Below, piece after piece: positions 1 through 64,000 of a DNA stretch of 64,000 nt; the stretch's first letter is position 1, and each line of letters opens with the position of its first letter. Both the position numbers and the translations under genes were made by a program. The DNA comes from an uncultured Chloroflexia bacterium (lineage in GTDB: Bacteria > Chloroflexota > Limnocylindria > Limnocylindrales > CSP1-4): positions 2,329 to 66,328 of the forward strand of contig CAVYQR010000006.1 of assembly GCA_963770795.1 (NCBI GenBank), in the 5' to 3' direction. The notes below the pieces were generated by a model. That model was not told where the DNA came from, ran no database searches, and saw nothing but the letters and a program-made list of their open reading frames with translations.

Positions 1-177
1 CTGACCAGCAACCGGGGCTTCGGCGACTGGGGAGCGGTGTTCGCCGACCAGACCGTCGCCACGGCCATCCTCGACCGGCTCCTGCACCACGCCACGGTCG
101 TCAACATCAAGGGCTCGTCCTACCGGATGCGCGCCCACGTCCCGTCAGGCAGGGAGGGTTCGCCTATGCTCGGCTGA
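1..177 (+). CDS. istB: IS21-family helper ATPase IstB, C-terminal part (runs off the window start)
   Basis: Frame 1 translates LTSNRGFGDWGAVFADQTVATAILDRLLHHATVVNIKGSSYRMR, the typical IstB C-terminus; TGA at 175-177. Confidence 0.9.
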   Translation: MTSNRGFGDWGAVFADQTVATAILDRLLHHATVVNIKGSSYRMRAHVPSGREGSPMLG

Positions 178-236
178 CGCCGATCGCCTCTGCACTTTTC
201 GCGGCGATCTCTCTGCATGTTTCGTGCTCGCTCACA
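1..236 (+). mobile_element. IS21-family insertion sequence, right end
   Basis: istB followed by two related repeats (gatcgcctctgcacttttcg / gatctctctgcatgtttcg) and a terminal ...CTCACA at 236; IS21 ends carry multiple binding repeats and end in CA. Confidence 0.75.
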
Positions 237-536
237 CGCGCCCCGCCACGCCCAGCCGACGGCGACCCCGACCGCAAGCGGCAGGCCGAAGAACAGGGCG
301 ATCAGCGGGGCGCCGAGCAGGTGTGGGGCCCAAGTCCTCGCACCACTGTCGTCTGGGAGGTCGTGTCCGACGACGTAGTAGAGCCAGGGTAAGGCGACAA
401 CGATTCCCATCGTCAGCAGCCCGAGAAGGAATCGACGGGGTGCGGATCTGCTCTTGGCTTTCGCGGAAGCCGACGCCGCCGCGGCATCGTTGCTCGGGGC
501 CGTCCCTATCATCGCACCCGGAGGGACGATCGACAT
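237..536 (-). pseudogene. Small two-TM membrane protein gene interrupted at its 3' end by IS21
   Basis: ORF 120..536 has two hydrophobic segments; after ...WAWRGA it reads into the IS21 terminal repeat. Confidence 0.45.
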
Positions 537-779
537 CTCCGCCTCCTCTGCCAGTGGATGCAGCCGACGTCAGTCCAACACTTCGATCATGCCGGCTTGT
601 TGGCGCGTCGAGCGCGGATGCCCACCACCTTGTCTCCGAATGGCCGGGTTGGCGAGTGTCGAATGGCCCCCGGATGCTCGGGGCGCCACCTCCCTCGCCG
701 GGCCCCGGCTCCTGGGCGAGGCTGCCCCAGCGGGCCTCGCACCCAAACCCTCAACCAAGTCTGCGGGCGAGGACCAGCC

Positions 780-803
780 TGGCGCGCCCGGAGGGATTCG
801 AAC
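780..803 (-). repeat. 24-bp copy of the tRNA-Arg 3' end (att-like site)
   Basis: tggcgcgcccggagggattcgaac is identical to 3510-3533. Confidence 0.9.
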
Positions 804-1127
804 GCACGCCACCAACCATCGTGATCGAGGGCGTCAAGGAGCTGGTCGAGGGCCTCAGGGCGACGTAGCCGGGAGGCCAGCCGGACGAACTGCGATGAGT
901 TGGCCGGGGCAGGAGGGCTAGCGCCGACACAATCCAACTGTTGGTGAGGATCGAGATCGAGGTTGCGCCCGCCCCACGACGAGCACACTCTGCCTGGCCC
1001 ACGCGGTTGACTGCCGTCAGTCGCCTCTGCAATGGGCGATCGGCTCTTCCAGCCAGGGGAACCCTTGCTTCAACGTGTCGGCCTGCTGGTCGGTTCTGGT
1101 GTCGGAGACGCAAGCGCGCCCTGCCGG

Positions 1128-1691
1128 TCATTGGACGAACCGGAGCAGTACCAGCGACACGACGACTGTCACCGCCGCCGGGATTAGTAGGACGAGGTGC
1201 GAGATACTCCCGAGAACATCGCCGGCATGCCGATCAACCCAGTCGCTGTGATAGGAGAGCCGGTCGACGACAGTCCATGCCAACTCATCGACCCCCCAGC
1301 ACAGGAACCACCCGCCGACCAGCCCAACCGGAGTCGCGACGAGAGCAACCTTGGCCGGGAGATCGAGCAGCAAGCACAACACGAAGAGGGCGATGCCCAC
1401 GACCACGGCGATCGGAAATGCGACGAAGAAGAGGGCGAAGATGTCGTTCGTCTGTGGTCTTCGCTGGCCTTTCGGGCGTTGCGAGAGTGGCAGCACCGCG
1501 ATGCGGGCCCACTCCGCGTGCGTCTCGGCGATCTCTTCGTCCGAAGGCAGCTCCAGACCGCGTCGCCGGATCTGATCAGCGGGCACCGGCGCCCGCTTCG
1601 GAGTCGGTCCGAGCGCACCGCCACAGATCGAGCACACGACGAGAGCGGCGCTCGGCGGACTCCACCCCCCACATTTGGTGCACGTCGGCAT
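1128..1691 (-). CDS. Hypothetical membrane protein with N-terminal zinc-ribbon-like CxxC...CxxC
   Basis: MPTCTKCGG...VCSICGG followed by three hydrophobic helices; start chosen at the internal ATG. Confidence 0.55.
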   Translation of the reverse strand: MPTCTKCGGWSPPSAALVVCSICGGALGPTPKRAPVPADQIRRRGLELPSDEEIAETHAEWARIAVLPLSQRPKGQRRPQTNDIFALFFVAFPIAVVVGIALFVLCLLLDLPAKVALVATPVGLVGGWFLCWGVDELAWTVVDRLSYHSDWVDRHAGDVLGSISHLVLLIPAAVTVVVSLVLLRFVQ

Positions 1692-1851
1692 GGGCGACTC
1701 GCTTCGCGCACGAATGGGCGGCGGGACCGCGACAGGATGGATCGGTTGCCACCATCTCAAATCTCGTCCGCCGCCGCCAGGCTCGCAAGGGCCGTTCGGA
1801 CCCGCACCACGTTCGGCCCGGACCGAACCCCATGGCATCGGCGAAGGCCCG

Positions 1852-2100
1852 CGCTGGCTGGAGCGGCAGCCCGCGACCACCAGCATCGCGGCGCTGCAGG
1901 ACCGGCTCGACGCCTTCCGCGAGGTCTACAACGAGCACCGGCCGCACCGGGCGATCGAGAGGCGGACACCCGGCGAGGCGTACCGGGCGACACCGAAGGC
2001 GCTGCCGTCGGGACCCGCCTCGCGGGGCCACTTCCGCCTCCGCTACGACACCACCGACAGCAAGGGCGCCATGACCCTGCGGCGGGCGGGCCGTCTGCAG
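1852..2100 (+). pseudogene. Remnant of an IS481-family transposase (C-terminal fragment)
   Basis: RWLERQPA...LDAFREVYNEHRPHRAIERRTPGEAYRATPKALPSG...GHFRLRYDTTD closely parallels the C-terminus of the 2266..3453 transposase; no N-terminus or IS ends. Confidence 0.85.
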
Positions 2101-2178
2101 CGCCGTGCGCCGGCCTTCTGGGATCTCACTCCGCGTGACGCCCGCAGGATCCGCCTGGCGACGTAGGTCGCGCGGTTC

Positions 2179-2193
2179 TGGCGCGCCCGGAGG
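2179..2193. repeat. 15-bp target-site duplication of IS481 (second copy 3510-3524), equal to the tRNA-Arg 3' terminus
   Basis: TGGCGCGCCCGGAGG abuts both ends of the IS exactly. Confidence 0.85.
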
Positions 2194-3509
2194 TGTCTGA
2201 GTTCACGACATAGGTGACACCTGATAGGGCACACCTGAGTCGGGACATGCGTGACAGTCCGGGGCATGTCGAAGCACCGGGTGGCCGTCCTCAAGGTCGT
2301 CTCATCGCAGCTGTCCGTCACCGCCGCAGCGGAGGAGTACGGGATCAGCCGCGGGCACCTGCACCGTCTCCTGCGGCGGTACCGTGCCGGCGGCCTTGAC
2401 GATCTGGAGCCGCGGTCCCGGCGGCCGCACACCAGCCCGCAGGGAACATCCGACGACGTCCGCGGCCGGATCGTCGCCCTCCGGACGGAGCTCGCCGCGA
2501 GCGGACTCGACGCCGGACCCGCCACCATCGCCTGGCACCTCGGGCGCGAGGGCCTGCCGGTCCCGGCGGTGTCCACCATCCGCCGGATCCTCCATGCCGC
2601 CGGGCTCGTCGTCCCCCAGCCGCACAAGCGGCCCAGGAGCTCCTGGATCCGCTTCGAGGCCGCCGCGCCCAACGGGGTGTGGCAGTCGGACTTCACCCAC
2701 TGGCGCCTCGCGGACGGGAGCGGGGTGGAGATCTGCTCCTGGCTCGACGACCACTCGCGGTACCTGCTGGGCTGCACCGTGTTCCGGCGGGTCGGCGGCG
2801 ACGACGTGGTGGCCACGTTCACCGCGGCCGGCGACGTCTGGGGCTGGCCAGCCGCCACGCTCACCGACAACGGGACGGTGTACACGGCGCGCTTCACCGG
2901 CGGGCGCAACGGCCTGGAGCACCTGCTCGCGTACCTCGGCATCCGCCAGAAGAACGGCACGCCCGGCCACCCCCAGACCCAGGGCAAGATCGAGCGCTTC
3001 CACCAGACCCTCAAGCGCTGGCTGGGACGGCAGCCGGCGGCTCGGGATCTGGACGAGCTGCAGGCCCAGCTCGACGCCTTCCGCCTCGCCTACAACGAGC
3101 AGCGGCCGCACCGGGCGATCGGCCGCCGGACCCCGGGCGAGGCGTACCGGGCGACGCCGAAGGCGCTGCCCTCGGCCCCCGTGGGTCGGGGCCACTTCCG
3201 GCTCCGGTACGACACCACCGACAAGAAGGGCGCGATCAGCCTGCGGCGGGCCGGACGGATGCACCACCTGCGGATCGGCGCGGCCCACGCCGGTCGCCGG
3301 GTCCTCGCCATCGTCGACGAGCGCGAGGTCACGGTCGTCGCCCTCGACACCGGTGAGGTCCTCTCGAGCCACCGGATCGAGCCCGACAAGGGGTACTGGC
3401 GCAACATGCGACGAGACCCCGGCCGATGGCCGGGGTCCCCGATGACCGGATGACCACAGGTGTCGCCTATGTCGCGACTCATGTGTCACCGATGTCGCGA
3501 CTCATGACA
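2194..3509 (+). mobile_element. Intact IS481-family insertion sequence (1316 bp)
   Basis: TGT...ACA ends; imperfect inverted repeats (left tgtctgagttcacgacataggtgacac; right reverse complement tgtcatgagtcgcgacatcggtgacac) with internal repeats; single transposase ORF. Confidence 0.9.
2266..3453 (+). CDS. IS481-family DDE transposase
   Basis: N-terminal HTH; rve catalytic motifs WQSDFT, LTDNG, QGKIERFH; YNEQRPHRA. Confidence 0.95.
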   Translation: MSKHRVAVLKVVSSQLSVTAAAEEYGISRGHLHRLLRRYRAGGLDDLEPRSRRPHTSPQGTSDDVRGRIVALRTELAASGLDAGPATIAWHLGREGLPVPAVSTIRRILHAAGLVVPQPHKRPRSSWIRFEAAAPNGVWQSDFTHWRLADGSGVEICSWLDDHSRYLLGCTVFRRVGGDDVVATFTAAGDVWGWPAATLTDNGTVYTARFTGGRNGLEHLLAYLGIRQKNGTPGHPQTQGKIERFHQTLKRWLGRQPAARDLDELQAQLDAFRLAYNEQRPHRAIGRRTPGEAYRATPKALPSAPVGRGHFRLRYDTTDKKGAISLRRAGRMHHLRIGAAHAGRRVLAIVDEREVTVVALDTGEVLSSHRIEPDKGYWRNMRRDPGRWPGSPMTG

Positions 3510-3586
<77 letters not shown>

Positions 3587-3697
3587 GCGGCCCGCGAATG
3601 ATACCGCCACCGAGCGACGGGGCCCCACGGCGGTGTCCCACAGCAGTCATGCGCCGTTCGGCTTGCCGCCCGCACTTGGTTGCGGCACACTCCGCCG

Positions 3698-4633
3698 GTG
3701 CCCCATGACGCGCTGTACCTGGACGACAGGCCACGTCGACGCCCCCACGGGCGCCTGACGGCGGTCGCGTTTCTGGGCGCGCTTGCCGTTCTGCTGGCGT
3801 TGCCGGCCCCAGGGCCCACCGGACAGGTGCTGGACCTCGTGGGCAGTGACGGTGCCGCCGTCATCGGCCAGGAGCCCGCGCCCGCGCAGCCGCAGGTCCC
3901 CTCGGCCGGCGTTCCGGGGGCGGTGGCCGCGCCGTCACCTGGAGCGTCGCCCTCATTGCCCATCGAGAGTGAGGCCCCCACGGCACCCCCGATGGCGGAC
4001 CTGGTGGGCTATTCCTGGCCCATCGCCCACCCACGCCTCACGCTCCCCTTCGGCCCAACGGTCTGGGGCTCCCGCTGGGTGAACGGCGAGCGCTTTCACG
4101 ATGGCGTGGACCTCGCCACGTTCTGCGGCGACCGGGTGCTCGCCGCGCACTCCGGCACGGTGCTCACGGCCGGCCGCCACTTCGACGACTACATGGGCTG
4201 GGTCGGCGACCTTGGTCCGTACCTGAAGCGCCTGGAGCAGAAGAACCTCTGGAAGACGCTGCCCATCGTGGTCGTCATCGACGACGGGAACGGCTACCGC
4301 AGCGTCTACGCCCACTTCGGCAAGGTCACGGTCAAGAGCGGCCAGCAGGTTGAGGCAGGCCAGCTCCTCGGCTACGAAGGCGCCACCGGCCGCGCCTCGG
4401 GCTGCCACCTCCACTACGGCCTGTTCTCGCCCTGGGAGCAGGACACCATGGCGATCCGTGCGGACGTGGTGAAGCGGATGAAGGTGCCGAAGGCGGAGAT
4501 CGCCCGGATCGACCCGCTGCTGATCCTGCCGCCGAAACCCGGCATCAACGCGCCGAAGACTCCGAAGCCGACTCCATCCGGATCTGCGCCCACGCCCGCG
4601 TCCGTGCCGGACGCAACGGCCGGAAGCCGCTAG
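3698..4633 (+). CDS. M23-family metallopeptidase, secreted or anchored
   Basis: HDGVD, YAH and HLHY zinc motifs; N-terminal hydrophobic segment; start approximate. Confidence 0.9.
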   Translation: MPHDALYLDDRPRRRPHGRLTAVAFLGALAVLLALPAPGPTGQVLDLVGSDGAAVIGQEPAPAQPQVPSAGVPGAVAAPSPGASPSLPIESEAPTAPPMADLVGYSWPIAHPRLTLPFGPTVWGSRWVNGERFHDGVDLATFCGDRVLAAHSGTVLTAGRHFDDYMGWVGDLGPYLKRLEQKNLWKTLPIVVVIDDGNGYRSVYAHFGKVTVKSGQQVEAGQLLGYEGATGRASGCHLHYGLFSPWEQDTMAIRADVVKRMKVPKAEIARIDPLLILPPKPGINAPKTPKPTPSGSAPTPASVPDATAGSR

Positions 4634-6107
4634 CGTCGATCCGCCGGTACCGCCGCCCGACGAGGGACCACGCCGGCAGCCGTCCGAGCGCCTCCGCCAG
4701 GGATGGACCCGCGCCGCCGTCCCGTCGCTCGATGACCAGGGTCGCGGGCTTGTCGGCACCCGGTCGCGCGTCAACGCCCGTGAGGTCCACCACGACGCGC
4801 CCGGGCTCGGCCTCGCCGAGCTCCGCCAGCAGGGCCGGCGGCCACTCCGGCACGACGGACGCCGTCTCCGCGTGAACCTCGCGCTCGGCGCGCCAGCGAG
4901 GGCGGCGGAGCAGGATGGCCCGCCAGCCGTCGGCGACCTCGGTCGTGACGCATCCGTCTCCGGCGACCGGCGCCGCGGAGAGGTGCTCGCCGCGGGCCCA
5001 CAGCGCGGCCTGATGCAGGAGCGCGTACTCGTCCAGGTCCGCGAACGCGGAAAGCCGCTCCGCCGGCGACCCGTCACCGAACACCGCCCTGATGGACGGC
5101 GCGAAGACCTCGGCCAGGTCCAGGTCGATCGCCCGCACCGTCCGGTGCAGGTACACGTGCTGGTACATGAACAGCCGCGCCGTGAGGAACATCTCCAGCG
5201 CCCCGACGCCGGACTCGTAGAGCGTCAGCCCGCGCTCCGACACGAACGTGTAGCGGCGGAGGCGCTCCGCGTCCACCGGGCCCATCGACACGCCGGTGAG
5301 ATAGGCGTCCCGGCGCACGTAGTCCAGGTTGTCCACGGTGAACACGCCGGACAGGAGCGGCTGGAGCGTCCGGACCCAGCCGGGCATGGACGCGTCCACC
5401 AGCGGGGGCTTGGAGATGAGGAACGAGACCCAGCGCGGATCGATCGCCTCGCCGTCCGCGAACCGGTCCCGCTCCGCCACCGCACCCGGCGCCCGCCGCA
5501 GCGAGCGGATCAGCGGCCCCAGCTCCCGTTCGATGACAAGTTGCGAGAGGTCCTCGTGGGAGAGCGTCTTGGCGCCCGGCCGCCGCGGATCAACTGGAGC
5601 CGGGAAGCCGGCCAGGAACTGGTCGTCGAAGAAGTGGGCGAACGGGCCGTGCCCCACGTCGTGGAGGAGCCCGGCGATCCGCAGCGTCTCGGTGACGAGG
5701 CCCTCGGACGGGACGGCCTCCCCTGGCGCCAGGGCGGGAAGGGCGGCCCGGAGGGTGGGGTAGAGCGAGCGCGCCCAAAGGCCCGCCTCGTGCATCACGC
5801 CCAGGCCGTGGGTGAACCTGGAGTGCTCCGCGGTGGGGAAGACCCAACGGGCGCTCTGGAGCTGGCTGATCCGGCGCAGGCGCTGGACCCAGGCCGTATC
5901 GAGGAGGTCGTCCTCGGCCGCGTCCTCCACGTGGAGCCCGGCCGCGCGCGCTTCCGCCGGGGAGAGGCGCTTGGATAGCTCCACGTACCCGTGGATCGGG
6001 TCGCTGATGAGGTTGACGGCGGCGAAGAGCAGGCGGCGTCCGGTGCGATCGGCCGTGTCGGCCGTGTCGGCCGCTACGGCACCCAGATCCTCCTCGTGCT
6101 CGTCCAC
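4545..6107 (-). CDS. HD-domain phosphohydrolase (dNTP triphosphohydrolase, SAMHD1/YdhJ-like)
   Basis: DPIHG, QRLRRISQL, EHSRFTHGLG, LLHDVGHGPFAH, DNLDYVRRD motifs; both ends overlap neighbours, so boundaries are uncertain. Confidence 0.88.
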   Translation of the reverse strand: MDEHEEDLGAVAADTADTADRTGRRLLFAAVNLISDPIHGYVELSKRLSPAEARAAGLHVEDAAEDDLLDTAWVQRLRRISQLQSARWVFPTAEHSRFTHGLGVMHEAGLWARSLYPTLRAALPALAPGEAVPSEGLVTETLRIAGLLHDVGHGPFAHFFDDQFLAGFPAPVDPRRPGAKTLSHEDLSQLVIERELGPLIRSLRRAPGAVAERDRFADGEAIDPRWVSFLISKPPLVDASMPGWVRTLQPLLSGVFTVDNLDYVRRDAYLTGVSMGPVDAERLRRYTFVSERGLTLYESGVGALEMFLTARLFMYQHVYLHRTVRAIDLDLAEVFAPSIRAVFGDGSPAERLSAFADLDEYALLHQAALWARGEHLSAAPVAGDGCVTTEVADGWRAILLRRPRWRAEREVHAETASVVPEWPPALLAELGEAEPGRVVVDLTGVDARPGADKPATLVIERRDGGAGPSLAEALGRLPAWSLVGRRYRRIDASGFRPLRPARTRAWAQIRMESASESSAR

Positions 6108-6766
6108 GTCGAGAGGTTACCGCGCCGGTCGGCCGACTGGACGCGGAACGAGTACCAGTGCCCGTGCGCCCGCCGGTACAGGGTCAGCGCCCTGGCCGTC
6201 GTGTCGTTCCTGATCGTGCGCCACGTCCCGTTTCCCACCCGATACTGGACATCGAACGATCGCAGGCCGGCCGTGTGCGTCTGGAGCCTGCGGTCGGCAC
6301 CGGTCCAGGCGAACCGGATCGTCGTGCCGCTCCTGGTCAGCGAGACGTTCCGTGCGGTCGGGGCCGTGTGGTCCTTCGACTCCGAGAACACCACCGAGGC
6401 ATAGGTTGTCTGCGAGGCCGTCCGGTAGGCGAAGCTGATGCCCACGTAGTTGAACTTGGAGCTGAACATGATCGAGCGGTGGGTTGGGCTGCCCTTCCAG
6501 AGGGAGTAGATGTTGGCCGCCGCGCCGGTGCCCCACGGGTACGTGCTGGCGCCGATGATCTCGCCGTAGCGATACCACTGGACGCCGCGGGCGGTGAGCG
6601 CGCTCCCCACGTTGCCGCCGGCGGCAGCGTGCGACAGGGTGTTGGTGGCGACCATCCTGGCCGCGCGGTCCGCGGCGACAGACGTCAGCTTCGACCAGCT
6701 GCGGAGCGGGACGAGGCCCCGGGCCGCGCGATCCCGGTTGAGCCAGCTGAGCACCTTGGCGCTCAT
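6074..6766 (-). CDS. CAP/SCP-domain secreted protein with C-terminal FN3-like domain
   Basis: LNRDRAARGLVPL, GEIIG, WKGSPTHRSIM CAP motifs; a signal peptide (AAILAASLALLMMLGSL) lies upstream in another frame, so the true start is probably near 6940. Confidence 0.85.
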   Translation of the reverse strand: MSAKVLSWLNRDRAARGLVPLRSWSKLTSVAADRAARMVATNTLSHAAAGGNVGSALTARGVQWYRYGEIIGASTYPWGTGAAANIYSLWKGSPTHRSIMFSSKFNYVGISFAYRTASQTTYASVVFSESKDHTAPTARNVSLTRSGTTIRFAWTGADRRLQTHTAGLRSFDVQYRVGNGTWRTIRNDTTARALTLYRRAHGHWYSFRVQSADRRGNLSTWTSTRRIWVP

Positions 6767-7023
6767 GGCGCTTGCAGTGGAGGTCGTCGTCGCGGCTGCG
6801 GCCGGGGCCGGGCAGGCTGCCCAGCATCATCAGCAGGGCGAGGGACGCGGCGAGGATGGCGGCCGCGCGGCGGCGCGGGCGGCGGCGGGGGGCGCTCGGG
6901 GCGCCGGGGACGTGGGGGATGGCGACGGCAGCGATAACAAGTTCTCCGCTCAGACGCGCATGCGGGGTTGGCGGCGCGGCACCCCAACCCTACCAAACCC
7001 CACCAGACCCGTCCTCGGACGCC

Positions 7024-8049
7024 TCAGGGCGTCGGGTACCGCGCGGCCGCCCGGGCGTGCGTCGCGGCCACGTCGGCACGCAGCGCGGCGGGCGCCAGCA
7101 CCTCCACGTCGTCGCCCCAGGACAGGATCCAGAGGCGGATCTCCACCGTCCCGGAAACGGTGGCACGCCACTCGATCGACCCGTCCGGGGCCACGCCCAC
7201 GACCTGGCTCGGGTGCCAGGTCGCCTCCTGGACGCGGGCGGCGACGGACGGCGCGAACCGCAGGACGACCTCGGCCTGCGGCTGGTCCGCGATGATGTCC
7301 CACGCGCGCCGGAGCGTGTCGCCGATGGTCGGGGGTGGCCCCTCGAAGGTCCGCGGCAGGATCGTCAGGTCCAGGATCCGCTCCACCTTGAAGGTCCGGA
7401 TCGCCTCCCGGGTCTCGTCGTGGCCGATCAGGTACAGGGCGTGCGTCTGGAGCGACGGCTCCAGCAGGTAGGGCCGCACCTCGCGCCAGCTTGGCTCCTT
7501 CTCTCCGCCGTCATAGGCCGCGGGCGCATAGCGGAAGCGGACGACCCGCCGTTCGGCCCAGGCCCGGGTCAGGTCCTCCACGTGGCGGTTGAATCCATCG
7601 TCCACCGGCCGGCTGGAGAGGTCACCCAGCGTCCGCTCCACGTGCTCCCGGAGGGCGTCGGGCAGCCCGTCCTCCAGCTTGGTGAACGCGGACGAGAGGT
7701 TGGGGTCGTACTTGTCGGCATAGCGCGTCACCAGGCGGGCCGCCAGGAACACGGCCATCGCCTCGGGCAGCGTGAGGCGCAGCGGCGGCAGGAACGCCCC
7801 CTTCTCCACGCCCCACCGGCCACTCTCGCTCCAGAGCGGGATCTGCATCTCGTCCTCGAGCGCGTGCAGGTCCCGATACACGCTCCGCACGGACATGTTC
7901 GTACGGCGGGCGATCTCGGCCGGCCTGACGCCGGTCTCGCCGTGACCCTGGAGCACGCGGAGCACGCTGAGCAGCCGGGCCAGCCGGTCTCGCTTGCCCT
8001 CCAGGCGATCGCCGTCCGGCGGGTACTGGTCCGTACGGTCGTAAGTCAT
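7024..8049 (-). CDS. HTH-WYL-WCX transcriptional regulator (PafBC/DriD-like)
   Basis: N-terminal wHTH (SVRSVYRDLHALE), WYL-type segment (REVRPYLL...LYLIGHD...RTFKVERI), WCX tail (WILSWGDDVEVLAPAALR). Confidence 0.93.
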   Translation of the reverse strand: MTYDRTDQYPPDGDRLEGKRDRLARLLSVLRVLQGHGETGVRPAEIARRTNMSVRSVYRDLHALEDEMQIPLWSESGRWGVEKGAFLPPLRLTLPEAMAVFLAARLVTRYADKYDPNLSSAFTKLEDGLPDALREHVERTLGDLSSRPVDDGFNRHVEDLTRAWAERRVVRFRYAPAAYDGGEKEPSWREVRPYLLEPSLQTHALYLIGHDETREAIRTFKVERILDLTILPRTFEGPPPTIGDTLRRAWDIIADQPQAEVVLRFAPSVAARVQEATWHPSQVVGVAPDGSIEWRATVSGTVEIRLWILSWGDDVEVLAPAALRADVAATHARAAARYPTP

Positions 8050-8065
8050 GCGACGTCCCTCCTCG

Positions 8066-9250
8066 TCATCGCGTGGGTGGAACCACGGTGATGGGCAGCC
8101 CGCGGTCCACCGCGATCATCCTGAACCGGAGGCTCGCGAGGACCGCGTCCTCCGCGAGGTCGAGCGCCGGCCCGGAGATCTGCCCGTCCACCTGGCCAAG
8201 CTGGCCGTCGGCAAAGACCCAGAAGTCCACATGGCCGCGCCACCGGGAGAGGTCGGTCTGACCGACCAGCAGCTCGACCTGCGGCAGCGCGTCACGGATC
8301 ATCGTGCCGTCGGCCGCGATCCGGCAGGTCCGGGCGCGGGCTCCCTCGATGAACGCGATCCCGCGATCCTCGGCGACGGACCGGTTGGCGGGGGTCAGGG
8401 CGGCGAGGAGCAGCGTCCGATCGAGATCCACGCCGAGACCACGGCCGGCCCCGGCTACGGCCCACGGGTGGCCGGGCACCAGCTCCCAGGTCCGGTCGGA
8501 GATGCGCGCGATGCCGTGCTGGCCAAGGGTGAGCGGCGACGCCGCGAACCCGCTCCACCGGACGTCCGTGCCGCTCCGGACGCCGCGGATGGCCACCTGT
8601 CCCGCGAACGTGTCGTCCTGGGAGGAGTCCATCCGCAGCTCGATGACGGCCGTGGTGCCGTAGAGGATCACGCCGTTGCAGGGCGGCGGCTCCAGATCCG
8701 GGTCCGTGGGCCCGAATCTCGAGGCGATCGAGACGCGATTGCCCAGGGCGAGCTCGTTGACGATCGCCACGGCTGAGAAGACGCTGCCGGCGGCAAGGAC
8801 CATGGCAACGCCCAGCGCGGTGCCCAGCACGAGGCGCCGGCGTCGGAGCGCGTTGTCGCCCAGGCGTCGACGGGCCAGCCCAAGCCCGGCAAAGAGCCCA
8901 GTTGCGATCAGCGCGACGAGCCACGGGTAGGCAGCCTCCAGGGAGGGCATCAGCGTCTGTGGGCCCTGGCCGGTGAGCTGGCCCACGAGCCCGCCCAGGG
9001 ACGGGACGAGCAGGAGCATCGTGCCGATGGCAAGCCACGCGAGGGCGGCGAAGGCGCGGCCACCACGGGCGACCGGTGGCCAGATCAGGGCCGCGATGGC
9101 GATGAGCATTGGGCCGGCCGCCGCGACGCCCACCAGGGCGTCCATGGGACCACCCGGGCGGTAGCCGCCCAGGATCAGCCCGAACGCCGCCAGCCAGAGG
9201 CCGGTCAGCGCCACCGCCAGGATCCGCAGCTCGATCGTCCGTACACGCAC
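8066..9250 (-). CDS. Hypothetical multi-pass membrane protein with extracellular C-terminal domain
   Basis: About five TM segments followed by a soluble domain; GTG start 7 nt after a TAGACT -10-like box. Confidence 0.65.
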   Translation of the reverse strand: MRVRTIELRILAVALTGLWLAAFGLILGGYRPGGPMDALVGVAAAGPMLIAIAALIWPPVARGGRAFAALAWLAIGTMLLLVPSLGGLVGQLTGQGPQTLMPSLEAAYPWLVALIATGLFAGLGLARRRLGDNALRRRRLVLGTALGVAMVLAAGSVFSAVAIVNELALGNRVSIASRFGPTDPDLEPPPCNGVILYGTTAVIELRMDSSQDDTFAGQVAIRGVRSGTDVRWSGFAASPLTLGQHGIARISDRTWELVPGHPWAVAGAGRGLGVDLDRTLLLAALTPANRSVAEDRGIAFIEGARARTCRIAADGTMIRDALPQVELLVGQTDLSRWRGHVDFWVFADGQLGQVDGQISGPALDLAEDAVLASLRFRMIAVDRGLPITVVPPTR

Positions 9251-9377
9251 GAGACCGAGTCTACTCACCCGCAAAGTACCCGGTCCGGCGGGACCCCTGG
9301 GTCATGGGCGCCCGGGACCATCTCGCCTCATCATTGCCCCACTGCACCACGTTGCAGTGCCCACAACCGAACACCAC

Positions 9378-9461
9378 ACCGGTGGCGGTGGACTCCCTCC
9401 TCCCCCCGCCTCCGGTCAGCCCTCCGAAGCGACGCCGATCCTCCTCCCGGCGTCGCTTCGG
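9378..9461 (+). ncRNA. Candidate sRNA: two adjacent hairpins with CCTCCTCC(C) loops
   Basis: Hairpin 1 accgg-t-ggcgg...ccgcc-t-ccggt with ctccctcctccc loop; hairpin 2 perfect 14-bp stem ccgaagcgacgccg/cggcgtcgcttcgg with atcctcctcc loop. Confidence 0.5.
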
Positions 9462-9550
9462 CGTGTCCGGCGGCGCTCCGGAGGTCCGAGGCGCAACCCG
9501 CCTCCCGGTACACTTCCGCCGGAACGAAATGCTGAGGAGAACGAACACCC

Positions 9551-10505
9551 ATGCGCACCCTGAAGGGCATCACCGCCCTCGCCCTCGTCGCCGCATTCGC
9601 CGCGGCCTGCACCGCGGCCATCGCCGACGCCCGTCACCGACCGAGGCGGCCACGCCCGGCCCAGCACGGCGCCCACGCGCCGCCCCCACGGCGGCGCCCC
9701 CACGGCGGACGCCTGCGCGCCGGAGAACCTCGCGCTCAAGACCGCCGGCACTCTCACCATCGGCGCCGACAACCCGGCCTACCCGCCGTACTTCGCCCAT
9801 CGCGAGGGCGGCAACACCGCGCCGTGGGAGGACTCGGACTACACCGGTGACCCGACGACCGGCGAGGGCTTCGAGAGCGCCGTCGCCTACGCGATCGCGG
9901 ACAAGCTCGGCATCGCCAGGGACAACGTGACCTGGACCGTCGTCCCGTTCACGAACTCGTTCGCCCCCGGCGCCAAGGACTTCGACTTCTACATCACCCA
10001 GGTCTCGTACAAGCCCGAACGGGCCGAGGCGGCCGACCTGTCCGAGGGCTACTACACGGTCCTCCAGTCCATCGTCGCTCTCAAGGACAGCCCGCTCGCA
10101 AAGGTGACCTCGATCGCCGATCTCGCCGGGTACACGTTCGGCGCCCAGGTCGGCACGACCAGCTACGACACGATCGTCAACACGATCAAGCCGACCAACG
10201 AGCCGCAGGTCTTCGACACCAACGATCTTGCGATCGAGGCGCTCAAGTCGGGTCAGATCGACGGGCTCGTGGTCGACCTTCCGACGGCCGATTTCGTCAC
10301 CAACGTCCAGGTGGACAACGCGGTCGCCGTGGGCAAGTTCGACACCGGCACTGCCGAGTACTTCTCGTTGGTCCTCGAGAAGGACAGCGCCCTGACCCCG
10401 TGCGTGAACGCGGCGATCATGGCGCTCAACGCGGATGGCACCTTCGCGGGGCTCGTCACCCAGTGGCTCCCGTTCCAGGACAGCGTCCCGGCGTTCCAGC
10501 CCTAG
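9551..10505 (+). CDS. Polar amino-acid ABC transporter substrate-binding lipoprotein (frameshifted near 9610-9700)
   Basis: Lipobox AAAC after a signal peptide; downstream frame gives LTIGADNPAYPPYF...GFESAVAYAIA...GAQVGTTS (SBP family 3). Confidence 0.85.
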
Positions 10506-10525
10506 GCGGAGACGGGTCCTGGCAC

Positions 10526-11428
10526 ATGGGCCTGAGCGGCGGCCCGTCCGATCGCGGCACCCGCACCCGGATGCCGCGGCGGGCGAGGCTGTCGCGGGCC
10601 CGCGACGAGGGCACACTGCGGTCGCTGACGATCACCATCGTCAGCACGGTCGTGTTCTTCGGCGTCCTCGGCTGGGTCATCGTCAACGCACCCGGCTGGG
10701 AGCAGGTCCGCGAGAAGTTCCTCTCGCCCCGGTACTTCGCGGAGGCGTTCGGCCTCATCGGCGGTGAGTTCGTCTGGGATCGCTCGATCCTCCGGTTCTT
10801 CGTCGTCAACATCCAGCTGTTCCTGATTGCCGAGGTCCTGATCCTGACCTTCGGCCTGGTGCTCGCGGTCCTGCGGAGCCTGCGTGGGCCTGTCTTCTTC
10901 CCGATCCGCTTCCTGTCGACCGTCTACGTCGACGTGTTTCGGGCCGTGCCGGGGATCCTCGTCATCTACATCCTGGGTTTCGGGATCCCCGGCCTCGGGA
11001 TCAAGGGCACCCCGACGGGCTTCCCCTGGGCGGTCGTCGCGCTGACGCTGATCTACTCGGCCTACGTGTCCGAGGTCTATCGCGCCGGTATCGACTCCAT
11101 CCATCCCAGCCAGGAGGCGGCCGCCCGGTCCCTGGGCCTGTCGCGGCTCCAGACGCTGCGCCACGTGATCATCCCGCAGGCCGTGCGCCGGGTGATCCCG
11201 CCGCTTCTCAACGACTTCATCGGGCTCCAGAAGGACACGGTGCTCGTGTCCTACATCGGCGTGGTGGAGATCTTCAGGGCGTCGCAGATCAAGGCCGCCG
11301 CGACCTTCAACTTCACGCCGTATGTGGCGACCGCGCTGGTGTTCATCGTGGTGACGATTCCGCTGGCACGGCTCACGGACTGGCTCGTCCAGCGTGACCG
11401 GAAGCGCGGCGCGGCCGGCGCACGATGA
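10526..11428 (+). CDS. Polar amino-acid ABC transporter permease
   Basis: YVDVFRAVP, SAYVSEVYRAGI, EAAARSLGLS (EAA loop), LQKDT. Confidence 0.95.
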   Translation: MGLSGGPSDRGTRTRMPRRARLSRARDEGTLRSLTITIVSTVVFFGVLGWVIVNAPGWEQVREKFLSPRYFAEAFGLIGGEFVWDRSILRFFVVNIQLFLIAEVLILTFGLVLAVLRSLRGPVFFPIRFLSTVYVDVFRAVPGILVIYILGFGIPGLGIKGTPTGFPWAVVALTLIYSAYVSEVYRAGIDSIHPSQEAAARSLGLSRLQTLRHVIIPQAVRRVIPPLLNDFIGLQKDTVLVSYIGVVEIFRASQIKAAATFNFTPYVATALVFIVVTIPLARLTDWLVQRDRKRGAAGAR

Positions 11429-12180
11429 CGACCTCCGCCCTCTCCATCCATGGCCTGCACAAGTCGTTCGGTGACCTCGAGGTTCTCCGCGGCATCGACC
11501 TCGAGGTTGCCGAGCACGAGGTCATCGCGCTCATCGGTGCCTCGGGGAGCGGCAAGTCCACGCTCCTGCGCTGCATCAACCTGATCGAGCCGATCGACGA
11601 GGGCCGCATCCTTATCGATGGCGCCGAGATCACCGCGCGCGGCGTGAAGGTCGACCTGATCCGCCGGCGGATCGGCATCGTGTTTCAGGCGTTCAACCTG
11701 TTCCCGCACATGAGCGTGCTGGACAACGTCACGCTCGCGCCGCGGAAGGTTCTGCGGCGGCCGGCCGCCGACGCGGATCTCGACGCGCGGGCGCTGCTGG
11801 AGCGCTTCGGCCTCGCCGAGAAGGCCGACGAGTTCCCGGACCGGCTCTCCGGCGGGCAGCAGCAGCGTGTGGCCATCGTGCGGGCCCTCGCGATGCAGCC
11901 GGATCTCCTCCTCCTGGACGAGGTCACGTCGGCCCTGGACCCGGAGCTGGTCGCGGAGGTCCTCAACGTGATCCGGGAACTGGCGGCCGGCGGCATGACG
12001 ATGCTGATCGCCACCCATGAGATGGCCTTTGCCCGGGACATCGCGAACAGGGTCTGCTTCCTGGATGCTGGCCGGATCCTGGAGCAGGGGACTCCGCAAC
12101 AGATCTTCGAGCAGCCCCGGGAGGCGCGGACGCGCCAGTTCCTGAACCGGATCATCGAGGCGGGGCGGCTGCAGGTCTGA
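11425..12180 (+). CDS. Polar amino-acid ABC transporter ATPase (GlnQ-like)
   Basis: GASGSGKST, LSGGQQQRVAI, LLLLDEVTSALDPE; ATGA overlap with the permease. Confidence 0.95.
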   Translation: MTTSALSIHGLHKSFGDLEVLRGIDLEVAEHEVIALIGASGSGKSTLLRCINLIEPIDEGRILIDGAEITARGVKVDLIRRRIGIVFQAFNLFPHMSVLDNVTLAPRKVLRRPAADADLDARALLERFGLAEKADEFPDRLSGGQQQRVAIVRALAMQPDLLLLDEVTSALDPELVAEVLNVIRELAAGGMTMLIATHEMAFARDIANRVCFLDAGRILEQGTPQQIFEQPREARTRQFLNRIIEAGRLQV

Positions 12181-12220
12181 ACGTCCCGTCCGGGTCGCAC
12201 GGCCCCGCGGCGTGGGTCGA

Positions 12221-12982
12221 TCAGCGGTCGAGCAGCGGACCTCGGCACGCGTCGACGAAGAACGAGAACAGCCGCTCGAAAGCCCTGGGCGTGGACTCCA
12301 CTCGCTCGGGATGGCATTGCACGGCCATCCGGAAGGGACCCTCCCGGTTCTCGAACGCCTCGACGAGATCCCCGGCCGGGCTGGGCGACCACGCTGCCGG
12401 CACGTAGCGCGGAGACAGGTCCGCCGCCCGGACCGCCTGGTGGTGGTAGCTGTTCACGGTCAGGACGTTGCCGCCCACGCCGGACGGAGACAGGATCCGC
12501 GCCAGCCGCGTCCCCGGGACCAGCCGAAGCGGGTGGGTGAGCGCCGGGCCGTGCCCCCAGCCGTGACCCACGTGCCCGTCCACGTGCTGCAGGAGCGAGC
12601 CGCCTCCGAAGATGTTCATCGCCTGGAGGCCGCGGCAGATGCCAAGGACCGGGATGCCGCGCGCGTCCGCGGAGGCCCAGGCGGCTGCCTCCAGCTCGTC
12701 CCGGTTCGGCATCATGCCCACAGAGCCCAGGTTCGCGGCCCCGTAGCGCCCGGGCTCGATGTCCGCGCCGCCGGTCAGCAGGAGCCCATCCATCGTCGCG
12801 AACGCTGCCGCGCGCTCCGATGCGGACGATGCCGGATCGAGCGCGATCACCGCGGCACCATGACGTGCCATCGAGTCCACGTACAGCGCGTTCTTGCGGA
12901 CGGCGATCGCGGGCTCCGCCTGGCTGGCGGCGTCCATGAGCGTGACGACGACCCGGGGCACAGGCCCGGCGGCAGGCGACAT
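12221..12982 (-). CDS. Peptidase C26 / gamma-glutamyl-GABA hydrolase-like class I glutamine amidotransferase
   Basis: DGLLLTGGADI, LGICRGLQ, VNSYHHQAV, VQCHPE catalytic motifs. Confidence 0.92.
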   Translation of the reverse strand: MSPAAGPVPRVVVTLMDAASQAEPAIAVRKNALYVDSMARHGAAVIALDPASSASERAAAFATMDGLLLTGGADIEPGRYGAANLGSVGMMPNRDELEAAAWASADARGIPVLGICRGLQAMNIFGGGSLLQHVDGHVGHGWGHGPALTHPLRLVPGTRLARILSPSGVGGNVLTVNSYHHQAVRAADLSPRYVPAAWSPSPAGDLVEAFENREGPFRMAVQCHPERVESTPRAFERLFSFFVDACRGPLLDR

Positions 12983-13037
12983 GCGCGGAAGGATACTCGG
13001 CCCCGGCTCCGGCCCCGGTCCGGCGCCTGACCCCGAG

Positions 13038-13553
13038 TCAGGCCCCGGAGCTCTCGTCCGGGAGCGGGCTCTCGGGCTCGTACTCCTCATCGTCGCTCGG
13101 CGCCGGCGTAACCTCCTCGCCACTCTCCCCATCGTCGAACGGGGGCACGTACTCCCGGCCGGGAAGGATCTGCAGCACCCAGCCGGCCTGGAGCAGGTCC
13201 GGCCGGTACCCCGCAGATTCCGGGTCCAGCGTGGGATACGTCGCCCGGTTCCAGTAGGCGATGCTCCGCCCGTCGGTCTGATGCTTCCGCGCGATCCCCA
13301 CCAGGGTGTCGCCGCGGACGACCGTGTAGGCCAGGAACGTCGGTTCGGGCGTGGGGGTGGGGGGTCCGGGCGTGGGGGTTGGCGTCGGTTCGAGCGTGGG
13401 CACTGGTGTTGGAGTCGGCGTCGGTTCGGGCGTGGGCCGCACGGACGCGGGCAGGCATCCGCCGAGCGCCACCAGGCAGGCAAGCACCAGGAGCCCGATG
13501 GCGGCCGGATGACGTCGAGAGCGCAGCCTCAGCGGGTGCACGCAAGCCTCCAT
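13038..13553 (-). CDS. LysM-domain lipoprotein with Pro/Thr linker
   Basis: Lipobox LGGC, PTPTP linker, YTVVRGDTLVGIARKH...LQAGWVLQI LysM. Confidence 0.85.
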   Translation of the reverse strand: MEACVHPLRLRSRRHPAAIGLLVLACLVALGGCLPASVRPTPEPTPTPTPVPTLEPTPTPTPGPPTPTPEPTFLAYTVVRGDTLVGIARKHQTDGRSIAYWNRATYPTLDPESAGYRPDLLQAGWVLQILPGREYVPPFDDGESGEEVTPAPSDDEEYEPESPLPDESSGA

Positions 13554-13593
13554 GGGCCCGAGTCTGACGCACCGCGAACTCTCGCGATCATCG

Positions 13594-16479
13594 TCAGGCA
13601 GGGACCGCCGTCGGGGGATCGACCGGGGTCGGCTCTGACAGGGTGAACTCTGCCGCGAGGGCCAGGCCTTCCTCGGCCGTCGCCACGCGCCCGCGACCCC
13701 GGCGCTTGGCCACGAAGCAGGCGCGGTCGGCGGCGAGCAGCACCTGCTCGGCGTCGAGGCCATCGCCCGGGAAGGAGGCCGTGCCGATGGACGCGGCGAT
13801 GTGTATCCCCTCGGCGGCCCACGGGGTCCCGGGCCCGCCCGCCGCCGCGACCGCCACCGCGACGCGCTCGGCGATCGACGCGAGCCCCGCGGCATCGCTG
13901 CGCGGCAGGATGACGACGAACTCGTCGCCGCCGTACCGGAACACGGCGTCGGTGTCGCGCGCGGTGCCCAGGATCGCCGTCGCGATCTCGCGCAGCAGCC
14001 GGTCGCCCGCCTGGTGTCCCAGGGAGTTGTTGACGGCGCTGAACTCGTCCAGGTCGATCATCACGAGGCCGAACGGCTCGCGGGACGCGACGCTCCGCGC
14101 CAGCCAGTCCTTGAAGGTGCCGTGATTGAGCAGCCCCGTGAGGTTGTCGGTGCGGGCCCGGACCTCGGCCGCGTGGAAGATCTCCGCGTTGCGCAGCGCG
14201 ATGGACACCTGCGCCGCGAACAGCTTGACGAGCTCGAACTCCTCCTCGTCAAACCGGACGGCCGTCCCGAGGCGCTCCAGGGTGAGGACGCCGACGGCCC
14301 CGGATGGTCCGAGGAGCGGGACGACGATCAGGCTCCCATCGATCTCTCCCGTGGCCCGGAAGTGGTTCACGCGAGGGTCGGTCCGCTCATCCTCGATCAG
14401 GACGGGCTCGTTGTGGTCCACGACCCACGTGGCGACGCCCACCTCGCCCGGCTCCCACGGCACCAGGTACTCGTCTGCGTGGATGCCGCGCGCGGTCAGC
14501 GGCACGAGCAGGCCGGTGGGCCGCTCCACCACCTCGATCGCGATGTTGTCGCACTGGATGAGCGAGCCCAGCCGGTCCGTGATCTGCTCCAGCACCGCTC
14601 GCTGGTCGAGCGTGGTCAGGATCGACTCAGTCGTCCTCAGGAGCTCGCGCTGGGCGCGGAGCCGGCGCTCCAGGGCACTGGACTGCTCGCGTAGCCGTGC
14701 CGTGGAGTCGGCGTTGGCCATGGCCTGGCCGGCGAACGAGGCGTAGATCACCAGCAGCCGGAGGTCGTCCTCGGTGAACTGGCGGAGACCCTGCCTGGAC
14801 AGCACGACCACGCCGAGGCACACGCCCTCGTGGACCATCGGCGCCAGGAGCATCGATTCGTCGGCGTCCGCGTCCGTGCCGGGGATCGTGATTGCCCTGG
14901 GGTCGTTGGCCGTGTCGTCCACCAGCTGCGGCACGCGGAAGCGGGCGACCCATCCCGTGATCCCCTCGCCCACGGCGACGACCAGGCTTTCGGCCTTCTC
15001 GTCGGAGTAGAGGTCGCCGTGACCCAGCATCGCGACGGGGACCAGGTCCTGGTCGCGGACCCGGTAGACGCGGACGTTCTCGTAGTCGATGAGCTGCCGG
15101 AGCTCGGTTGCGATGGTGTGACCGATCGCGCCGACCTCGTTGAGGCCCGAGAGCCGCCCTCCGAGACGCTGGATCGACTGGAGCTGGGCCGCCCACGCAG
15201 CCATCCGCCCGAAGGTACGGGCAGACCTCACCGCGACAGCCGCGTCGCTCGCCAGAGCCTCCGCCGCGTCGATGTCCACCTCGCCCCAGCGGTGGGTCCG
15301 CACATGTCCGAGGTACAGCATGCCGTGGAGTTCATTGCCGTCCACCAGCGGTGCCGCGACCAGCGATTCCACGCCCTCCTGGAGTGCCGCTGCACGCACC
15401 GGGCCACCGCGCCGCGCGGCCTCCGCGCCAAGCAGCACGACCGGGCGGCGTGCGGGGATCTCCCGCTGGCCGTAACGGGCCTCCTCGACACCGCGGGCGA
15501 GCTCCAGAAAGGACTCCGAGAACCCGACGCTCCCGGGCGACGAGACGCGGCCCTCGGGGTCCCGCAGGATCACGGCGACGTGGTCCGCGCCGAACAGGAC
15601 GCGGGCGTGATCGGCGAGGTCCCGGACGACGTCGCCCACGTCCAGCCTCGACGCGAGGTCCGTGGCGACCCGGCGCAGAGCCTCCGAACGGCGGAGCCGT
15701 CCCGACGCCTGCTCGGCTGCGGTCGCGCCGCGGACCAGGACCCCGAGGGTCCGCGCGATCGCCCCGGCCAGCCGATGACCGTCGTCGTCGCCCAGCTGCA
15801 TGGCACCGGCCAGGACGAGCACGCCCCACGCCGCCTCGCCACCGGGGATCCGGATGACCAGTTCGTCCGTGCCCATGCCCAGCACGGGCGCGGGGCCCTC
15901 GGTACCGGGTCGAGCGTGGATCGGGGTGGGTGACTCGAGGGCGAGCGTGAGCAGGTTGCGACCGGGCCTCACGGTCCGGATCGCGGTTATGCCGGCACCC
16001 TCGACGTCCGTCGAACGCGGCACCAACCCTCCGGGCCGCCGCTCCCAGATCCCGACCAGCGCCGCGCCCGTGGCCTGGCGGATGTGCCTGCAGGCCTCGT
16101 CCAGGGCTGGGTCCAGCCCGGACGGGAACGACGCGATTTCGGCCAGATCGGCCAGCAGGTCGAGGCCCGCGGGAGAGTCCGTGAGCATCGTGGCGGCCGG
16201 GGCGCCCCGGCGAGACCCCCTGGACGGCGCCTGCCCCGCCTCGGGGACCTGCGCGCCGACCGTGGCGGCCGTCAGGAACCGCTGGAGGTCGGCCTGGCGG
16301 TACCGCCGATCGCCGCGGTCGTTGATCCGGTAGTAGCGAAGTCGGCCCGCGTCGCTCCACGCCCTGACCGTGTTCGGGTGCACGCCGAGAACGCGCGCCG
16401 CCTTCATGACCGAGAGCGTCGCATCCCCGGGGCGAGGGGCCCTGGTGGTCGGTGGAAGCATGGAGGATTTGGGAAGCAT
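13594..16479 (-). CDS. Diguanylate cyclase with N-terminal MerR/excisionase-type HTH and multiple GAF domains
   Basis: LSVMKAARVLGVHPNTVRAWSDAG...GDRRY HTH; about four GAF-like blocks; DNLTGLLN and RDTD-x5-GGDEF. Confidence 0.92.
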   Translation of the reverse strand: MLPKSSMLPPTTRAPRPGDATLSVMKAARVLGVHPNTVRAWSDAGRLRYYRINDRGDRRYRQADLQRFLTAATVGAQVPEAGQAPSRGSRRGAPAATMLTDSPAGLDLLADLAEIASFPSGLDPALDEACRHIRQATGAALVGIWERRPGGLVPRSTDVEGAGITAIRTVRPGRNLLTLALESPTPIHARPGTEGPAPVLGMGTDELVIRIPGGEAAWGVLVLAGAMQLGDDDGHRLAGAIARTLGVLVRGATAAEQASGRLRRSEALRRVATDLASRLDVGDVVRDLADHARVLFGADHVAVILRDPEGRVSSPGSVGFSESFLELARGVEEARYGQREIPARRPVVLLGAEAARRGGPVRAAALQEGVESLVAAPLVDGNELHGMLYLGHVRTHRWGEVDIDAAEALASDAAVAVRSARTFGRMAAWAAQLQSIQRLGGRLSGLNEVGAIGHTIATELRQLIDYENVRVYRVRDQDLVPVAMLGHGDLYSDEKAESLVVAVGEGITGWVARFRVPQLVDDTANDPRAITIPGTDADADESMLLAPMVHEGVCLGVVVLSRQGLRQFTEDDLRLLVIYASFAGQAMANADSTARLREQSSALERRLRAQRELLRTTESILTTLDQRAVLEQITDRLGSLIQCDNIAIEVVERPTGLLVPLTARGIHADEYLVPWEPGEVGVATWVVDHNEPVLIEDERTDPRVNHFRATGEIDGSLIVVPLLGPSGAVGVLTLERLGTAVRFDEEEFELVKLFAAQVSIALRNAEIFHAAEVRARTDNLTGLLNHGTFKDWLARSVASREPFGLVMIDLDEFSAVNNSLGHQAGDRLLREIATAILGTARDTDAVFRYGGDEFVVILPRSDAAGLASIAERVAVAVAAAGGPGTPWAAEGIHIAASIGTASFPGDGLDAEQVLLAADRACFVAKRRGRGRVATAEEGLALAAEFTLSEPTPVDPPTAVPA

Positions 16480-16603
16480 GATGGGTGCACCGAAGGTTCC
16501 ACGACTTCACAGGAGTTGCCAATAGGTCAATGTTCTCATCCAGGTGGATGACGCGACCCGGCAACCCGATCACGGTGCCCCGGCGGCTTCGCCCCGCCAG
16601 GCA

Positions 16604-16945
16604 TCAGCTGCTGGGGCGCGACTCGCGGGGGCCGTCCGTCAATCGGACGTAGAGGAGCGAGACCACGAGGCTTGCGACGGCGATCCCGGCGACCAGCACG
16701 ATTGCCGCCACCGGATCGCCCACCAGGCCCGGACCCTGGCCGCTGCTCCGCGGATCGCCGCCAGCGGCGGCCGTCGGCGCCGGCGATCCGGCGAGAGCGA
16801 TGGCGGCGGATCCGAACAGGGGGAGGACGAGCCCGGAGACGAGCACTGAGGCAAGACCGAGGACCGCGACGATGACCGCGGTCCGGCGACGTGCCGCCGG
16901 CATCAACCGTCGCATGCCAGCCCACGGGCGACGCCCCCCGCTCAC
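16604..16945 (-). CDS. Small hypothetical membrane protein
   Basis: Two hydrophobic helices; starts 1 nt after the upstream gene's stop. Confidence 0.6.
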   Translation of the reverse strand: MSGGRRPWAGMRRLMPAARRRTAVIVAVLGLASVLVSGLVLPLFGSAAIALAGSPAPTAAAGGDPRSSGQGPGLVGDPVAAIVLVAGIAVASLVVSLLYVRLTDGPRESRPSS

Positions 16946-16946
16946 G

Positions 16947-17663
16947 TCAGGCCACCGCGTCCACGACGGCCCAGAGCAGGCCGGCGATCATCATCAGCGA
17001 GCCCCCGGCGAGGAGTGCGGAGATCGCGATCGTGGTGCCCCGACGCCCGCCCGCCAGGAGGCGCATCGCCTCCGCCGGCTCGAGCGTCGTGAGCACGAGC
17101 GGCCGACCGAGGCCGGGCCGCAGGATGGGGCCGCGCTCGGGGTCGATGGACGGCACGCCCAGGACCAGCGCGTGATCGACGGAGCTCAGGTGCTCCACTC
17201 GGAGGCGAACCGGCGTCGCCGGGTCCGTGCCGGGCGGCACGCGGTCCGGGATCTCCCCCGCGGTGCCCTCGGACTCGCGCGTCATCACGACCAGTCCCTC
17301 GCCCAGGGCATCGGCGTCGACTGCCATCGCCTCCAGGCCGCCCGCAATCTCGAACGGCACGACCTCCCGGCGGTCCTCGACAGCCGTCCATCCCGATCCC
17401 CGGTGCAGCTCCAGCCGCGTGCGCCGGAAGACCAATGGCCGCCCGGACTCGTCCTCGAACTCCTGGGCGGAGCCGATCCGGCCGCCCACGGCGACGTACC
17501 GGCGAGCGCCCTGCTCCGCCAGCTCGATCGCGCGGGCCACGGGGACGACCGGGGTGGCGGCCAGGATCCGCCCGACCCTGGCCCCAGGTCCAAGCCTGCG
17601 CATGAGCAGCCACCCGGCGGCGAGCGCGACGATCCCGGCGAGGATCGGGAGCAGGGGGGTCAC
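16947..17663 (-). CDS. Hypothetical membrane protein (N- and C-terminal TM helices)
   Basis: Plausible coding composition; TATCAT -10 box 6 nt before the GTG. Confidence 0.7.
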   Translation of the reverse strand: MTPLLPILAGIVALAAGWLLMRRLGPGARVGRILAATPVVPVARAIELAEQGARRYVAVGGRIGSAQEFEDESGRPLVFRRTRLELHRGSGWTAVEDRREVVPFEIAGGLEAMAVDADALGEGLVVMTRESEGTAGEIPDRVPPGTDPATPVRLRVEHLSSVDHALVLGVPSIDPERGPILRPGLGRPLVLTTLEPAEAMRLLAGGRRGTTIAISALLAGGSLMMIAGLLWAVVDAVA

Positions 17664-17689
17664 CCGGCGATGATAGCCGCCGCGGCGGC

Positions 17690-17834
17690 CTGCACCCGGA
17701 CGGCGGTGACAGCCGCCGGGGCTCCGTGCACCCGGGGGAGGGTCAGCACGGAATCAAGAGCCCGAAGGAACCTACTCGACGCGTGGGCGTTGATGTCATC
17801 GCCGCCGCTAGCATCGCTCAGCACCTTCGGGCCA
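17690..17834 (-). ncRNA. Candidate structured non-coding RNA
   Basis: Downstream of a consensus-like promoter; closing stem GGCCCGAAGG/CCTTCGGGCT, then hairpin TCCGTGC..ACCC-TCCCCC-GGGT-GCACGGA, then a GC hairpin; 3' end approximate. Confidence 0.5.
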
Positions 17835-17840
17835 CCGTCA

Positions 17841-17869
17841 ACGCTACGCGGGGCCCAGGGTCCGGTCAA
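17841..17869 (-). promoter_or_regulatory. Sigma70-type promoter TTGACC-N17-TAGCGT
   Basis: Plus strand ggtcaa at 17864-17869 and acgcta at 17841-17846, 17-nt spacer. Confidence 0.7.
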
Positions 17870-17936
17870 TCCACTTATCCACCCCGATCTGCCCGATCGC
17901 GGACAGTTGTCCACCGTGCTTCCACCGCGACGGTCG

Positions 17937-18509
17937 TCAGGCGATCGCACGCCCTGTCCGTGGATCGAGTGCCCGGACCTGCCCGGAGAAGCTCGTGAGG
18001 ACCAGGTGGCCGCCGACCAGCTCGGCCGCAGCCACCACGTCCGAGTGGGCCACGCGCCACGCGACCTCGCCGTCGGCCTCCAGCGCGAAGGTTTCGATCT
18101 CCGCCTGGAGGAGCACGTGCGGCAGGCGCGACGATCCGAGGATCGCCACGATCGGCGAAGCCGAGCGGTGATTCCACCGCAGCGCGCCCGTGCGCGCCTC
18201 GAACCCATAGGCATGGAACCCGTACACGATCACGAGGAGGCCCTCGGTGTCCCACAGGAGCCCCACGGGTTCGTCGCTGATCGTGGACGCGAGGCGCGCG
18301 GTCCAGGGGCCGGTCGGTGTCTCCACGCGCACCTCGGCGCGGCACCGGAGGTCCGGGTCCGGTCCAGACACCTCGCCGTGATCCACCAGCGGCCCGCCCT
18401 GCTCGGTGAGCGCGAAGACGGCGGCCCCCTGGCCGCTGCCGGACCACCGGAAGCTCGCCCGCAGCCCGCCGGGGAATGACACCACCGCACGACGCGGCTC
18501 GATCGTCAT
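17937..18509 (-). CDS. Hypothetical protein with PQQ-like beta-propeller repeats
   Basis: YGFEARTGALRW, FALEADGEVAW, RALDPRTGR repeats. Confidence 0.7.
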   Translation of the reverse strand: MTIEPRRAVVSFPGGLRASFRWSGSGQGAAVFALTEQGGPLVDHGEVSGPDPDLRCRAEVRVETPTGPWTARLASTISDEPVGLLWDTEGLLVIVYGFHAYGFEARTGALRWNHRSASPIVAILGSSRLPHVLLQAEIETFALEADGEVAWRVAHSDVVAAAELVGGHLVLTSFSGQVRALDPRTGRAIA

Positions 18510-18525
18510 GCGAGGACGCGCCTGG

Positions 18526-19101
18526 TCAGGCGCCGGCGTCCTGCAGCGCGGCGGAAGGTTGGGCGGGACCCGATCCCTCGGCCAGGACGTCCGCCTGCCT
18601 CCGCTCCTCACAGATCGGTGCGACATGCGCGTTCGACAGCATGCGCAGGGTGGCGGGCGGGACCGGGAACACGGCCGTCGGCGTACCCGCTGCGGCCCAC
18701 ACGACCTGGAAGCGCCCGAGAGCCGGATCCATGATGACGCGCATGACCCGTCCATGACCGATGGGCGGGATGCCGCCGATCGTGAAGCCCGTCAGCTCCC
18801 GCGCTTCGTTGGCGTTGGCGCGGCGGATGTCGGGGGCGCCGGTGACAGCAGCCAGGCGGGCGAGATCCACGCGGTTGGGACCGGAGACGAGGCACAGGAA
18901 CGGTTCCAGGGTGCCACCATCGGTCGGAGCCACGAAGACCAGCGACTTGACGATCTGGCCGAGCTCCGCGCCCACGGCCTCGGCAGCCTCTTCCGCGGTA
19001 TGCGTCGACTCGGCGAAGACGTGCACGTCGAGGGTCACGCCCTTGCGGGCAGCGGCGTCCACGACGCTCTGGATCGGAGCGGGGAAGGAGGTGTCCGGCA
19101 C
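18526..19101 (-). CDS. YbaK/EbsC-family aminoacyl-tRNA deacylase
   Basis: THTAEEAAEAVG, QIVKSLVF, TGFTIGGIPPIGH, VWAAAGTP. Confidence 0.93.
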   Translation of the reverse strand: MPDTSFPAPIQSVVDAAARKGVTLDVHVFAESTHTAEEAAEAVGAELGQIVKSLVFVAPTDGGTLEPFLCLVSGPNRVDLARLAAVTGAPDIRRANANEARELTGFTIGGIPPIGHGRVMRVIMDPALGRFQVVWAAAGTPTAVFPVPPATLRMLSNAHVAPICEERRQADVLAEGSGPAQPSAALQDAGA

Positions 19102-19163
19102 GGCGGCGAGTCTACACGACGCGCGCCCGAAACCATCGCCGGCGACCGGGTACGATCGGGCCC

Positions 19164-19910
19164 ATGGGCAGCCCGTCGAACCCTGGCCCCGGTGCCACGC
19201 CGCCAGACCGCCACGCTCTGGTCATCGCCGACGGCGACGTCCCCGTCCGCGACGCGCTGGACGCGGCATGGCCCGGCTGGGATGCCGCGGTGGCGGACAT
19301 CGTTGCGGCGGATGGCGGGCTCGCTCGCGCCCACGCGATCGGCCTGAGGCCGGACGTCCTGGTCGGGGACCTGGACTCCCTGGACCCGGCGCTTCTCGCG
19401 GCGGCCGAGGCCGACGGGACTCCCATCAGGCGCGCGCGGGCGGACAAGGACGAATCGGATACGGAGCTGGCGCTGCTGGTGGCGATCGAGCGGGGCGCGA
19501 CGCGGATCACGGTCCTGGGCGCGTTCGGGGGTTCCCGGCTGGACCACGCGCTCGCCAACCTGTGGCTCCTTGCGCACCCCGCGCTGGCGCCGGCCGCGAT
19601 CGTCCTGCTGGACGAAGGCTCGCGCGTGTTCCTGGTCCAGGCTCCGGGCCCGGCTGGCCGACCGCTGACATGCGCCCTGCCCGGGCCTGGTGGCGCGACG
19701 ATCACGCTGCTCCCGTTCGGCGGTGACGTGGCCGGGATCACCACGGCCGGCCTTGCCTATCCGCTCCGCGACGAGCCTCTCACCGTGGGTCCGGCCCGCG
19801 GGCTCTCCAACGTCCGGACGGGCGCGGACGCCGCGGTCACGGTCCGGTCCGGCAGGCTCCTGGTGGTTGAGTCCGCCCTCGCGCCCGCCCGGCTATCCTC
19901 CCGGTCATGA
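19164..19910 (+). CDS. thiN: Thiamine pyrophosphokinase
   Basis: VAADGG, VGDLDS, KDESDTELAL, GAFGGSRLDH, GLSN motifs. Confidence 0.93.
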   Translation: MGSPSNPGPGATPPDRHALVIADGDVPVRDALDAAWPGWDAAVADIVAADGGLARAHAIGLRPDVLVGDLDSLDPALLAAAEADGTPIRRARADKDESDTELALLVAIERGATRITVLGAFGGSRLDHALANLWLLAHPALAPAAIVLLDEGSRVFLVQAPGPAGRPLTCALPGPGGATITLLPFGGDVAGITTAGLAYPLRDEPLTVGPARGLSNVRTGADAAVTVRSGRLLVVESALAPARLSSRS

Positions 19911-20392
19911 GCATGCAGACGGTCGGCGACCCGGCCCCCGAGATCGCACTCCCCGATGAGCATGGCACGCTCCATCGCCTGGCCGACCGCCGCGGCTCCT
20001 GGACCGTCGTCTACTTCTACCCGAAGGACGACACGCCCGGTTGCACGACCGAGGCCTGCCAGTTCCGGGACCTCCACGCGGACATCGAGGGGCTGGACGC
20101 CGCCGTCTGGGGCATCAGCCCGGACGGATCCGGGAGCCATGCAGCCTTCCGCGCGAAGTTCGGCCTGCCGTTCACCCTGCTGTCCGACGTGGACCACGCG
20201 GTCTCGGAGGCGTACGGTGCCTGGCAGGAGAAGACGAACTACGGCAGGACGTACATGGGGATCGGCCGCTCCAGCTACCTCGTGGACCCCGACGGCCGCA
20301 TCGCGGCGACGTGGCCGAAGGTGAAGGCCGACGGGCACGCCGCGCAGGTACTGGACGCCATCCGTGCCGCGCAGGCGGCGCGCGAGGCGTGA
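19907..20392 (+). CDS. bcp: Peroxiredoxin BCP/PrxQ
   Basis: YFYPKDDTPGCTTEACQFRD. Confidence 0.95.
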   Translation: MSMQTVGDPAPEIALPDEHGTLHRLADRRGSWTVVYFYPKDDTPGCTTEACQFRDLHADIEGLDAAVWGISPDGSGSHAAFRAKFGLPFTLLSDVDHAVSEAYGAWQEKTNYGRTYMGIGRSSYLVDPDGRIAATWPKVKADGHAAQVLDAIRAAQAAREA

Positions 20393-20405
20393 GCCGGGCA
20401 TGAAG

Positions 20406-20441
20406 AAGGTCCCGCTCGTGGGGGGAGACGAGCGAGACCTT
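20406..20441 (-). ncRNA. Hairpin with CTCCCCCC loop behind an extended -10 element (candidate tiny sRNA, or bcp terminator)
   Basis: Minus strand aaggtctcgctcgt-ctcccccc-acgagcgggacctt (14 bp with one G-U); TGC-TAGATT at 20457-20449. Confidence 0.4.
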
Positions 20442-20520
20442 GACCACGAATCTAGCACGCCGCGAACGTCCCGGTGACGGGGCTGCAACGCAACCGCAAC
20501 CTATCCCGCGAGGTCCACAG

Positions 20521-21322
20521 ATGCCCGAGATGAACGCCCACCGGTCGCACGCCTGGCGCCCGGAGCGCTTCATGGTCATCGTCGCTCACCCGGACGACGC
20601 CGACTTCGGGCCCGCGGCCACGGCCGCCCGCTGGATCGACGAGGGGTCAACCGGCTGGCTGGTGTGCTGCACCAGCGGCGATGCTGGCGCGGACGACTGG
20701 CGGGCGGACCCGATCGAACTGGCCATGCCTCCGGGAGGCCGAGCAGCGGGCCGCCGCGGACGTGGTCGGCTACGCGGGCGTCAGCTTCCTGCATCAGCCC
20801 GACGGGGCCGTGTCGAACGACCTCGCAATGCGCGAGCTGCTGGTCCGGGAGATACGCACGATGCGCCCTGACGCCGTGCTGGCCGTGGATCCGGAGACCC
20901 TGTTCTACGGCGACGGGGGGGTCAACCACGCAGATCACCGGACGGCCGGCCTCGCCGCAGTCGATGCCGTCTACCCGGCGGCACGGAACGCGATGGCCTT
21001 CCCCTGGCTCGCCCGGGACGGGCTGGAGCCGCACGTTGTCCGGCGTCTGTACCTCTTCTGGTCGAACCATTCGTCCGCGTGGGTGGACGTCACCGGCACC
21101 CTGGACCGCAAGATTGACGCCCTGCGTGCGCACAAGAGCCAGCTCCGCCATCCGGAGCGCCTGGAGCCGCGGATCCGTGCGTGGGCCCGTGAGGAGGGCG
21201 AGCAGATCGGGGTGGCGGCCGCAGAGGCGTTCCGCGTCATCGTCATCGAGGACGACGATGAAGAGGGGCCTACCCACGACACCCCGCCGGACACGGAGGG
21301 CGCCTCGCCCGGTCCGGCCTGA
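20521..21322 (+). CDS. PIG-L/MshB-family deacetylase (frameshift near 20726)
   Basis: AHPDDADF, TSGDAG in the first frame; NHADHR, KIDALRAHKSQ in the second. Confidence 0.88.
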
Positions 21323-21334
21323 GGGGAAGCCCGC

Positions 21335-23173
21335 TCAGTCGGTGGCGAGCAGCACCGCGCGGGCCCGGCCCCAGGCGTTCCAGATCTCCCCGAGACCATC
21401 GGCCTGCGGCCCGAGGGCGTCCACCACGGAGCCGAGGGCGAGGTCGTCCGTCCTGGTGGCGAGCCATGCGTCGGCGGCGACGTTCGCCCGGGCATAGAGC
21501 ACGGCGATCTCGGCCTCTCGGGGCCAGATCCGGATCCGCATGGGATCCAGGCCGGCGTAGCCCACGGCAAGCGAGAGGTCACGTGCGGCGGGTACCCGGC
21601 CGTCTGCGAATCCGCCGAGCCCGTCGAACCGGAAGCCGAGCGACGACAGCGCTCCCACGATCTCGCGACGCTCCCTGTGGGTGAACAGCTGCCAGAACGG
21701 ATCGTCGTCTGGGAGGTCCAGGAACCCCGCCTCGATCGCGCGTGCACCGATCGCGTCCACGAGAGCCGCGACGCGGAGCCTCCACGTGCCGACCGACGCC
21801 GGCTCGTCGCCGGCGAACGCGGCCGCAGCGCGCTCGCGCGCAGCCCGATCGCCGCGCAGCATGCGGATGATCACCGGTAGTCCGGCAGGGTCCGCTGCGG
21901 AGCCCTCGGGTGAGACACTGTCCGGGGCCAGGTCGGGCTCCGTGGGCCATGCGGCGGCGAGCGGATGCGGCGTCTCGGCGGGTTCCGGCTCGGCGCCATG
22001 AGGCTGGGCAGCCTCAAGGGCGAGCTCCTCGCACCGCGCCAGCTCCTCACGCGCGGCCCGGCAGCCCTGCTCGGCTGCCTCGGCGGTGATCCTCACGGCA
22101 TCAGCCTCGGCTGCCAGCCGCTCGAGCGCAGGCAGACGCTGGTGGAGCTCGGCCGTGGCCTTCTCGATGAGGAGGAGGGCTTTTCGGGAGTCCGTGTTGG
22201 CGCGGTCGATTGCGCCCAGCCAGTGACGGGCCGCCGCCTCGGCCTCGTCGGGAGTGCCCGCCTCCGAGCTCGCCTCCCGGTACGCCGCGTGGAGCTCGCT
22301 CTTCTTCGCGGCGACGGCACGGGGGTCCGAAGCCTCGCGGGCCTCGTCGATCCGCTCGCGAAGCTCATCGTGCGCCCGCCTGGCGGCGCGCGCGGCATCC
22401 GCCGCCGCATGCGCTCGCTCGCGCGCGCCCGCAGCCTCCAGGCAGCGCTCCTCGGCTGCGGTCCGGGCCGGATCACATGGGCCCACCGCCAGGGTGAGGG
22501 CGACCGGAACCGGTGATGCTGCCGGTGATGCTGCCGGGGATGGTTCGCGGCGCTCATCCGCGCCGCGCTCATCCGCGCCGCGCTCATCCGCGCCGCGCTC
22601 ATCCGCGCGGGGCTCATCCGCGCGGGCGATAGGGAACCCCACGGCGGCCGCGGCCGACGCTGGGCCAACCGCTCGTAAGGCTTGCGTCGATGCGGTCGCA
22701 GCGGCCGTTACGACCGCGGCCTGGGCCGACGGAGCAGGCACGGTGTCGCGCCAGGGGTTGCCGTTCATCGTGGATGAGACCCCGCCCAGCGGCGTCACTG
22801 GGCAATCGCCGATGACAGGCACGGCCACGGCGGTGGCGGCGAGCCTTGCCGGGGCGGATGGAACGCGTGTTCGCAACGACGAGGCTAGGGCCGGCGCCTC
22901 AGGGCCGGTGGTGACCGGGGCTCCGGGGTCGGTGTCGAATTCGTGCGACCAGGCCCCCTCGTCGGGGGAACCTGGCGGCGACGGGCGGTCACGGACCGCC
23001 ATCGGGTCCGCGAGCGTGACGGCTCGCCGCGCCCCGATCGAGTTCGGGGCGATCGTGATCCGGACCTCCCGCCGGGGGTCGGGTCGGGAGCGGACGGTCG
23101 CGAGGAACGCCGCGCCGAGCGCGCCGCCGAGGCTGAGGCCGAGGGCCAGGAAGGCGATCTCGGACGAGCTCAC
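21335..23173 (-). CDS. Large hypothetical protein: N-terminal TM, low-complexity linker, coiled coil, C-terminal globular domain
   Basis: 3' portion of ORF 21335..25279; start VSSSEIAFLALG preceded by GGAG; the rest of that ORF is antisense shadow. Confidence 0.7.
   Translation of the reverse strand: MSSSEIAFLALGLSLGGALGAAFLATVRSRPDPRREVRITIAPNSIGARRAVTLADPMAVRDRPSPPGSPDEGAWSHEFDTDPGAPVTTGPEAPALASSLRTRVPSAPARLAATAVAVPVIGDCPVTPLGGVSSTMNGNPWRDTVPAPSAQAAVVTAAATASTQALRAVGPASAAAAVGFPIARADEPRADERGADERGADERGADERREPSPAASPAASPVPVALTLAVGPCDPARTAAEERCLEAAGARERAHAAADAARAARRAHDELRERIDEAREASDPRAVAAKKSELHAAYREASSEAGTPDEAEAAARHWLGAIDRANTDSRKALLLIEKATAELHQRLPALERLAAEADAVRITAEAAEQGCRAAREELARCEELALEAAQPHGAEPEPAETPHPLAAAWPTEPDLAPDSVSPEGSAADPAGLPVIIRMLRGDRAARERAAAAFAGDEPASVGTWRLRVAALVDAIGARAIEAGFLDLPDDDPFWQLFTHRERREIVGALSSLGFRFDGLGGFADGRVPAARDLSLAVGYAGLDPMRIRIWPREAEIAVLYARANVAADAWLATRTDDLALGSVVDALGPQADGLGEIWNAWGRARAVLLATD
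22551..22625. repeat. 15-bp tandem repeat, about 5 copies (encodes ADERG)
   Basis: Unit cgctcatccgcgccg with two variant copies. Confidence 0.9.
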
Positions 23174-23482
23174 GGGTTCTCCCTTGTGGACCCTGGATCG
23201 GGTCACCGATCGTCCGCCAGCGTAGCTGCGCCACAGGTCGGCGTCAACCGTTCCGGACGCCCGAAGACAGCACCTCAGCCGCCCGTTCCCCGCTCCCGGC
23301 GAAGACGGGACCTCTCGGAGCACCCGCCAACAACCACCCGGACTCGGGCCACCTCCCACGCGAACCCCCGATCGCAGTGCACGCACGGCCTCGGCTTGGT
23401 AGATTCCCACGCGTCGGTGGCAAGACCACCGGCGGCTTCCCGTCGCCCTGCCGAGTCCCCGCAGAAGAGGCGTACCCCCTTC

Positions 23483-25318
23483 GTGACCCTCGACCAGACC
23501 CAGGAATTCCTCGTCCAGCCGGTCGACGCGTCCTGGCTCCAGTGCAACATCGAGTGCCAGGAGGCGTGCCCTGTCGGCACGAACTGCCGGGGCTACCTCA
23601 ATCTGGCCGCCGAGGGGCGGTTCGAGGAGGGGTACATCCTCGCCCGCGAGCCGAACCCCGTCGCGGCGATGTGCTCGTACGTCTGCTCGGCCCCATGCGA
23701 GCGCGCGTGCCGGCGCGGCGACATCGACCGCCCGCTTGCGATCCGCGCCATGAAGCGGTTCCTCGTGGAGTGGCACGAGGCGTCGGGCATTCCGGACATC
23801 ATGCCCGCGATCACGCCGCGCGAGGAGCGTGTCGCCGTGGTGGGCGCCGGACCGGCCGGTCTCGCGGTGGCCCGGGAGCTCGCGAGCCGGGGCTACCAGG
23901 TCACGGTCTACGACAGCCTCCCGTACGGCGGCGGCACGATGCTGATCGGGGTGCCGGCCTTCCGGCTCCCACGCGAGGCGATCGAGATGGATGTCCGCCT
24001 TGTGGAGCGTCTGGGCGTCACGTTCGTGTTCGACACCACCATCGGCATCGACATCCCGTTCACGGACCTCCAGCGAGACTTCGACGCGATCGCGATCACG
24101 GCGGGCGCCATGAACCCGGTGTACCTGGACCTGCCCGGCGCGGACCTCGAGGGCGTGCAGTACGGCATCGACTTCATGAAGAAGGCCAACCTGGGCCAGG
24201 AGCTGGCGGTCGGCCGCAACGTGGTGGTCATCGGCGGCGGCTACACCGCGATGGACTGTTCCCGCACCAGCCTCCGCCACGGCGCCGAGAATGTCACCAT
24301 CGCCTACCGCCGCACGCGGTCGGAGCTGGTGGTGGACGAAGAGGAGCTGGGCGAGACCGAGCGCGAGGGCGTGACCCTGGACTTCCTGGTCAGCCCGATC
24401 GAGCTGGTCGGCGAGGACGGCAGGCTCACCGGCGTGCGGTTCATCCGCAACAGGCTGGGCGAGCCGGATGCCTCGGGTCGTCGCTCCCCGGTGCCGATCA
24501 AGGGCTCCGAGTTCGTCGTGCCGGCGGACACCGTCATCCCGGCCGTGTCCCAGGCTGCGGACCTCAGCTTCCTGCCGGTGGACTCGAGCTTCGAGGTCAA
24601 CCGCGGACGACTCAAGGTGGACCCGGCGACCTATGCCACCAACATCCGTGGCGTGTTCGCCTGCGGTGACTTCGTGACCGGCCCCACCACCCTGATCGAG
24701 TCGGCCGGGCATGGCAAGAAGGCCGCCTACGCCATCGACCGGTACCTGGACGGGCGGACGGACGTGACCGTCACCCCGAACGTGAAGATCACCAGCTCCT
24801 GGCGCCACGACATGCCCGAGCTGTACGACGTCCTGCCGCGGCAGCACATCCCGATGGTGGATCTGCCGGCCCGGATGCCGTCGGTGGACCCGGCGGTGAA
24901 CTTCAGCACCCCGGTGGAGCTGGGGTACGACGCGACCGCGGCGGTGGCCGAGTCCACGCGCTGCCTCATGTGCAACTACAACATCTGGTTCGACCCGTTC
25001 CGGTGCGTGCTCTGTGGCGCCTGCGCCGACGTGTGCCCGGAAGGCGTCATCCACATGGTGGACGTGAACCAGCTCAAGACAGAGGGGCTGCTGCCCGAGA
25101 TCGAGGAGGCCTATGGCTGGTCGCAGGGTGCGGCCATGATCCTCGACGAGGAGCGATGCATCCGCTGCGCGCTGTGCGTCAAGCGGTGCCCCTTCGACGC
25201 CATCACGATGGAGCGCTTCGAGCTCCAGGAGATCTCGAGCGACGGGCGGCTCTACAAGGAGTCGTATCGTGACGCCCAACTCGCCGGGACGGCCGGCGTG
25301 GCAGGAGGAGCCAGGTGA
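23483..25318 (+). CDS. GltD/NfnB-like FAD/NAD(P)H oxidoreductase with N-terminal FeS domain and C-terminal 2x[4Fe-4S] ferredoxin
   Basis: CQEACP...[13 protein letters not shown]; GAGPAG; GGGYTAMD...YRR; GDFVTGP; [12 protein letters not shown] and [12 protein letters not shown]. Confidence 0.92.
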
Positions 25319-26043
25319 GTTTCCTCGAGCGGGTCGACCAGTCCATCAGGCGCAGCCCCGTCTGGCGGTCGATCTTCCGCAACCCGTACCCCGACGACGA
25401 ACGGTCGCGGGCCTACGCGGTCATGAACAACGTGTTCCTGCACCTGCACCCCGTGCGGGTCAGGCAGCACGCGGTGAAGTTCGCCTACACCTTCTGCCTC
25501 GGTGGCCTGAGCTTCTTCCTGTTCCTCGTGCTGACCGTCACCGGCGTCTACCTGATGTTCTTCTACGTGCCTTCCGACACGCAGGCGTACTCGAACATCC
25601 TGGACATCCAGAGCAAGGTGGCGTTCGGCCTGCTGACCCGGAACATCCACCGGTGGGCCGCCCACCTCATGGTGTTCTTCGTCTTCCTGCACATGATGCG
25701 GGTCTTCTACCACGGCGCCTACAAGCCGCCGCGGGAGTTCAACTGGGTCGTCGGGGTGGTCCTGCTGTTCCTGACGATCATGCTCAGCTTCACCGGCTAC
25801 CTCCTGCCGTGGGACCAGATCGCGTACTGGGCCATCACCATCGGCACCAACATGGCCGGCTATGCGCCGCTGTTCAACACGCCGTCGAAGCTCCTCCTGC
25901 TCGGTGGCATCGAGGTGGGGCAGAACACCCTCCTGCGGTTCTACGTGCTTCACATCATGGTCTTTCCCCTGGTTGCCGCGATCTTCCTGGCCGTCCACTT
26001 CTGGCGGATCCGGAAGGACGGCGGCATCTCCGGGCCGCTGTGA
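25315..26043 (+). CDS. qcrB: Cytochrome b6-like subunit of a Rieske/cytochrome b complex
   Basis: FCLGG (heme ci-type Cys), [37 protein letters not shown]. Confidence 0.95.
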
Positions 26044-26058
26044 GCCGAGGCTGATCTG

Positions 26059-26676
26059 ATGACCGACACCAAGCAGCCGACCGAGGGCCGCGTGGTCACG
26101 CCCGTCGATCCGGCGCGGCGCACGGAGATCGACAAGCAGCGGGTACCCATGTCGGCGCGGCCGTACCGCCTCCTGGCCCTGGTGAAGCAGGATGCGGTCG
26201 TCCGGGTCCAGAAGGAACCCGACGACACGGTCATGACCTGGCCGCACCTGCTCGCCATCGAGTTCATGGCCGCGGTCCTGATGAGCGTCTTCCTGCTCCT
26301 CATGGGCCTGATGATGAACGCCCCCCTCGAGGACCTGGCGAACGGCAACATCACGCCGGCCGTCGCCAAGGCGCCGTGGTACTTCCTTGGCCTCCAGGAG
26401 CTGCTGGCCTACTTCCACCCGACCGTCGCCGGCGTGCTGGTGCCGACGTTCGTGCTGGTCGGCGCCGCGCTCATGCCGTTCATCGATCGCGGCAACATCC
26501 GGGCCGTCCGTCCCTCGGACCGTAAGACGGCCGTGGTGCTGTTCTCGCTGTTCTGCGCCCTCGGGCTGTTCGTCACCTTCGTCGGGATCTTCTTCCGGGG
26601 CCCCGGCTACTCGTTCGTCATCCCGTACCTCGAGTTCTTCTCGATCGGGACGCCGGGCCTCCACTTCGCCCTCTGA
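26059..26676 (+). CDS. Cytochrome b subunit IV-like protein (PetD/QcrC N-terminal)
   Basis: WPHLL, KAPWYFLGLQELL (Qo-site equivalent), PFIDR; three TM helices. Confidence 0.9.
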   Translation: MTDTKQPTEGRVVTPVDPARRTEIDKQRVPMSARPYRLLALVKQDAVVRVQKEPDDTVMTWPHLLAIEFMAAVLMSVFLLLMGLMMNAPLEDLANGNITPAVAKAPWYFLGLQELLAYFHPTVAGVLVPTFVLVGAALMPFIDRGNIRAVRPSDRKTAVVLFSLFCALGLFVTFVGIFFRGPGYSFVIPYLEFFSIGTPGLHFAL

Positions 26677-26695
26677 TCGGAAGGGATCCGAGCGC

Positions 26696-27370
26696 ATGAG
26701 CAACTACCAGGTCGAACCGGCCAGCAAGCCCCAGGCGCTGACCACGGAGGCCCTCAAGGCCCTCCGACACGAGCAGGTCCAGGGCATCTCCCGGAGGGAG
26801 CTGCTCCGGGGATCGCTCGCGGCGGGCATGGGTCTCTGGCTGCTCGAGGTCAGCGCCGGCACGATCGGCTTCCTGTGGCCCAACCTCGCGGGCCAGTTCG
26901 GCGGCGACGTGCGCGTCGGCACGCTGGACGAGATCGTGACGGCAAACTCCACGCTGCCGATCAACGAGGGCTTCCCTGCGTACGTGTCCGCCGCGAAGGC
27001 GTTCGTCATGCTGGTGGATCCGTCCCAGCAGCGGTTCATCCCCGGCGAGGATCCGACCGGCGACGGAACCGACGTCAACGTCCGCGCGCTGTACCAGCGC
27101 TGCCCTCACCTGGGCTGCAAGCCCAACCCGTGCGTGAAGAACTTCTGGCTCGAATGCCCGTGCCACGGGTCCCGCTACGACCGGCTGGGCACCAAGGCCG
27201 CCGGTGCCCAGTACGGACCCGCGCCGCGCAGCATGGACCGGTTCGCGGTCCGCGTCGATCCCGACGGGGTTCTCATCATCAACACCGGGAAGATCACCCT
27301 TGGCCCGCTGCCCGTCGCGGTCGGCCAGCCCGGGATCGAGCCGCCGCTCACCCCCACCGGATGCATCTGA
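26696..27370 (+). CDS. qcrA: Rieske [2Fe-2S] protein with Tat motif
   Basis: SRRELL Tat motif plus TM; CPHLGC and CPCHGSRY boxes; GPAPR. Confidence 0.95.
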   Translation: MSNYQVEPASKPQALTTEALKALRHEQVQGISRRELLRGSLAAGMGLWLLEVSAGTIGFLWPNLAGQFGGDVRVGTLDEIVTANSTLPINEGFPAYVSAAKAFVMLVDPSQQRFIPGEDPTGDGTDVNVRALYQRCPHLGCKPNPCVKNFWLECPCHGSRYDRLGTKAAGAQYGPAPRSMDRFAVRVDPDGVLIINTGKITLGPLPVAVGQPGIEPPLTPTGCI

Positions 27371-27410
27371 TCCCGCCTCCCACCCGCCACTCCGCCCACC
27401 GAGGAGTCCG

Positions 27411-28499
27411 ATGACCGACCAGACCGGCCGCCAGCCCGAGGAGCGTCTCCCCGCGCCCCGGCCGTCGTCCGCGCCGGTGCCGGCCGAGCGCTTCTCGGCG
27501 CCTCCGTCTGCCCACCGCAACGACCTGTCACCCGAGCGTGCCGCGAAGATCGTCCGCCAGTCGGCCAGCGCGCGCTGGGTGGGCTTCCTCGCGGTGACGG
27601 TGGTCGCGTTGTTCGTGATCGGCTACTACTTCTATGAGACGGGGCTGCCGAACGGGTTGACGCAGTCACGCCTGGACACGGCCCTCGAGGGCCAGCAGGT
27701 CACCTCGGTGGAACGTGGCTACAACATCTACCAGGCGAACTGCGCCCAATGCCACGGCGTGGACGGCGAGGGCGGCAAGGGACCCCAGCTGAACCGCCAG
27801 GACAAGCTGTTCGCCCACCTCAACCCGGAGTACCTCGAGAACATCCTGGTGGCCGGCGGGCGCTACGCCTGCGGCAACCCGGCCAGCATCATGCCGATCT
27901 GGTCCAACACCGGGAACCCTGCAGGCCCGCTCAACTACAAGCAGATCGAGGACCTCATCGCGTTCATCCGGGCCGAGAAGGGCACCGAGTACCGGGTGAT
28001 GGATCCGGCCCTGTTCGAGCCGGTGATCGATCCCGCCACGGGCAAGGAGGTCACGTTCGAGGGCTGGGTGGATCCGGCCTACCTGCCGGAGCCCGGCGCC
28101 ACGCCGTTCCCGGGCTGCTGGTCGGACGAGTACAACGTTCCGGCGGCGTCGTCGGCGCCCGGGGCGTCCTCAGCGCCCGGCGCGTCGTCGGCGCCCGGCG
28201 CGTCGTCAGCGCCTGCCGGGACCGTCCTCAAGGTCGTCGCCTCGGGCATCGCCTACGACGTCAAGGAGCTCAGCGCCCCGGCCGATGCCGGGTTCCAGAT
28301 CGACTTTGACAACCAGGACGCGGGGATCCCGCACAACATCGAGATCAAGGACGCCAGCGGTACGAGCGTGTTCAAGGGCGAGATCATCACCGGCACCGCC
28401 GCAACGACGTACACGGTGCCGGCGCTGGCCGCCGGGACTTATCAGTTCGTGTGCACCGTGCACCCGAACATGATTGGCACGCTGAAGGTCGGGAGCTGA
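27411..28499 (+). CDS. Membrane-anchored cytochrome c fused to a C-terminal cupredoxin
   Basis: TM helix, CAQCH heme motif with distal Met (SIMP), ASSAPG repeat linker, PHN...CTVHPNM type-1 Cu ligands. Confidence 0.9.
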   Translation: MTDQTGRQPEERLPAPRPSSAPVPAERFSAPPSAHRNDLSPERAAKIVRQSASARWVGFLAVTVVALFVIGYYFYETGLPNGLTQSRLDTALEGQQVTSVERGYNIYQANCAQCHGVDGEGGKGPQLNRQDKLFAHLNPEYLENILVAGGRYACGNPASIMPIWSNTGNPAGPLNYKQIEDLIAFIRAEKGTEYRVMDPALFEPVIDPATGKEVTFEGWVDPAYLPEPGATPFPGCWSDEYNVPAASSAPGASSAPGASSAPGASSAPAGTVLKVVASGIAYDVKELSAPADAGFQIDFDNQDAGIPHNIEIKDASGTSVFKGEIITGTAATTYTVPALAAGTYQFVCTVHPNMIGTLKVGS

Positions 28500-28503
28500 C
28501 GCC

Positions 28504-29979
28504 ATGGCCCAACCCGCCCCGCAGCCCGTGACCCGTCCTCGGCGCATCTTCTTCGGCCTGTTCGATGCGGACGGCTGGAGCTGGGCGATCGTCAAGGCGG
28601 GTTTCTGGTTCGTCACGATCATCACCCTCCTCGGATACATCCCTGACCGCGCCTACTACTTCACCGTGCAACGGACCGTCGACCTCTGGCCATTGGCGAT
28701 CTCGTTCGCCACGCAGCCAACGGCCGAGAACACGCTGCTGCGGTGGTCGCCGATCAACTTCTGCCCGCCCGAGAACGAGACGCTGCCGTGTCCGGCGCCG
28801 GTCGGCGCCACGCTCCCGTGGCACCCGGCCCCGCCCGACGTCCAGCTGCCGGCCGCTCGCGTAGACGGCGCCACGGCCGTCATCGGCCAGACCTATCTGT
28901 ACGCCGGCGGCAGCGACGGCACGGCGGCGGTCGCCACGACGTACGTCTCGCACGCCGTTGGGACCGGGAACCTGGACGCGTGGTCCGAGGGGCCGGCGCT
29001 GCCCCAGCCGCGCTCCGACGCCGCGACCGTCGTGGTCGGCAGCACGCTCTATCTCATCGGCGGATATGGGCCCGACGGCGCCCCCACCACCACCGCCTAC
29101 AGCATCACCGTGGGCAACGACGGGACGCTTGGCGAGTGGCAGCCCGTTGACACTCTGGCGCTGCCCGAGCCGCGCGCCGGCGGCAGCGCGGTGACGGTCG
29201 CGGACGGGATCGTGGTCATGGGCGGGACGGACGGGACGGCGCCCACGCGCAGCGTGTGGAAGAGCCAGCAGGACGCCTCGGGCGCGCTGGGGCCGTGGGT
29301 GGCCCAGCAGCCGCTGTACGAGGAGAACATGGACGGGGTCGCGATGCATGTCGGCGACATCGTCTTCCTCATCGGTGGCCGGAACCTCTCTGGCGAGCCG
29401 GTGACCACCGTGCAGCAGGGCCTGGTGGGCGGGGGCCCGAACGCCACCGCAGAGGACCCGAACGTCATCGATGTCTGGCGGGCAATCGAGCAGATCAACC
29501 TCCCGGTCCCGCGGACGGACATGTCAGGGTTCACCGCGAACGGCGGGATCTACGTCCAGGGCGGCGCCGACGCCTCCGGCCCCAAGGCAGAGACCTGGTG
29601 GGCCACCCCCGACGCCGGGGGCTTCATCGCGGAGTGGAACAACCTGCCTGAGCTCGACCTGGGCGAGGGCGTGGTGGGCTCCGGCGCGGTCACCTCTGGT
29701 TCGCACGCCTTCATCATGGGCGGGGAGACGGCCGGCGGCCCGACGGCCGGCATCGCGCGCGCCAACCTGGCCCCGCAGGAGCCGTTCTTCCAGCTGGGCG
29801 TGCTGGGTGCCACGGTCCCGGGCCTCAAGCTGGACGGCGAGGTCGGCCAGCAGATCGGCTATCTGAACGCCGCAGGGGTGGGCACGGTCAACTTCATCGC
29901 GCTGCTGCTCGTCGGCTGGGGGTTTGCGCACAAGGACCGGGTCCGCGAGATCATCGCGAAGCGGCGCCGCAAGAGCTGA
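28504..29979 (+). CDS. Kelch-repeat membrane protein
   Basis: Repeated LY.GG...W..LP.PR Kelch units between N- and C-terminal TM helices; starts 4 nt after the cyt c stop. Confidence 0.85.
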   Translation: MAQPAPQPVTRPRRIFFGLFDADGWSWAIVKAGFWFVTIITLLGYIPDRAYYFTVQRTVDLWPLAISFATQPTAENTLLRWSPINFCPPENETLPCPAPVGATLPWHPAPPDVQLPAARVDGATAVIGQTYLYAGGSDGTAAVATTYVSHAVGTGNLDAWSEGPALPQPRSDAATVVVGSTLYLIGGYGPDGAPTTTAYSITVGNDGTLGEWQPVDTLALPEPRAGGSAVTVADGIVVMGGTDGTAPTRSVWKSQQDASGALGPWVAQQPLYEENMDGVAMHVGDIVFLIGGRNLSGEPVTTVQQGLVGGGPNATAEDPNVIDVWRAIEQINLPVPRTDMSGFTANGGIYVQGGADASGPKAETWWATPDAGGFIAEWNNLPELDLGEGVVGSGAVTSGSHAFIMGGETAGGPTAGIARANLAPQEPFFQLGVLGATVPGLKLDGEVGQQIGYLNAAGVGTVNFIALLLVGWGFAHKDRVREIIAKRRRKS

Positions 29980-30001
29980 GCTGCGGGCCGACCAACCGCG
30001 T

Positions 30002-30370
30002 TCAGCCGGGGAGCTGTCCCTCGCCGGGCTCGACCGGTCCTCGCCTGACGGGGAGTCCGAGGCGCTGCCAGCCGTCGATGCCGCCCGCCACGTTCCCCAC
30101 GTCCTCCCACCCCTGCTGCAGCAGGTAGCTCGTCACGCCCGTCGAGCGGCTGCCGGACTGGCAGATCACGAGAATCGGCCGGTCCCTCGGAATGTCCTGC
30201 AGGCGGACGCCCAGTTGGGACATCGGGATGAACAGGCAGCCCTCCACCCGGACCTGCCGGAACTCGTCCAGCTCGCGAACGTCGAGCAACAGCGCGGGTC
30301 GCACTGGGTCACGCCGCCGAATGTCCGCGTACAGCGGGTCGAGAGCCGGGATCGCCTGGGGGCGGTTCAT
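30002..30370 (-). CDS. Rhodanese-like domain protein
   Basis: LLDVRELDEF, ICQSGSRS, VAGGIDGW. Confidence 0.92.
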   Translation of the reverse strand: MNRPQAIPALDPLYADIRRRDPVRPALLLDVRELDEFRQVRVEGCLFIPMSQLGVRLQDIPRDRPILVICQSGSRSTGVTSYLLQQGWEDVGNVAGGIDGWQRLGLPVRRGPVEPGEGQLPG

Positions 30371-30474
30371 GCAGGTGCGGTCCTCCGGATGGTCGGGGCA
30401 ACGTGGGCGAGGTCCTGCTGCCCGGGAAGAGGCACGGTCGCCATGCCCCGAGTGTACCGGCGAGCACGCCGGGG

Positions 30475-30931
30475 TCAGGCGCGAGCCGACTCGTCCGGGA
30501 GCGTCGCCAGGGGTCGCCGGCCGGCGACACCCTCGTCGGCGTCGTGCCAGAAGCCCACGCGGTCCTCGCCCGAGTCGCCAGCACAGCCAGACCTGCCGTC
30601 CGCTCACCAGGGCAGGAAAGTCGATGAGCCCGGTGGGGATGTCCCGCAGGACGATCCCGCGCTCGTCGAGCCATGCGACATCGGCCTGCATCTGGTCCAC
30701 GAGGCCGCGCATCCGGAGGCGCAGGCGGCGGAGCTCCGGATCGTCGCCTCCGGCATCGCCTTGTGCGACGGGATCCTCGGCCATCAGATCCTCGACCAGG
30801 GCGCCCTCACGATCGCGGTAGGCATCCCGCAGCCCAACGAGCTCGGAACGCTCGTCGCGGAGCCGCGCGGCAACCACCGCGAGGTCGGGGACCAGCGCAT
30901 TGGCATCATCGGGCGAGAACAGGCGGGACAC
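30475..30931 (-). CDS. DUF2203-family protein (frameshift near 30570)
   Basis: RLFSPDDANALVP...GLIDFP...WLCWRLG, then shifted frame EDRVGFWHDADEGVAGRRPL. Confidence 0.85.
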
Positions 30932-31071
30932 GCAGCGATTGTACCGATGGGACCCGCGCCGGTCGCGAACCGGTCCCGAGTGGGTCCCATCGGTAGATGA
31001 CCATGGCTCCAAGGGACCATGGACGCGGTTTGACGCCGGGTGGGACACTGGGGCGACGAACCGGAGGTCCC

Positions 31072-32601
31072 ATGCCCACGCCCACCCTCACGTCCACGCC
31101 CGCGTCCGCCCGCCGCACGCCACTTCTGCCGCCGAGGGCAGGGGTCGTCCGGCCCGAGTCGATCAATCGGACGAGGCCGGCGCTCGTGGCCCTGGTCTCC
31201 TTCGTGGTGGCCATCGCCCTGGTTGTCACCGCCGCCCTGGGTTCCGGGCCCGCGTCTGCCCTCGGCGCCACGACGCTGACGGCGAAGTGCACCTCCAACC
31301 TGCGGACCAGCGCGAGCACGTCTGCCCGGCTCCGGGTGACGATCCCGGCGGGAACCCGCCTCGTGGTGACGACCTCCGTGACAGGCGGGCGATGGACGGT
31401 CAGCTGTGGCGGCCGGTCCACGGGGACCCGCTGGTACCGGATCTCGTCGATCAACGGCAAGTCGGTCAAGGCCCGCTACGGGATCAGCTACCTCTACGTC
31501 GCGACGGCCCTCGTTCGCACGCCCGCCGCGACCTCGACGGCGACGGCGAAGACGATGACCGCGAAGTGCACCTCCAACCTGCGGACCAAGGCGACCACGT
31601 CTGCCCGGCTCCGGGTCACGATCCCGGCGGGCACCCGCCTCGTGGTGACAGCCACCGTGACAGGCGGGCGATGGGCGGTCAACTGCGGCGGCCGGGTCTC
31701 GAGCAACCGCTGGTACCGGATCTCGTCGATCAACGGCAAGTCGGTCAAGGCCCGCTACGGGATCACCTACCTCTACGTGGCTACGAACCTGGCTCGCGCC
31801 TACGTCGCGCCGACGCCCGCCCCCACGCCCACGCCCACGCCGACGCCCGCCCCGACGCCAACACCCACGCCAACGCCCACGCCGTCCCCCGCGCCCACGT
31901 GGATCGAGGGCATCGACGTCAGCCACTGGCAGGGGACCATCAACTGGACGAAGGTCGCCGCGGCCGGCAAGCGGTTCGCCTTCCTCAAGGCCTCCGAGGC
32001 CTCCGACTTCGTCGACACCACCTATCCGACCAACCGGACGCGCGCCAACGCCGCGGGGATCCTGGTGGGGGCCTACCACTTCGCGCGCCCGGACGCGCCG
32101 CTGAGTGCCGCGACCACCGTTGGTGCCGCGACCGCCGCCGAGGTTGCCGCGACCGCCGCCGAGGTTGACGCGATCGCCGAGGCGGACCACTTCGTCGACA
32201 CCGCCGCACCTGCGCGCGGAGACCTGCTCCCCGTCCTGGATCTCGAGACGACGGGTGGCCTTGACGTCGCCACCCTCCAGACCTGGGTCCGGGCGTTCAT
32301 GGAGCGCGTCCACGATCGCACTGGGATCCGCGCCATGATCTACGTTTCGCCGTCGTTCTGGAAGACGTACATGGGCGACACGAGGTGGTTCGCGGACAAC
32401 GGGTACCCGGTCCTGTGGATCGCGCACTGGACGACCGCGACCCAGCCGACGATGCCGGCCTCGAACTGGGGCGGCGATGGCTGGACGTTCTGGCAGTACA
32501 CGTCCAGCGGTCACGTCAACGGCATCGGTGACGGCGTGACCACGCGCGTGGACCTGAACCGCTACCGCTACACGGACTTCACGCCCGCCCTCGTGCCGTG
32601 A
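31072..32601 (+). CDS. GH25 lysozyme/muramidase with two N-terminal SH3b-like repeats
   Basis: GIDVSHWQG, FLKASE, GAYHFA, VLDLE, LWIAHW, FWQYTS; signal peptide; PT linker. Confidence 0.92.
   Translation: MPTPTLTSTPASARRTPLLPPRAGVVRPESINRTRPALVALVSFVVAIALVVTAALGSGPASALGATTLTAKCTSNLRTSASTSARLRVTIPAGTRLVVTTSVTGGRWTVSCGGRSTGTRWYRISSINGKSVKARYGISYLYVATALVRTPAATSTATAKTMTAKCTSNLRTKATTSARLRVTIPAGTRLVVTATVTGGRWAVNCGGRVSSNRWYRISSINGKSVKARYGITYLYVATNLARAYVAPTPAPTPTPTPTPAPTPTPTPTPTPSPAPTWIEGIDVSHWQGTINWTKVAAAGKRFAFLKASEASDFVDTTYPTNRTRANAAGILVGAYHFARPDAPLSAATTVGAATAAEVAATAAEVDAIAEADHFVDTAAPARGDLLPVLDLETTGGLDVATLQTWVRAFMERVHDRTGIRAMIYVSPSFWKTYMGDTRWFADNGYPVLWIAHWTTATQPTMPASNWGGDGWTFWQYTSSGHVNGIGDGVTTRVDLNRYRYTDFTPALVP
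31282..31785. repeat. Internal direct repeat of about 225 bp, 279-bp offset (31282 and 31561)
   Basis: Both copies start gcgaagtgcacctccaacctgcggacca and share cgctggtaccggatctcgtcgatcaacggcaagtcggtcaaggcccgctacgggatca. Confidence 0.9.
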
Positions 32602-32647
32602 TGGGGTGGCCGGCGCGCCGTCCATAGCCGATAGACTGCTCGGCACC

Positions 32648-34408
32648 ATGGATCCGAGCGCCGCGACCGCGTCCTCGCACCGCCACGATGGCGACCGCCC
32701 GGGTCCCAACGCACTCATCGACCTGATCCGGGTCTCGGTCATCGGGGAGGACGAGGCGGTCGCCGGGCCGTACGGGATCCGCCGCGTGACGTACGCGGAC
32801 TACACCGCGTCCGGCCGCAGCCTCTCGTTCCTCGAGAACTACATCCGCGAAGCCGTCCTGCCGCTGTACGCGAACACCCACACCGAGAGCTCCGGCACGG
32901 GGCTCCAGACGACCCGCTTCCGCGAGGAGGCCCGCCGCCTGGTGCTCGAGGGCGTGGGCGGGGATCCGGAGCGGCACGCGGTCATCTTCGTCGGCTCGGG
33001 CTCCACCGCCGCGATCAACCGCCTGGTGGACGTGCTCCAGCTGCGTCTCCCGGCAGATCTCGCGGACCAGTGGGACCTGCGCGCCCACATCCCGGCGGAC
33101 CAGCGCCCCGTCGTGTTCATCGGCCCCTACGAGCACCACAGCAACGAGTTGCCCTGGCGGGAGTCGATAGCGGATGTGGTCACGATCCACGAGGACCGCG
33201 ACGGCGAGATCGACCTCGCCCAGCTGGCCGACGAGCTGCTCCGGTACGCGGATCGTCCGCTGAAGATCGGCAGCTTCTCGGCCGCCTCCAATGTGACCGG
33301 CATCGTCTCGGACAGTCGGGCCATATCCCGTCTCCTCCACGAGCACGGCGCGCTCTCGTTCTTCGACTTCGCGGCCGCGGCACCCTATGTCGAGGTCCAG
33401 ATGGACCCGGCTGGCGACCCGCTGGCGTACGTGGACGCGGTGTTCATCAGCCCGCACAAGTTCATCGGCGGCCCGGGCACGCCCGGCGTCCTCGTCGCGC
33501 GTCGGGAACTGTTCCGGAACAGCGTCCCGTCGATGCCCGGCGGCGGCACCGTCGCCTACGTCAACCCGGAGGAGCACGTCTACCTCACCGACATCGAGCA
33601 CCGCGAGGAGGGCGGCACGCCGGCCATCGTGGAGTCCATCCGCGCCGGCCTCGTGTTCGGGCTCAAGGCGACGGTCGGGACTGACGCGATCCGGGAGCGC
33701 GAGGCGGACTTCATCGGCCGTGCTCTCCATCGTTGGGAGGCCAACCCGGCCATCGAGATCCTTGGCAGCCGCCAGGCGGAGCGCCTGTCCATCGTCTCGT
33801 TCGTCGTCCGTCGCGATGGCAGGTACCTGCACCACAACTTCGTGGTGGCGCTCCTCAACGACCTGTTCGGGATCCAGTCCCGGGGCGGTTGCTCGTGCGC
33901 CGGGCCGTACGGGCACCGGTTGCTGGGCATCGACGTCGCGACCAGCCACGAGTTCGAGCGCGAGATCACCCGCGGCTGCGAGGGGATCAAGCCCGGCTGG
34001 GTGCGGGTGAACTTCAACTACTTCATCGGCGAGGCGGTGTTCGACTTCATCCTGGATGCCGTCGACCTGGTGGCGAGCGAAGGCTGGCGACTGCTGCCCG
34101 ATTACGCGTTCGACCCAGCGACCGGGCTCTGGCGCCACCGGGCGGGCCGGCCGGAGCCGCCGCTCTCGCTCCGCGACATCCGCTATGACGACGGAGCGAT
34201 GACGTGGGCAGCGCACCGGCACCGGGAGCCTGTCAGCCGCCTGGCGGAGTACCTGGAGGAGGCACGGCTGCTGCTCGCGCGGCCACCTCGGGCACTCTCG
34301 GCACCCACCATCGGCCCTGGAGAGGTTGGGCCCGACTTCGAGGGCCTGCGATGGTTCCTCTTCCCGGAAGACGTGTCGCCCCCCGAGGTGGGCGCAATTG
34401 ATGACTGA
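32648..34408 (+). CDS. Aminotransferase class V / cysteine desulfurase-like PLP enzyme
   Basis: YADYTASG, YANTHT, EHHSN, SNVTG, SPHKF (PLP Lys), RGGCSCAG. Confidence 0.92.
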   Translation: MDPSAATASSHRHDGDRPGPNALIDLIRVSVIGEDEAVAGPYGIRRVTYADYTASGRSLSFLENYIREAVLPLYANTHTESSGTGLQTTRFREEARRLVLEGVGGDPERHAVIFVGSGSTAAINRLVDVLQLRLPADLADQWDLRAHIPADQRPVVFIGPYEHHSNELPWRESIADVVTIHEDRDGEIDLAQLADELLRYADRPLKIGSFSAASNVTGIVSDSRAISRLLHEHGALSFFDFAAAAPYVEVQMDPAGDPLAYVDAVFISPHKFIGGPGTPGVLVARRELFRNSVPSMPGGGTVAYVNPEEHVYLTDIEHREEGGTPAIVESIRAGLVFGLKATVGTDAIREREADFIGRALHRWEANPAIEILGSRQAERLSIVSFVVRRDGRYLHHNFVVALLNDLFGIQSRGGCSCAGPYGHRLLGIDVATSHEFEREITRGCEGIKPGWVRVNFNYFIGEAVFDFILDAVDLVASEGWRLLPDYAFDPATGLWRHRAGRPEPPLSLRDIRYDDGAMTWAAHRHREPVSRLAEYLEEARLLLARPPRALSAPTIGPGEVGPDFEGLRWFLFPEDVSPPEVGAIDD

Positions 34409-35822
34409 TCGCACCCTCGCGGTCCTCGGCCTGGACGTCGGGACGACCGAGGCCAAGGCGCTCCTCGTCGGGCTGGACGGGAGCCTCCTGGGCCTGGGTC
34501 GCGCGGCGTACCCGATGGACCTGGGGCCGGGCGGCCGCGCGGAGCAGGACCCGCGCCTGTGGTGGTCGGCCCTCGCCGCGGCCGTGGCCACGTTGGAACC
34601 ACGGTCCGCGGGCGGCCCTGCGGCGCCCGAGATCCTCGCGATCTGCTGTGTCTCGCAGGGCCCGACGCTGGTCGCGGTGGACGCGGCGGGCGATCCCGTG
34701 CGCCCGGCGATCACCTGGCAGGACCGGCGTGCCGGAGGGACCGGGTTCGGGCTGCTGCCGAAGATGGCCTGGCTGGCGCGCGAGGATCCGGAAGCTGTGG
34801 CGCGGGCGGCCTGGCTGGTGCCGGCGTGGGACGCGATCGGACTGTGGCTCAGCGGCGAGGCGGCCTCGTCGCTGCAGGGCCACGAGGTGGTCCCATCGGG
34901 CGCCGAGCTGGCGGGCGCGGGGGTGCGGGTGTCCCAGGTGCCCGCGGCGCGGCCGTTCGGGTCGCGGCTGGGTTCCCTGACGGCGGCCGCGGCGGAGGTC
35001 CTCGGCCTGCGCGAAGGGATCCCGATCGTCTCCGGCGTCAACGATGGAGCCGCCAGCATGCTGGGCGCCGGGCTGCGCGCCGTGGGCGATGCCGTGGACA
35101 CCGGTGGGACGTCCGGCGGTATCGCGATCTACGCGGATGGGCCGGTGGCCCTGCCGGTGGCCGGCCTCTACCAGGCGCCCGCCCCGATCGTCGGGCGCTG
35201 GGTCGTGGGCGGCGCCATGGCTGCCCTCGGGGCCTCCATGGACTGGCTGAGGAGCTCTGTTCTGGGCGACCTCTGGTCCCCGGAGGAGCTGTTCGCCGAG
35301 GCGGCGTCCGTGCCGGCCGGAGCGGATGGGCTGGTCTTCCTGCCGTACCTGGCGGGGGAGCGGGCCCCGATCTTCGACGAGGACGCGCGCGGCGCGTTCG
35401 TGGGGCTCACGCTGGCGCATGGGCGCGCGCACCTGGTCCGGGCCGTGCTGGAGGGCGCCGCATTTGCGATGCGCCACGTCGCGGAGCCCCTGGCCCAGGC
35501 CGGAGCACCGGCGCTCGAGCTCCGCGTGGCCGGGCGGCCCAGCCCCGGCGACCTCTGGGCACGGGTCAAGGCGGACGTGCTGGGCGTGCCGGCGGTGATC
35601 CCGACCATCGGCGAGACTGCCGTCCTGGGCGCGGCGATCATCGCGGCAGCGGGCGTTGGGGCAGTGCCATCGCTGGAGGCGGGGGTGGCGTCGATGGTGT
35701 CGATCGCCCGGCGACTGGAGCCGGATCCTGCGACGCGGTCGATCTACGACCAGGCCTTCGGCGTGTACCGGGCGCTCTACCCGGCGTTGAGGCCGACGCA
35801 GCGGGACGGTGGGCACCGGTAG
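34401..35822 (+). CDS. FGGY-family carbohydrate kinase (xylulokinase-like)
   Basis: GLDVGTT, EQDP, ITWQDRR, FLPYLAGERAP, RAVLEG. Confidence 0.9.
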   Translation: MTDRTLAVLGLDVGTTEAKALLVGLDGSLLGLGRAAYPMDLGPGGRAEQDPRLWWSALAAAVATLEPRSAGGPAAPEILAICCVSQGPTLVAVDAAGDPVRPAITWQDRRAGGTGFGLLPKMAWLAREDPEAVARAAWLVPAWDAIGLWLSGEAASSLQGHEVVPSGAELAGAGVRVSQVPAARPFGSRLGSLTAAAAEVLGLREGIPIVSGVNDGAASMLGAGLRAVGDAVDTGGTSGGIAIYADGPVALPVAGLYQAPAPIVGRWVVGGAMAALGASMDWLRSSVLGDLWSPEELFAEAASVPAGADGLVFLPYLAGERAPIFDEDARGAFVGLTLAHGRAHLVRAVLEGAAFAMRHVAEPLAQAGAPALELRVAGRPSPGDLWARVKADVLGVPAVIPTIGETAVLGAAIIAAAGVGAVPSLEAGVASMVSIARRLEPDPATRSIYDQAFGVYRALYPALRPTQRDGGHR

Positions 35823-35889
35823 TGTTTTGACGCATCGCGCCGGCGGTCACGGGGCACGCGTCGGCGGCGCGGTGATAGCATCCGCGCCA

Positions 35890-36056
35890 GAGCCTTCGGG
35901 GCAGGGTGCGATTCCCGACCGGTGGTAGGGTCCCGAAACGCGGGACGAGCCCACGAGCGGCGCAGCGGCGACAGGGTCCGCGGCGTGCAGCAGATCCGAA
36001 GACGAGGTCCGCCTCGTCCGCCGGAGCCGACGGTACAGTCCGGATGAGAGAAGGCC
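35890..36056 (+). promoter_or_regulatory. FMN riboswitch (RFN element)
   Basis: Conserved blocks ccttcggggcagggtg, ttcccgaccggtggt, agcccacgagc, gcagatcc, ccggagccgacggt, agtccggatgagagaagg; TAGCAT -10-like box upstream. Confidence 0.95.
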
Positions 36057-36134
36057 AGGGCCGGCACGAGCCGCCGCGGTTCGTGCGCGTGCGCTTCCTG
36101 CCCCGTGCTGCTCGTGCAGGTACGGAGGTGGTCG

Positions 36135-37088
36135 ATGGCGACGCAGGAGGGCCCCGCAACGGGCATGCCCCCGCTCGCGCCCCCCCACGTCCCCGTCCCG
36201 CCTGCCGGGATCGGCGTCGACGGTGTCTCGCTGACCTTCCGCGGCGCCCGCACCACCCACGTCCTCGACGGCATCGACCTTGCCATCCGGCCGCGCGAGG
36301 TGGTCGCGCTCATCGGCCCCAACGGGTGCGGCAAGAGCACGCTCCTGAGGGTCCTGGGCGGACTGATCCCCGCCGACGCCGGTGCCGTGACCATCGACGG
36401 GGACCCGGTGACGGGCCCGGACCCGCGAGTCGGGCTCGTGTTCCAGGAGCCTCGGTTGCTCTCCTGGCGGTCGGCGGAGGACAACGTCCGCTTCCCGATG
36501 GAGCTTGCGGGCTGGTCGAAGGCGCGCCAGACGGCGCGGGCGGAGGACCTCCTGGGGCTCGTGGGCCTGCGGGAGTTCGCCGGCGCCCGTCCGTCGACCC
36601 TGTCCGGCGGCACGCGGCAGCGGGTGTCCATCGCCCGAGCCCTCGCACTGGAGCCCAGCCTGCTGCTCCTGGATGAGCCGTTCAGCGCCCTCGATGCCCT
36701 GACCCGCGAGCGGTTCAACGTGGAGCTGCTCCGCCTGTGGGATCGCACCGGGACCACGATCGTCCTCGTCACCCACAGCATCCCGGAGGCGGTGTTCCTC
36801 GCGGACCGCGTCGTCGTCCTCTCGCCGCGCCCCGGCCGGGTGGTTGCGGACATCCACGTGGAGCTGCCGCGCCCGCGCCGCGTGGCGGACCTGGATTCCG
36901 CGTTCGTGTCCCACGTGGCCGCAGAGGTACGGACCCACCTCGTGGACACGACCGACGACAGCATCGCGATGGAGGAGGCCCGGTCCGCCATCGAGGCCGG
37001 TGTCGCGCCGGCCCGGACCCGTCACGCGGAGACCGCGCCTGGCACTCCCGCCTGGTTCGACCCGTTCCGTTCGGAGGACGAGGCGTGA
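36135..37088 (+). CDS. NitT/TauT-type ABC ATPase, probable riboflavin transporter
   Basis: GPNGCGKST, LSGG, LLDEPFSALD; GGAGG SD; follows the FMN riboswitch. Confidence 0.92.
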   Translation: MATQEGPATGMPPLAPPHVPVPPAGIGVDGVSLTFRGARTTHVLDGIDLAIRPREVVALIGPNGCGKSTLLRVLGGLIPADAGAVTIDGDPVTGPDPRVGLVFQEPRLLSWRSAEDNVRFPMELAGWSKARQTARAEDLLGLVGLREFAGARPSTLSGGTRQRVSIARALALEPSLLLLDEPFSALDALTRERFNVELLRLWDRTGTTIVLVTHSIPEAVFLADRVVVLSPRPGRVVADIHVELPRPRRVADLDSAFVSHVAAEVRTHLVDTTDDSIAMEEARSAIEAGVAPARTRHAETAPGTPAWFDPFRSEDEA

Positions 37089-37840
37089 AGCGCGGCGCCG
37101 GCTTCGTGCTTCCCGTTATCGCCAGCCTCGTCGTGTTCGTCCTCGTCTGGCAGCTGGTCGTGTTCGTCACCGGCTACCAGTCGTTCATCCTGCCCGGGCC
37201 GTACACCGTGCTCGAGCGGTTCACGATGGCCTGGACCGACGGCACGATGTGGCCCCACACGCAGACGACCCTGGTGGAGGTCCTGCTGGGCTTCGCGATC
37301 GGCGCGACCATCGGGCTGGTCACCGGCATCGGCCTGGCGCGCTCCCGCCTGGCGGAACGGTTGCTGAGCCCCTACCTCGTGGCCGCCCAGGCAACGCCGG
37401 TCCTCGTGCTGGCGCCGCTCATCGTCCTCTGGTTCGGCAGCGGGCTGGCGTCCAAGCTCGTCATCTGCACCGTGATCGTCTTCTTCCCGGTTGCAGTGGC
37501 CACGATGGTCGGCATCCGGTCCGTTGACCCGCGGCTGCTGGAGATGGCGAGCAGCTTCCGTGCCACCAGCTGGCAGACGATCACCCGCGTGGAGGTCCCG
37601 GCCGCTCTGCCCGCGATCCTCGGCGGCCTCCGCGTCGGGATCACGCTGGCCGTGATCGGCGCCATCGTCGGTGAGTGGGCCGGCGGCGATTCCGGTCTCG
37701 GCGTGCTGATCAACATCGCCCGAGGCTCCCTGTTCGACATCCCGCTCATGTTCGCCGCCCTGCTCACGCTCGCGCTGGTCGGGGTGGCGCTGTATCTCGT
37801 CATGGTCCTCGTCGAGCGCCGGCTGGTCGGCGAGCGATGA
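37085..37840 (+). CDS. ribX: NitT/TauT-type ABC permease, RibX-like
   Basis: Six TM helices, AVIGAIVGEW, GLG; riboswitch context (symbol is inference). Confidence 0.8.
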   Translation: MKRGAGFVLPVIASLVVFVLVWQLVVFVTGYQSFILPGPYTVLERFTMAWTDGTMWPHTQTTLVEVLLGFAIGATIGLVTGIGLARSRLAERLLSPYLVAAQATPVLVLAPLIVLWFGSGLASKLVICTVIVFFPVAVATMVGIRSVDPRLLEMASSFRATSWQTITRVEVPAALPAILGGLRVGITLAVIGAIVGEWAGGDSGLGVLINIARGSLFDIPLMFAALLTLALVGVALYLVMVLVERRLVGER

Positions 37841-38913
37841 GCCACGCCCCCCATGCCCAGGAGGTCCCGATACCCGTGGTTCCGTCGTCGCGCCGCACCG
37901 CCCTTCAACCGCTCGCCGCCCTGGCGACCGTCGCCGCGCTCATGGTCGCCGCATGTGGAGGGGGTTCCTCTTCCCCGTCCGCGTCCGTCATGCCCTCCCC
38001 GGCCGTGGAGCCCGTTCCGCTCACGGTGGGCCTGGGCTACATCCCGAGCGTCCAGTTCGCCCAGTTCTACCTCGCCCAGCAGGCCGGCTACTACGCCGAT
38101 GCGGGCCTGGAGGTCACGCTCGAGAACAAGATCGACCCGGACCTCATCACGCTCCTGGGCCAGGGCGCGGTGGACATCGGCAGCGGCGACGGCACGTCCG
38201 TGATCCCGGCGGTGAGCCAGGGCATCCCGGTGGTGTACACCGCCACGATCTACGGCACGTTCCCGGCCGTGGTGGTGGCGAACGCGGCCTCGGGGATCAG
38301 GACGGCAGCGGACCTCAAGGGGAAGACGATCGGGATCCCGGGCAAGTACGGCACGTCCTGGATCCAGCTCCAGGCTCTGCTCCAGTCCGCGGGCCTGACC
38401 ACCGACGACGTGACGATCCGGGACTTCCCCACCTACGGGCAGACGGCGGCTCTCCAGCAGGGAGCGATCGATGCCGCGACCGGGTTCGCCAACAACGAGC
38501 CGATCGTGCTGAAGCGCGCCGGCATCGAGCCGGTGGTCCTGGGGATCGACGACAGCATCGCGCTGCCGGGGCCGGGCCTCGTGACGGGAACCGCGACGCT
38601 GGCGTCCAAGCGCGACGCCCTCGCCGCCTTCACCGCGGCGACGCTGCGGGCCATGGAGGAGATCGCTGCCGACCCACAGACGGGCCTGGACGCGACGTTC
38701 GCCAGCGTGCCGGACCTGGCCACCGACCCGGAGCTGCAGCGCGAGATCCTGGACGCGACGATCGCCACCTGGAAGAACCCTCGGACCGGTGGGGCGCTCG
38801 GCTCGATCGACCGCGCCGGGTGGCAGCAGTCACTGGACTTCATGAGCGGGCTGGGCCTGGTGCCGAACGCGATCACCGTGGACCAGCTGGTGGACGAGTC
38901 GCTGCTGCCGTAG
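37837..38913 (+). CDS. ribY: NMT1/THI5-like substrate-binding lipoprotein, RibY-like
   Basis: Lipobox VAAC, LGYIPSVQFAQFY, DLKGKTIGIPG, ANNEP; riboswitch context. Confidence 0.8.
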   Translation: MSHAPHAQEVPIPVVPSSRRTALQPLAALATVAALMVAACGGGSSSPSASVMPSPAVEPVPLTVGLGYIPSVQFAQFYLAQQAGYYADAGLEVTLENKIDPDLITLLGQGAVDIGSGDGTSVIPAVSQGIPVVYTATIYGTFPAVVVANAASGIRTAADLKGKTIGIPGKYGTSWIQLQALLQSAGLTTDDVTIRDFPTYGQTAALQQGAIDAATGFANNEPIVLKRAGIEPVVLGIDDSIALPGPGLVTGTATLASKRDALAAFTAATLRAMEEIAADPQTGLDATFASVPDLATDPELQREILDATIATWKNPRTGGALGSIDRAGWQQSLDFMSGLGLVPNAITVDQLVDESLLP

Positions 38914-38942
38914 GGGCGGCGCGGTTCGAGGCCGTCATCGAA

Positions 38943-38974
38943 GAAGCCGGGTCCCCGTCGGAGGACCCGGCTTC
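38943..38974. terminator. Hairpin between convergent genes
   Basis: gaagccgggtcc-N8-ggacccggcttc, 12-bp stem. Confidence 0.7.
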
Positions 38975-39024
38975 GGCTGTGTCGCCCTGGCGTGTCGCCC
39001 GGGCCTCTTGTACTGGCGCTGAGC

Positions 39025-40044
39025 TCAGGCGCCGGCGTCGGTGTAGACGAGCGTTCCCTGGTCGGTCAGCGTGATCGTCAGCTGGTCACCCGCGACGGCG
39101 TAGCTCGCCGCGTTGCTGATCCCGATGATGTACAAGTCGGAGTACGAGCCGTCGGCGCAGGCCATCGTCGTGGTGGGTCCGGGGGCGATCGTGAGGCCGC
39201 CCGACGTCGTGGCCGTGTAGCCGCCGTTGACGGTGTTGCAGTCGGCCTTGGCCGAGAACGTCCCGTCCGTCATGAACTCGATCGTGTAGTTCGCCTGCTG
39301 GTCGGCCGGCACGACGCCCTGGAAAGCCGGAACCTTGAGCGTGATCGCGGTCAGCTGCCAGGCCTTGCCCGTGAGGTCTCCGCCCGGCGTCGGTGTCGCC
39401 GTCGGTGCCGGCGTCGGCTTGGGCGTGGGAGTGGGCGTGGGGGCGACGGTCGGATTGGGCGTTGCCCCATCGGTGGGCGCGGCGGTCGGCTCAGCGGTGG
39501 GCGTGGCCGTCGGTTTGGGGGTCGGCGTGGCCGTCGGTTTGGGGGTCGGGCTGGCCGTCGGGCTTGCCGTCGGGCTTGCGGTCGGCTTGACCGTGGCGGC
39601 CGGCGTTGCGCCTCCCGCGATGCCGACGATGAAGGTCATCGTGCCCTCGTCGTTCAGGGTGATCGTCAGCGTGTCGTCTGCGATCGCGTAGCTCTTCGCG
39701 CGGGTCAGGCCGTGAGCGAACAGGTCGCCGAACGATCCCTCCGGGCACAGGGCGAGCGTCGAGATCCCGGGGTTGATCGTCAGGCTGTCCCGGCGGTTCG
39801 TCTCGTAGGTGCCCGCGATCTGGTTGCAGTCAGCCGTCCCGTGGTACTTCCCATCCTCGTTGAAGGTGATGACGTACTTGCCCTGGTTCTCGGGCGGGAT
39901 GACGCCCTGGAACGCCGGCACCTTCTCGGTGATCGCGGTCAGCTGCCAGTCCCTGCCCGTGAGCTGGTCCGAGCTGCTCGAGCCGCAGGCGGCCAGGATG
40001 GCGGCCGCGGCGGCGGCAAGCGCGATGAGCGTGATCCTTCGCAT
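39025..40044 (-). CDS. Lipoprotein with two META (HslJ-like) domains
   Basis: LAAC lipobox; two repeats LTG..WQLTAI...ADCN...T..C; PT linker. Confidence 0.88.
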
Positions 40045-40206
40045 GAGTGACTCCTGGTGCGGTGTTGTATGTCTGTTGAGTGCCTGAACCGGCGCCGACG
40101 ACACGCGCTCAGCCTGATCCGGCGAGCCGCAGGATACGCGAGGACGCCGGTCCGGGCGATTGTGGCGGCCGCGGCGCGTCCGGCGCCACGGGGTAGAGTT
40201 GCACGG

Positions 40207-40281
40207 GGGCCCGTAGCTCAGCGGTAGAGCAGGGGACTTTTAATCCCTTGGTCCTGGGTTCGAATCCCAGCGGGCTCACCA
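40207..40281 (+). tRNA. tRNA-Lys(TTT)
   Basis: GGGCCCG acceptor, GGGGA-CT TTT AA-TCCCT, GTTCGAAT, CCA. Confidence 0.96.
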
Positions 40282-40304
40282 GCCATTCCGGATCTGGCGT
40301 GGGA

Positions 40305-40333
40305 CGGCCCCTCCGGGCGATCCGGAGGGGCCG
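40305..40333. terminator. Hairpin downstream of tRNA-Lys
   Basis: cggcccctccgg-gcgat-ccggaggggccg. Confidence 0.65.
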
Positions 40334-40389
40334 GCAATCCGCGCTGGCCGAGTGGGCGACCCCTTTCGCGGGCGCCCGCAGCCCAGCGA

Positions 40390-41163
40390 CTACGGGGCCG
40401 GGACGAGCGTGACCTGGTTCTCGCCGCCGGCGGCCTTCAGGGTCAGGATGTTGCCCGTCTGGTCGAACGCCGTCGAGGCCTGGAGAGCCGCCAGGAACTG
40501 CTGCTCCTGCTGGTTCACCGCCTCGTCGGCGCACGCCCGCATCGTGGACGCGAGGGGGCCGATCTTGAGGGTGGTTCCGTCCAGGGTGTACCCGCCGCTG
40601 TACTCGTTGCATCCGGCGGACCCCGAGACCTGGTCAGCCGTGAAGATCGCGGTGAGCGTGCTGTCGGGAACCGGCGAGACGACGGCCTGGTTGCCGTTGT
40701 TGTAGCCGGTGACGTCCCACGCACCCTCGAGCGGGTTCGCGGCGGCGGCGGCGTAGACCAGGATCGACTTGCCGGAGCCGTCGTACATCGTCAGCGCGTC
40801 GCCCGTCGCGGTGAAGGTGGCCGCCTGGGCCAGGTTGGCGAGATAGGCCTGCTCGAGCGCGGTCTTGTCCGGGTCGCAAGCCATCGCCGTGGTCGCAGCG
40901 GGCCCGACCTTGATCGTCGCGTCGGAGATCGTCACCGCGGCGTTGTAGACGTTGCAGCCCGAGAACCCGCTGACCTTGCCGTCGGCGAACTTCGCATCGA
41001 CCCGCGTCCCATCCGGGACTGCGGTGGCGGTTCCCGAGACATCGTAGGTCTTCAGGGCCCAGCTGGTCCCGTCGATCGTGCCGCCGGTCCCACCGGAGGC
41101 CGAACAGGCGGTGACGGTAACGGCGATGGCCGCGATGGCCAGTCCGGCGAAGATCCTGCGCAT
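40390..41163 (-). CDS. Lipoprotein with two META domains
   Basis: VTAC lipobox; SGFSGCN...TAMAC and SGSAGCN...STMRAC. Confidence 0.9.
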   Translation of the reverse strand: MRRIFAGLAIAAIAVTVTACSASGGTGGTIDGTSWALKTYDVSGTATAVPDGTRVDAKFADGKVSGFSGCNVYNAAVTISDATIKVGPAATTAMACDPDKTALEQAYLANLAQAATFTATGDALTMYDGSGKSILVYAAAAANPLEGAWDVTGYNNGNQAVVSPVPDSTLTAIFTADQVSGSAGCNEYSGGYTLDGTTLKIGPLASTMRACADEAVNQQEQQFLAALQASTAFDQTGNILTLKAAGGENQVTLVPAP

Positions 41164-41440
41164 GTGGGTCCCTTCGAAGCATGGGGTAGACAAGCATCTC
41201 GAACGCGGCGACACCACCCCGCATCGCCGCGGTTCAGGCGGCAGGCTAGCACAAGAGTCCACGGCAGGACCAGGGCAGCTCGAGCGCGTCAGCGGCGGCT
41301 CCGACCCGAGCGGGCGGGCAGAGCGAACGCCGGCGACCCCGGAGCGGGGCACCGCACGCTCGACGAAGAACCGGCCCGAGCAGGGACCATCGCGTACGCT
41401 TGGGCCGCAACATCGTCCCAGCCATGGAGGATCCTGCATC

Positions 41441-42947
41441 GTGCCGAACGGAAAGCCGAACATCGTCGTCTTCTGGGGCGACGACATCGGGATCACCAAT
41501 CTGTCGTGCTACAGCGACGGGCTGATGGGCTACCGCACACCGAACATCGATCGTGTCGCCAACGAGGGCATGCGGTTCACGGATTCCTACGGCGAGCAGA
41601 GCTGCACCGCCGGCCGGTCCGCGTTCATCACGGGGCAGAGCGTCTACCGCACCGGCCTGTCCAAGGTGGGCATGCCCGGGTCCGACATCGGCATGCCGGA
41701 CGAGGATCCGACGATCGCAGAGCTGCTCAAGCCTCTCGGCTACGCCACCGGGCAGTACGGCAAGAACCACCTGGGCGACCAGGACAGGCACCTGCCGACC
41801 GTCCACGGGTTCGACGAGTTCTTCGGCAACCTGTACCACCTCAACGCCGAGGAGGAGCCCGAGCACCCGGACTACCCCAAGCCCGCAGACTTCCCGGACT
41901 TCAAGAAGAACTACGGGCCGCGCGGCGTTCTCCGCTGCAAGGCGAACCCGGACGGCACACAGACGATCGAGGACACCGGACCGCTCACGAAGAAGCGGAT
42001 GGAGACCATCGACGACGAGATCATCAGCGGCGCCATCGACTTCATCGAGCGCAAGCATGCCGAGGATGTCCCGTTCTTCCTGTGGGTCAACACCACCCAC
42101 ATGCACTTCCGGACGCACGTGAAGCCGGAGAGCGTGGGCCAGTCCGGGCGGTGGCAGTCCGAGTACCACGACGCGATGATCGACCACGACCGCCAAGTGG
42201 GCCAGGTGCTGGACACGCTCGACGAGCTGGGCATCGCGGACGACACGATCTTCGTGTACTCGACCGACAACGGCCCGCACATGAACAGCTGGCCGGACGG
42301 CGCGATGACCCCGTTCCGGAGCGAGAAGAACACCAACTGGGAGGGCGCGTTCCGCGTCCCGCAGATGATCCGGTGGCCGGGGAAGATCCCGGCGGGCGTG
42401 GTCTCCAACGAGATCATCAGCCACATGGACTGGATGCCCACGTTCGCTCGCCGCCGCGGGCGACCCGGACGTCACGGCCAAGCTCAAGGCCGGGCACGAG
42501 GCGGCCGGCAAGACCTTCAGGGTCCATCTCGACGGGTACGACTTCCTGCCGTATCTGACCGGCGAGACCGACAAGGGCCCGCGGGTCGAGTTCTTCTACT
42601 TCAGCGACGACGGCGACCTGGTCGCCACGCGCTACGACAACTGGAAGCTCGTGTTCGCGGAGCAGCGGGTCCCGGGCACGCTGCAGGTATGGGCGGAGCC
42701 GTTCGTGATGCTCCGTGTCCCGCTCATGTTCAACCTCCGCACCGATCCCTTCGAGCGGGCACACACCACGTCCAACACGTACTACGACTGGCTCCTGGAC
42801 CGCGCCTACCTGGTCATCCCGTCGCAGAAGATCGTGGGTGATTTCCTGGCGACGTTCATGCAGTTCCCGCCACGCATGAAGGCGGCGAGCTTCACGGTGG
42901 ACCAGGTGCTGGACAAGATGGAAGCCGCGATGCAGGGCGGCCGCTGA
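41441..42947 (+). CDS. Arylsulfatase, formylglycine-dependent (frameshift near 42446)
   Basis: KPNIVVFWGDDIG, SCTAGRSAFITG, GKNHLG, STDNG, WEGAFRVP; C-terminus continues in the next frame. Confidence 0.92.
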
Positions 42948-43008
42948 TACCCGTCCCGCATTCGCACCGGCCCGGAGCCAACGCCCCGGGCCGGTCTAGA
43001 CTCCGCGG

Positions 43009-44412
43009 ATGATCGACAGCGTGCTCGCCGCCCCGGAGCGCTTCCACGTCATGGCCAAGCCGACCGGGGCGATCTGCAACCTCGCCTGCTCGTACTGCTT
43101 CTTCCTCGACAAGGAGGCGATGACGCCCGGGTCGTCGTTCCGCATGTCGGACGAGGTCCTCGAAACGTACGTCCGCGGGCTCATCGAGGCCCACCGAACG
43201 GACCGCGTGACGTTCGCGTGGCAGGGCGGTGAGCCGACGCTGATGGGCCTCGACTTCTATCGGCGCGTGGCGGAGCTGCAGGAGCGGTACCGCCGGCCGG
43301 GGATGACCTTCGAGAACACGATCCAGACCAACGGAACGAGGATCGACGGGGCCTGGGCGGCGTTCCTGGCCGAGCAGGAGTTCCTCGTCGGGATCTCGAT
43401 CGACGGGCCGCGCGAGCTCCACGATGGCAACCGGGTCGACAAGGGAGGCAACGCCACCTTCGAGGACGTCATGCGAGGCCTCCGCCTGCTCCAGGCGCAC
43501 AAGGTCCAGTACAACGTCCTGACCACCGTCAACCGGCTCAACGGCGACTACCCGCTCGAGGTGTACCGCTTCCTCCGCGACGAGGTGGGCACGGACTGGA
43601 TGCAGTTCATCCCGGTGGTCGAGCGGCTCGACGCGGCCGGTCGGCCGGACCCGATGCACGGGACCAGGGTCTCATCCCGATCCGTCCGGGCGGAGCAGTT
43701 TGGCCGATTCCTGACCACGATCTTCGACGAGTGGGTCCGGCACGACGTCGGGCGCGTGTTCGTGCAGACATTCGAAGCGGCGATCCGCAACTTCTTCGGG
43801 GCGGCGGGCTCGGGGCTGTGCGTCTTCAACGAGACCTGCGGCGCCGGCCTGGCGCTCGAGCACACCGGCGACCTCTACTCGTGCGACCACTTCGTGGAGC
43901 CGGAGCACCGGCTCGGGAACATCCGCGAGCTCCCGATGCTCGACCTCGTGGGCTCCGAGCAGCAGCGGGCGTTCGGGTCGGCCAAACGGGACACGCTGCC
44001 GCGGATGTGCCGCGAGTGCGACGTCCGTTTCGCGTGCCACGGCGAGTGCCCGAAGAACCGCTTCCTGGCGACGCCGGAGGGAGAGCCGGGGCTCAACTAC
44101 CTGTGCGCCGGGTACCTGTCGTTCTTCCGGCATATCGACCGGCCCGCGCGCGTTATCACGCGGCTGCTCAAGACCGGCCGTGAGGCGACAGAGGTCATGG
44201 CGCTGCTGCCCGCGTACGACGCGGAGCTGGCAGCAGCGGTCGCCGCAGCGGGGCGCAACGACCCGTGCCCCTGCGGCTCCAGGCAGAAGGTGAAGCGGTG
44301 CCACGGCAAGGCGACCGTGCCCGCCAGGCTCCCGATGGCGGCGATCCCGCTGGGGATGCCGCGGCCGCCGGCGGTTCGCCGGTCGCCCCGAGGCGAGGCT
44401 GCAGCCGACTGA
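43009..44412 (+). CDS. Anaerobic sulfatase-maturating radical SAM enzyme (anSME) with SPASM and SEC-C motif
   Basis: CNLACSYC, WQGGEP, YSCDHFV, CRECDVRFACHGECPK, GRNDPCPCGS. Confidence 0.95.
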   Translation: MIDSVLAAPERFHVMAKPTGAICNLACSYCFFLDKEAMTPGSSFRMSDEVLETYVRGLIEAHRTDRVTFAWQGGEPTLMGLDFYRRVAELQERYRRPGMTFENTIQTNGTRIDGAWAAFLAEQEFLVGISIDGPRELHDGNRVDKGGNATFEDVMRGLRLLQAHKVQYNVLTTVNRLNGDYPLEVYRFLRDEVGTDWMQFIPVVERLDAAGRPDPMHGTRVSSRSVRAEQFGRFLTTIFDEWVRHDVGRVFVQTFEAAIRNFFGAAGSGLCVFNETCGAGLALEHTGDLYSCDHFVEPEHRLGNIRELPMLDLVGSEQQRAFGSAKRDTLPRMCRECDVRFACHGECPKNRFLATPEGEPGLNYLCAGYLSFFRHIDRPARVITRLLKTGREATEVMALLPAYDAELAAAVAAAGRNDPCPCGSRQKVKRCHGKATVPARLPMAAIPLGMPRPPAVRRSPRGEAAAD

Positions 44413-44519
44413 GGCAGGTGGCCAACGGATCCTCGGCCGCGGGCCCCCAGCGCCGACCGCTCGACACCCGGCCGCCGGTACATCTGCGATATTGACCGCT
44501 CGCACACGAGGGGCAGCAG

Positions 44520-46208
44520 TTGGGACGCCGCTTTCCGATCCGCCGGGACACGCTGCGCGAGGATTCGGTCGCGGGCCTCGTGCTCGGCGTGCAGAGCGTC
44601 CCCGACGGCCTCGCCACAGGGTTGCTCGCAGGGGTCAACCCGCTCGCGGGCCTCTACGCCTACATGGTCGGCACGTTCACAGGCGCCCTGGTCACCGGCT
44701 CCTCGTTCATGGCCATCCAGGGGACCGGCGCCATGGCGATGATCGTGGCGGACGTCCCCGAGGTCCACACGTCGTTGGACGCCGAGCGAGCGGTGTTCAC
44801 GCTCTCAGTGCTCACCGGCGTGATCATGCTCACGGCCGGACTCCTGAAGCTCGGCTGGATCCTGCGGTTCGTGTCCAATGCCGTGATGGTGGGGTTCATC
44901 AACGCGGTCGGCGTGAACATCATCCTGGGTCAGCTGGCCAACTTCACCGGCTACGACGCCGAGGGCGCGAACCGCCTCGTCCGGGCGCTCAACACGCTGG
45001 TGAACCCAGGCCAGATCGATCCGCAGACCCTCGGAATCGGGATCGCGACTATCGCCCTGATCCTCCTGTTCGAGCGGACGAGGGTCGGCGCCCTGGGCCT
45101 GGTGGTGGCCGTGGTGATCACCTCGGCCGGCGCGCTGCTCCTGGGGTGGCAGGTCGCCACGCTCAACGACCTTGGCGTGGTCGCCAGCTCGCTGCCGCGC
45201 CCGACGCTGCCGCTGATCGGCCTCGTGCCGGTGCTCCTCGTGCCCGCGGCGTCCCTCGCCTTCGTCGGCCTGGTCCAGGGGGCGAGCATCTCCGCGAACT
45301 TCCCCAACCCTGACGGCAGCTACGGGGACGTCTCGCGCGACTTCGTCGGGCAGGGCGCGGCCAACGTGGCCTCCGGGGTGTTCCAGGGGATGCCGGTCGG
45401 GGGGTCGGTCTCGGCCTCGGCGCTCAACAAGGCCGCGGGCGCACGCTCACGGCAGTCGCTCCTGATCGCGGGCCTGGTGATGGCGATCGTGACCGTGGTC
45501 TTTGGGACGGCGGTGGGCAAGGTCGCCATGCCCGCCTTGGCCGGCCTGCTCATGCTCATTGGCTTCCGCACGATCAAGCCCGCCGACCTCCGGTCCGTGT
45601 GGAGGACTGGCAACGTCCAGAAGGTCGTCCTCGTGGTGACGTTCCTGCTGACGATGATCGTCCCGCTCCAGTACGCGGTGCTGGTGGGTGTCGGGGTCTC
45701 GGTAATCCTGTACGTCGTCCGGCAGTCGAACAAGATCACGATCCAGCGGTGGCGGCTCGACCCGGCCGGGCATGTCATCGAGACGGCGCCCCCCGCGACC
45801 CTCGAGGCCAACGATGTGGTGGTCCTCCAGCCTTACGGCAGCCTGTTCTTCGCGGCCGCGCCGGTCTTCGAGACCCTCCTGCCGGCCGTGACCGATGCCT
45901 CGCGCAACAGCGTCGTGATCGTCCGCCTGCGCGGCCGGACCGATCTGGGTACGACGTTCATGGACGTGCTCTACCGCTATGCGCTGAGCCTCACGGCGGT
46001 TCACAGCAAGCTCGTCATCGTGTCCACGAACGAGCGGATCGACGAGCAGCTGACCGTGTCGGGCATCACGGCGGTGATCGGTACCGAGAACGTCTACGCT
46101 GGCGATGCCCGCGTGGGGGCGGCGATCAGGCGCGCCTACGACGACGCGGTGGTCTGGGTCGCGGGCACTCGAGACCAGGCGCCTGCGCCCTCGGCTGAGC
46201 GGTTGTAG
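44520..46208 (+). CDS. SulP-family anion transporter with STAS domain
   Basis: D.VAGL...VPDGLA, GLYA, GFINAVG, GQGAAN, GSLFFAAA. Confidence 0.92.
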   Translation: MGRRFPIRRDTLREDSVAGLVLGVQSVPDGLATGLLAGVNPLAGLYAYMVGTFTGALVTGSSFMAIQGTGAMAMIVADVPEVHTSLDAERAVFTLSVLTGVIMLTAGLLKLGWILRFVSNAVMVGFINAVGVNIILGQLANFTGYDAEGANRLVRALNTLVNPGQIDPQTLGIGIATIALILLFERTRVGALGLVVAVVITSAGALLLGWQVATLNDLGVVASSLPRPTLPLIGLVPVLLVPAASLAFVGLVQGASISANFPNPDGSYGDVSRDFVGQGAANVASGVFQGMPVGGSVSASALNKAAGARSRQSLLIAGLVMAIVTVVFGTAVGKVAMPALAGLLMLIGFRTIKPADLRSVWRTGNVQKVVLVVTFLLTMIVPLQYAVLVGVGVSVILYVVRQSNKITIQRWRLDPAGHVIETAPPATLEANDVVVLQPYGSLFFAAAPVFETLLPAVTDASRNSVVIVRLRGRTDLGTTFMDVLYRYALSLTAVHSKLVIVSTNERIDEQLTVSGITAVIGTENVYAGDARVGAAIRRAYDDAVVWVAGTRDQAPAPSAERL

Positions 46209-46306
46209 CGCGGGTTCGCGGATCGCGCGGGTGCCTCACTCCCTGAGGTGATCTCCCGGGAGTGGGGATGCCTTGTTGCCGCGCGAGCCCGGGCGGGATC
46301 GTGCCG

Positions 46307-47116
46307 TCAGGTGGTCTCGAACGACCGCTTCGAGAGCCCGAAGAAGAACCCCTCGATCGCCGTCTTCGGCGCGTCGTCCGGCTTCGCCGCCGCACCCAGC
46401 GTCACGAACAGCGGCGCGAGGTGCTCCACCGTCGGGTGGGCGAACGGCATGCCCGGGGCCTTCTCGCGGAACGCGAACAACGTGTCCAGGTCCCCGCGGG
46501 CCAGCGCCTCGGCCGCCCACCGGTCGAACTCGATCGACCACTCTGGCGCGCCCGGCCTGCCGGCGAAGTACTCGCCGATGTACGGGAGGCCGTGGGTCAT
46601 GAACCCGGACCCGATGATCAGGACGCCCTCGTCGCGCAGCGGGGCCAGGCGACGGCCGACCTCGAACAGGTGCGCCGGATCGAGGTCCGGCATCGACACC
46701 TGGAGCACGGGTATGTCCGCTTCCGGGTACATCGCCATCAGGGGCACCCATGCCCCGTGGTCCAGCCCTCGGGCCGGTCGATCCAGGACCGGCTCGTTCG
46801 CGGGCATCAGCGCCTTGACCGTCGCCGCCAGCTCGGGCGCCCCCGGCGAACGGTACTCAAGGTCGTAGTAGCGCTGCGGGAACCCGTAGAAGTCGTAGAC
46901 GAGCGGGACGGTGGTGGTGGCGCCGATGGCCATGGGAGCGGTCTGCCAGTGGGCGCTGACGATGAGAATCGCCCTGGGGTGAGGGAGCGAGGCCGACCAG
47001 CCGGCGAGCTGGCCCATCCACAGGGGATCGTCCAGGAGCGGCGGCGCGCCGTGGCCGAGGTAGAGGGCGGGGAGCGGGTCTGCCAGGGGCTGGGAGTCCC
47101 TGTGGGGCGCGGTCAT
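46307..47116 (-). CDS. LigB/DODA-family extradiol dioxygenase
   Basis: LGHGAPP, VSAHW, YDFYGFP, GLDHGAWVPL, HPTVEH. Confidence 0.93.
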   Translation of the reverse strand: MTAPHRDSQPLADPLPALYLGHGAPPLLDDPLWMGQLAGWSASLPHPRAILIVSAHWQTAPMAIGATTTVPLVYDFYGFPQRYYDLEYRSPGAPELAATVKALMPANEPVLDRPARGLDHGAWVPLMAMYPEADIPVLQVSMPDLDPAHLFEVGRRLAPLRDEGVLIIGSGFMTHGLPYIGEYFAGRPGAPEWSIEFDRWAAEALARGDLDTLFAFREKAPGMPFAHPTVEHLAPLFVTLGAAAKPDDAPKTAIEGFFFGLSKRSFETT

Positions 47117-47174
47117 TGCCCAACGGTAGACGAGATTGCTTGACTGCGCAACTACAGGTACGCGGGTCCGGCCG

Positions 47175-48425
47175 TCAGCCCCGACGCAGTCGGCCCAGCA
47201 GCGATCGCGGTGATCTCGCCGCCCGGAGCCGGCGGGCCAGGGACGCCGCCAACGCTTCGTACTCCTCGGGCCGGTTGTAGTGCTGGGCGGAGACGCGCAC
47301 GATCGCGGTCGAAGGCGCTCCGCCGGTCGCGAGCGCCGCCGGGACCGGGAACGTGAAGACCGCCACCTCGATCCGCTCCTCTTCGAACAGTGCCGCCTGG
47401 AGCGCCGCGGCTGCGACCGGCGTGGGCGCGAGGCCTCCCAGCGGCACGGCCGCCATCGACCCCAGCATCGTGTCTGGGGCGGGCGCCGGGAGCTCAAGCG
47501 CCGCGCACAGCCGGTCGCGGGCATCCCTCGCGAGGGCCGCGTTCGCAGCCATCAGCCCGGGCCACCCGTCCGCGTGCAACCCGCCGACGTAGCGAATCGC
47601 CGCCGGGATCGAGAGCCACGGCGTGGGGTCGGTCGTGCCGGTCCAGTCGAAGCTGAGCCGGAACCTCGACCGGTCGGTGCGGTCTGTGCTCGCGCCGTGC
47701 GATGTCACCAGTGGACGCATCGCCGGACGCACGTCCGCGCGCACGTGCAGCATGGCGGCGCCCTTCGGCGCACACAGCCACTTGTGCGCGTTGCCGGTCC
47801 AGTACGCCGCGCCCAGCGCCTCCAGGCCGACCGGCACCATACCGGGCGCGTGGGCCGCATCGACCAGCGTGTCGACGCCCCGCCGGTTCAGCTCCCGTAC
47901 CAGCGCCGCGACCGGAAACACGAGGGCGGTGGGCGACGTGACGTGGCTGACCAGCGCGAACCGGGTCCTCGGTGTCACGGCGTCCAGGTAGGCCTCCAGG
48001 GCCTGGGCCGGGTCCTGGATCGGGAAGGGAATGTGGACGACGACGACGGTTGCTCCGTCCCGTTCAGCCGCAGCCCGGAGTGCGTTGAGCGTGGCGTTGT
48101 ACTCGTGGTCTGAGGCGATGAGCTCGTCACCCGGCTTGAATTGGACCGCTGCGAGGACGGTGGCTATGCCGGTCGTGGCGTTGGAGACGAAAGCGAGGCC
48201 GTCCGGGTCCGCCTGCAGGAACTCGGCTACATCCGTCCTGGCCTGGTCCAGGTGCCCCTCGAGCTCCCGGTCCAGGAACCGGACGGGTTCCTGCTCCAGC
48301 CGGTCCCGCCACGCGCGCTGGGCCTCCAGGACGGGCTCCGGGCACGCCCCGAACGAGCCGTGGTTGAGGAACGAGACGTCCGGCGCCAGAAGCCAGGGCG
48401 ATCGGTCGAAGGTGCGATGGGTCAC
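47175..48425 (-). CDS. Aminotransferase class V (isopenicillin N epimerase / C-S lyase-like)
   Basis: LNHGSFGACP, HVTSPTA, VDAAHAPG, NAHKWLCAPKG, GTTDPT. Confidence 0.92.
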   Translation of the reverse strand: MTHRTFDRSPWLLAPDVSFLNHGSFGACPEPVLEAQRAWRDRLEQEPVRFLDRELEGHLDQARTDVAEFLQADPDGLAFVSNATTGIATVLAAVQFKPGDELIASDHEYNATLNALRAAAERDGATVVVVHIPFPIQDPAQALEAYLDAVTPRTRFALVSHVTSPTALVFPVAALVRELNRRGVDTLVDAAHAPGMVPVGLEALGAAYWTGNAHKWLCAPKGAAMLHVRADVRPAMRPLVTSHGASTDRTDRSRFRLSFDWTGTTDPTPWLSIPAAIRYVGGLHADGWPGLMAANAALARDARDRLCAALELPAPAPDTMLGSMAAVPLGGLAPTPVAAAALQAALFEEERIEVAVFTFPVPAALATGGAPSTAIVRVSAQHYNRPEEYEALAASLARRLRAARSPRSLLGRLRRG

Positions 48426-48474
48426 AGCGCGACGATAGCCCACCGCGCGGTCCGCCGGAGCCCCGCCAAAGGCC

Positions 48475-48876
48475 CTATCGGGGGTCGGACTCCTCGCCGG
48501 CTCCTGCAGATGCCCCCTCGCCCGCATCGTCCCCCGCCGGCGGGGCCCCGTGCGGCTTCCCGTGCGGCTCCGGCAGGCTCGGCGCCGGGCTGGGCGTCAC
48601 GTCGATGATCACACCCCGATCCGGTCGCCGACCGCGCAGGGCCCGTGCCAGGCGCTCCGGCCCGGCAACGAACGGCGCCACGTACAGCAGGATCAGGATC
48701 GGCAGCAGGAGCCGGAACGGGCCCGGGAACCGCACGCCGACGAAGATGCCGAGCGCATAGATGATCCAGGCCGTGGTCAGCGAGCGGCTTGGCCAACCCG
48801 CGCGGTAGAGGCGCCAGACCGGCAGCAGCGCCAGCAGGCCGGCGACGAGGAAGGTGAGCAGCAGGGCAGGTTGCAT
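48475..48876 (-). CDS. Small hypothetical membrane protein
   Basis: MQPALLL... with three hydrophobic helices; TATGAT -10-like box upstream. Confidence 0.7.
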   Translation of the reverse strand: MQPALLLTFLVAGLLALLPVWRLYRAGWPSRSLTTAWIIYALGIFVGVRFPGPFRLLLPILILLYVAPFVAGPERLARALRGRRPDRGVIIDVTPSPAPSLPEPHGKPHGAPPAGDDAGEGASAGAGEESDPR

Positions 48877-48984
48877 GGCGTGCCGAATCATACGGCCCGG
48901 TCCCGGGGCGTGGTCCGACGAGGGGTCGGGGGCGGCTCGTCGGCTACGATTGGGCGCTCTCGACCCGTACCGGCCCTCACCCCC

Positions 48985-50274
48985 GTGACCCTTCGCTCCC
49001 GCGCCTGGCTCGACCGCTGGGGCCCGATCCTGCCGCTCCTCATCGCCGAGGCCACCATCTGGCTCGGCTTCGGGGCGCTCCTGCCTATCCTCCCGATCTA
49101 CTTCGTCGAGCACGGCGTGGACCTGCCGACCCTGGGGGTCGTGGTCGCGGCGTGGCCGGCGGCCAGGCTCATCGGCGAGCCGGTCTTCGGGTGGGTCGCC
49201 GACCGTTCCTCGCGCAAGAAGATGATGGTCGTGGGGCTGTTGCTGACGGCCGGGGTCGCCGTCCTGCCGTTGCTCATCGTCGGGCCTTTGGCCTTCATCG
49301 CCCTGCGAGGCCTCGCGGGCCTGTTCGCCTCGATCTACGATCCGGCCGCCCGCGGGTACCTTGTGCAGGCCAACCCCCCCGAGCGTCAGGGCGAGACGTT
49401 CGGCTACTACGGGGCCGCCCAGATCGGCGGGTTCATGATCGGCCCGGCCGTCGGCGGTATCGCGGCGTCGATCGCGGGCGACCCCACGGTCGTCTTCTGG
49501 GTGGCGGGTGTCACGGCCCTCATCTCGGCCATGCTGGTTGCAGCGCGGGTCCGCGACGTGCCGAACGCGCCGCGCGTGCATGCGGCCGCCATCCCTTCCG
49601 CGTCCGAACACACGCCCGCCGTCGCCGACGGACCGTCCGGCGGCCGGCTCCTCAACCGCCTCCTGATCGCTGCGATCGTGTTCAACGTCGGCAGCTTCTT
49701 CGCCAGCGGCAGCTACGAGGTGGTCTGGAGCCTGTACCTCACCAGCCTCGGGGCCAGCCTCGACGTGATCGGGCTGACGTTTGCCACCTTCTCCCTGCCG
49801 GTCCTGTTGTTGTCCCCGTTCGCCGGCCGCTTCATCGACCAGAAGGGCGGGTTCGTCGCGCTCGTGGTCGGGATGGCCGGGATCGCCGTCTGCGGGGTGC
49901 TCTACCCGGCCATCCCGGAGATCTGGTTCGTGGCTGTCCTCGGTGTGGCCGAGGGCGTCGCGTTCGCGTTCGCCTCGCCGGCACTGTACCTGCTCGTCGC
50001 CCGAGCCTCCCCGCCCGGCCGCAGCTCAACTGCCCAGGGCCTGTTCGGCGCGGCGGGGACCCTCGGCATGGTCGTGGCCTCGCTGGCGGCCGGCCTCCTC
50101 GCGGCGGAGGACCTTCGCTACCCGTACTACGCGGCCGGCATCGGCACCGGGGTGGCGCTCCTGCTGGGCCTCGCCGTCGGGCGCCGGCGCCTGTGGGAGG
50201 CGATGCAGCCCAGCCACCTGGCCCCGCCGCCGGCGTCGTCGGTTGTCCCGTTGCTCGAGGAGGTCCCGGGTTGA
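48985..50274 (+). CDS. MFS transporter
   Basis: About 12 TM helices, motif A GWVADRSSRK, GPAVGG. Confidence 0.92.
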   Translation: MTLRSRAWLDRWGPILPLLIAEATIWLGFGALLPILPIYFVEHGVDLPTLGVVVAAWPAARLIGEPVFGWVADRSSRKKMMVVGLLLTAGVAVLPLLIVGPLAFIALRGLAGLFASIYDPAARGYLVQANPPERQGETFGYYGAAQIGGFMIGPAVGGIAASIAGDPTVVFWVAGVTALISAMLVAARVRDVPNAPRVHAAAIPSASEHTPAVADGPSGGRLLNRLLIAAIVFNVGSFFASGSYEVVWSLYLTSLGASLDVIGLTFATFSLPVLLLSPFAGRFIDQKGGFVALVVGMAGIAVCGVLYPAIPEIWFVAVLGVAEGVAFAFASPALYLLVARASPPGRSSTAQGLFGAAGTLGMVVASLAAGLLAAEDLRYPYYAAGIGTGVALLLGLAVGRRRLWEAMQPSHLAPPPASSVVPLLEEVPG

Positions 50275-51134
50275 GCCCCACGTCCCGTCCGCCCGCGTGG
50301 ATCGACGCGGTCCTGGCCGACGCGCCGCCGGCTCCCACCGTGCTGGTGCTGGGCGGCTTCCTCACCTCGCCGCCCGTGTACCGGCCGTTCGTCCGGCGGC
50401 TGCTGGCGCGCGGCGTCGCCGACGTGGTGGTGGCCGGCGTCTGGACCCCGGACTGGCTGCTGGCGGCGGTCCATGGCCTGGGGCCGATCCTCACCCGCTC
50501 TGGCCGGGCGCTGCTGGCGGCCTCGGCGCGGTCCGACGCGGCCAGCCAGGGCGCGCCCGTGCTGGTCATCGGGCACTCAGCCGGCGGGATGTCGGCGCGC
50601 CTGCTGACGTCGCCGGTCCCGTATGCCGGGCGACGGCTCAACGCCTCGGGGCGGATCGGGGCGATCGTCACGCTCGGGACGCCGAACGTGGTGTCCGCCG
50701 CGGGCGAGATGGGTAGCCGCGTCGGCGCGGAGGCCGCGGCATTCGCCAACCGCGAGGTGCCCGGACCGCGCTTCGCACCCCGGGTGGGGTACCTGGCCGT
50801 CGCGTCCACGGCGGTCGCCGGGCGGCCGGACGGTACCCGCGCCGAACGGCGTTCCCGGCGCACGTACGAGGGTCTGCTGCCGGATCCCACCGCCGCGGAG
50901 CTGGTGGGCGACGGGTTGATCCCGCTCGCGTCCGCGCTGCTGCCCGACGCCCCGGCGCTGGTCTTCGACGATGTGCGCCACGGCCAGTGGCCCGGGCGCG
51001 ACTGGTACGGCTCGGACGTGCCGATGGATCGCTGGTGGCCCGTGGCCCTCGAGATATGGAGGGCGGCGCTGCGCGCACGAGCCGAGGCGGCCTCCCAGGC
51101 GGCGGCAGGAGCTGCACCCGCGGCGCGACCCTGA
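50271..51134 (+). CDS. Alpha/beta hydrolase (lipase/esterase-like)
   Basis: GHSAGG nucleophile elbow, VTLGTP, GDGLIP, catalytic His region; TTGA overlap with the MFS gene. Confidence 0.88.
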   Translation: MSPTSRPPAWIDAVLADAPPAPTVLVLGGFLTSPPVYRPFVRRLLARGVADVVVAGVWTPDWLLAAVHGLGPILTRSGRALLAASARSDAASQGAPVLVIGHSAGGMSARLLTSPVPYAGRRLNASGRIGAIVTLGTPNVVSAAGEMGSRVGAEAAAFANREVPGPRFAPRVGYLAVASTAVAGRPDGTRAERRSRRTYEGLLPDPTAAELVGDGLIPLASALLPDAPALVFDDVRHGQWPGRDWYGSDVPMDRWWPVALEIWRAALRARAEAASQAAAGAAPAARP

Positions 51135-51165
51135 CAGCGCCCGCAGCGACGGCGGGTCGCACCTT

Positions 51166-51194
51166 TTGACTGATCGGGGGATCGGCAGTAGTGT
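51166..51194 (+). promoter_or_regulatory. Sigma70 promoter of tRNA-fMet, TTGACT-N17-TAGTGT
   Basis: Direct reading; 7 nt upstream of the tRNA. Confidence 0.75.
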
Positions 51195-51201
51195 TGTCAG
51201 T

Positions 51202-51276
51202 CGCGGGGTGGAGCAGCGGCAGCTCGTCGGGCTCATAACCCGAAGGTCGGAGGTTCGAATCCTTCCCCCGCAACCA
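51202..51276 (+). tRNA. Initiator tRNA-fMet(CAT)
   Basis: CGCGGGG start with C1:A72 mismatch, GGG/CCC pairs in the anticodon stem, CAT anticodon, CCA. Confidence 0.96.
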
Positions 51277-51290
51277 ACTCGCTTCACCAG

Positions 51291-51328
51291 GAACCCCGGG
51301 ACTCGACCACCCCGGGGTTCTTACTTTT
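51291..51328 (+). terminator. Intrinsic terminator after tRNA-fMet
   Basis: gaaccccggg-N10-cccggggttc followed by ttactttt. Confidence 0.75.
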
Positions 51329-51391
51329 CCGGGCCGGCAACCGATGTCTGGTGCCGGATACGGGTGGTCCGAGCTCGTGGAGCAAGACGAT

Positions 51392-51421
51392 GAAAGACCC
51401 GCCCGTGAGGGCGGGCCTTTC
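51392..51421. terminator. Probable bidirectional terminator
   Basis: gaaag-a-cccgccc-gtga-gggcggg-c-ctttc. Confidence 0.75.
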
Positions 51422-51440
51422 GCTTTCTGGTCCTGGCGGG

Positions 51441-52907
51441 TCAGCCGGGTGGCGTGAAGGTCGAGGCCATCGTCATGAGACTGACGATCGCGGCATGTGA
51501 CTCGAAGACATCGTCGCCTGACGTGCCGGTCGTGCGGAGCACCACGGTGCCCGCCGCCTGGACGTTCGCGAGGCAGGCATAGCTGGCGTTGCCCGCAGGG
51601 ATACCGGCGGTGCCAACCACGGCGATCGCGCCGACGCACGTTACCGCGGTGCCGCCGACATCGGCTTCGGACTGCGCGATGACATTCCACGCGGCCGGGT
51701 CCGTGGCAGCCGAAATCGCGTCCTGGTATGAGGTGGCGGAAAGGTCGGCCTGCACCGCCGCCTGGACCGGGGAGCCGTCTGCCGGGACGGAGATCGGCTC
51801 CGGATCGAAGTAGCGGCAGGCGAGCTCAGGCGGAGCCGTCACGGTGGACCAGTCACCCGGGTACACGATCGTGGCGACGGCCGGACTGCCGGGGGGCACG
51901 AGGGCGCACGAGGCGATCGGCGGGAGCTCGATGGGAGGGGCCCCGGATGGGGCGACCGACGGAGGAGCAGTCGGCGTCGGCGTCGGCTTGGGCGTCGGCT
52001 TGGGCGTCGGCTCCGGTGTCGCCGTTGGTGCCGTGGTTGGCTCCGGAGTCGGCGTGACCGCTGGCGTGGCATTGGCGCTCGGCTCCGGGCTCGCGGATGT
52101 GTCGGGTTCGACGTCAGGCGTGGGCCTGACCAGGGCCACGCGGAGCCCACCCGACCGGTCCGTGAGGTTGAGGGTCGATCCGCGGGACTCGACGAAGGCC
52201 ACACCCTGGAGCGCCTCGAGGAAGGCCGTCTCCTGGTCCATGACCGCCGTGTCGCAGGCAAGGTTGGTGGTGGCCAGCCTGCCGACGCCGACCACGTCGC
52301 CGTTCGTGCCGTAGATCCCACTGTACGCATTGCAGCCGGCAGAACCGCCGACGCTCACCAGCTGGAACGCGACATCGATCTGCGTGCCCTCGAGTACCCC
52401 GACCACCGTTCCCGGGGTTGTCCCGTACGAGTCCACCCGCCACTTCCCCAGCAGGGGGTTGCGCGGCGCGGCGTTGAACACGAGCACGGTGTTCAGCTTG
52501 GCATCGAGGATGGTCAGCTGGCCGCGGCGGACGCCGTAGAAGCGGCTCGAATCGAGCAGCGAGAGGTACTGCTGCTCAAAGGCCATGGCGGCCTCATCGC
52601 AGGCCATGAACGTCCCGGACAGCTGCGAGATGAGGAGGGTTCGTCCGCCGGCCCGGTACAGCCCGTTGAACTCGTTGCAGCCGGAATAGCCGCTGACGCG
52701 GCTTGAATCGAACCTGACGTCCGCGTACTGGGCTTCCGGAAGGATCGTGAGCGATCCGTCCTGACCGTACGAATCCAGCACCCACTGGGTGCCCTCGAGG
52801 GTGCCGCCGGTGACCTCGGCAGTGTCGCCGGTGCCCTCGCCGGCCGAGCAGGCGGTGATGAGGAATGCCAGGGCGACGAGCGCCCCGAGCGTCCGCTTCT
52901 TGGTCAT
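51441..52907 (-). CDS. Lipoprotein with two META domains and an extra Cys-containing C-terminal domain
   Basis: ITAC lipobox; SGYSGCN...TFMAC and GGSAGCN...TNLAC; PT linker. Confidence 0.88.
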   Translation of the reverse strand: MTKKRTLGALVALAFLITACSAGEGTGDTAEVTGGTLEGTQWVLDSYGQDGSLTILPEAQYADVRFDSSRVSGYSGCNEFNGLYRAGGRTLLISQLSGTFMACDEAAMAFEQQYLSLLDSSRFYGVRRGQLTILDAKLNTVLVFNAAPRNPLLGKWRVDSYGTTPGTVVGVLEGTQIDVAFQLVSVGGSAGCNAYSGIYGTNGDVVGVGRLATTNLACDTAVMDQETAFLEALQGVAFVESRGSTLNLTDRSGGLRVALVRPTPDVEPDTSASPEPSANATPAVTPTPEPTTAPTATPEPTPKPTPKPTPTPTAPPSVAPSGAPPIELPPIASCALVPPGSPAVATIVYPGDWSTVTAPPELACRYFDPEPISVPADGSPVQAAVQADLSATSYQDAISAATDPAAWNVIAQSEADVGGTAVTCVGAIAVVGTAGIPAGNASYACLANVQAAGTVVLRTTGTSGDDVFESHAAIVSLMTMASTFTPPG

Positions 52908-52928
52908 GACGTCAAAGGCTGTGGTGGC

Positions 52929-53195
52929 CTAGGCGGACTTCGACGCGACGTAGAGCGCGAACAGCCGCATCGAGTAGCCGAACCCGGCGACGAGGAACGC
53001 CGCGAAGATCGGCGTGCCGACGGCGTACGCCGAGATCGCGAAACCCTCGAGGATGTTGAATGCCTCGCGCGACGCGAGGTCGACCCACCAGATCACCCCG
53101 GCGATCACGGCGTAGATGACGAACACCCACCCGACCACGATGAAGAACGTGCCGATGGATGCCAGCCGGCGGGCGTCGTTGACGATCTGCTCCAT
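52929..53195 (-). CDS. Small two-TM hypothetical protein
   Basis: GGAG SD; two hydrophobic helices. Confidence 0.7.
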   Translation of the reverse strand: MEQIVNDARRLASIGTFFIVVGWVFVIYAVIAGVIWWVDLASREAFNILEGFAISAYAVGTPIFAAFLVAGFGYSMRLFALYVASKSA

Positions 53196-53302
53196 GTCGC
53201 ACTCCCTTGTGGTGGGTGAGGCGGGATGCCTTGAGGAGACAACGGTACCGGACCGGGGGAGGACGGCGCGGCCTCGACACGGCCCAACCTTCTCGATGAG
53301 GG

Positions 53303-53850
53303 TCAGCCCTCGCGGACCTCGGCGGTGACCTTGATCTCGCCGGCCTTCTCAAGCGTGAGCGTGATCTCGACCTTGTCGCCGACCTTCAGCTCCTGGTTGA
53401 GGCCGATCAGCATGATGTGGTAGCTGCCGGGCTTGAGCTCCAGCTTGCCGCCGGAGGGGATCTCCACGCGCTCGACGGGCCGCATGCCCAGCATGCCCCC
53501 GGTGCTCATGTCCCCGGACGCCGCCGGGGACTCGCCCGGCATCATCGACTCGCCCGGCATCATCGACTCGGCCGGCATCATCGACTCGGCCGGCATCTCC
53601 ACGGTCTCGTGGACCTCGGTGGACTTGGCGACCGTGCTCGACGCACCGATGAGCGCATCGGCGGCAGAGCCGGTGTTCTCGATGACCATGTAGGCGGCAC
53701 CGGCCGAGGCCATCATCGAGGAGTTGCGGGCCCAGGCGTCGGTGACCTTGATCCGCCGCCGCCGCTGCCGCCACACGCGGCGACCACGAGGGCGAGGACG
53801 AGGACGGGGACGAGCCGCGCCGCCGCGCGGCGTACGGAGATGCTGGCCAT
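53303..53850 (-). CDS. PCuAC copper chaperone lipoprotein (frameshift near 53753)
   Basis: VAAC lipobox, then shifted VTDAWAR...AAYMVIEN...EVHET...GMRPV...LKPGSYHIML. Confidence 0.92.
53529..53597. repeat. 18-bp tandem repeat, about 4 copies, encoding MMP(A/G)ES in PCuAC
   Basis: Unit gactcg(c/g)ccggcatcatc. Confidence 0.9.
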
Positions 53851-53891
53851 GGGTTCCTCCATTGCGGTGACATGTTGGGTTGCGGCCGTGG

Positions 53892-54575
53892 TCATCCGCC
53901 GGCGACCTCGCGCAGACGGTCGGCGATGAGCTTGGCGGGGGCACCAAAGAACAGGTGGTGGCGGAGTGTGCCCTCGGCATCGACCAGGTAGGCCTCCGCC
54001 GAGTGCGCCATCGCATAGCCCGAGGCCGAATCCGACTCGAGCTTCCGGTACGAGACCCCCCAGTCGGCCGCCGCCTTGGCGATCTCAGCTTCCGTGCCTG
54101 TCAGGCCGATGAAGCCCGCCTGATAGTAGTCGACGTACTGTTTCATGGCCGCGGCATCGTCCCGGGCCGGATCCACCGTCACGAAGACGACGGTCGCGTC
54201 CACGCCGGACTCCCGGATCCCGGCGCGGAGCTCCGCGAGGGACGTGGGGCACACGTCGGGGCAGTGCGTGTAGCCGAAGTAGACGAACACGGGCCTGCCG
54301 CGCATCGATGCGAGGTCGAACGGCCGCCCGTCCTGGTCCGTGAGGCGGAGCGCGGGCGCCGGGCGGGTGGGGCTGTAGGCAGTGTCACGCACCCCGAGGG
54401 GCGCCGGCGTGACGGCCTCGACCATGATCGGGGTCGCGGCCGGCGACCCGACCCCTGCGCCACAACCGCCCGCCACGACGAGCGCGAGCAGGGCGATGAC
54501 AAGCGGGACGGAGCGTCGGACGGGGCGCTCCTCCGGCGCCGAGGCGCAGGAGATCGCGGCAGTGGAGCGGCTCAC
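53892..54575 (-). CDS. SCO1/SenC copper chaperone
   Basis: FGYTHCPDVCP, VTVDPARD, MAHS. Confidence 0.95.
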   Translation of the reverse strand: MSRSTAAISCASAPEERPVRRSVPLVIALLALVVAGGCGAGVGSPAATPIMVEAVTPAPLGVRDTAYSPTRPAPALRLTDQDGRPFDLASMRGRPVFVYFGYTHCPDVCPTSLAELRAGIRESGVDATVVFVTVDPARDDAAAMKQYVDYYQAGFIGLTGTEAEIAKAAADWGVSYRKLESDSASGYAMAHSAEAYLVDAEGTLRHHLFFGAPAKLIADRLREVAGG

Positions 54576-54624
54576 AAGAGCCCAGAGTACCGCCGGTCGC
54601 CGCCTGAGGTCGCGAGCCCGCGCG

Positions 54625-55410
54625 TCAGTCCCAGCGGAAGCGGCGGGCGGCGAGGACTGCGAACAGGATGGCCCAGCCGGTCAGGATCGCGAGCGGCTCG
54701 GCTGGATCGCCCGTGGTGCTCCCGAACCCGATCGAGAGGACCTCCGTGAGCGCGGCGGCCGGCAGATCGGACGCGATGGACGCGACCGGGGCCGGCAGCC
54801 GGTCAAGCGGCAGCACGATCCCGCCCAGGATCAGCGACGCGAGGAAGAGCAGGTTCGCCAGCGCCAGCGTCGCCTCCGCGCGCAGCGTGCCGGCCATGAG
54901 CAGCCCGAGACCCGCGAAGGCGATCGTCCCCAGCACCAGGCCGGCGAGCACCAGCGGGACCGAGGCTCCGGCCCCCGGCGTCCAGCCCAGCAGTCCGGCG
55001 GCGATCCCGACCAGGAGCACGAGCTGAACCAGCTCCACGATGACCACGGACGCGGTCTTCGCCGCGACGACCACCGACGTCCCCGCCGGGCTCCCGCCCA
55101 GCCGCTTGATGACGCCGTACTGGCGCTCGAAGCCGGTGGAGATCGCGAGCGACACCATGGCGGCGGCGATGATCGCGAGCGACACCGAGCCCGGGAGCAG
55201 GCGGTCGACCGGGCTCCCGGATGCCGTGCCACCGCTGGTGTCGAACGAGCTGAAGACCAGCAGGACGCCGGCCGGGATCACGAACGTGACCAGGAGCCCC
55301 TCGCCCCGCCGGAGCACCAGCCGGAACTCGTACGCGGCCAGAGCCAGCGTCATCCGGAGCCAGGACGACGGCCGGGCCGGCACGCCGGCGCCGATCGGGA
55401 GCGTGCTCAT
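54625..55410 (-). CDS. ABC-2 type permease
   Basis: Six TM helices, TGFERQYGVIKRLG, GTLRAEATLA. Confidence 0.9.
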   Translation of the reverse strand: MSTLPIGAGVPARPSSWLRMTLALAAYEFRLVLRRGEGLLVTFVIPAGVLLVFSSFDTSGGTASGSPVDRLLPGSVSLAIIAAAMVSLAISTGFERQYGVIKRLGGSPAGTSVVVAAKTASVVIVELVQLVLLVGIAAGLLGWTPGAGASVPLVLAGLVLGTIAFAGLGLLMAGTLRAEATLALANLLFLASLILGGIVLPLDRLPAPVASIASDLPAAALTEVLSIGFGSTTGDPAEPLAILTGWAILFAVLAARRFRWD

Positions 55411-56417
55411 GCCGCGCCCTCAGCCTCGGCGACGACGTCTTCGCCGACAAGCTCGAGGTAGCGCTCCTCCAGGCTGGCGGATCCGAGGCGCAGCTCCGTG
55501 ATGAGGAGCCCCTGCTCCGCGCACCACGCGGCGAGAGCCGCCACCAGGCTTGGATCCCCGGCGCCGCGGAGTCCCTCCACCTCGTAGTGCGCACCCGGGC
55601 CGGCCGCATCCACCCGGACCCGATCACCCCAGGGGGCCAGCGCCGCGGCCAGCGCGCCCACGTCGGCAGCGGCCAGCGGAGTCGCGAGCCGGAAGCGCAG
55701 CCGCGGGGCGCCCGCGCCGGTCAACTCGGCCGGCGTCCCCAGTGCCACCAGCCGGCCGCGGTCCAGGATGGCGACGCGGTCGGCCAGCACCTCCACGTCG
55801 CCCAGCTCGTGGGTGGTGAGGAGGATCGTAGTCCCGGCTCCGCGCAGCGCGGCGATCCGCTCCCGCGTCGCCTGCTTGGCCGCGGGGTCCATGCCCGCCG
55901 TCGGCTCGTCCAGGACGAGGAGCTCGGGGCGCCCGAGCAGGGCCAGCGCGAGCCCCAGGCGCTGCTTCTCGCCACCGGATAGCCGGCGGAACCGCGTCCC
56001 GGCGGCGCGCTCGAGATCCACCAGCTCCAGCAGGCGGTCCGGGTCCTCCGGGTCGCGGTAGAAGCGCGCGTACAGGCGCAGCGCCTCGCGCGGCGTGGTC
56101 CGGGGGTCGATGCCGCCCTCCTGGAGCATGAGCCCGATGCGCGGCCGGAGCCGGGCGCCGTCCTTGGCGGGGTCCAGGCCCAGGACGCGCACGGTGCCGC
56201 CGTCCACGTGGCGGTAGCCCTCCAGGATCTCGACGGTCGTGGTCTTGCCCGCGCCATTTGGACCCAGCAGCGCGAACAGCTCCCCGCGGCGGACGTCGAA
56301 GGTCAGCCCGGCGAGGATCTCGCGCGCCCCGTACCGCTTGCGGACGTCACGGGCGCTGACGGCGAGGGCGGTGTCTGGCTCGCCTGTCTCCCATGTCTCG
56401 GCCGCATCGGCCGTCAC
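55407..56417 (-). CDS. ABC transporter ATPase
   Basis: GPNGAGKTT, LSGGEKQR, LDEPTAGMDP. Confidence 0.93.
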   Translation of the reverse strand: MTADAAETWETGEPDTALAVSARDVRKRYGAREILAGLTFDVRRGELFALLGPNGAGKTTTVEILEGYRHVDGGTVRVLGLDPAKDGARLRPRIGLMLQEGGIDPRTTPREALRLYARFYRDPEDPDRLLELVDLERAAGTRFRRLSGGEKQRLGLALALLGRPELLVLDEPTAGMDPAAKQATRERIAALRGAGTTILLTTHELGDVEVLADRVAILDRGRLVALGTPAELTGAGAPRLRFRLATPLAAADVGALAAALAPWGDRVRVDAAGPGAHYEVEGLRGAGDPSLVAALAAWCAEQGLLITELRLGSASLEERYLELVGEDVVAEAEGAA

Positions 56418-56929
56418 GGCTTGATCCTGGCGTACTGGGTGTCGAAGTCCTCGGGGCGGACCTCGCCAATCTGGATCCCGCGGAGGATGCCGTCCTTGTC
56501 GATGAAGTAGGTCTGGGGAGGCGCCACGACGCGATAGGCAGCCGCGAGCGCCCCGTCGTCGTCGGTGACGGTGGGCCACGTGGCCCCGGTGTCCTGAACG
56601 AACTGCTGGGCCAGCGCGGGCTCGTCCTTGTACAGGACGCCCAGCATGACGAGGCCGTCCGAGGGACCCAGCTCATCGAGCCGCTGCTGGAACAGCGGGA
56701 ACTCGTCCCGGCAGGGCGTGCACCACGACGCCCAGAAGTTGAGGATGACGGGACGCCCCCGGTACGCGGCGAGGTCGATCGTGGCGCCGTCCAGCGCCGT
56801 GCCCGTGATGGCGGGGACCGGCTGACCCGTACGTGCCTCCGCCGCCGCACCGCTCGGGCCGCAGGCGACGACGAGCAGGAGCAGGGACAGGCTGAAGGGC
56901 AGGAGGGGGATGCGAAACGCGCGGGGTAT
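56414..56929 (-). CDS. TlpA/ResA-like thiol-disulfide oxidoreductase lipoprotein (no canonical start)
   Basis: Open frame LLLLVVACG...VILNFWASWCTPCRDEFP...PPQTYFID; only ATA, ATC or CTG are available before the signal peptide. Confidence 0.85.
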   Translation of the reverse strand: MPRAFRIPLLPFSLSLLLLVVACGPSGAAAEARTGQPVPAITGTALDGATIDLAAYRGRPVILNFWASWCTPCRDEFPLFQQRLDELGPSDGLVMLGVLYKDEPALAQQFVQDTGATWPTVTDDDGALAAAYRVVAPPQTYFIDKDGILRGIQIGEVRPEDFDTQYARIKP

Positions 56930-56938
56930 CGGACGGCC

Positions 56939-58057
56939 TTACTGGGCTGTGACGGTCCCCGTCATGTTCGGGTGCACCGTGCAGACGAACGTGTACTGGC
57001 CGGCGGCCAGGGCGGGCACATCATAGACCTTGACCGCCGGACCGCTGAAGATCTCGCCCTTGAACAGCGACGCACCGCCGCCGTCCTTGATCTCCACGTT
57101 GTGCGGCACCGGGTCCCGGTTGTCCAGGGCGAGCGTGAACGGCTTGCCGGCCGGGACGGTGATCGACGCCTCGAGGTACGCCACGTTCTCCGCGGTGAGG
57201 ACCGCATCCGCCGCCGGGAGGCTGGGTCCAGGTGTCGCCCCGCCACCGGTGCCACCGCCGGCGTCGGCGCTCGCGACCGGACCGCCGCTGGGGGCCGCGG
57301 TGCCGTCGCCCGGACCGGTCAGCACGCCGGACGTGAGGATGATGCCTGCCGCCAGGAGCACGCCGAGCGCGGCGAAGGTCGCCTTCGGCCAGGATGGGGC
57401 ACCGCCCAGGTCGAGGTGGCCGGTCCTATCCGCCTCTGCGACGGCGTTGTACTCCCTGCGCGAATCCCGGAGCCAGCCGAGGAGCACCAGGGCCATCGCG
57501 ATGATGCCGAACAGCAGGGCCCAGCCGCCGACGATCATGCCGCCCACGAGCATGGTGAACCCGATGGAGACGAGCAGCGGCCGGAACGAGGGGGGCGGGA
57601 CGTGGACGCCTGGCGGCGGCGCGCCGTCCGAGGGCACCGGCAGCGCGCCGGACTGCAGCTCGCCGGCCGCCGCGGCCGCGGGATGGACGGCATGGTCGTA
57701 GTCCCGGATCGCCTCGCGCCCCCAGTAGAGGAGCGTGATCACCAGGACCACGACGCCGATCCACAGCCAGATGCCGCCGCTGAACATCCCGAACAGCAGC
57801 ATGAACGCGCCGAACGCTGCCAGCACCGGGGCGAACGACGGGCCGGGCATGTGGATGCCCTCCGGCGTGACCGGCGGCAGGCGCCGGATGCCGCGGCTCG
57901 TCGGCCCGGCCGTGGCAAACCGGTAGACGGTCCAGGTCAGGTACAGGAAGACCAGTCCCGCCAGGGCGATCGGGATCAGCGCCACGAGGGCGCCCCAGTC
58001 CGGGACGATGAACTGTCCCGAGAGCTCGAGCAGCCCGGTCCAGAGTTCCTCGATCAT
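56939..58057 (-). CDS. Membrane protein with two subunit-IV-like hairpins fused to a C-terminal cupredoxin
   Basis: Repeated G(I/V)H.P.PSF.P plus two TM units; PHN...CTVHPNM type-1 Cu site. Confidence 0.85.
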   Translation of the reverse strand: MIEELWTGLLELSGQFIVPDWGALVALIPIALAGLVFLYLTWTVYRFATAGPTSRGIRRLPPVTPEGIHMPGPSFAPVLAAFGAFMLLFGMFSGGIWLWIGVVVLVITLLYWGREAIRDYDHAVHPAAAAAGELQSGALPVPSDGAPPPGVHVPPPSFRPLLVSIGFTMLVGGMIVGGWALLFGIIAMALVLLGWLRDSRREYNAVAEADRTGHLDLGGAPSWPKATFAALGVLLAAGIILTSGVLTGPGDGTAAPSGGPVASADAGGGTGGGATPGPSLPAADAVLTAENVAYLEASITVPAGKPFTLALDNRDPVPHNVEIKDGGGASLFKGEIFSGPAVKVYDVPALAAGQYTFVCTVHPNMTGTVTAQ

Positions 58058-58067
58058 CGGTGGGGGG

Positions 58068-58253
58068 TCAGCTCCGCTTGAGGCCGGCGAACAGGACGTA
58101 GGCCATGAGCGACATGGCGCCGCCGAGCGCGATCAGCAACGTGATGCCCGCGTAGTCCACCTTCGCCGGATCGACCGCGCTGGAGAACACAAAGTACACC
58201 GTGGCGATGACCAGGAACACGATGCCCGCGAGGGCCGCGCGACGGGGGTTCAC
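58068..58253 (-). CDS. Small two-TM protein, probable cytochrome c oxidase subunit IV (CtaF N-terminal-like)
   Basis: Position after subunit III; F...ATVY...DYAG..LL pattern. Confidence 0.6.
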   Translation of the reverse strand: MNPRRAALAGIVFLVIATVYFVFSSAVDPAKVDYAGITLLIALGGAMSLMAYVLFAGLKRS

Positions 58254-58271
58254 GGTCGCTCCTTCTCCCGG

Positions 58272-58952
58272 CTACAGCAGGTACAGGATCGAGAACAGGA
58301 GGATCCAGACGACGTCCACGAAGTGCCAGTAGAGCGACGTCGCCTCGACCATGTCGTGGTGCTTGCCCGAGAACTGCCCGGCCATGCCGCGGTACAGCAC
58401 CACCGACAGCATGAGCACGCCCCCGAAGACGTGGGCGCCGTGGAAGCCCGTGAGCGTGAAGTACGTGGTCCCGAACGTCGTCGCGCCCATCGTCAGGCCC
58501 TCGCCGATCAGGACGCTGTAGTCGAACGCCTGGAGCAGGAGGAACGTCACGCCCAGGACGAGCGTGACCGCGAACGCGCGCACGAAGCCTCGATGGTCGT
58601 CCCGCTGGATCGCCCAGACGCCCATCTGGCAGGTCGCGGACGAGATGATCAGGATCAGCGTCGCCGGCAGGATCAGGTTGAGGGAGCCGTTCTCCGTCGT
58701 CAGCGCAAACGGGTTGAGCAGCTCCGCGTAGGCGGTCGGCGGCCAGACATGCTGGAGCGTGCCGTTGACGACCTCCTGGTACCCGGCCCGGATGCTGAAG
58801 TAGGCCGCGAACAGGCCGGCAAAGAACATCACCTCGGAGGTGATGAACAGCAGCATCCCCAGGACCGGCGTGCCGATCCCCCCGGAGCCGTGCCCCTCTG
58901 CGGCGGCCGCGTGGTCGGTATGGGTGGTGAGCGCGGTGGCGTCGGCAGTCAT
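58272..58952 (-). CDS. ctaE: Cytochrome c oxidase subunit III
   Basis: LFITSEVMFF, TGFHGAHV, YWHFVDVVW. Confidence 0.95.
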   Translation of the reverse strand: MTADATALTTHTDHAAAAEGHGSGGIGTPVLGMLLFITSEVMFFAGLFAAYFSIRAGYQEVVNGTLQHVWPPTAYAELLNPFALTTENGSLNLILPATLILIISSATCQMGVWAIQRDDHRGFVRAFAVTLVLGVTFLLLQAFDYSVLIGEGLTMGATTFGTTYFTLTGFHGAHVFGGVLMLSVVLYRGMAGQFSGKHHDMVEATSLYWHFVDVVWILLFSILYLL

Positions 58953-58965
58953 CGTCCCAGGCCCC

Positions 58966-60588
58966 TCAGTGCGCGCCCGTCCGGCCGTACCGGGCATCGA
59001 AGACCGGTCGCTCGGAGCGGATCTCGGGCAGGTGGTCGAAGTTGTACGCGGGCGGCGGCGACGTGGTCGCCCATTCGAGGGTGTTGCCCTCCCACGGATC
59101 GTCGCCCGCCACCTTGCCGTTGCGCAGCGAGATCAGCACGTTCCAGAAGAACGGCAGCATGCTGAACGCGATGATGAACCCGCCGGCCGTGGCCACCAGG
59201 TTCAGCTCGCTCCAGCCGGCGTTGCTCGCGTAGTCCGCGATGCGGCGTGGCATGCCCGCCAGGCCCAGCTGGTGCATCGGGAAGAACGTCAGGTTGAACC
59301 CGATGAACATGATCACGAACTGGAGCTTGCCCAGGGTCTCGTTGAGCATCCGCCCGGTCATCTTCGGGAACCAGTAGTAGATCCCGCCGAAGATGGCGAA
59401 CACGGAGCCGCCGAACAGCACGTAGTGGATGTGGGCGACGACCCAGTACGTGTCGTGGATCGCGAAGTCCACCGGCACGGCGGCGGAGAACGCCCCGTTG
59501 ATGCCGCCGATCAGGAACATCGTGAGAAACCCGAACGCGTACAGCAGCGGCGTCTGGAAGGTCAGCTGGCCGCGCCACATCGTCGCGATCCAGTTGAACA
59601 TCTTGACGCCCGTCGGCACCGCGATCAGGAACGTCATCAGGCTGAAGAAGGGCAGGAACACGGCGCCCGTCGTGAACATGTGATGCGCCCAGACGGAGAA
59701 GCCCAGGGCACCGATCGCGACGGTGGCGAAGATGAACGCCTTGTAGCCGAACAGCGGCTTGCGCGAGAAGACCGGCAGGATCTCGCTGATGATCCCCATC
59801 GCCGGCAGGATCATGATGTAGACCGCCGGGTGCGAGTAGAACCAGAACACGTTCTGGTAGAGCACGGCGCTGCCGCCGTTGGCCGGGTCGAAGAAGTGGC
59901 CGCCGTAGTTGCGGTCGATGAACAGCATGATCAGCGCGCTGGTGAGGACCGGCGTGGCCATCAGCACGAGGACGCTCGTCACCAGGACCGTCCAGACAAG
60001 GATCGGCATCCGGAACAGCGTCAGGCCCGGGGCACGCATCTTGAAGATCGTGACCAGGAAGTTGATGGCACCCAGGATGGAGCTGGTCCCGATCAGGGTC
60101 AGGCCCATGATCCAGAGGTCCGTGCCCGTGCCGCTGAACTGGGAGCCGGATAGGGGCGGGTATTCCGTCCAGCCCGAGGCGGCCGCGCCGCCCGATACGA
60201 GGAAGCCCGATGCCATCAGGGCGCCACCCAGCGGCAGCAGCCAGAACGACAGCGCGTTGATTCGCGGGAAGGCCATGTCCGGCGCGCCGAGCTGGAGCGG
60301 CACGGCGTAGTTGCCGAAGCCCGCCAGGATCGGGATGACGAACAGGAACAGCATGAAGCTGGCGTGCATCGTGAACGCCTGGTTGTAGAACGCCTCGTCC
60401 AGGAGCTGCAGCCCGGGCTGGGCGAGCTCCACGCGGACGAGGAGCGCGAGGATGCCGCCCGCCACGAAGAACAGGATCGAGTTGATCAGGTACATGATCC
60501 CGATCTTCTTGTGGTCGGTGGTCGTCAGCCACTCGTAGAGGCCGCTCCGGTACGCGGGAGCGGCGGGGCTGAGGGTCGTCGTGGCCAT
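58966..60588 (-). CDS. ctaD: Cytochrome c oxidase subunit I, A2 type
   Basis: TTDHKKIG, FTMH, WFYSHPAVY, VWAHHMF, VAHIHYV, MPRR. Confidence 0.97.
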   Translation of the reverse strand: MATTTLSPAAPAYRSGLYEWLTTTDHKKIGIMYLINSILFFVAGGILALLVRVELAQPGLQLLDEAFYNQAFTMHASFMLFLFVIPILAGFGNYAVPLQLGAPDMAFPRINALSFWLLPLGGALMASGFLVSGGAAASGWTEYPPLSGSQFSGTGTDLWIMGLTLIGTSSILGAINFLVTIFKMRAPGLTLFRMPILVWTVLVTSVLVLMATPVLTSALIMLFIDRNYGGHFFDPANGGSAVLYQNVFWFYSHPAVYIMILPAMGIISEILPVFSRKPLFGYKAFIFATVAIGALGFSVWAHHMFTTGAVFLPFFSLMTFLIAVPTGVKMFNWIATMWRGQLTFQTPLLYAFGFLTMFLIGGINGAFSAAVPVDFAIHDTYWVVAHIHYVLFGGSVFAIFGGIYYWFPKMTGRMLNETLGKLQFVIMFIGFNLTFFPMHQLGLAGMPRRIADYASNAGWSELNLVATAGGFIIAFSMLPFFWNVLISLRNGKVAGDDPWEGNTLEWATTSPPPAYNFDHLPEIRSERPVFDARYGRTGAH

Positions 60589-60601
60589 CCCTGCTGCTCC
60601 T

Positions 60602-61447
60602 CTAGGGGTTCGCGCTGGCGGAGGGCGCCGGCGTGGGCGCCGCGGCAGCCTTCTCGACCTGGGCCGTGAGCCACGCGTCGAAGTCGGCCTTCGGCAGGGC
60701 GTGGACCTCGAAGATCATCGAGCCGTGGAACGCACCGCACAGCTCCGCGCACTGGCCGCGGTACGTGCCGGCCTCCTCGACGGTGAAGCTGAAGACGTTC
60801 TCCCTGCCCGGTACCGCGTCCCGCTTGAACAGGAACTTGGGGACGTAGAAGGCGTGGATCACGTCCTCGGCCTTGAGGGTCACCGTGATCGGCTCGCCCA
60901 CGGGAAGGACCATGCCGCCGTCCTCGCCCACCGGGACGGCCTGCGAGAACAGCGTCGCACCGTTCGCGTCCAGGTAGTCGAAGTGCCACTGGTAGCGGGC
61001 AGCCACGGCCCGGACATGGACGTCGCTCGGGGGTTTCGCCTCGACGGTGTTGAGGGTCTGCCAGGACATCACGAACAGGGCCAGGACGATCGCGGTGGGG
61101 ATCGCCGTCCAGATCACCTCGACCATGTTGTTGCCGTGGATCTGGGGCGGGAGCGTGTCGTCGCCGGGCTTGCGGCGGTACCGGAGCACCGTGAACACGA
61201 TCGCCGCCTCGACGATCAGGAAGATCGCAACCGCGATGTAGAACACGATGTCGTAGAGCGTCTTGGTGGCAACGGCGCGATCCGTGACGGGCGTCGTGTT
61301 GCCGACCGGGAAGAAGCTGTCCCAGACCTGTTGCGGTGTGGTTCCGGCCGCTGCCAGCACGGCGATCGTGGCAACCACGACCGCGATCGTGATCAGGCCG
61401 GCAACCAGGAGACCGGACCCGGTCCGGGACCGGGAAGGCATCGACAT
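60602..61447 (-). CDS. ctaC: Cytochrome c oxidase subunit II (CuA, no fused cyt c)
   Basis: EVIWT, DVIHAF, CAELCGAFHGSM; GAGG SD before the ATG. Confidence 0.95.
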   Translation of the reverse strand: MSMPSRSRTGSGLLVAGLITIAVVVATIAVLAAAGTTPQQVWDSFFPVGNTTPVTDRAVATKTLYDIVFYIAVAIFLIVEAAIVFTVLRYRRKPGDDTLPPQIHGNNMVEVIWTAIPTAIVLALFVMSWQTLNTVEAKPPSDVHVRAVAARYQWHFDYLDANGATLFSQAVPVGEDGGMVLPVGEPITVTLKAEDVIHAFYVPKFLFKRDAVPGRENVFSFTVEEAGTYRGQCAELCGAFHGSMIFEVHALPKADFDAWLTAQVEKAAAAPTPAPSASANP

Positions 61448-61656
61448 CGGGTTCCTCGGATGGTGCGACCGGGTCATGGGCAGGCCCGGCCAGCTCTGAG
61501 GTATTGCCGCCCGGGGACACGCGCGACCCGTCACCGGGGGCGCCGGACGTGCGCACTATACCGGAGGAACTGGTTTTGGGGGGCCGAATTGCCCGTGGCA
61601 TACCCTGCCGAACGGCCCCCGGGTATCGGAGCGCGGAAACGGGCGACAATGCGGGT

Positions 61657-62787
61657 GTGAATCCGACCCTGCTGGCGACCCGTCCGGGCCGCCGGATACC
61701 TGCCGCGGCGAGGGCGGCTGCGGTCGCCCTGCTTCTCGCCGGCCTGGCGGTCGGGCCTCTTGCGCAATCGGCCCTGGCACATGGGACCGAGGTGCCGCCG
61801 GAGCCCGACGCACTCGCGTTCCTGCTCGGCTGGAAGGGCGATCCACTCATCTGGCTGCCCGTGATCGTCGCCGCGGTCCTCTGGCGCTCCGGCGTGGGAC
61901 GGGTGAACCGGGCTCACCCCGGAAACCCGGTTCCGCGGCGCCGGACGGTCTCGTGGATGCTGGGCCTGCTGGCGATCCTGGTGGCGCTGGATTCCGGGGT
62001 GGAGCGCTACGACACCACCCTGTTCTCGGACCACATGGTCCAGCACATGCTGCTCACGCTGGTGGCGCCGCCGCTCCTGCTGTACGCGGGGCCGATCACG
62101 CTCCTCCTGCGGGCCTCCTCCGCCGAGACACGGCGCCGCTGGATCTTCCCGTTCCTCCACGCCCGCATCGTCCGGTTCCTGTCGTTCCCGGTGGTTGCCT
62201 GGATCCTGTTCGCCGCGGTCATGTGGGGGAGCCATTTCTCGCCGCTGTTCGACGCGTCGCTGGAGAACCAGTGGCTTCACCGCCTGGAGCACGCGCTCTT
62301 CCTTGCCTCGGCGCTGCTGTTCTGGTGGCCCGTGGTGGGGCCGGACCCGTCACCCTGGCGGATGCAACCGGCCGCCAAGGTTCTGTACGTGGGCCTGCAA
62401 ATGCCCCAGAACACGTTCCTGGCCGTGGCGATCGCGATGTCGTCCGTGCCGCTGTACCCGCACTACGTCAGCACGATCCGGTCCTGGGGGCCGACGCCGC
62501 TGGAGGACCAGCAGCTGGCCGGCAGCATCATGTGGCTGGGTGGCGACCTGGTGTTCATCGGCGCCGTGATCCTGCTCGTGCTCGCGTGGATGCGCGATGA
62601 CGAGCGGCGGACGGTCGGCGAGGACCGGCGACTGGCGGGGGAGCGGGCGGCAATCCGTGAGCGCGAGGTGAAGCTGGCGGCGCGCCTGGCGGGGGAGGTG
62701 CCTGCGGCGCCGGAGGGGCCCGCGGCCGCGGCCGGATCGCCGGAAGGATCCGGGGGAGCGCCCGAGGGGCTCAGCCTCCCGTCGTGA
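61657..62787 (+). CDS. ctaG: Cytochrome c oxidase assembly factor (Caa3_CtaG family)
   Basis: LFSDHMVQHMLL...APPLL, LEH, LFWWPV, DQQLAG.IMW. Confidence 0.92.
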   Translation: MNPTLLATRPGRRIPAAARAAAVALLLAGLAVGPLAQSALAHGTEVPPEPDALAFLLGWKGDPLIWLPVIVAAVLWRSGVGRVNRAHPGNPVPRRRTVSWMLGLLAILVALDSGVERYDTTLFSDHMVQHMLLTLVAPPLLLYAGPITLLLRASSAETRRRWIFPFLHARIVRFLSFPVVAWILFAAVMWGSHFSPLFDASLENQWLHRLEHALFLASALLFWWPVVGPDPSPWRMQPAAKVLYVGLQMPQNTFLAVAIAMSSVPLYPHYVSTIRSWGPTPLEDQQLAGSIMWLGGDLVFIGAVILLVLAWMRDDERRTVGEDRRLAGERAAIREREVKLAARLAGEVPAAPEGPAAAAGSPEGSGGAPEGLSLPS

Positions 62788-62880
62788 CGCACGGTCACCA
62801 GTTGCGTCCATCCGCGTTGCGTCGATCCGCGGTCGCCTCCCTCGGGAAGCCGCCGTCCTCGGGCACACACCCGCCGGACC

Positions 62881-63903
62881 CTACCCCTCCGGGGGGACCA
62901 CGGCCTCGAGGTACTCCAGGAACCGGTCCGGGTCCACGTTGCCGCCCGAGACCACGCCCACGATCGGTCCGTCCAGGCCCGCGAGTCCCGCCTCCGCGGC
63001 GCGGAATCGCATCGCCGCGATCGGCAGCGCGCCCGACGGCTCCACCACCAGGCGCGCCTCCTCGGCGCCCAGGCGCACGGCTGCGGCGATCTCGGCCTCG
63101 GACACCGTGATGACCGCGTCCAGCTGCTCTCGCAGGTGAGCGAAGTTGAGCCGGCCGATCGACTGCGTCCGCGTGCCGTCCGCGATGGTCCGGCTCACGA
63201 GCTCCGGCGGCCAGGCCACGATGCGATCCTGGGCCAGCGAATCGCGCGCGTCCGCGGCCAGCTCCGGCTCCACGCCGATCAGCCGCGCATTCGGGACGAG
63301 GGCCGTGATCGCCGCGGCCACGCCGGCCGCCAGCCCGCCGCCGCCGATCGGGACCAGCACGGCGGCCACCTCGGGCATGTCCTCGGCGATCTCCAGGCCC
63401 GTGGTGCCCTGCCCGGCCACGATCCACCGATCGTCGTAGGGCGGGATGATCGCGAGGCCCCGGGCCGCGGCGAGCTCCTCCGCCACTCGCCGCCGCTCCT
63501 CGGACGCCGTGCCCACGATGACCACCTGGGCGCCGTCGGCCTCCACGCGTGCGCGTTTGAGGGCGGGCGCGTCCGACGGCATGACGATGACGGCCGGAAC
63601 GCCGAACAGCCGCGCGGCCCGGGCGACGCCCTGAGCGTGGTTGCCGGAGGAGTAGGTGATGAGGCCGCGCCGACGCTCCTCCGGCGTCAGCATGGCCGCC
63701 GCCACGTACGCCCCGCGCAGCTTGAACGCGCCGATCGGCTGGAGGGACTCCGCCTTGAGCCAGTGCCGCCTCTCCGGTCGCCCGAACGGCACGAGAGGCG
63801 TCCGGACCGTGATCCCGCGCAGGATGTCCGCGGCTGCGCGGATCTCCTCGAGGGTGACCAGCGCGGGGAGCGGCTCGGGTTCGGCGCCGGAGGGGTCGTT
63901 CAC
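62881..63903 (-). CDS. Threonine/serine dehydratase-family PLP enzyme
   Basis: KAESLQPIGAFKLRGA, SSGNHAQG, GQGT, PIGGGGL, EPSGA, SGGN. Confidence 0.93.
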   Translation of the reverse strand: MNDPSGAEPEPLPALVTLEEIRAAADILRGITVRTPLVPFGRPERRHWLKAESLQPIGAFKLRGAYVAAAMLTPEERRRGLITYSSGNHAQGVARAARLFGVPAVIVMPSDAPALKRARVEADGAQVVIVGTASEERRRVAEELAAARGLAIIPPYDDRWIVAGQGTTGLEIAEDMPEVAAVLVPIGGGGLAAGVAAAITALVPNARLIGVEPELAADARDSLAQDRIVAWPPELVSRTIADGTRTQSIGRLNFAHLREQLDAVITVSEAEIAAAVRLGAEEARLVVEPSGALPIAAMRFRAAEAGLAGLDGPIVGVVSGGNVDPDRFLEYLEAVVPPEG

Positions 63904-64000
63904 CGGTGGCCCTTCGTGCGCTGGCAGTCGATGCACAGGGCAGCGCTGGGCAGCGCTTCGAGCCGCTCGGGCGGGACAGCCCGCCCGCACGCGGTGCACG

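Follow-up and report, generated by a model that had tools for sequence, protein, structure and literature searches.

Tethered type-1 copper domains as probable electron carriers between a bc complex and a haem-copper oxidase in Limnocylindrales

In an uncultured Chloroflexia bacterium, the cytochrome c of a bc operon and a six-helix membrane protein of the oxidase operon both end in a type-1 copper domain on a flexible linker. With a probability of roughly 0.7, these tethered domains would substitute for cytochrome c, serving interchangeably to shuttle electrons from haem c to CuA. The window, which is the whole stretch of DNA analysed, comprises 64,000 nt (GCA_963770795.1, contig CAVYQR010000006.1, positions 2,329 to 66,328 of the forward strand). 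We take its lineage to be the one given in the heading of the DNA (GTDB: Chloroflexota; Limnocylindria; Limnocylindrales; CSP1-4).

The copper-tailed proteins of the two operons

Both reading frames lie where an earlier note on this DNA had placed them (Table 1), and the C-terminal type-1 copper domains, the flexible Ala/Pro/Ser/Gly linkers, and the subunit II without fused cytochrome c that it had described were all found again. The copper domains match Cupredoxin_1 (Pfam) with 42.4 bits in the cytochrome c and 46.5 bits in the six-helix protein (cut-off 27) and have all four ligands, and those of the cytochrome c align with the ligands of amicyanin. In the predicted models the domains have the β-sandwich fold of cupredoxins with block pLDDT values of mostly 87-98, and both linkers are of low complexity with pLDDT values under 50 (residues 242-269 of the cytochrome c and 250-276 of the six-helix protein). 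The cytochrome c model matches auracyanin and amicyanin with E values of about 1e-7, the auracyanins ranking first. A single-sequence search aligned amicyanin best, and a profile search ended in a tie (auracyanin A 5e-10, amicyanin 7e-10). The ligand loop is short (C-x2-H-x2-M). Judged by their sequences, the domains are probably amicyanin-like type-1 copper domains and are predicted to bind copper.

The cytochromes c of all 80 relatives have one CxxCH each, which sets this protein apart from the di-haem QcrC, and the strict ligand pattern is present in 75 of 80 further cytochrome c loci. The invariant Met161 is likely the axial ligand of haem c. Because positive charges precede the membrane anchor, the N-terminus is predicted to be inside. 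Both copper domains are predicted to be on the outer face, and not on opposite membrane sides, a placement which the earlier note had considered fatal to its relay. According to excerpts of PMC4122944, the S-Y signature of the Rieske protein would predict a potential above 260 mV, and the APWY motif is tied to reverse operation. The direction of the bc complex is therefore not certain, given this motif and the NAD(P)-type flavoprotein.

The hairpins of the six-helix protein match residues 10-65 of subunit III of 1m56 (E 1.2e-6) and 539-604 of 2yev (E 7.2e-7), and the PF12270 match reaches 22.5 bits, below the curated cut-off of 26.9. As in CtaF-type proteins, the hairpins would supply the helices I-II that are missing from the subunit III gene. 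Unlike CtaF, the protein is not a single short polypeptide but has a doubled hairpin, two extra helices, and the copper domain. The conserved 61-aa protein is, by its resemblance to CtaF, presumably the N-terminal half of a split CtaF. The six-helix protein is probably attached to the oxidase via its subunit III-like hairpins; a complex prediction of its residues 17-247 with subunits I and III and the 61-aa protein gave a score of 0.00 in two runs, the fold of the partner being uncertain, and counts neither for nor against this. We take the YSHP motif of subunit I to indicate type A2. Subunit II contains the CuA motif but no CxxCH, and its bare linker ends 14 bases before subunit I; the genome thus has no caa3-type fusion of cytochrome c to subunit II. 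That the copper domain is missing there through an assembly error was rejected, because the same ending is found in G521 and G543.

Table 1. Genes and protein segments of the bc and oxidase operons in the window
Feature	Position	Strand	Remarks
GltD/NfnB-like flavin and iron-sulfur protein	22943..25318	+	first gene of bc operon; true start likely near 23483
Cytochrome b6-type subunit	25315..26043	+	four helices, CLGG motif
Subunit IV (PetD-like)	26059..26676	+	APWY Qo motif
Rieske protein	26696..27370	+	S-Y signature
bc-complex cytochrome c with type-1 copper domain, 362 aa	27411..28499	+	one membrane helix, one CxxCH, linker, cupredoxin
Cytochrome c membrane anchor, residues 56-75	27576..27635	+	positive charges precede helix
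Single haem c motif, residues 111-115	27741..27755	+	
Ala/Pro/Ser/Gly repeat linker, residues 242-269	28134..28217	+	predicted disordered
bc-side cupredoxin domain	28218..28496	+	ligands H308, C348, H351, M354
Kelch-repeat membrane protein	28504..29979	+	last gene of bc operon throughout the order
PCuAC copper chaperone	53303 to about 53851	-	downstream of oxidase operon; frameshifted as assembled
SCO1/SenC copper chaperone	53892-54575	-	downstream of oxidase operon
Six-helix membrane protein of oxidase operon, 372 aa	56939..58057	-	helices predicted; two CtaF-like hairpins, linker, cupredoxin
Oxidase-side cupredoxin domain	56942..57208	-	ligands H319, C359, H362, M365
Gly/Pro/Ala/Ser linker after sixth helix, residues 247-283	57209..57319	-	
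Second hairpin, residues 159-196	57470..57583	-	weak PF12270 match, below cut-off
First subunit III helix I-II-like hairpin, residues 73-113	57719..57841	-	
61-aa two-helix gene, conserved	58068..58253	-	no Pfam match
Oxidase subunit III without helices I-II	58272..58997	-	Pfam match begins at profile position 78
Oxidase subunit I	58966..60588	-	sole haem-copper oxidase found in genome
Oxidase subunit II with CuA	60602..61534	-	linker stub at end; most relatives have cupredoxin there
CtaG-type assembly factor	61504..62787	+	divergent from oxidase operon

One family of copper domains in several slots

The two domains are identical at 36 of 52 positions counted from the PHN motif, as the earlier note had it, and 48-54% identical over their whole length. 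Since pairs from different slots of different genomes are on average already 45-49% identical, this match marks one family and not a matched pair. A recent duplication in this genome was rejected as its source, since the longest exact DNA match, 17 bp, does not exceed the 95th percentile found between genomes (19). The genome encodes a third, lipoprotein-type copy outside the window, and the cytochrome c domain is closer to this copy (67-68% identity) than to the domain of the six-helix protein. Up to four copies are found per genome, on the cytochrome c, on subunit II, on the subunit-IV-like six-helix protein, and as the free lipoprotein-type protein. Most relatives have the fourth copy, that on subunit II, which has been lost repeatedly among them and is also missing from this genome and two other species of the genus.

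Across genera, same-slot and different-slot identities are equal (0.448 and 0.446), and neither these counts nor the cupredoxin tree, a quick tree of 96 columns with many open forks that was read at its starred forks only, sort the domains by partner. In 96% of 692 cross-genus genome pairs the copies within a genome are more alike than expected. In G024 all four copies are 97-99% identical in protein and have 264-343 bp of exact DNA in common. Thus, gene conversion evidently re-copies the domain between slots. In the genome under study the longest exact matches between copies span 17-29 bp, and no recent conversion is apparent.

The His-Cys-His-Met set is kept in all 135 collected domains, although the collection required the C-terminal motif, and the ligands are invariant or at least 90% conserved in the alignments A2 and A3. 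This set leaves out one CuA-like domain and the copies from second operons, and within-genome duplicates with the same last 60 residues were merged in it, removing one G024 copy; a rebuilt set of 132 domains was used for acidity, same-genome likeness, and exact DNA matches. In g9, g16, and part of the f2 genomes the slots are taken by other cupredoxin subtypes, and a decayed remnant in one f2 genome has Ser where the Cys ligand would be. The haem and CuA domains are net acidic like the copper domains, and therefore no charge complementarity points to docking. That the copies are all acidic and nearly identical in one genome argues against a specialised donor/acceptor ladder. Atlas searches returned clusters of the family itself and pointed to possible fusions of cytochrome c with cupredoxins in other phyla.

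Occurrence in Limnocylindrales and other electron carriers

The co-occurrence of the two fusions, raised in the earlier note, was followed through 80 Limnocylindrales genomes: 54 have both in frame, 13 have neither, and in 13 they are cut, frameshifted, or incomplete. Because the genomes are kin, these are not independent trials; the pattern goes back to a single origin and to loss of the chain as a whole. A haem-copper oxidase was found in none of the five tested genomes without either fusion, and all four tested g4 genomes encode a bd oxidase. Every complete cytochrome c and long CtaF-like gene seen in the order bears a copper domain; apparent cases in G004, G022, G029, G032, G036, and G065 turned out to be contig ends or frameshifts in the linker region. 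The two kinds of linker measure 12-88 and 22-52 residues. None of the sequencing runs searched held half of the search words, and six RNA runs had shares of 0.05-0.12.

The genome under study (90% complete) contains one class I cytochrome c (PF00034/PF13442 match) and one haem-copper oxidase. As the genome has no further cytochrome c of this class, electrons from this bc complex have no evident carrier to CuA other than the copper domains. Extra class I cytochromes c are found in G057, near its additional oxidase operons. Other routes exist in the genome under study, considering its multihaem clusters, second cytochrome b, two NrfD genes, and bd oxidase as well as its completeness. In the streamlined family, there is one cytochrome b (9/9), one class I cytochrome c (3/3), and one haem-copper oxidase (5/5), while NrfD is absent (0/9), a bd oxidase is present in one of nine, and no free copper-domain copy was seen. 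The CtaF-like gene is located 2.9-5.1 kb from the cytochrome c gene in ten streamlined genomes, and it is separate from the oxidase core genes in all three of these regions that were examined.

Haem c at the same slots in deeper families

In the deeper families f3, f4, and f5, as far as sampled, the same bc operon has a di-haem cytochrome c at its end. Two CxxCH motifs lie in one frame in seven of nine loci; the remaining two loci, L252 and L255, have the gene split over different frames. The first domain of the di-haem protein aligns with that of the window's cytochrome c (probability 99%), and the haem-plus-copper forms are one clade (SH-aLRT 100) nested among the di-haem forms. The C-terminus of subunit II bears haem c in all six f3/f5 loci and a copper domain in all eight f4 loci. 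From these sequences, haem appears to have been swapped for copper at two slots, the bc cytochrome c and subunit II. In the subunit I tree the copper-tailed oxidases adjoin the oxidase of another class and not the caa3 enzymes of f3/f5; the oxidase operon may therefore have been exchanged instead of the tail being swapped in place. The subunit I and cytochrome c trees are quick trees with SH-aLRT values only and long-branch warnings, and in the former the outgroup does not make up one side of a branch.

Comparison with known systems

In caa3-type oxidases (Thermus, Rhodothermus, Bacillus) a redox domain is fused to the C-terminus of subunit II. This architecture is found directly in families f3/f5; families f1 and f4 have a cupredoxin fused there, which is absent in this genome. 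A blue-copper fusion to an oxidase subunit is already known from haloarchaea, and this is a precedent for reading the domains of the window as copper shuttles. Excerpts of PMC2674319 and PMC3128077 propose the halocyanin-CbaD fusion (HcpB) of a ba3 oxidase as carrier between complexes III and IV where there is no mobile cytochrome c. Both systems join a blue-copper domain to a small membrane protein that belongs, in the window by prediction, to a haem-copper oxidase. The system of the window differs in being bacterial, in its A-type oxidase, CtaF-like anchor, and C-terminal copper domain, and in the further copies on the cytochrome c and subunit II; its anchor, instead of being the subunit IIa/CbaD of a B-type oxidase, matches subunit III helices I-II, and a separate subunit III gene is present. 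By analogy, it would work like the halocyanin-CbaD fusion without being a member.

The actinobacterial bcc-aa3 has, according to excerpts of PMC8361435, no free cytochrome c, a CtaF-type protein that supplies subunit III helices I-II, and its carrier in the bc cytochrome c. The lack of other small cytochromes c, the split subunit III, and the built-in carrier are similar here, but the cytochrome c contains one haem and copper instead of the two haems of QcrC, the cytochrome b is of the split b6 type and accompanied by a flavoprotein, the CtaF-like hairpin is doubled and bears a copper domain, and a supercomplex is hypothetical. Auracyanins of Chloroflexus and Roseiflexus are type-1 copper carriers, one of which is membrane-tethered and has been proposed for respiration (PMC3150298, in excerpt). 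They are stand-alone proteins working with alternative complex III, whereas the domains of the window are fused to products of the Rieske/cytochrome b and oxidase operons. In the Sulfolobus SoxM supercomplex sulfocyanin joins a Rieske/cytochrome b module to a haem-copper oxidase (parts of PMC3750248 and PMC4122944), with one separate copper subunit instead of several fused copies and without c-type haem. Rhodobacter cytochrome cy also works between complexes III and IV as a carrier held by a long linker (PMC8361435, in part), but contains haem instead of copper and has its own anchor unfused to the complexes. No description of the tethered copper-domain system was found in the literature covered, which excludes subscription papers, and nothing relevant on domains of different respiratory subunits undergoing gene conversion. 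The word "cupredoxin" does not appear in the main text or six supplementary files of PMC13212565, one image-only PDF of which is not searchable.

Proposed function and alternatives

Electrons would run from quinol via Rieske protein, haem c, and one or more copper domains to CuA. With about 25-35 residues, the linkers would be long enough for either domain to reach both haem c and CuA by swinging if the complexes are near each other, and the lipoprotein-type copy would add a carrier diffusing on the membrane surface in this genome. Alternatively, electrons could be transferred from copper to copper between domains by self-exchange. Parallel, redundant shuttling is more likely than such a serial hand-off, which we regard as a tentative second choice. 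The copper relay of the earlier note is supported in part, by co-occurrence, the predicted outer face, the conserved ligands, and the lack of another class I cytochrome c. It has to give up the "twin" pair, as the domains are two of up to four interchangeable copies, and the "covalently wired" chain, as they belong to separate proteins of separate complexes encoded 28 kb apart.

A fixed III-IV supercomplex with an ordered wire of haem c, copper, copper, and CuA, like the actinobacterial bcc-aa3 with copper for the second haem, would fit the bc-side domain in the slot of that haem, and it would fit the CtaF-like protein bearing the oxidase-side domain, because CtaE/CtaF make the III-IV interface in mycobacteria (excerpts of PMC8361435). 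The closeness of the two genes and the missing free copy in the streamlined family point the same way. We nevertheless consider it unlikely: the linkers vary in length, the domains are exchanged between slots and near-identical in G024 and hence have no slot-specific surfaces, the subunit II copy is repeatedly lost, and the cytochrome b is short and split and lacks the long extension of the actinobacterial one. Still less probable is an outside donor feeding the copper domains, with electrons split between the oxidase and a reverse-running bc complex making NAD(P)H. Rusticyanin is thought to play such a splitting role in iron oxidisers. The APWY motif together with the high-potential Rieske signature, the multihaem clusters of this genome, and the NAD(P)-type flavoprotein, also found in anammox operons (PMC5600118, in part), would agree with this. 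But the streamlined genomes lack a second class I cytochrome c, a second cytochrome b, and NrfD, and mostly also a bd oxidase, and therefore their oxidase has no evident electron source except forward flow through this bc complex.

The domains could also store copper, deliver it to CuA, or protect the oxidase while electrons pass directly from haem c to CuA, and SCO1, PCuAC, and CtaG genes indeed flank the oxidase operon; a tethered domain can also have a role beyond that of fusion partner (excerpt of PMC13324648). This is very improbable, as dedicated chaperones are already there, the ligands of a type-1 electron-transfer site are kept in all collected domains, and the domain sits where relatives have a haem carrier. 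Least probable of all is a cassette that recombination within GC-rich linkers propagates and that the cells tolerate although they do not need it. Gene conversion, the frequent loss on subunit II, and the decayed f2 remnant would be expected then, but complete cytochromes c and long CtaF-like genes without the domain were not seen in the order, and both fusions are kept in genomes of 1.0-1.4 Mb.

Beyond the shuttling by tethered copper domains it is possible, if unlikely, that in Limnocylindrales every carrier step from bc haem to CuA was rebuilt from one copper cassette. This would have replaced haem c stepwise, come to sit on up to three subunits of two complexes, and been kept alike by gene conversion, electrons passing by self-exchange between identical tethered domains without a downhill ladder. 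If the reading as tethered shuttles is right, haem c and type-1 copper would have been exchanged at the same respiratory slot within one class, a natural experiment that compares iron with copper carriers in widespread and abundant Limnocylindrales of soil, lakes, and freshwater. That gene conversion acts between domains on different respiratory subunits is in itself unusual. Because G024 has near-identical domains on the donor and the acceptor side, the system offers a direct test of whether tethered carriers between complexes III and IV work by swinging arm, two-dimensional diffusion, or hand-off, and the copper domains of about 92 residues should be easy to express.

Two copper-domain fusions in the bc and oxidase operons

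The copper-domain fusions on the bc and the oxidase side are real. Both genes lie where the earlier note had placed them, and its count of 36 identical out of 52 positions is correct (see the table for coordinates). The cytochrome c fusion is preceded, in this order, by genes for a flavoprotein, a b6-type cytochrome b, subunit IV, and the Rieske protein. Both domains retain the four ligands His, Cys, His, and Met and a C-x2-H-x2-M loop. In a single-sequence search of solved structures the domain of the cytochrome c had amicyanins as top matches, with the ligands in register, and its predicted structure resembles those of both auracyanins and amicyanins. The Kelch-repeat gene was present in the loci read from f1 and f2, the two families in the sample of the order Limnocylindrales, and none was detected in the bc loci of the deeper families of the class, f3, f4 and f5. 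Therefore, it may have arrived together with the copper domain.

Features of the window and of related sequences (G000, genome of the window; G007, a streamlined relative)
Feature	Position	Strand	Description
Cytochrome c fusion	27411-28499		One membrane helix, one CxxCH, repeat linker, cupredoxin
Cys154 and Cys236 of cytochrome c	27870-28118		Invariant, not part of the haem motif; likely a disulfide
Kelch-repeat membrane protein	28504-29979	+	Follows cytochrome c
tRNA-like stretch	50971-51050 region; G007 (L039:12836-13546)		Downstream of oxidase-side genes, seen by eye in translations
PCuAC copper chaperone	53303-53851	-	Frameshift directly after lipoprotein signal in GGC-rich run, probably an assembly error
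Oxidase-side fusion (CtaF-like)	56939-58057		Last gene of oxidase operon; six predicted helices, linker, cupredoxin
Subunit II	60602-61534	-	Tyr (Phe in several relatives) at the aromatic electron-entry position, which is Trp121 in Paracoccus
Third copper copy	G000:C3:73377-73862		ORF with lipoprotein-type signal
Small gene	G000:C2:430488-430967	+	N-terminal helix and PDWG motif as in oxidase-side protein; four-Cys ribbon at the end; next to CcsA/CcsB-like cytochrome c biogenesis gene (by eye)
Multihaem clusters	G000:C2:828013-843707; C1:491222-493237; C4:23804-28313		A cluster with the second cytochrome b; a single ORF holding 27 CxxCH motifs; a cluster that includes an NrfD gene

Membrane sidedness

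c-Type haems are attached on the outside face of the membrane. Since, in addition, the positive charge around the cytochrome c helix is 3.5 before against 1.1 after it, we infer that haem and copper of this fusion face outwards. Two hairpins in the membrane part of the oxidase-side protein resemble helices I-II of oxidase subunit III (E 7e-7 and 1e-6), the very region that the subunit III of the same operon lacks. In actinobacteria, the CtaF arrangement is parallel, with helices I-II also missing from subunit III, according to PMC8361435. The loops around the hairpins contain 5.9, 2.3, and 3.9 Lys/Arg compared to 0.6 after helix six, and thus the copper domain is predicted from sequence to be on the outer face as well. 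The opposite orientation of the two domains, which the earlier note had considered as a possible objection, is not borne out by these predictions.

A larger set of copper domains

The earlier note had regarded the two domains as twins, but they belong to a larger set. A third copy shares 67-68% identity with the cytochrome c domain and is closer to it than the oxidase-side domain, the two window domains being 48-54% identical over their whole length. A fourth copy is found C-terminally on subunit II in most relatives. Searching 70 genomes of the genus gave full-length subunit II matches in 40; of 11 shorter matches fetched, nine contained the domain and two did not, and one more was a split match with the domain. 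In the two domain-less relatives subunit II ends in a stub identical in form to that of the window genome, and the loss is therefore real. Further losses of this copy were found in the genera g2 and g3 and in much of f2. Four streamlined genomes (G005, G015, G003, G007; loci L122-L125) have two CtaF-cupredoxin genes each: one is long and lies close to the bc operon and ctaG, the other is shorter, has a single hairpin, and is part of the oxidase operon. At loci L126-L129 (G019, G031, G055, G001), three of the subunits II bear another type of cupredoxin with a longer loop, and the fourth has a degraded remnant in which Ser replaces the Cys ligand.

The domain behaves like a cassette that can be exchanged between slots. 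Between genera, domains in the same slot (cytochrome c, subunit II, CtaF-like protein, or free lipoprotein type) are as similar as those in different slots (identity 0.448 vs 0.446), whereas within genera the values are 0.62 and 0.49. The nearest neighbour came from the same slot for 90 of 127 domains, and the cupredoxin tree requires 39 slot changes compared to a minimum of five. In cross-genus comparisons, copies that share a genome are more alike than cross-genome pairs would predict, by 7.9 points (6.8 without G024) and with 96% of 692 pairs positive; the pairs are not independent, and composition bias may contribute. In G024, all four coding stretches are exactly identical over 264-343 bp with different flanks, which points to gene conversion; among the copies in the window genome no recent conversion was found. 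The net charge is acidic in all slots (means -4.1 to -6.8). In G004, of the same genus as G024, three separate contigs (L136, L358, L359) break off within the copper cassette or immediately ahead of it and have linker sequence in common, a pattern that assembly breaks at near-identical copies would produce.

Distribution and origin

The relatives of the cytochrome c fusion are metagenome-assembled Chloroflexota, many of them Candidatus Limnocylindrales. In the order sample, f1 genomes comprise 2.2-4.1 Mb and f2 genomes 1.0-1.4 Mb, and by our matching the two would fit CSP1-4 and Limnocylindraceae as PMC13212565 describes them. The check for co-occurrence proposed earlier came out positive: counted by hand in 80 genomes, among the matches listed, at least 59 have an in-frame oxidase-side fusion, at least 58 an in-frame cytochrome c fusion, and at least 54 have both. 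Thirteen have neither among the matches listed; none of the five of these tested has a haem-copper oxidase, and all four g4 genomes tested have a bd oxidase. In the other 13, one of the genes is truncated at a contig end, carries a frameshift, or did not turn up among the matches listed (cytochrome c of G058, oxidase-side genes of G059 and G045), and no complete unfused gene was present in the six cases read. Because the genomes are kin, co-occurrence shows one origin and loss jointly with the chain and not independent trials. Genomes with both genes on one contig have them in facing orientation, separated by 7-79 kb (21 f1 genomes) or by 2.9-5.1 kb (10 f2 genomes) among the matches listed.

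At 1e-36, a search of 107 genomes from the three other families, f3, f4 and f5, gave no match to the cytochrome c fusion. In these families, the same bc operon closes with a di-haem cytochrome c (one frame in seven of nine loci, broken in two), whose first domain aligns with the window cytochrome c, which points to a swap of haem for copper. A quick tree of cytochrome b, subunit IV, and flavoprotein, with a long-branch outgroup, unites the haem-plus-copper form in one clade (100) with f4 as sister (99) and f3/f5 outside; this order agrees with PMC13212565, provided the family matching holds. The C-terminus of subunit II is a haem c domain in all six f3/f5 loci and a copper domain in all eight f4 loci, and the CtaF-like gene, where detected in these families, is short and without copper domain. 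In the subunit I tree, f3/f5 and the copper clade stay apart, and therefore the oxidase operon may have been exchanged. The copper-on-oxidase design had more than one origin, since another Chloroflexota family, f19, has subunit II-copper fusions of a different subtype (5/5 loci) and genome G378 a membrane-tethered copper copy behind subunit III. The f19 cluster (L346-L350) encodes Rieske, b6, subunit IV, a tri-haem cytochrome c, the different subunit II-cupredoxin, subunit I, and a lipoprotein-type cupredoxin, and is an independent copper-linked chain.

Probable electron route

The window genome (90% complete) encodes one haem-copper oxidase, and its single class I cytochrome c is the fusion itself. 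Besides these, it has multihaem clusters, two NrfD genes, another cytochrome b, and a bd oxidase. The lack of another carrier shows more clearly in the streamlined family: one cytochrome b in 9/9, NrfD in 0/9, and bd in 1/9 genomes, one oxidase in 5/5, one class I cytochrome c in 3/3, and no stand-alone copper copy seen. In five genomes checked, the Pfam family matched the three fused domains and the CuA domain, as well as two further candidate ORFs, in G001 and G003.

Potentials above 260 mV suit type-1 copper and CuA. The S-Y signature of the Rieske protein predicts this range by the rule in PMC4122944. The most likely route, to which we assign a probability of about 70%, would lead from quinol via Rieske, haem c, and a tethered copper domain to CuA. 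Given the APWY motif and the flavoprotein of the bc operon, reverse or bifurcating flow through the bc complex would be conceivable, but in the streamlined genomes no donor other than this complex is apparent for the oxidase. Among known systems, those closest to it are the halocyanin-CbaD fusion (PMC2674319, PMC3128077) and the sulfocyanin of SoxM (PMC3750248, PMC4122944), the actinobacterial supercomplex and tethered cytochrome cy (both PMC8361435), and the caa3 oxidases; the window system works alike but belongs to none of them. No published description of it was found in the literature outside subscription papers, PMC13212565 included.

The linkers (median 25 and 35 residues) would permit either domain to bridge adjacent complexes, or alternatively a hand-off between the two copper domains. 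The copper domains more probably act as redundant shuttles than as an ordered wire, since the G024 copies are nearly identical and the copy on subunit II has been lost.
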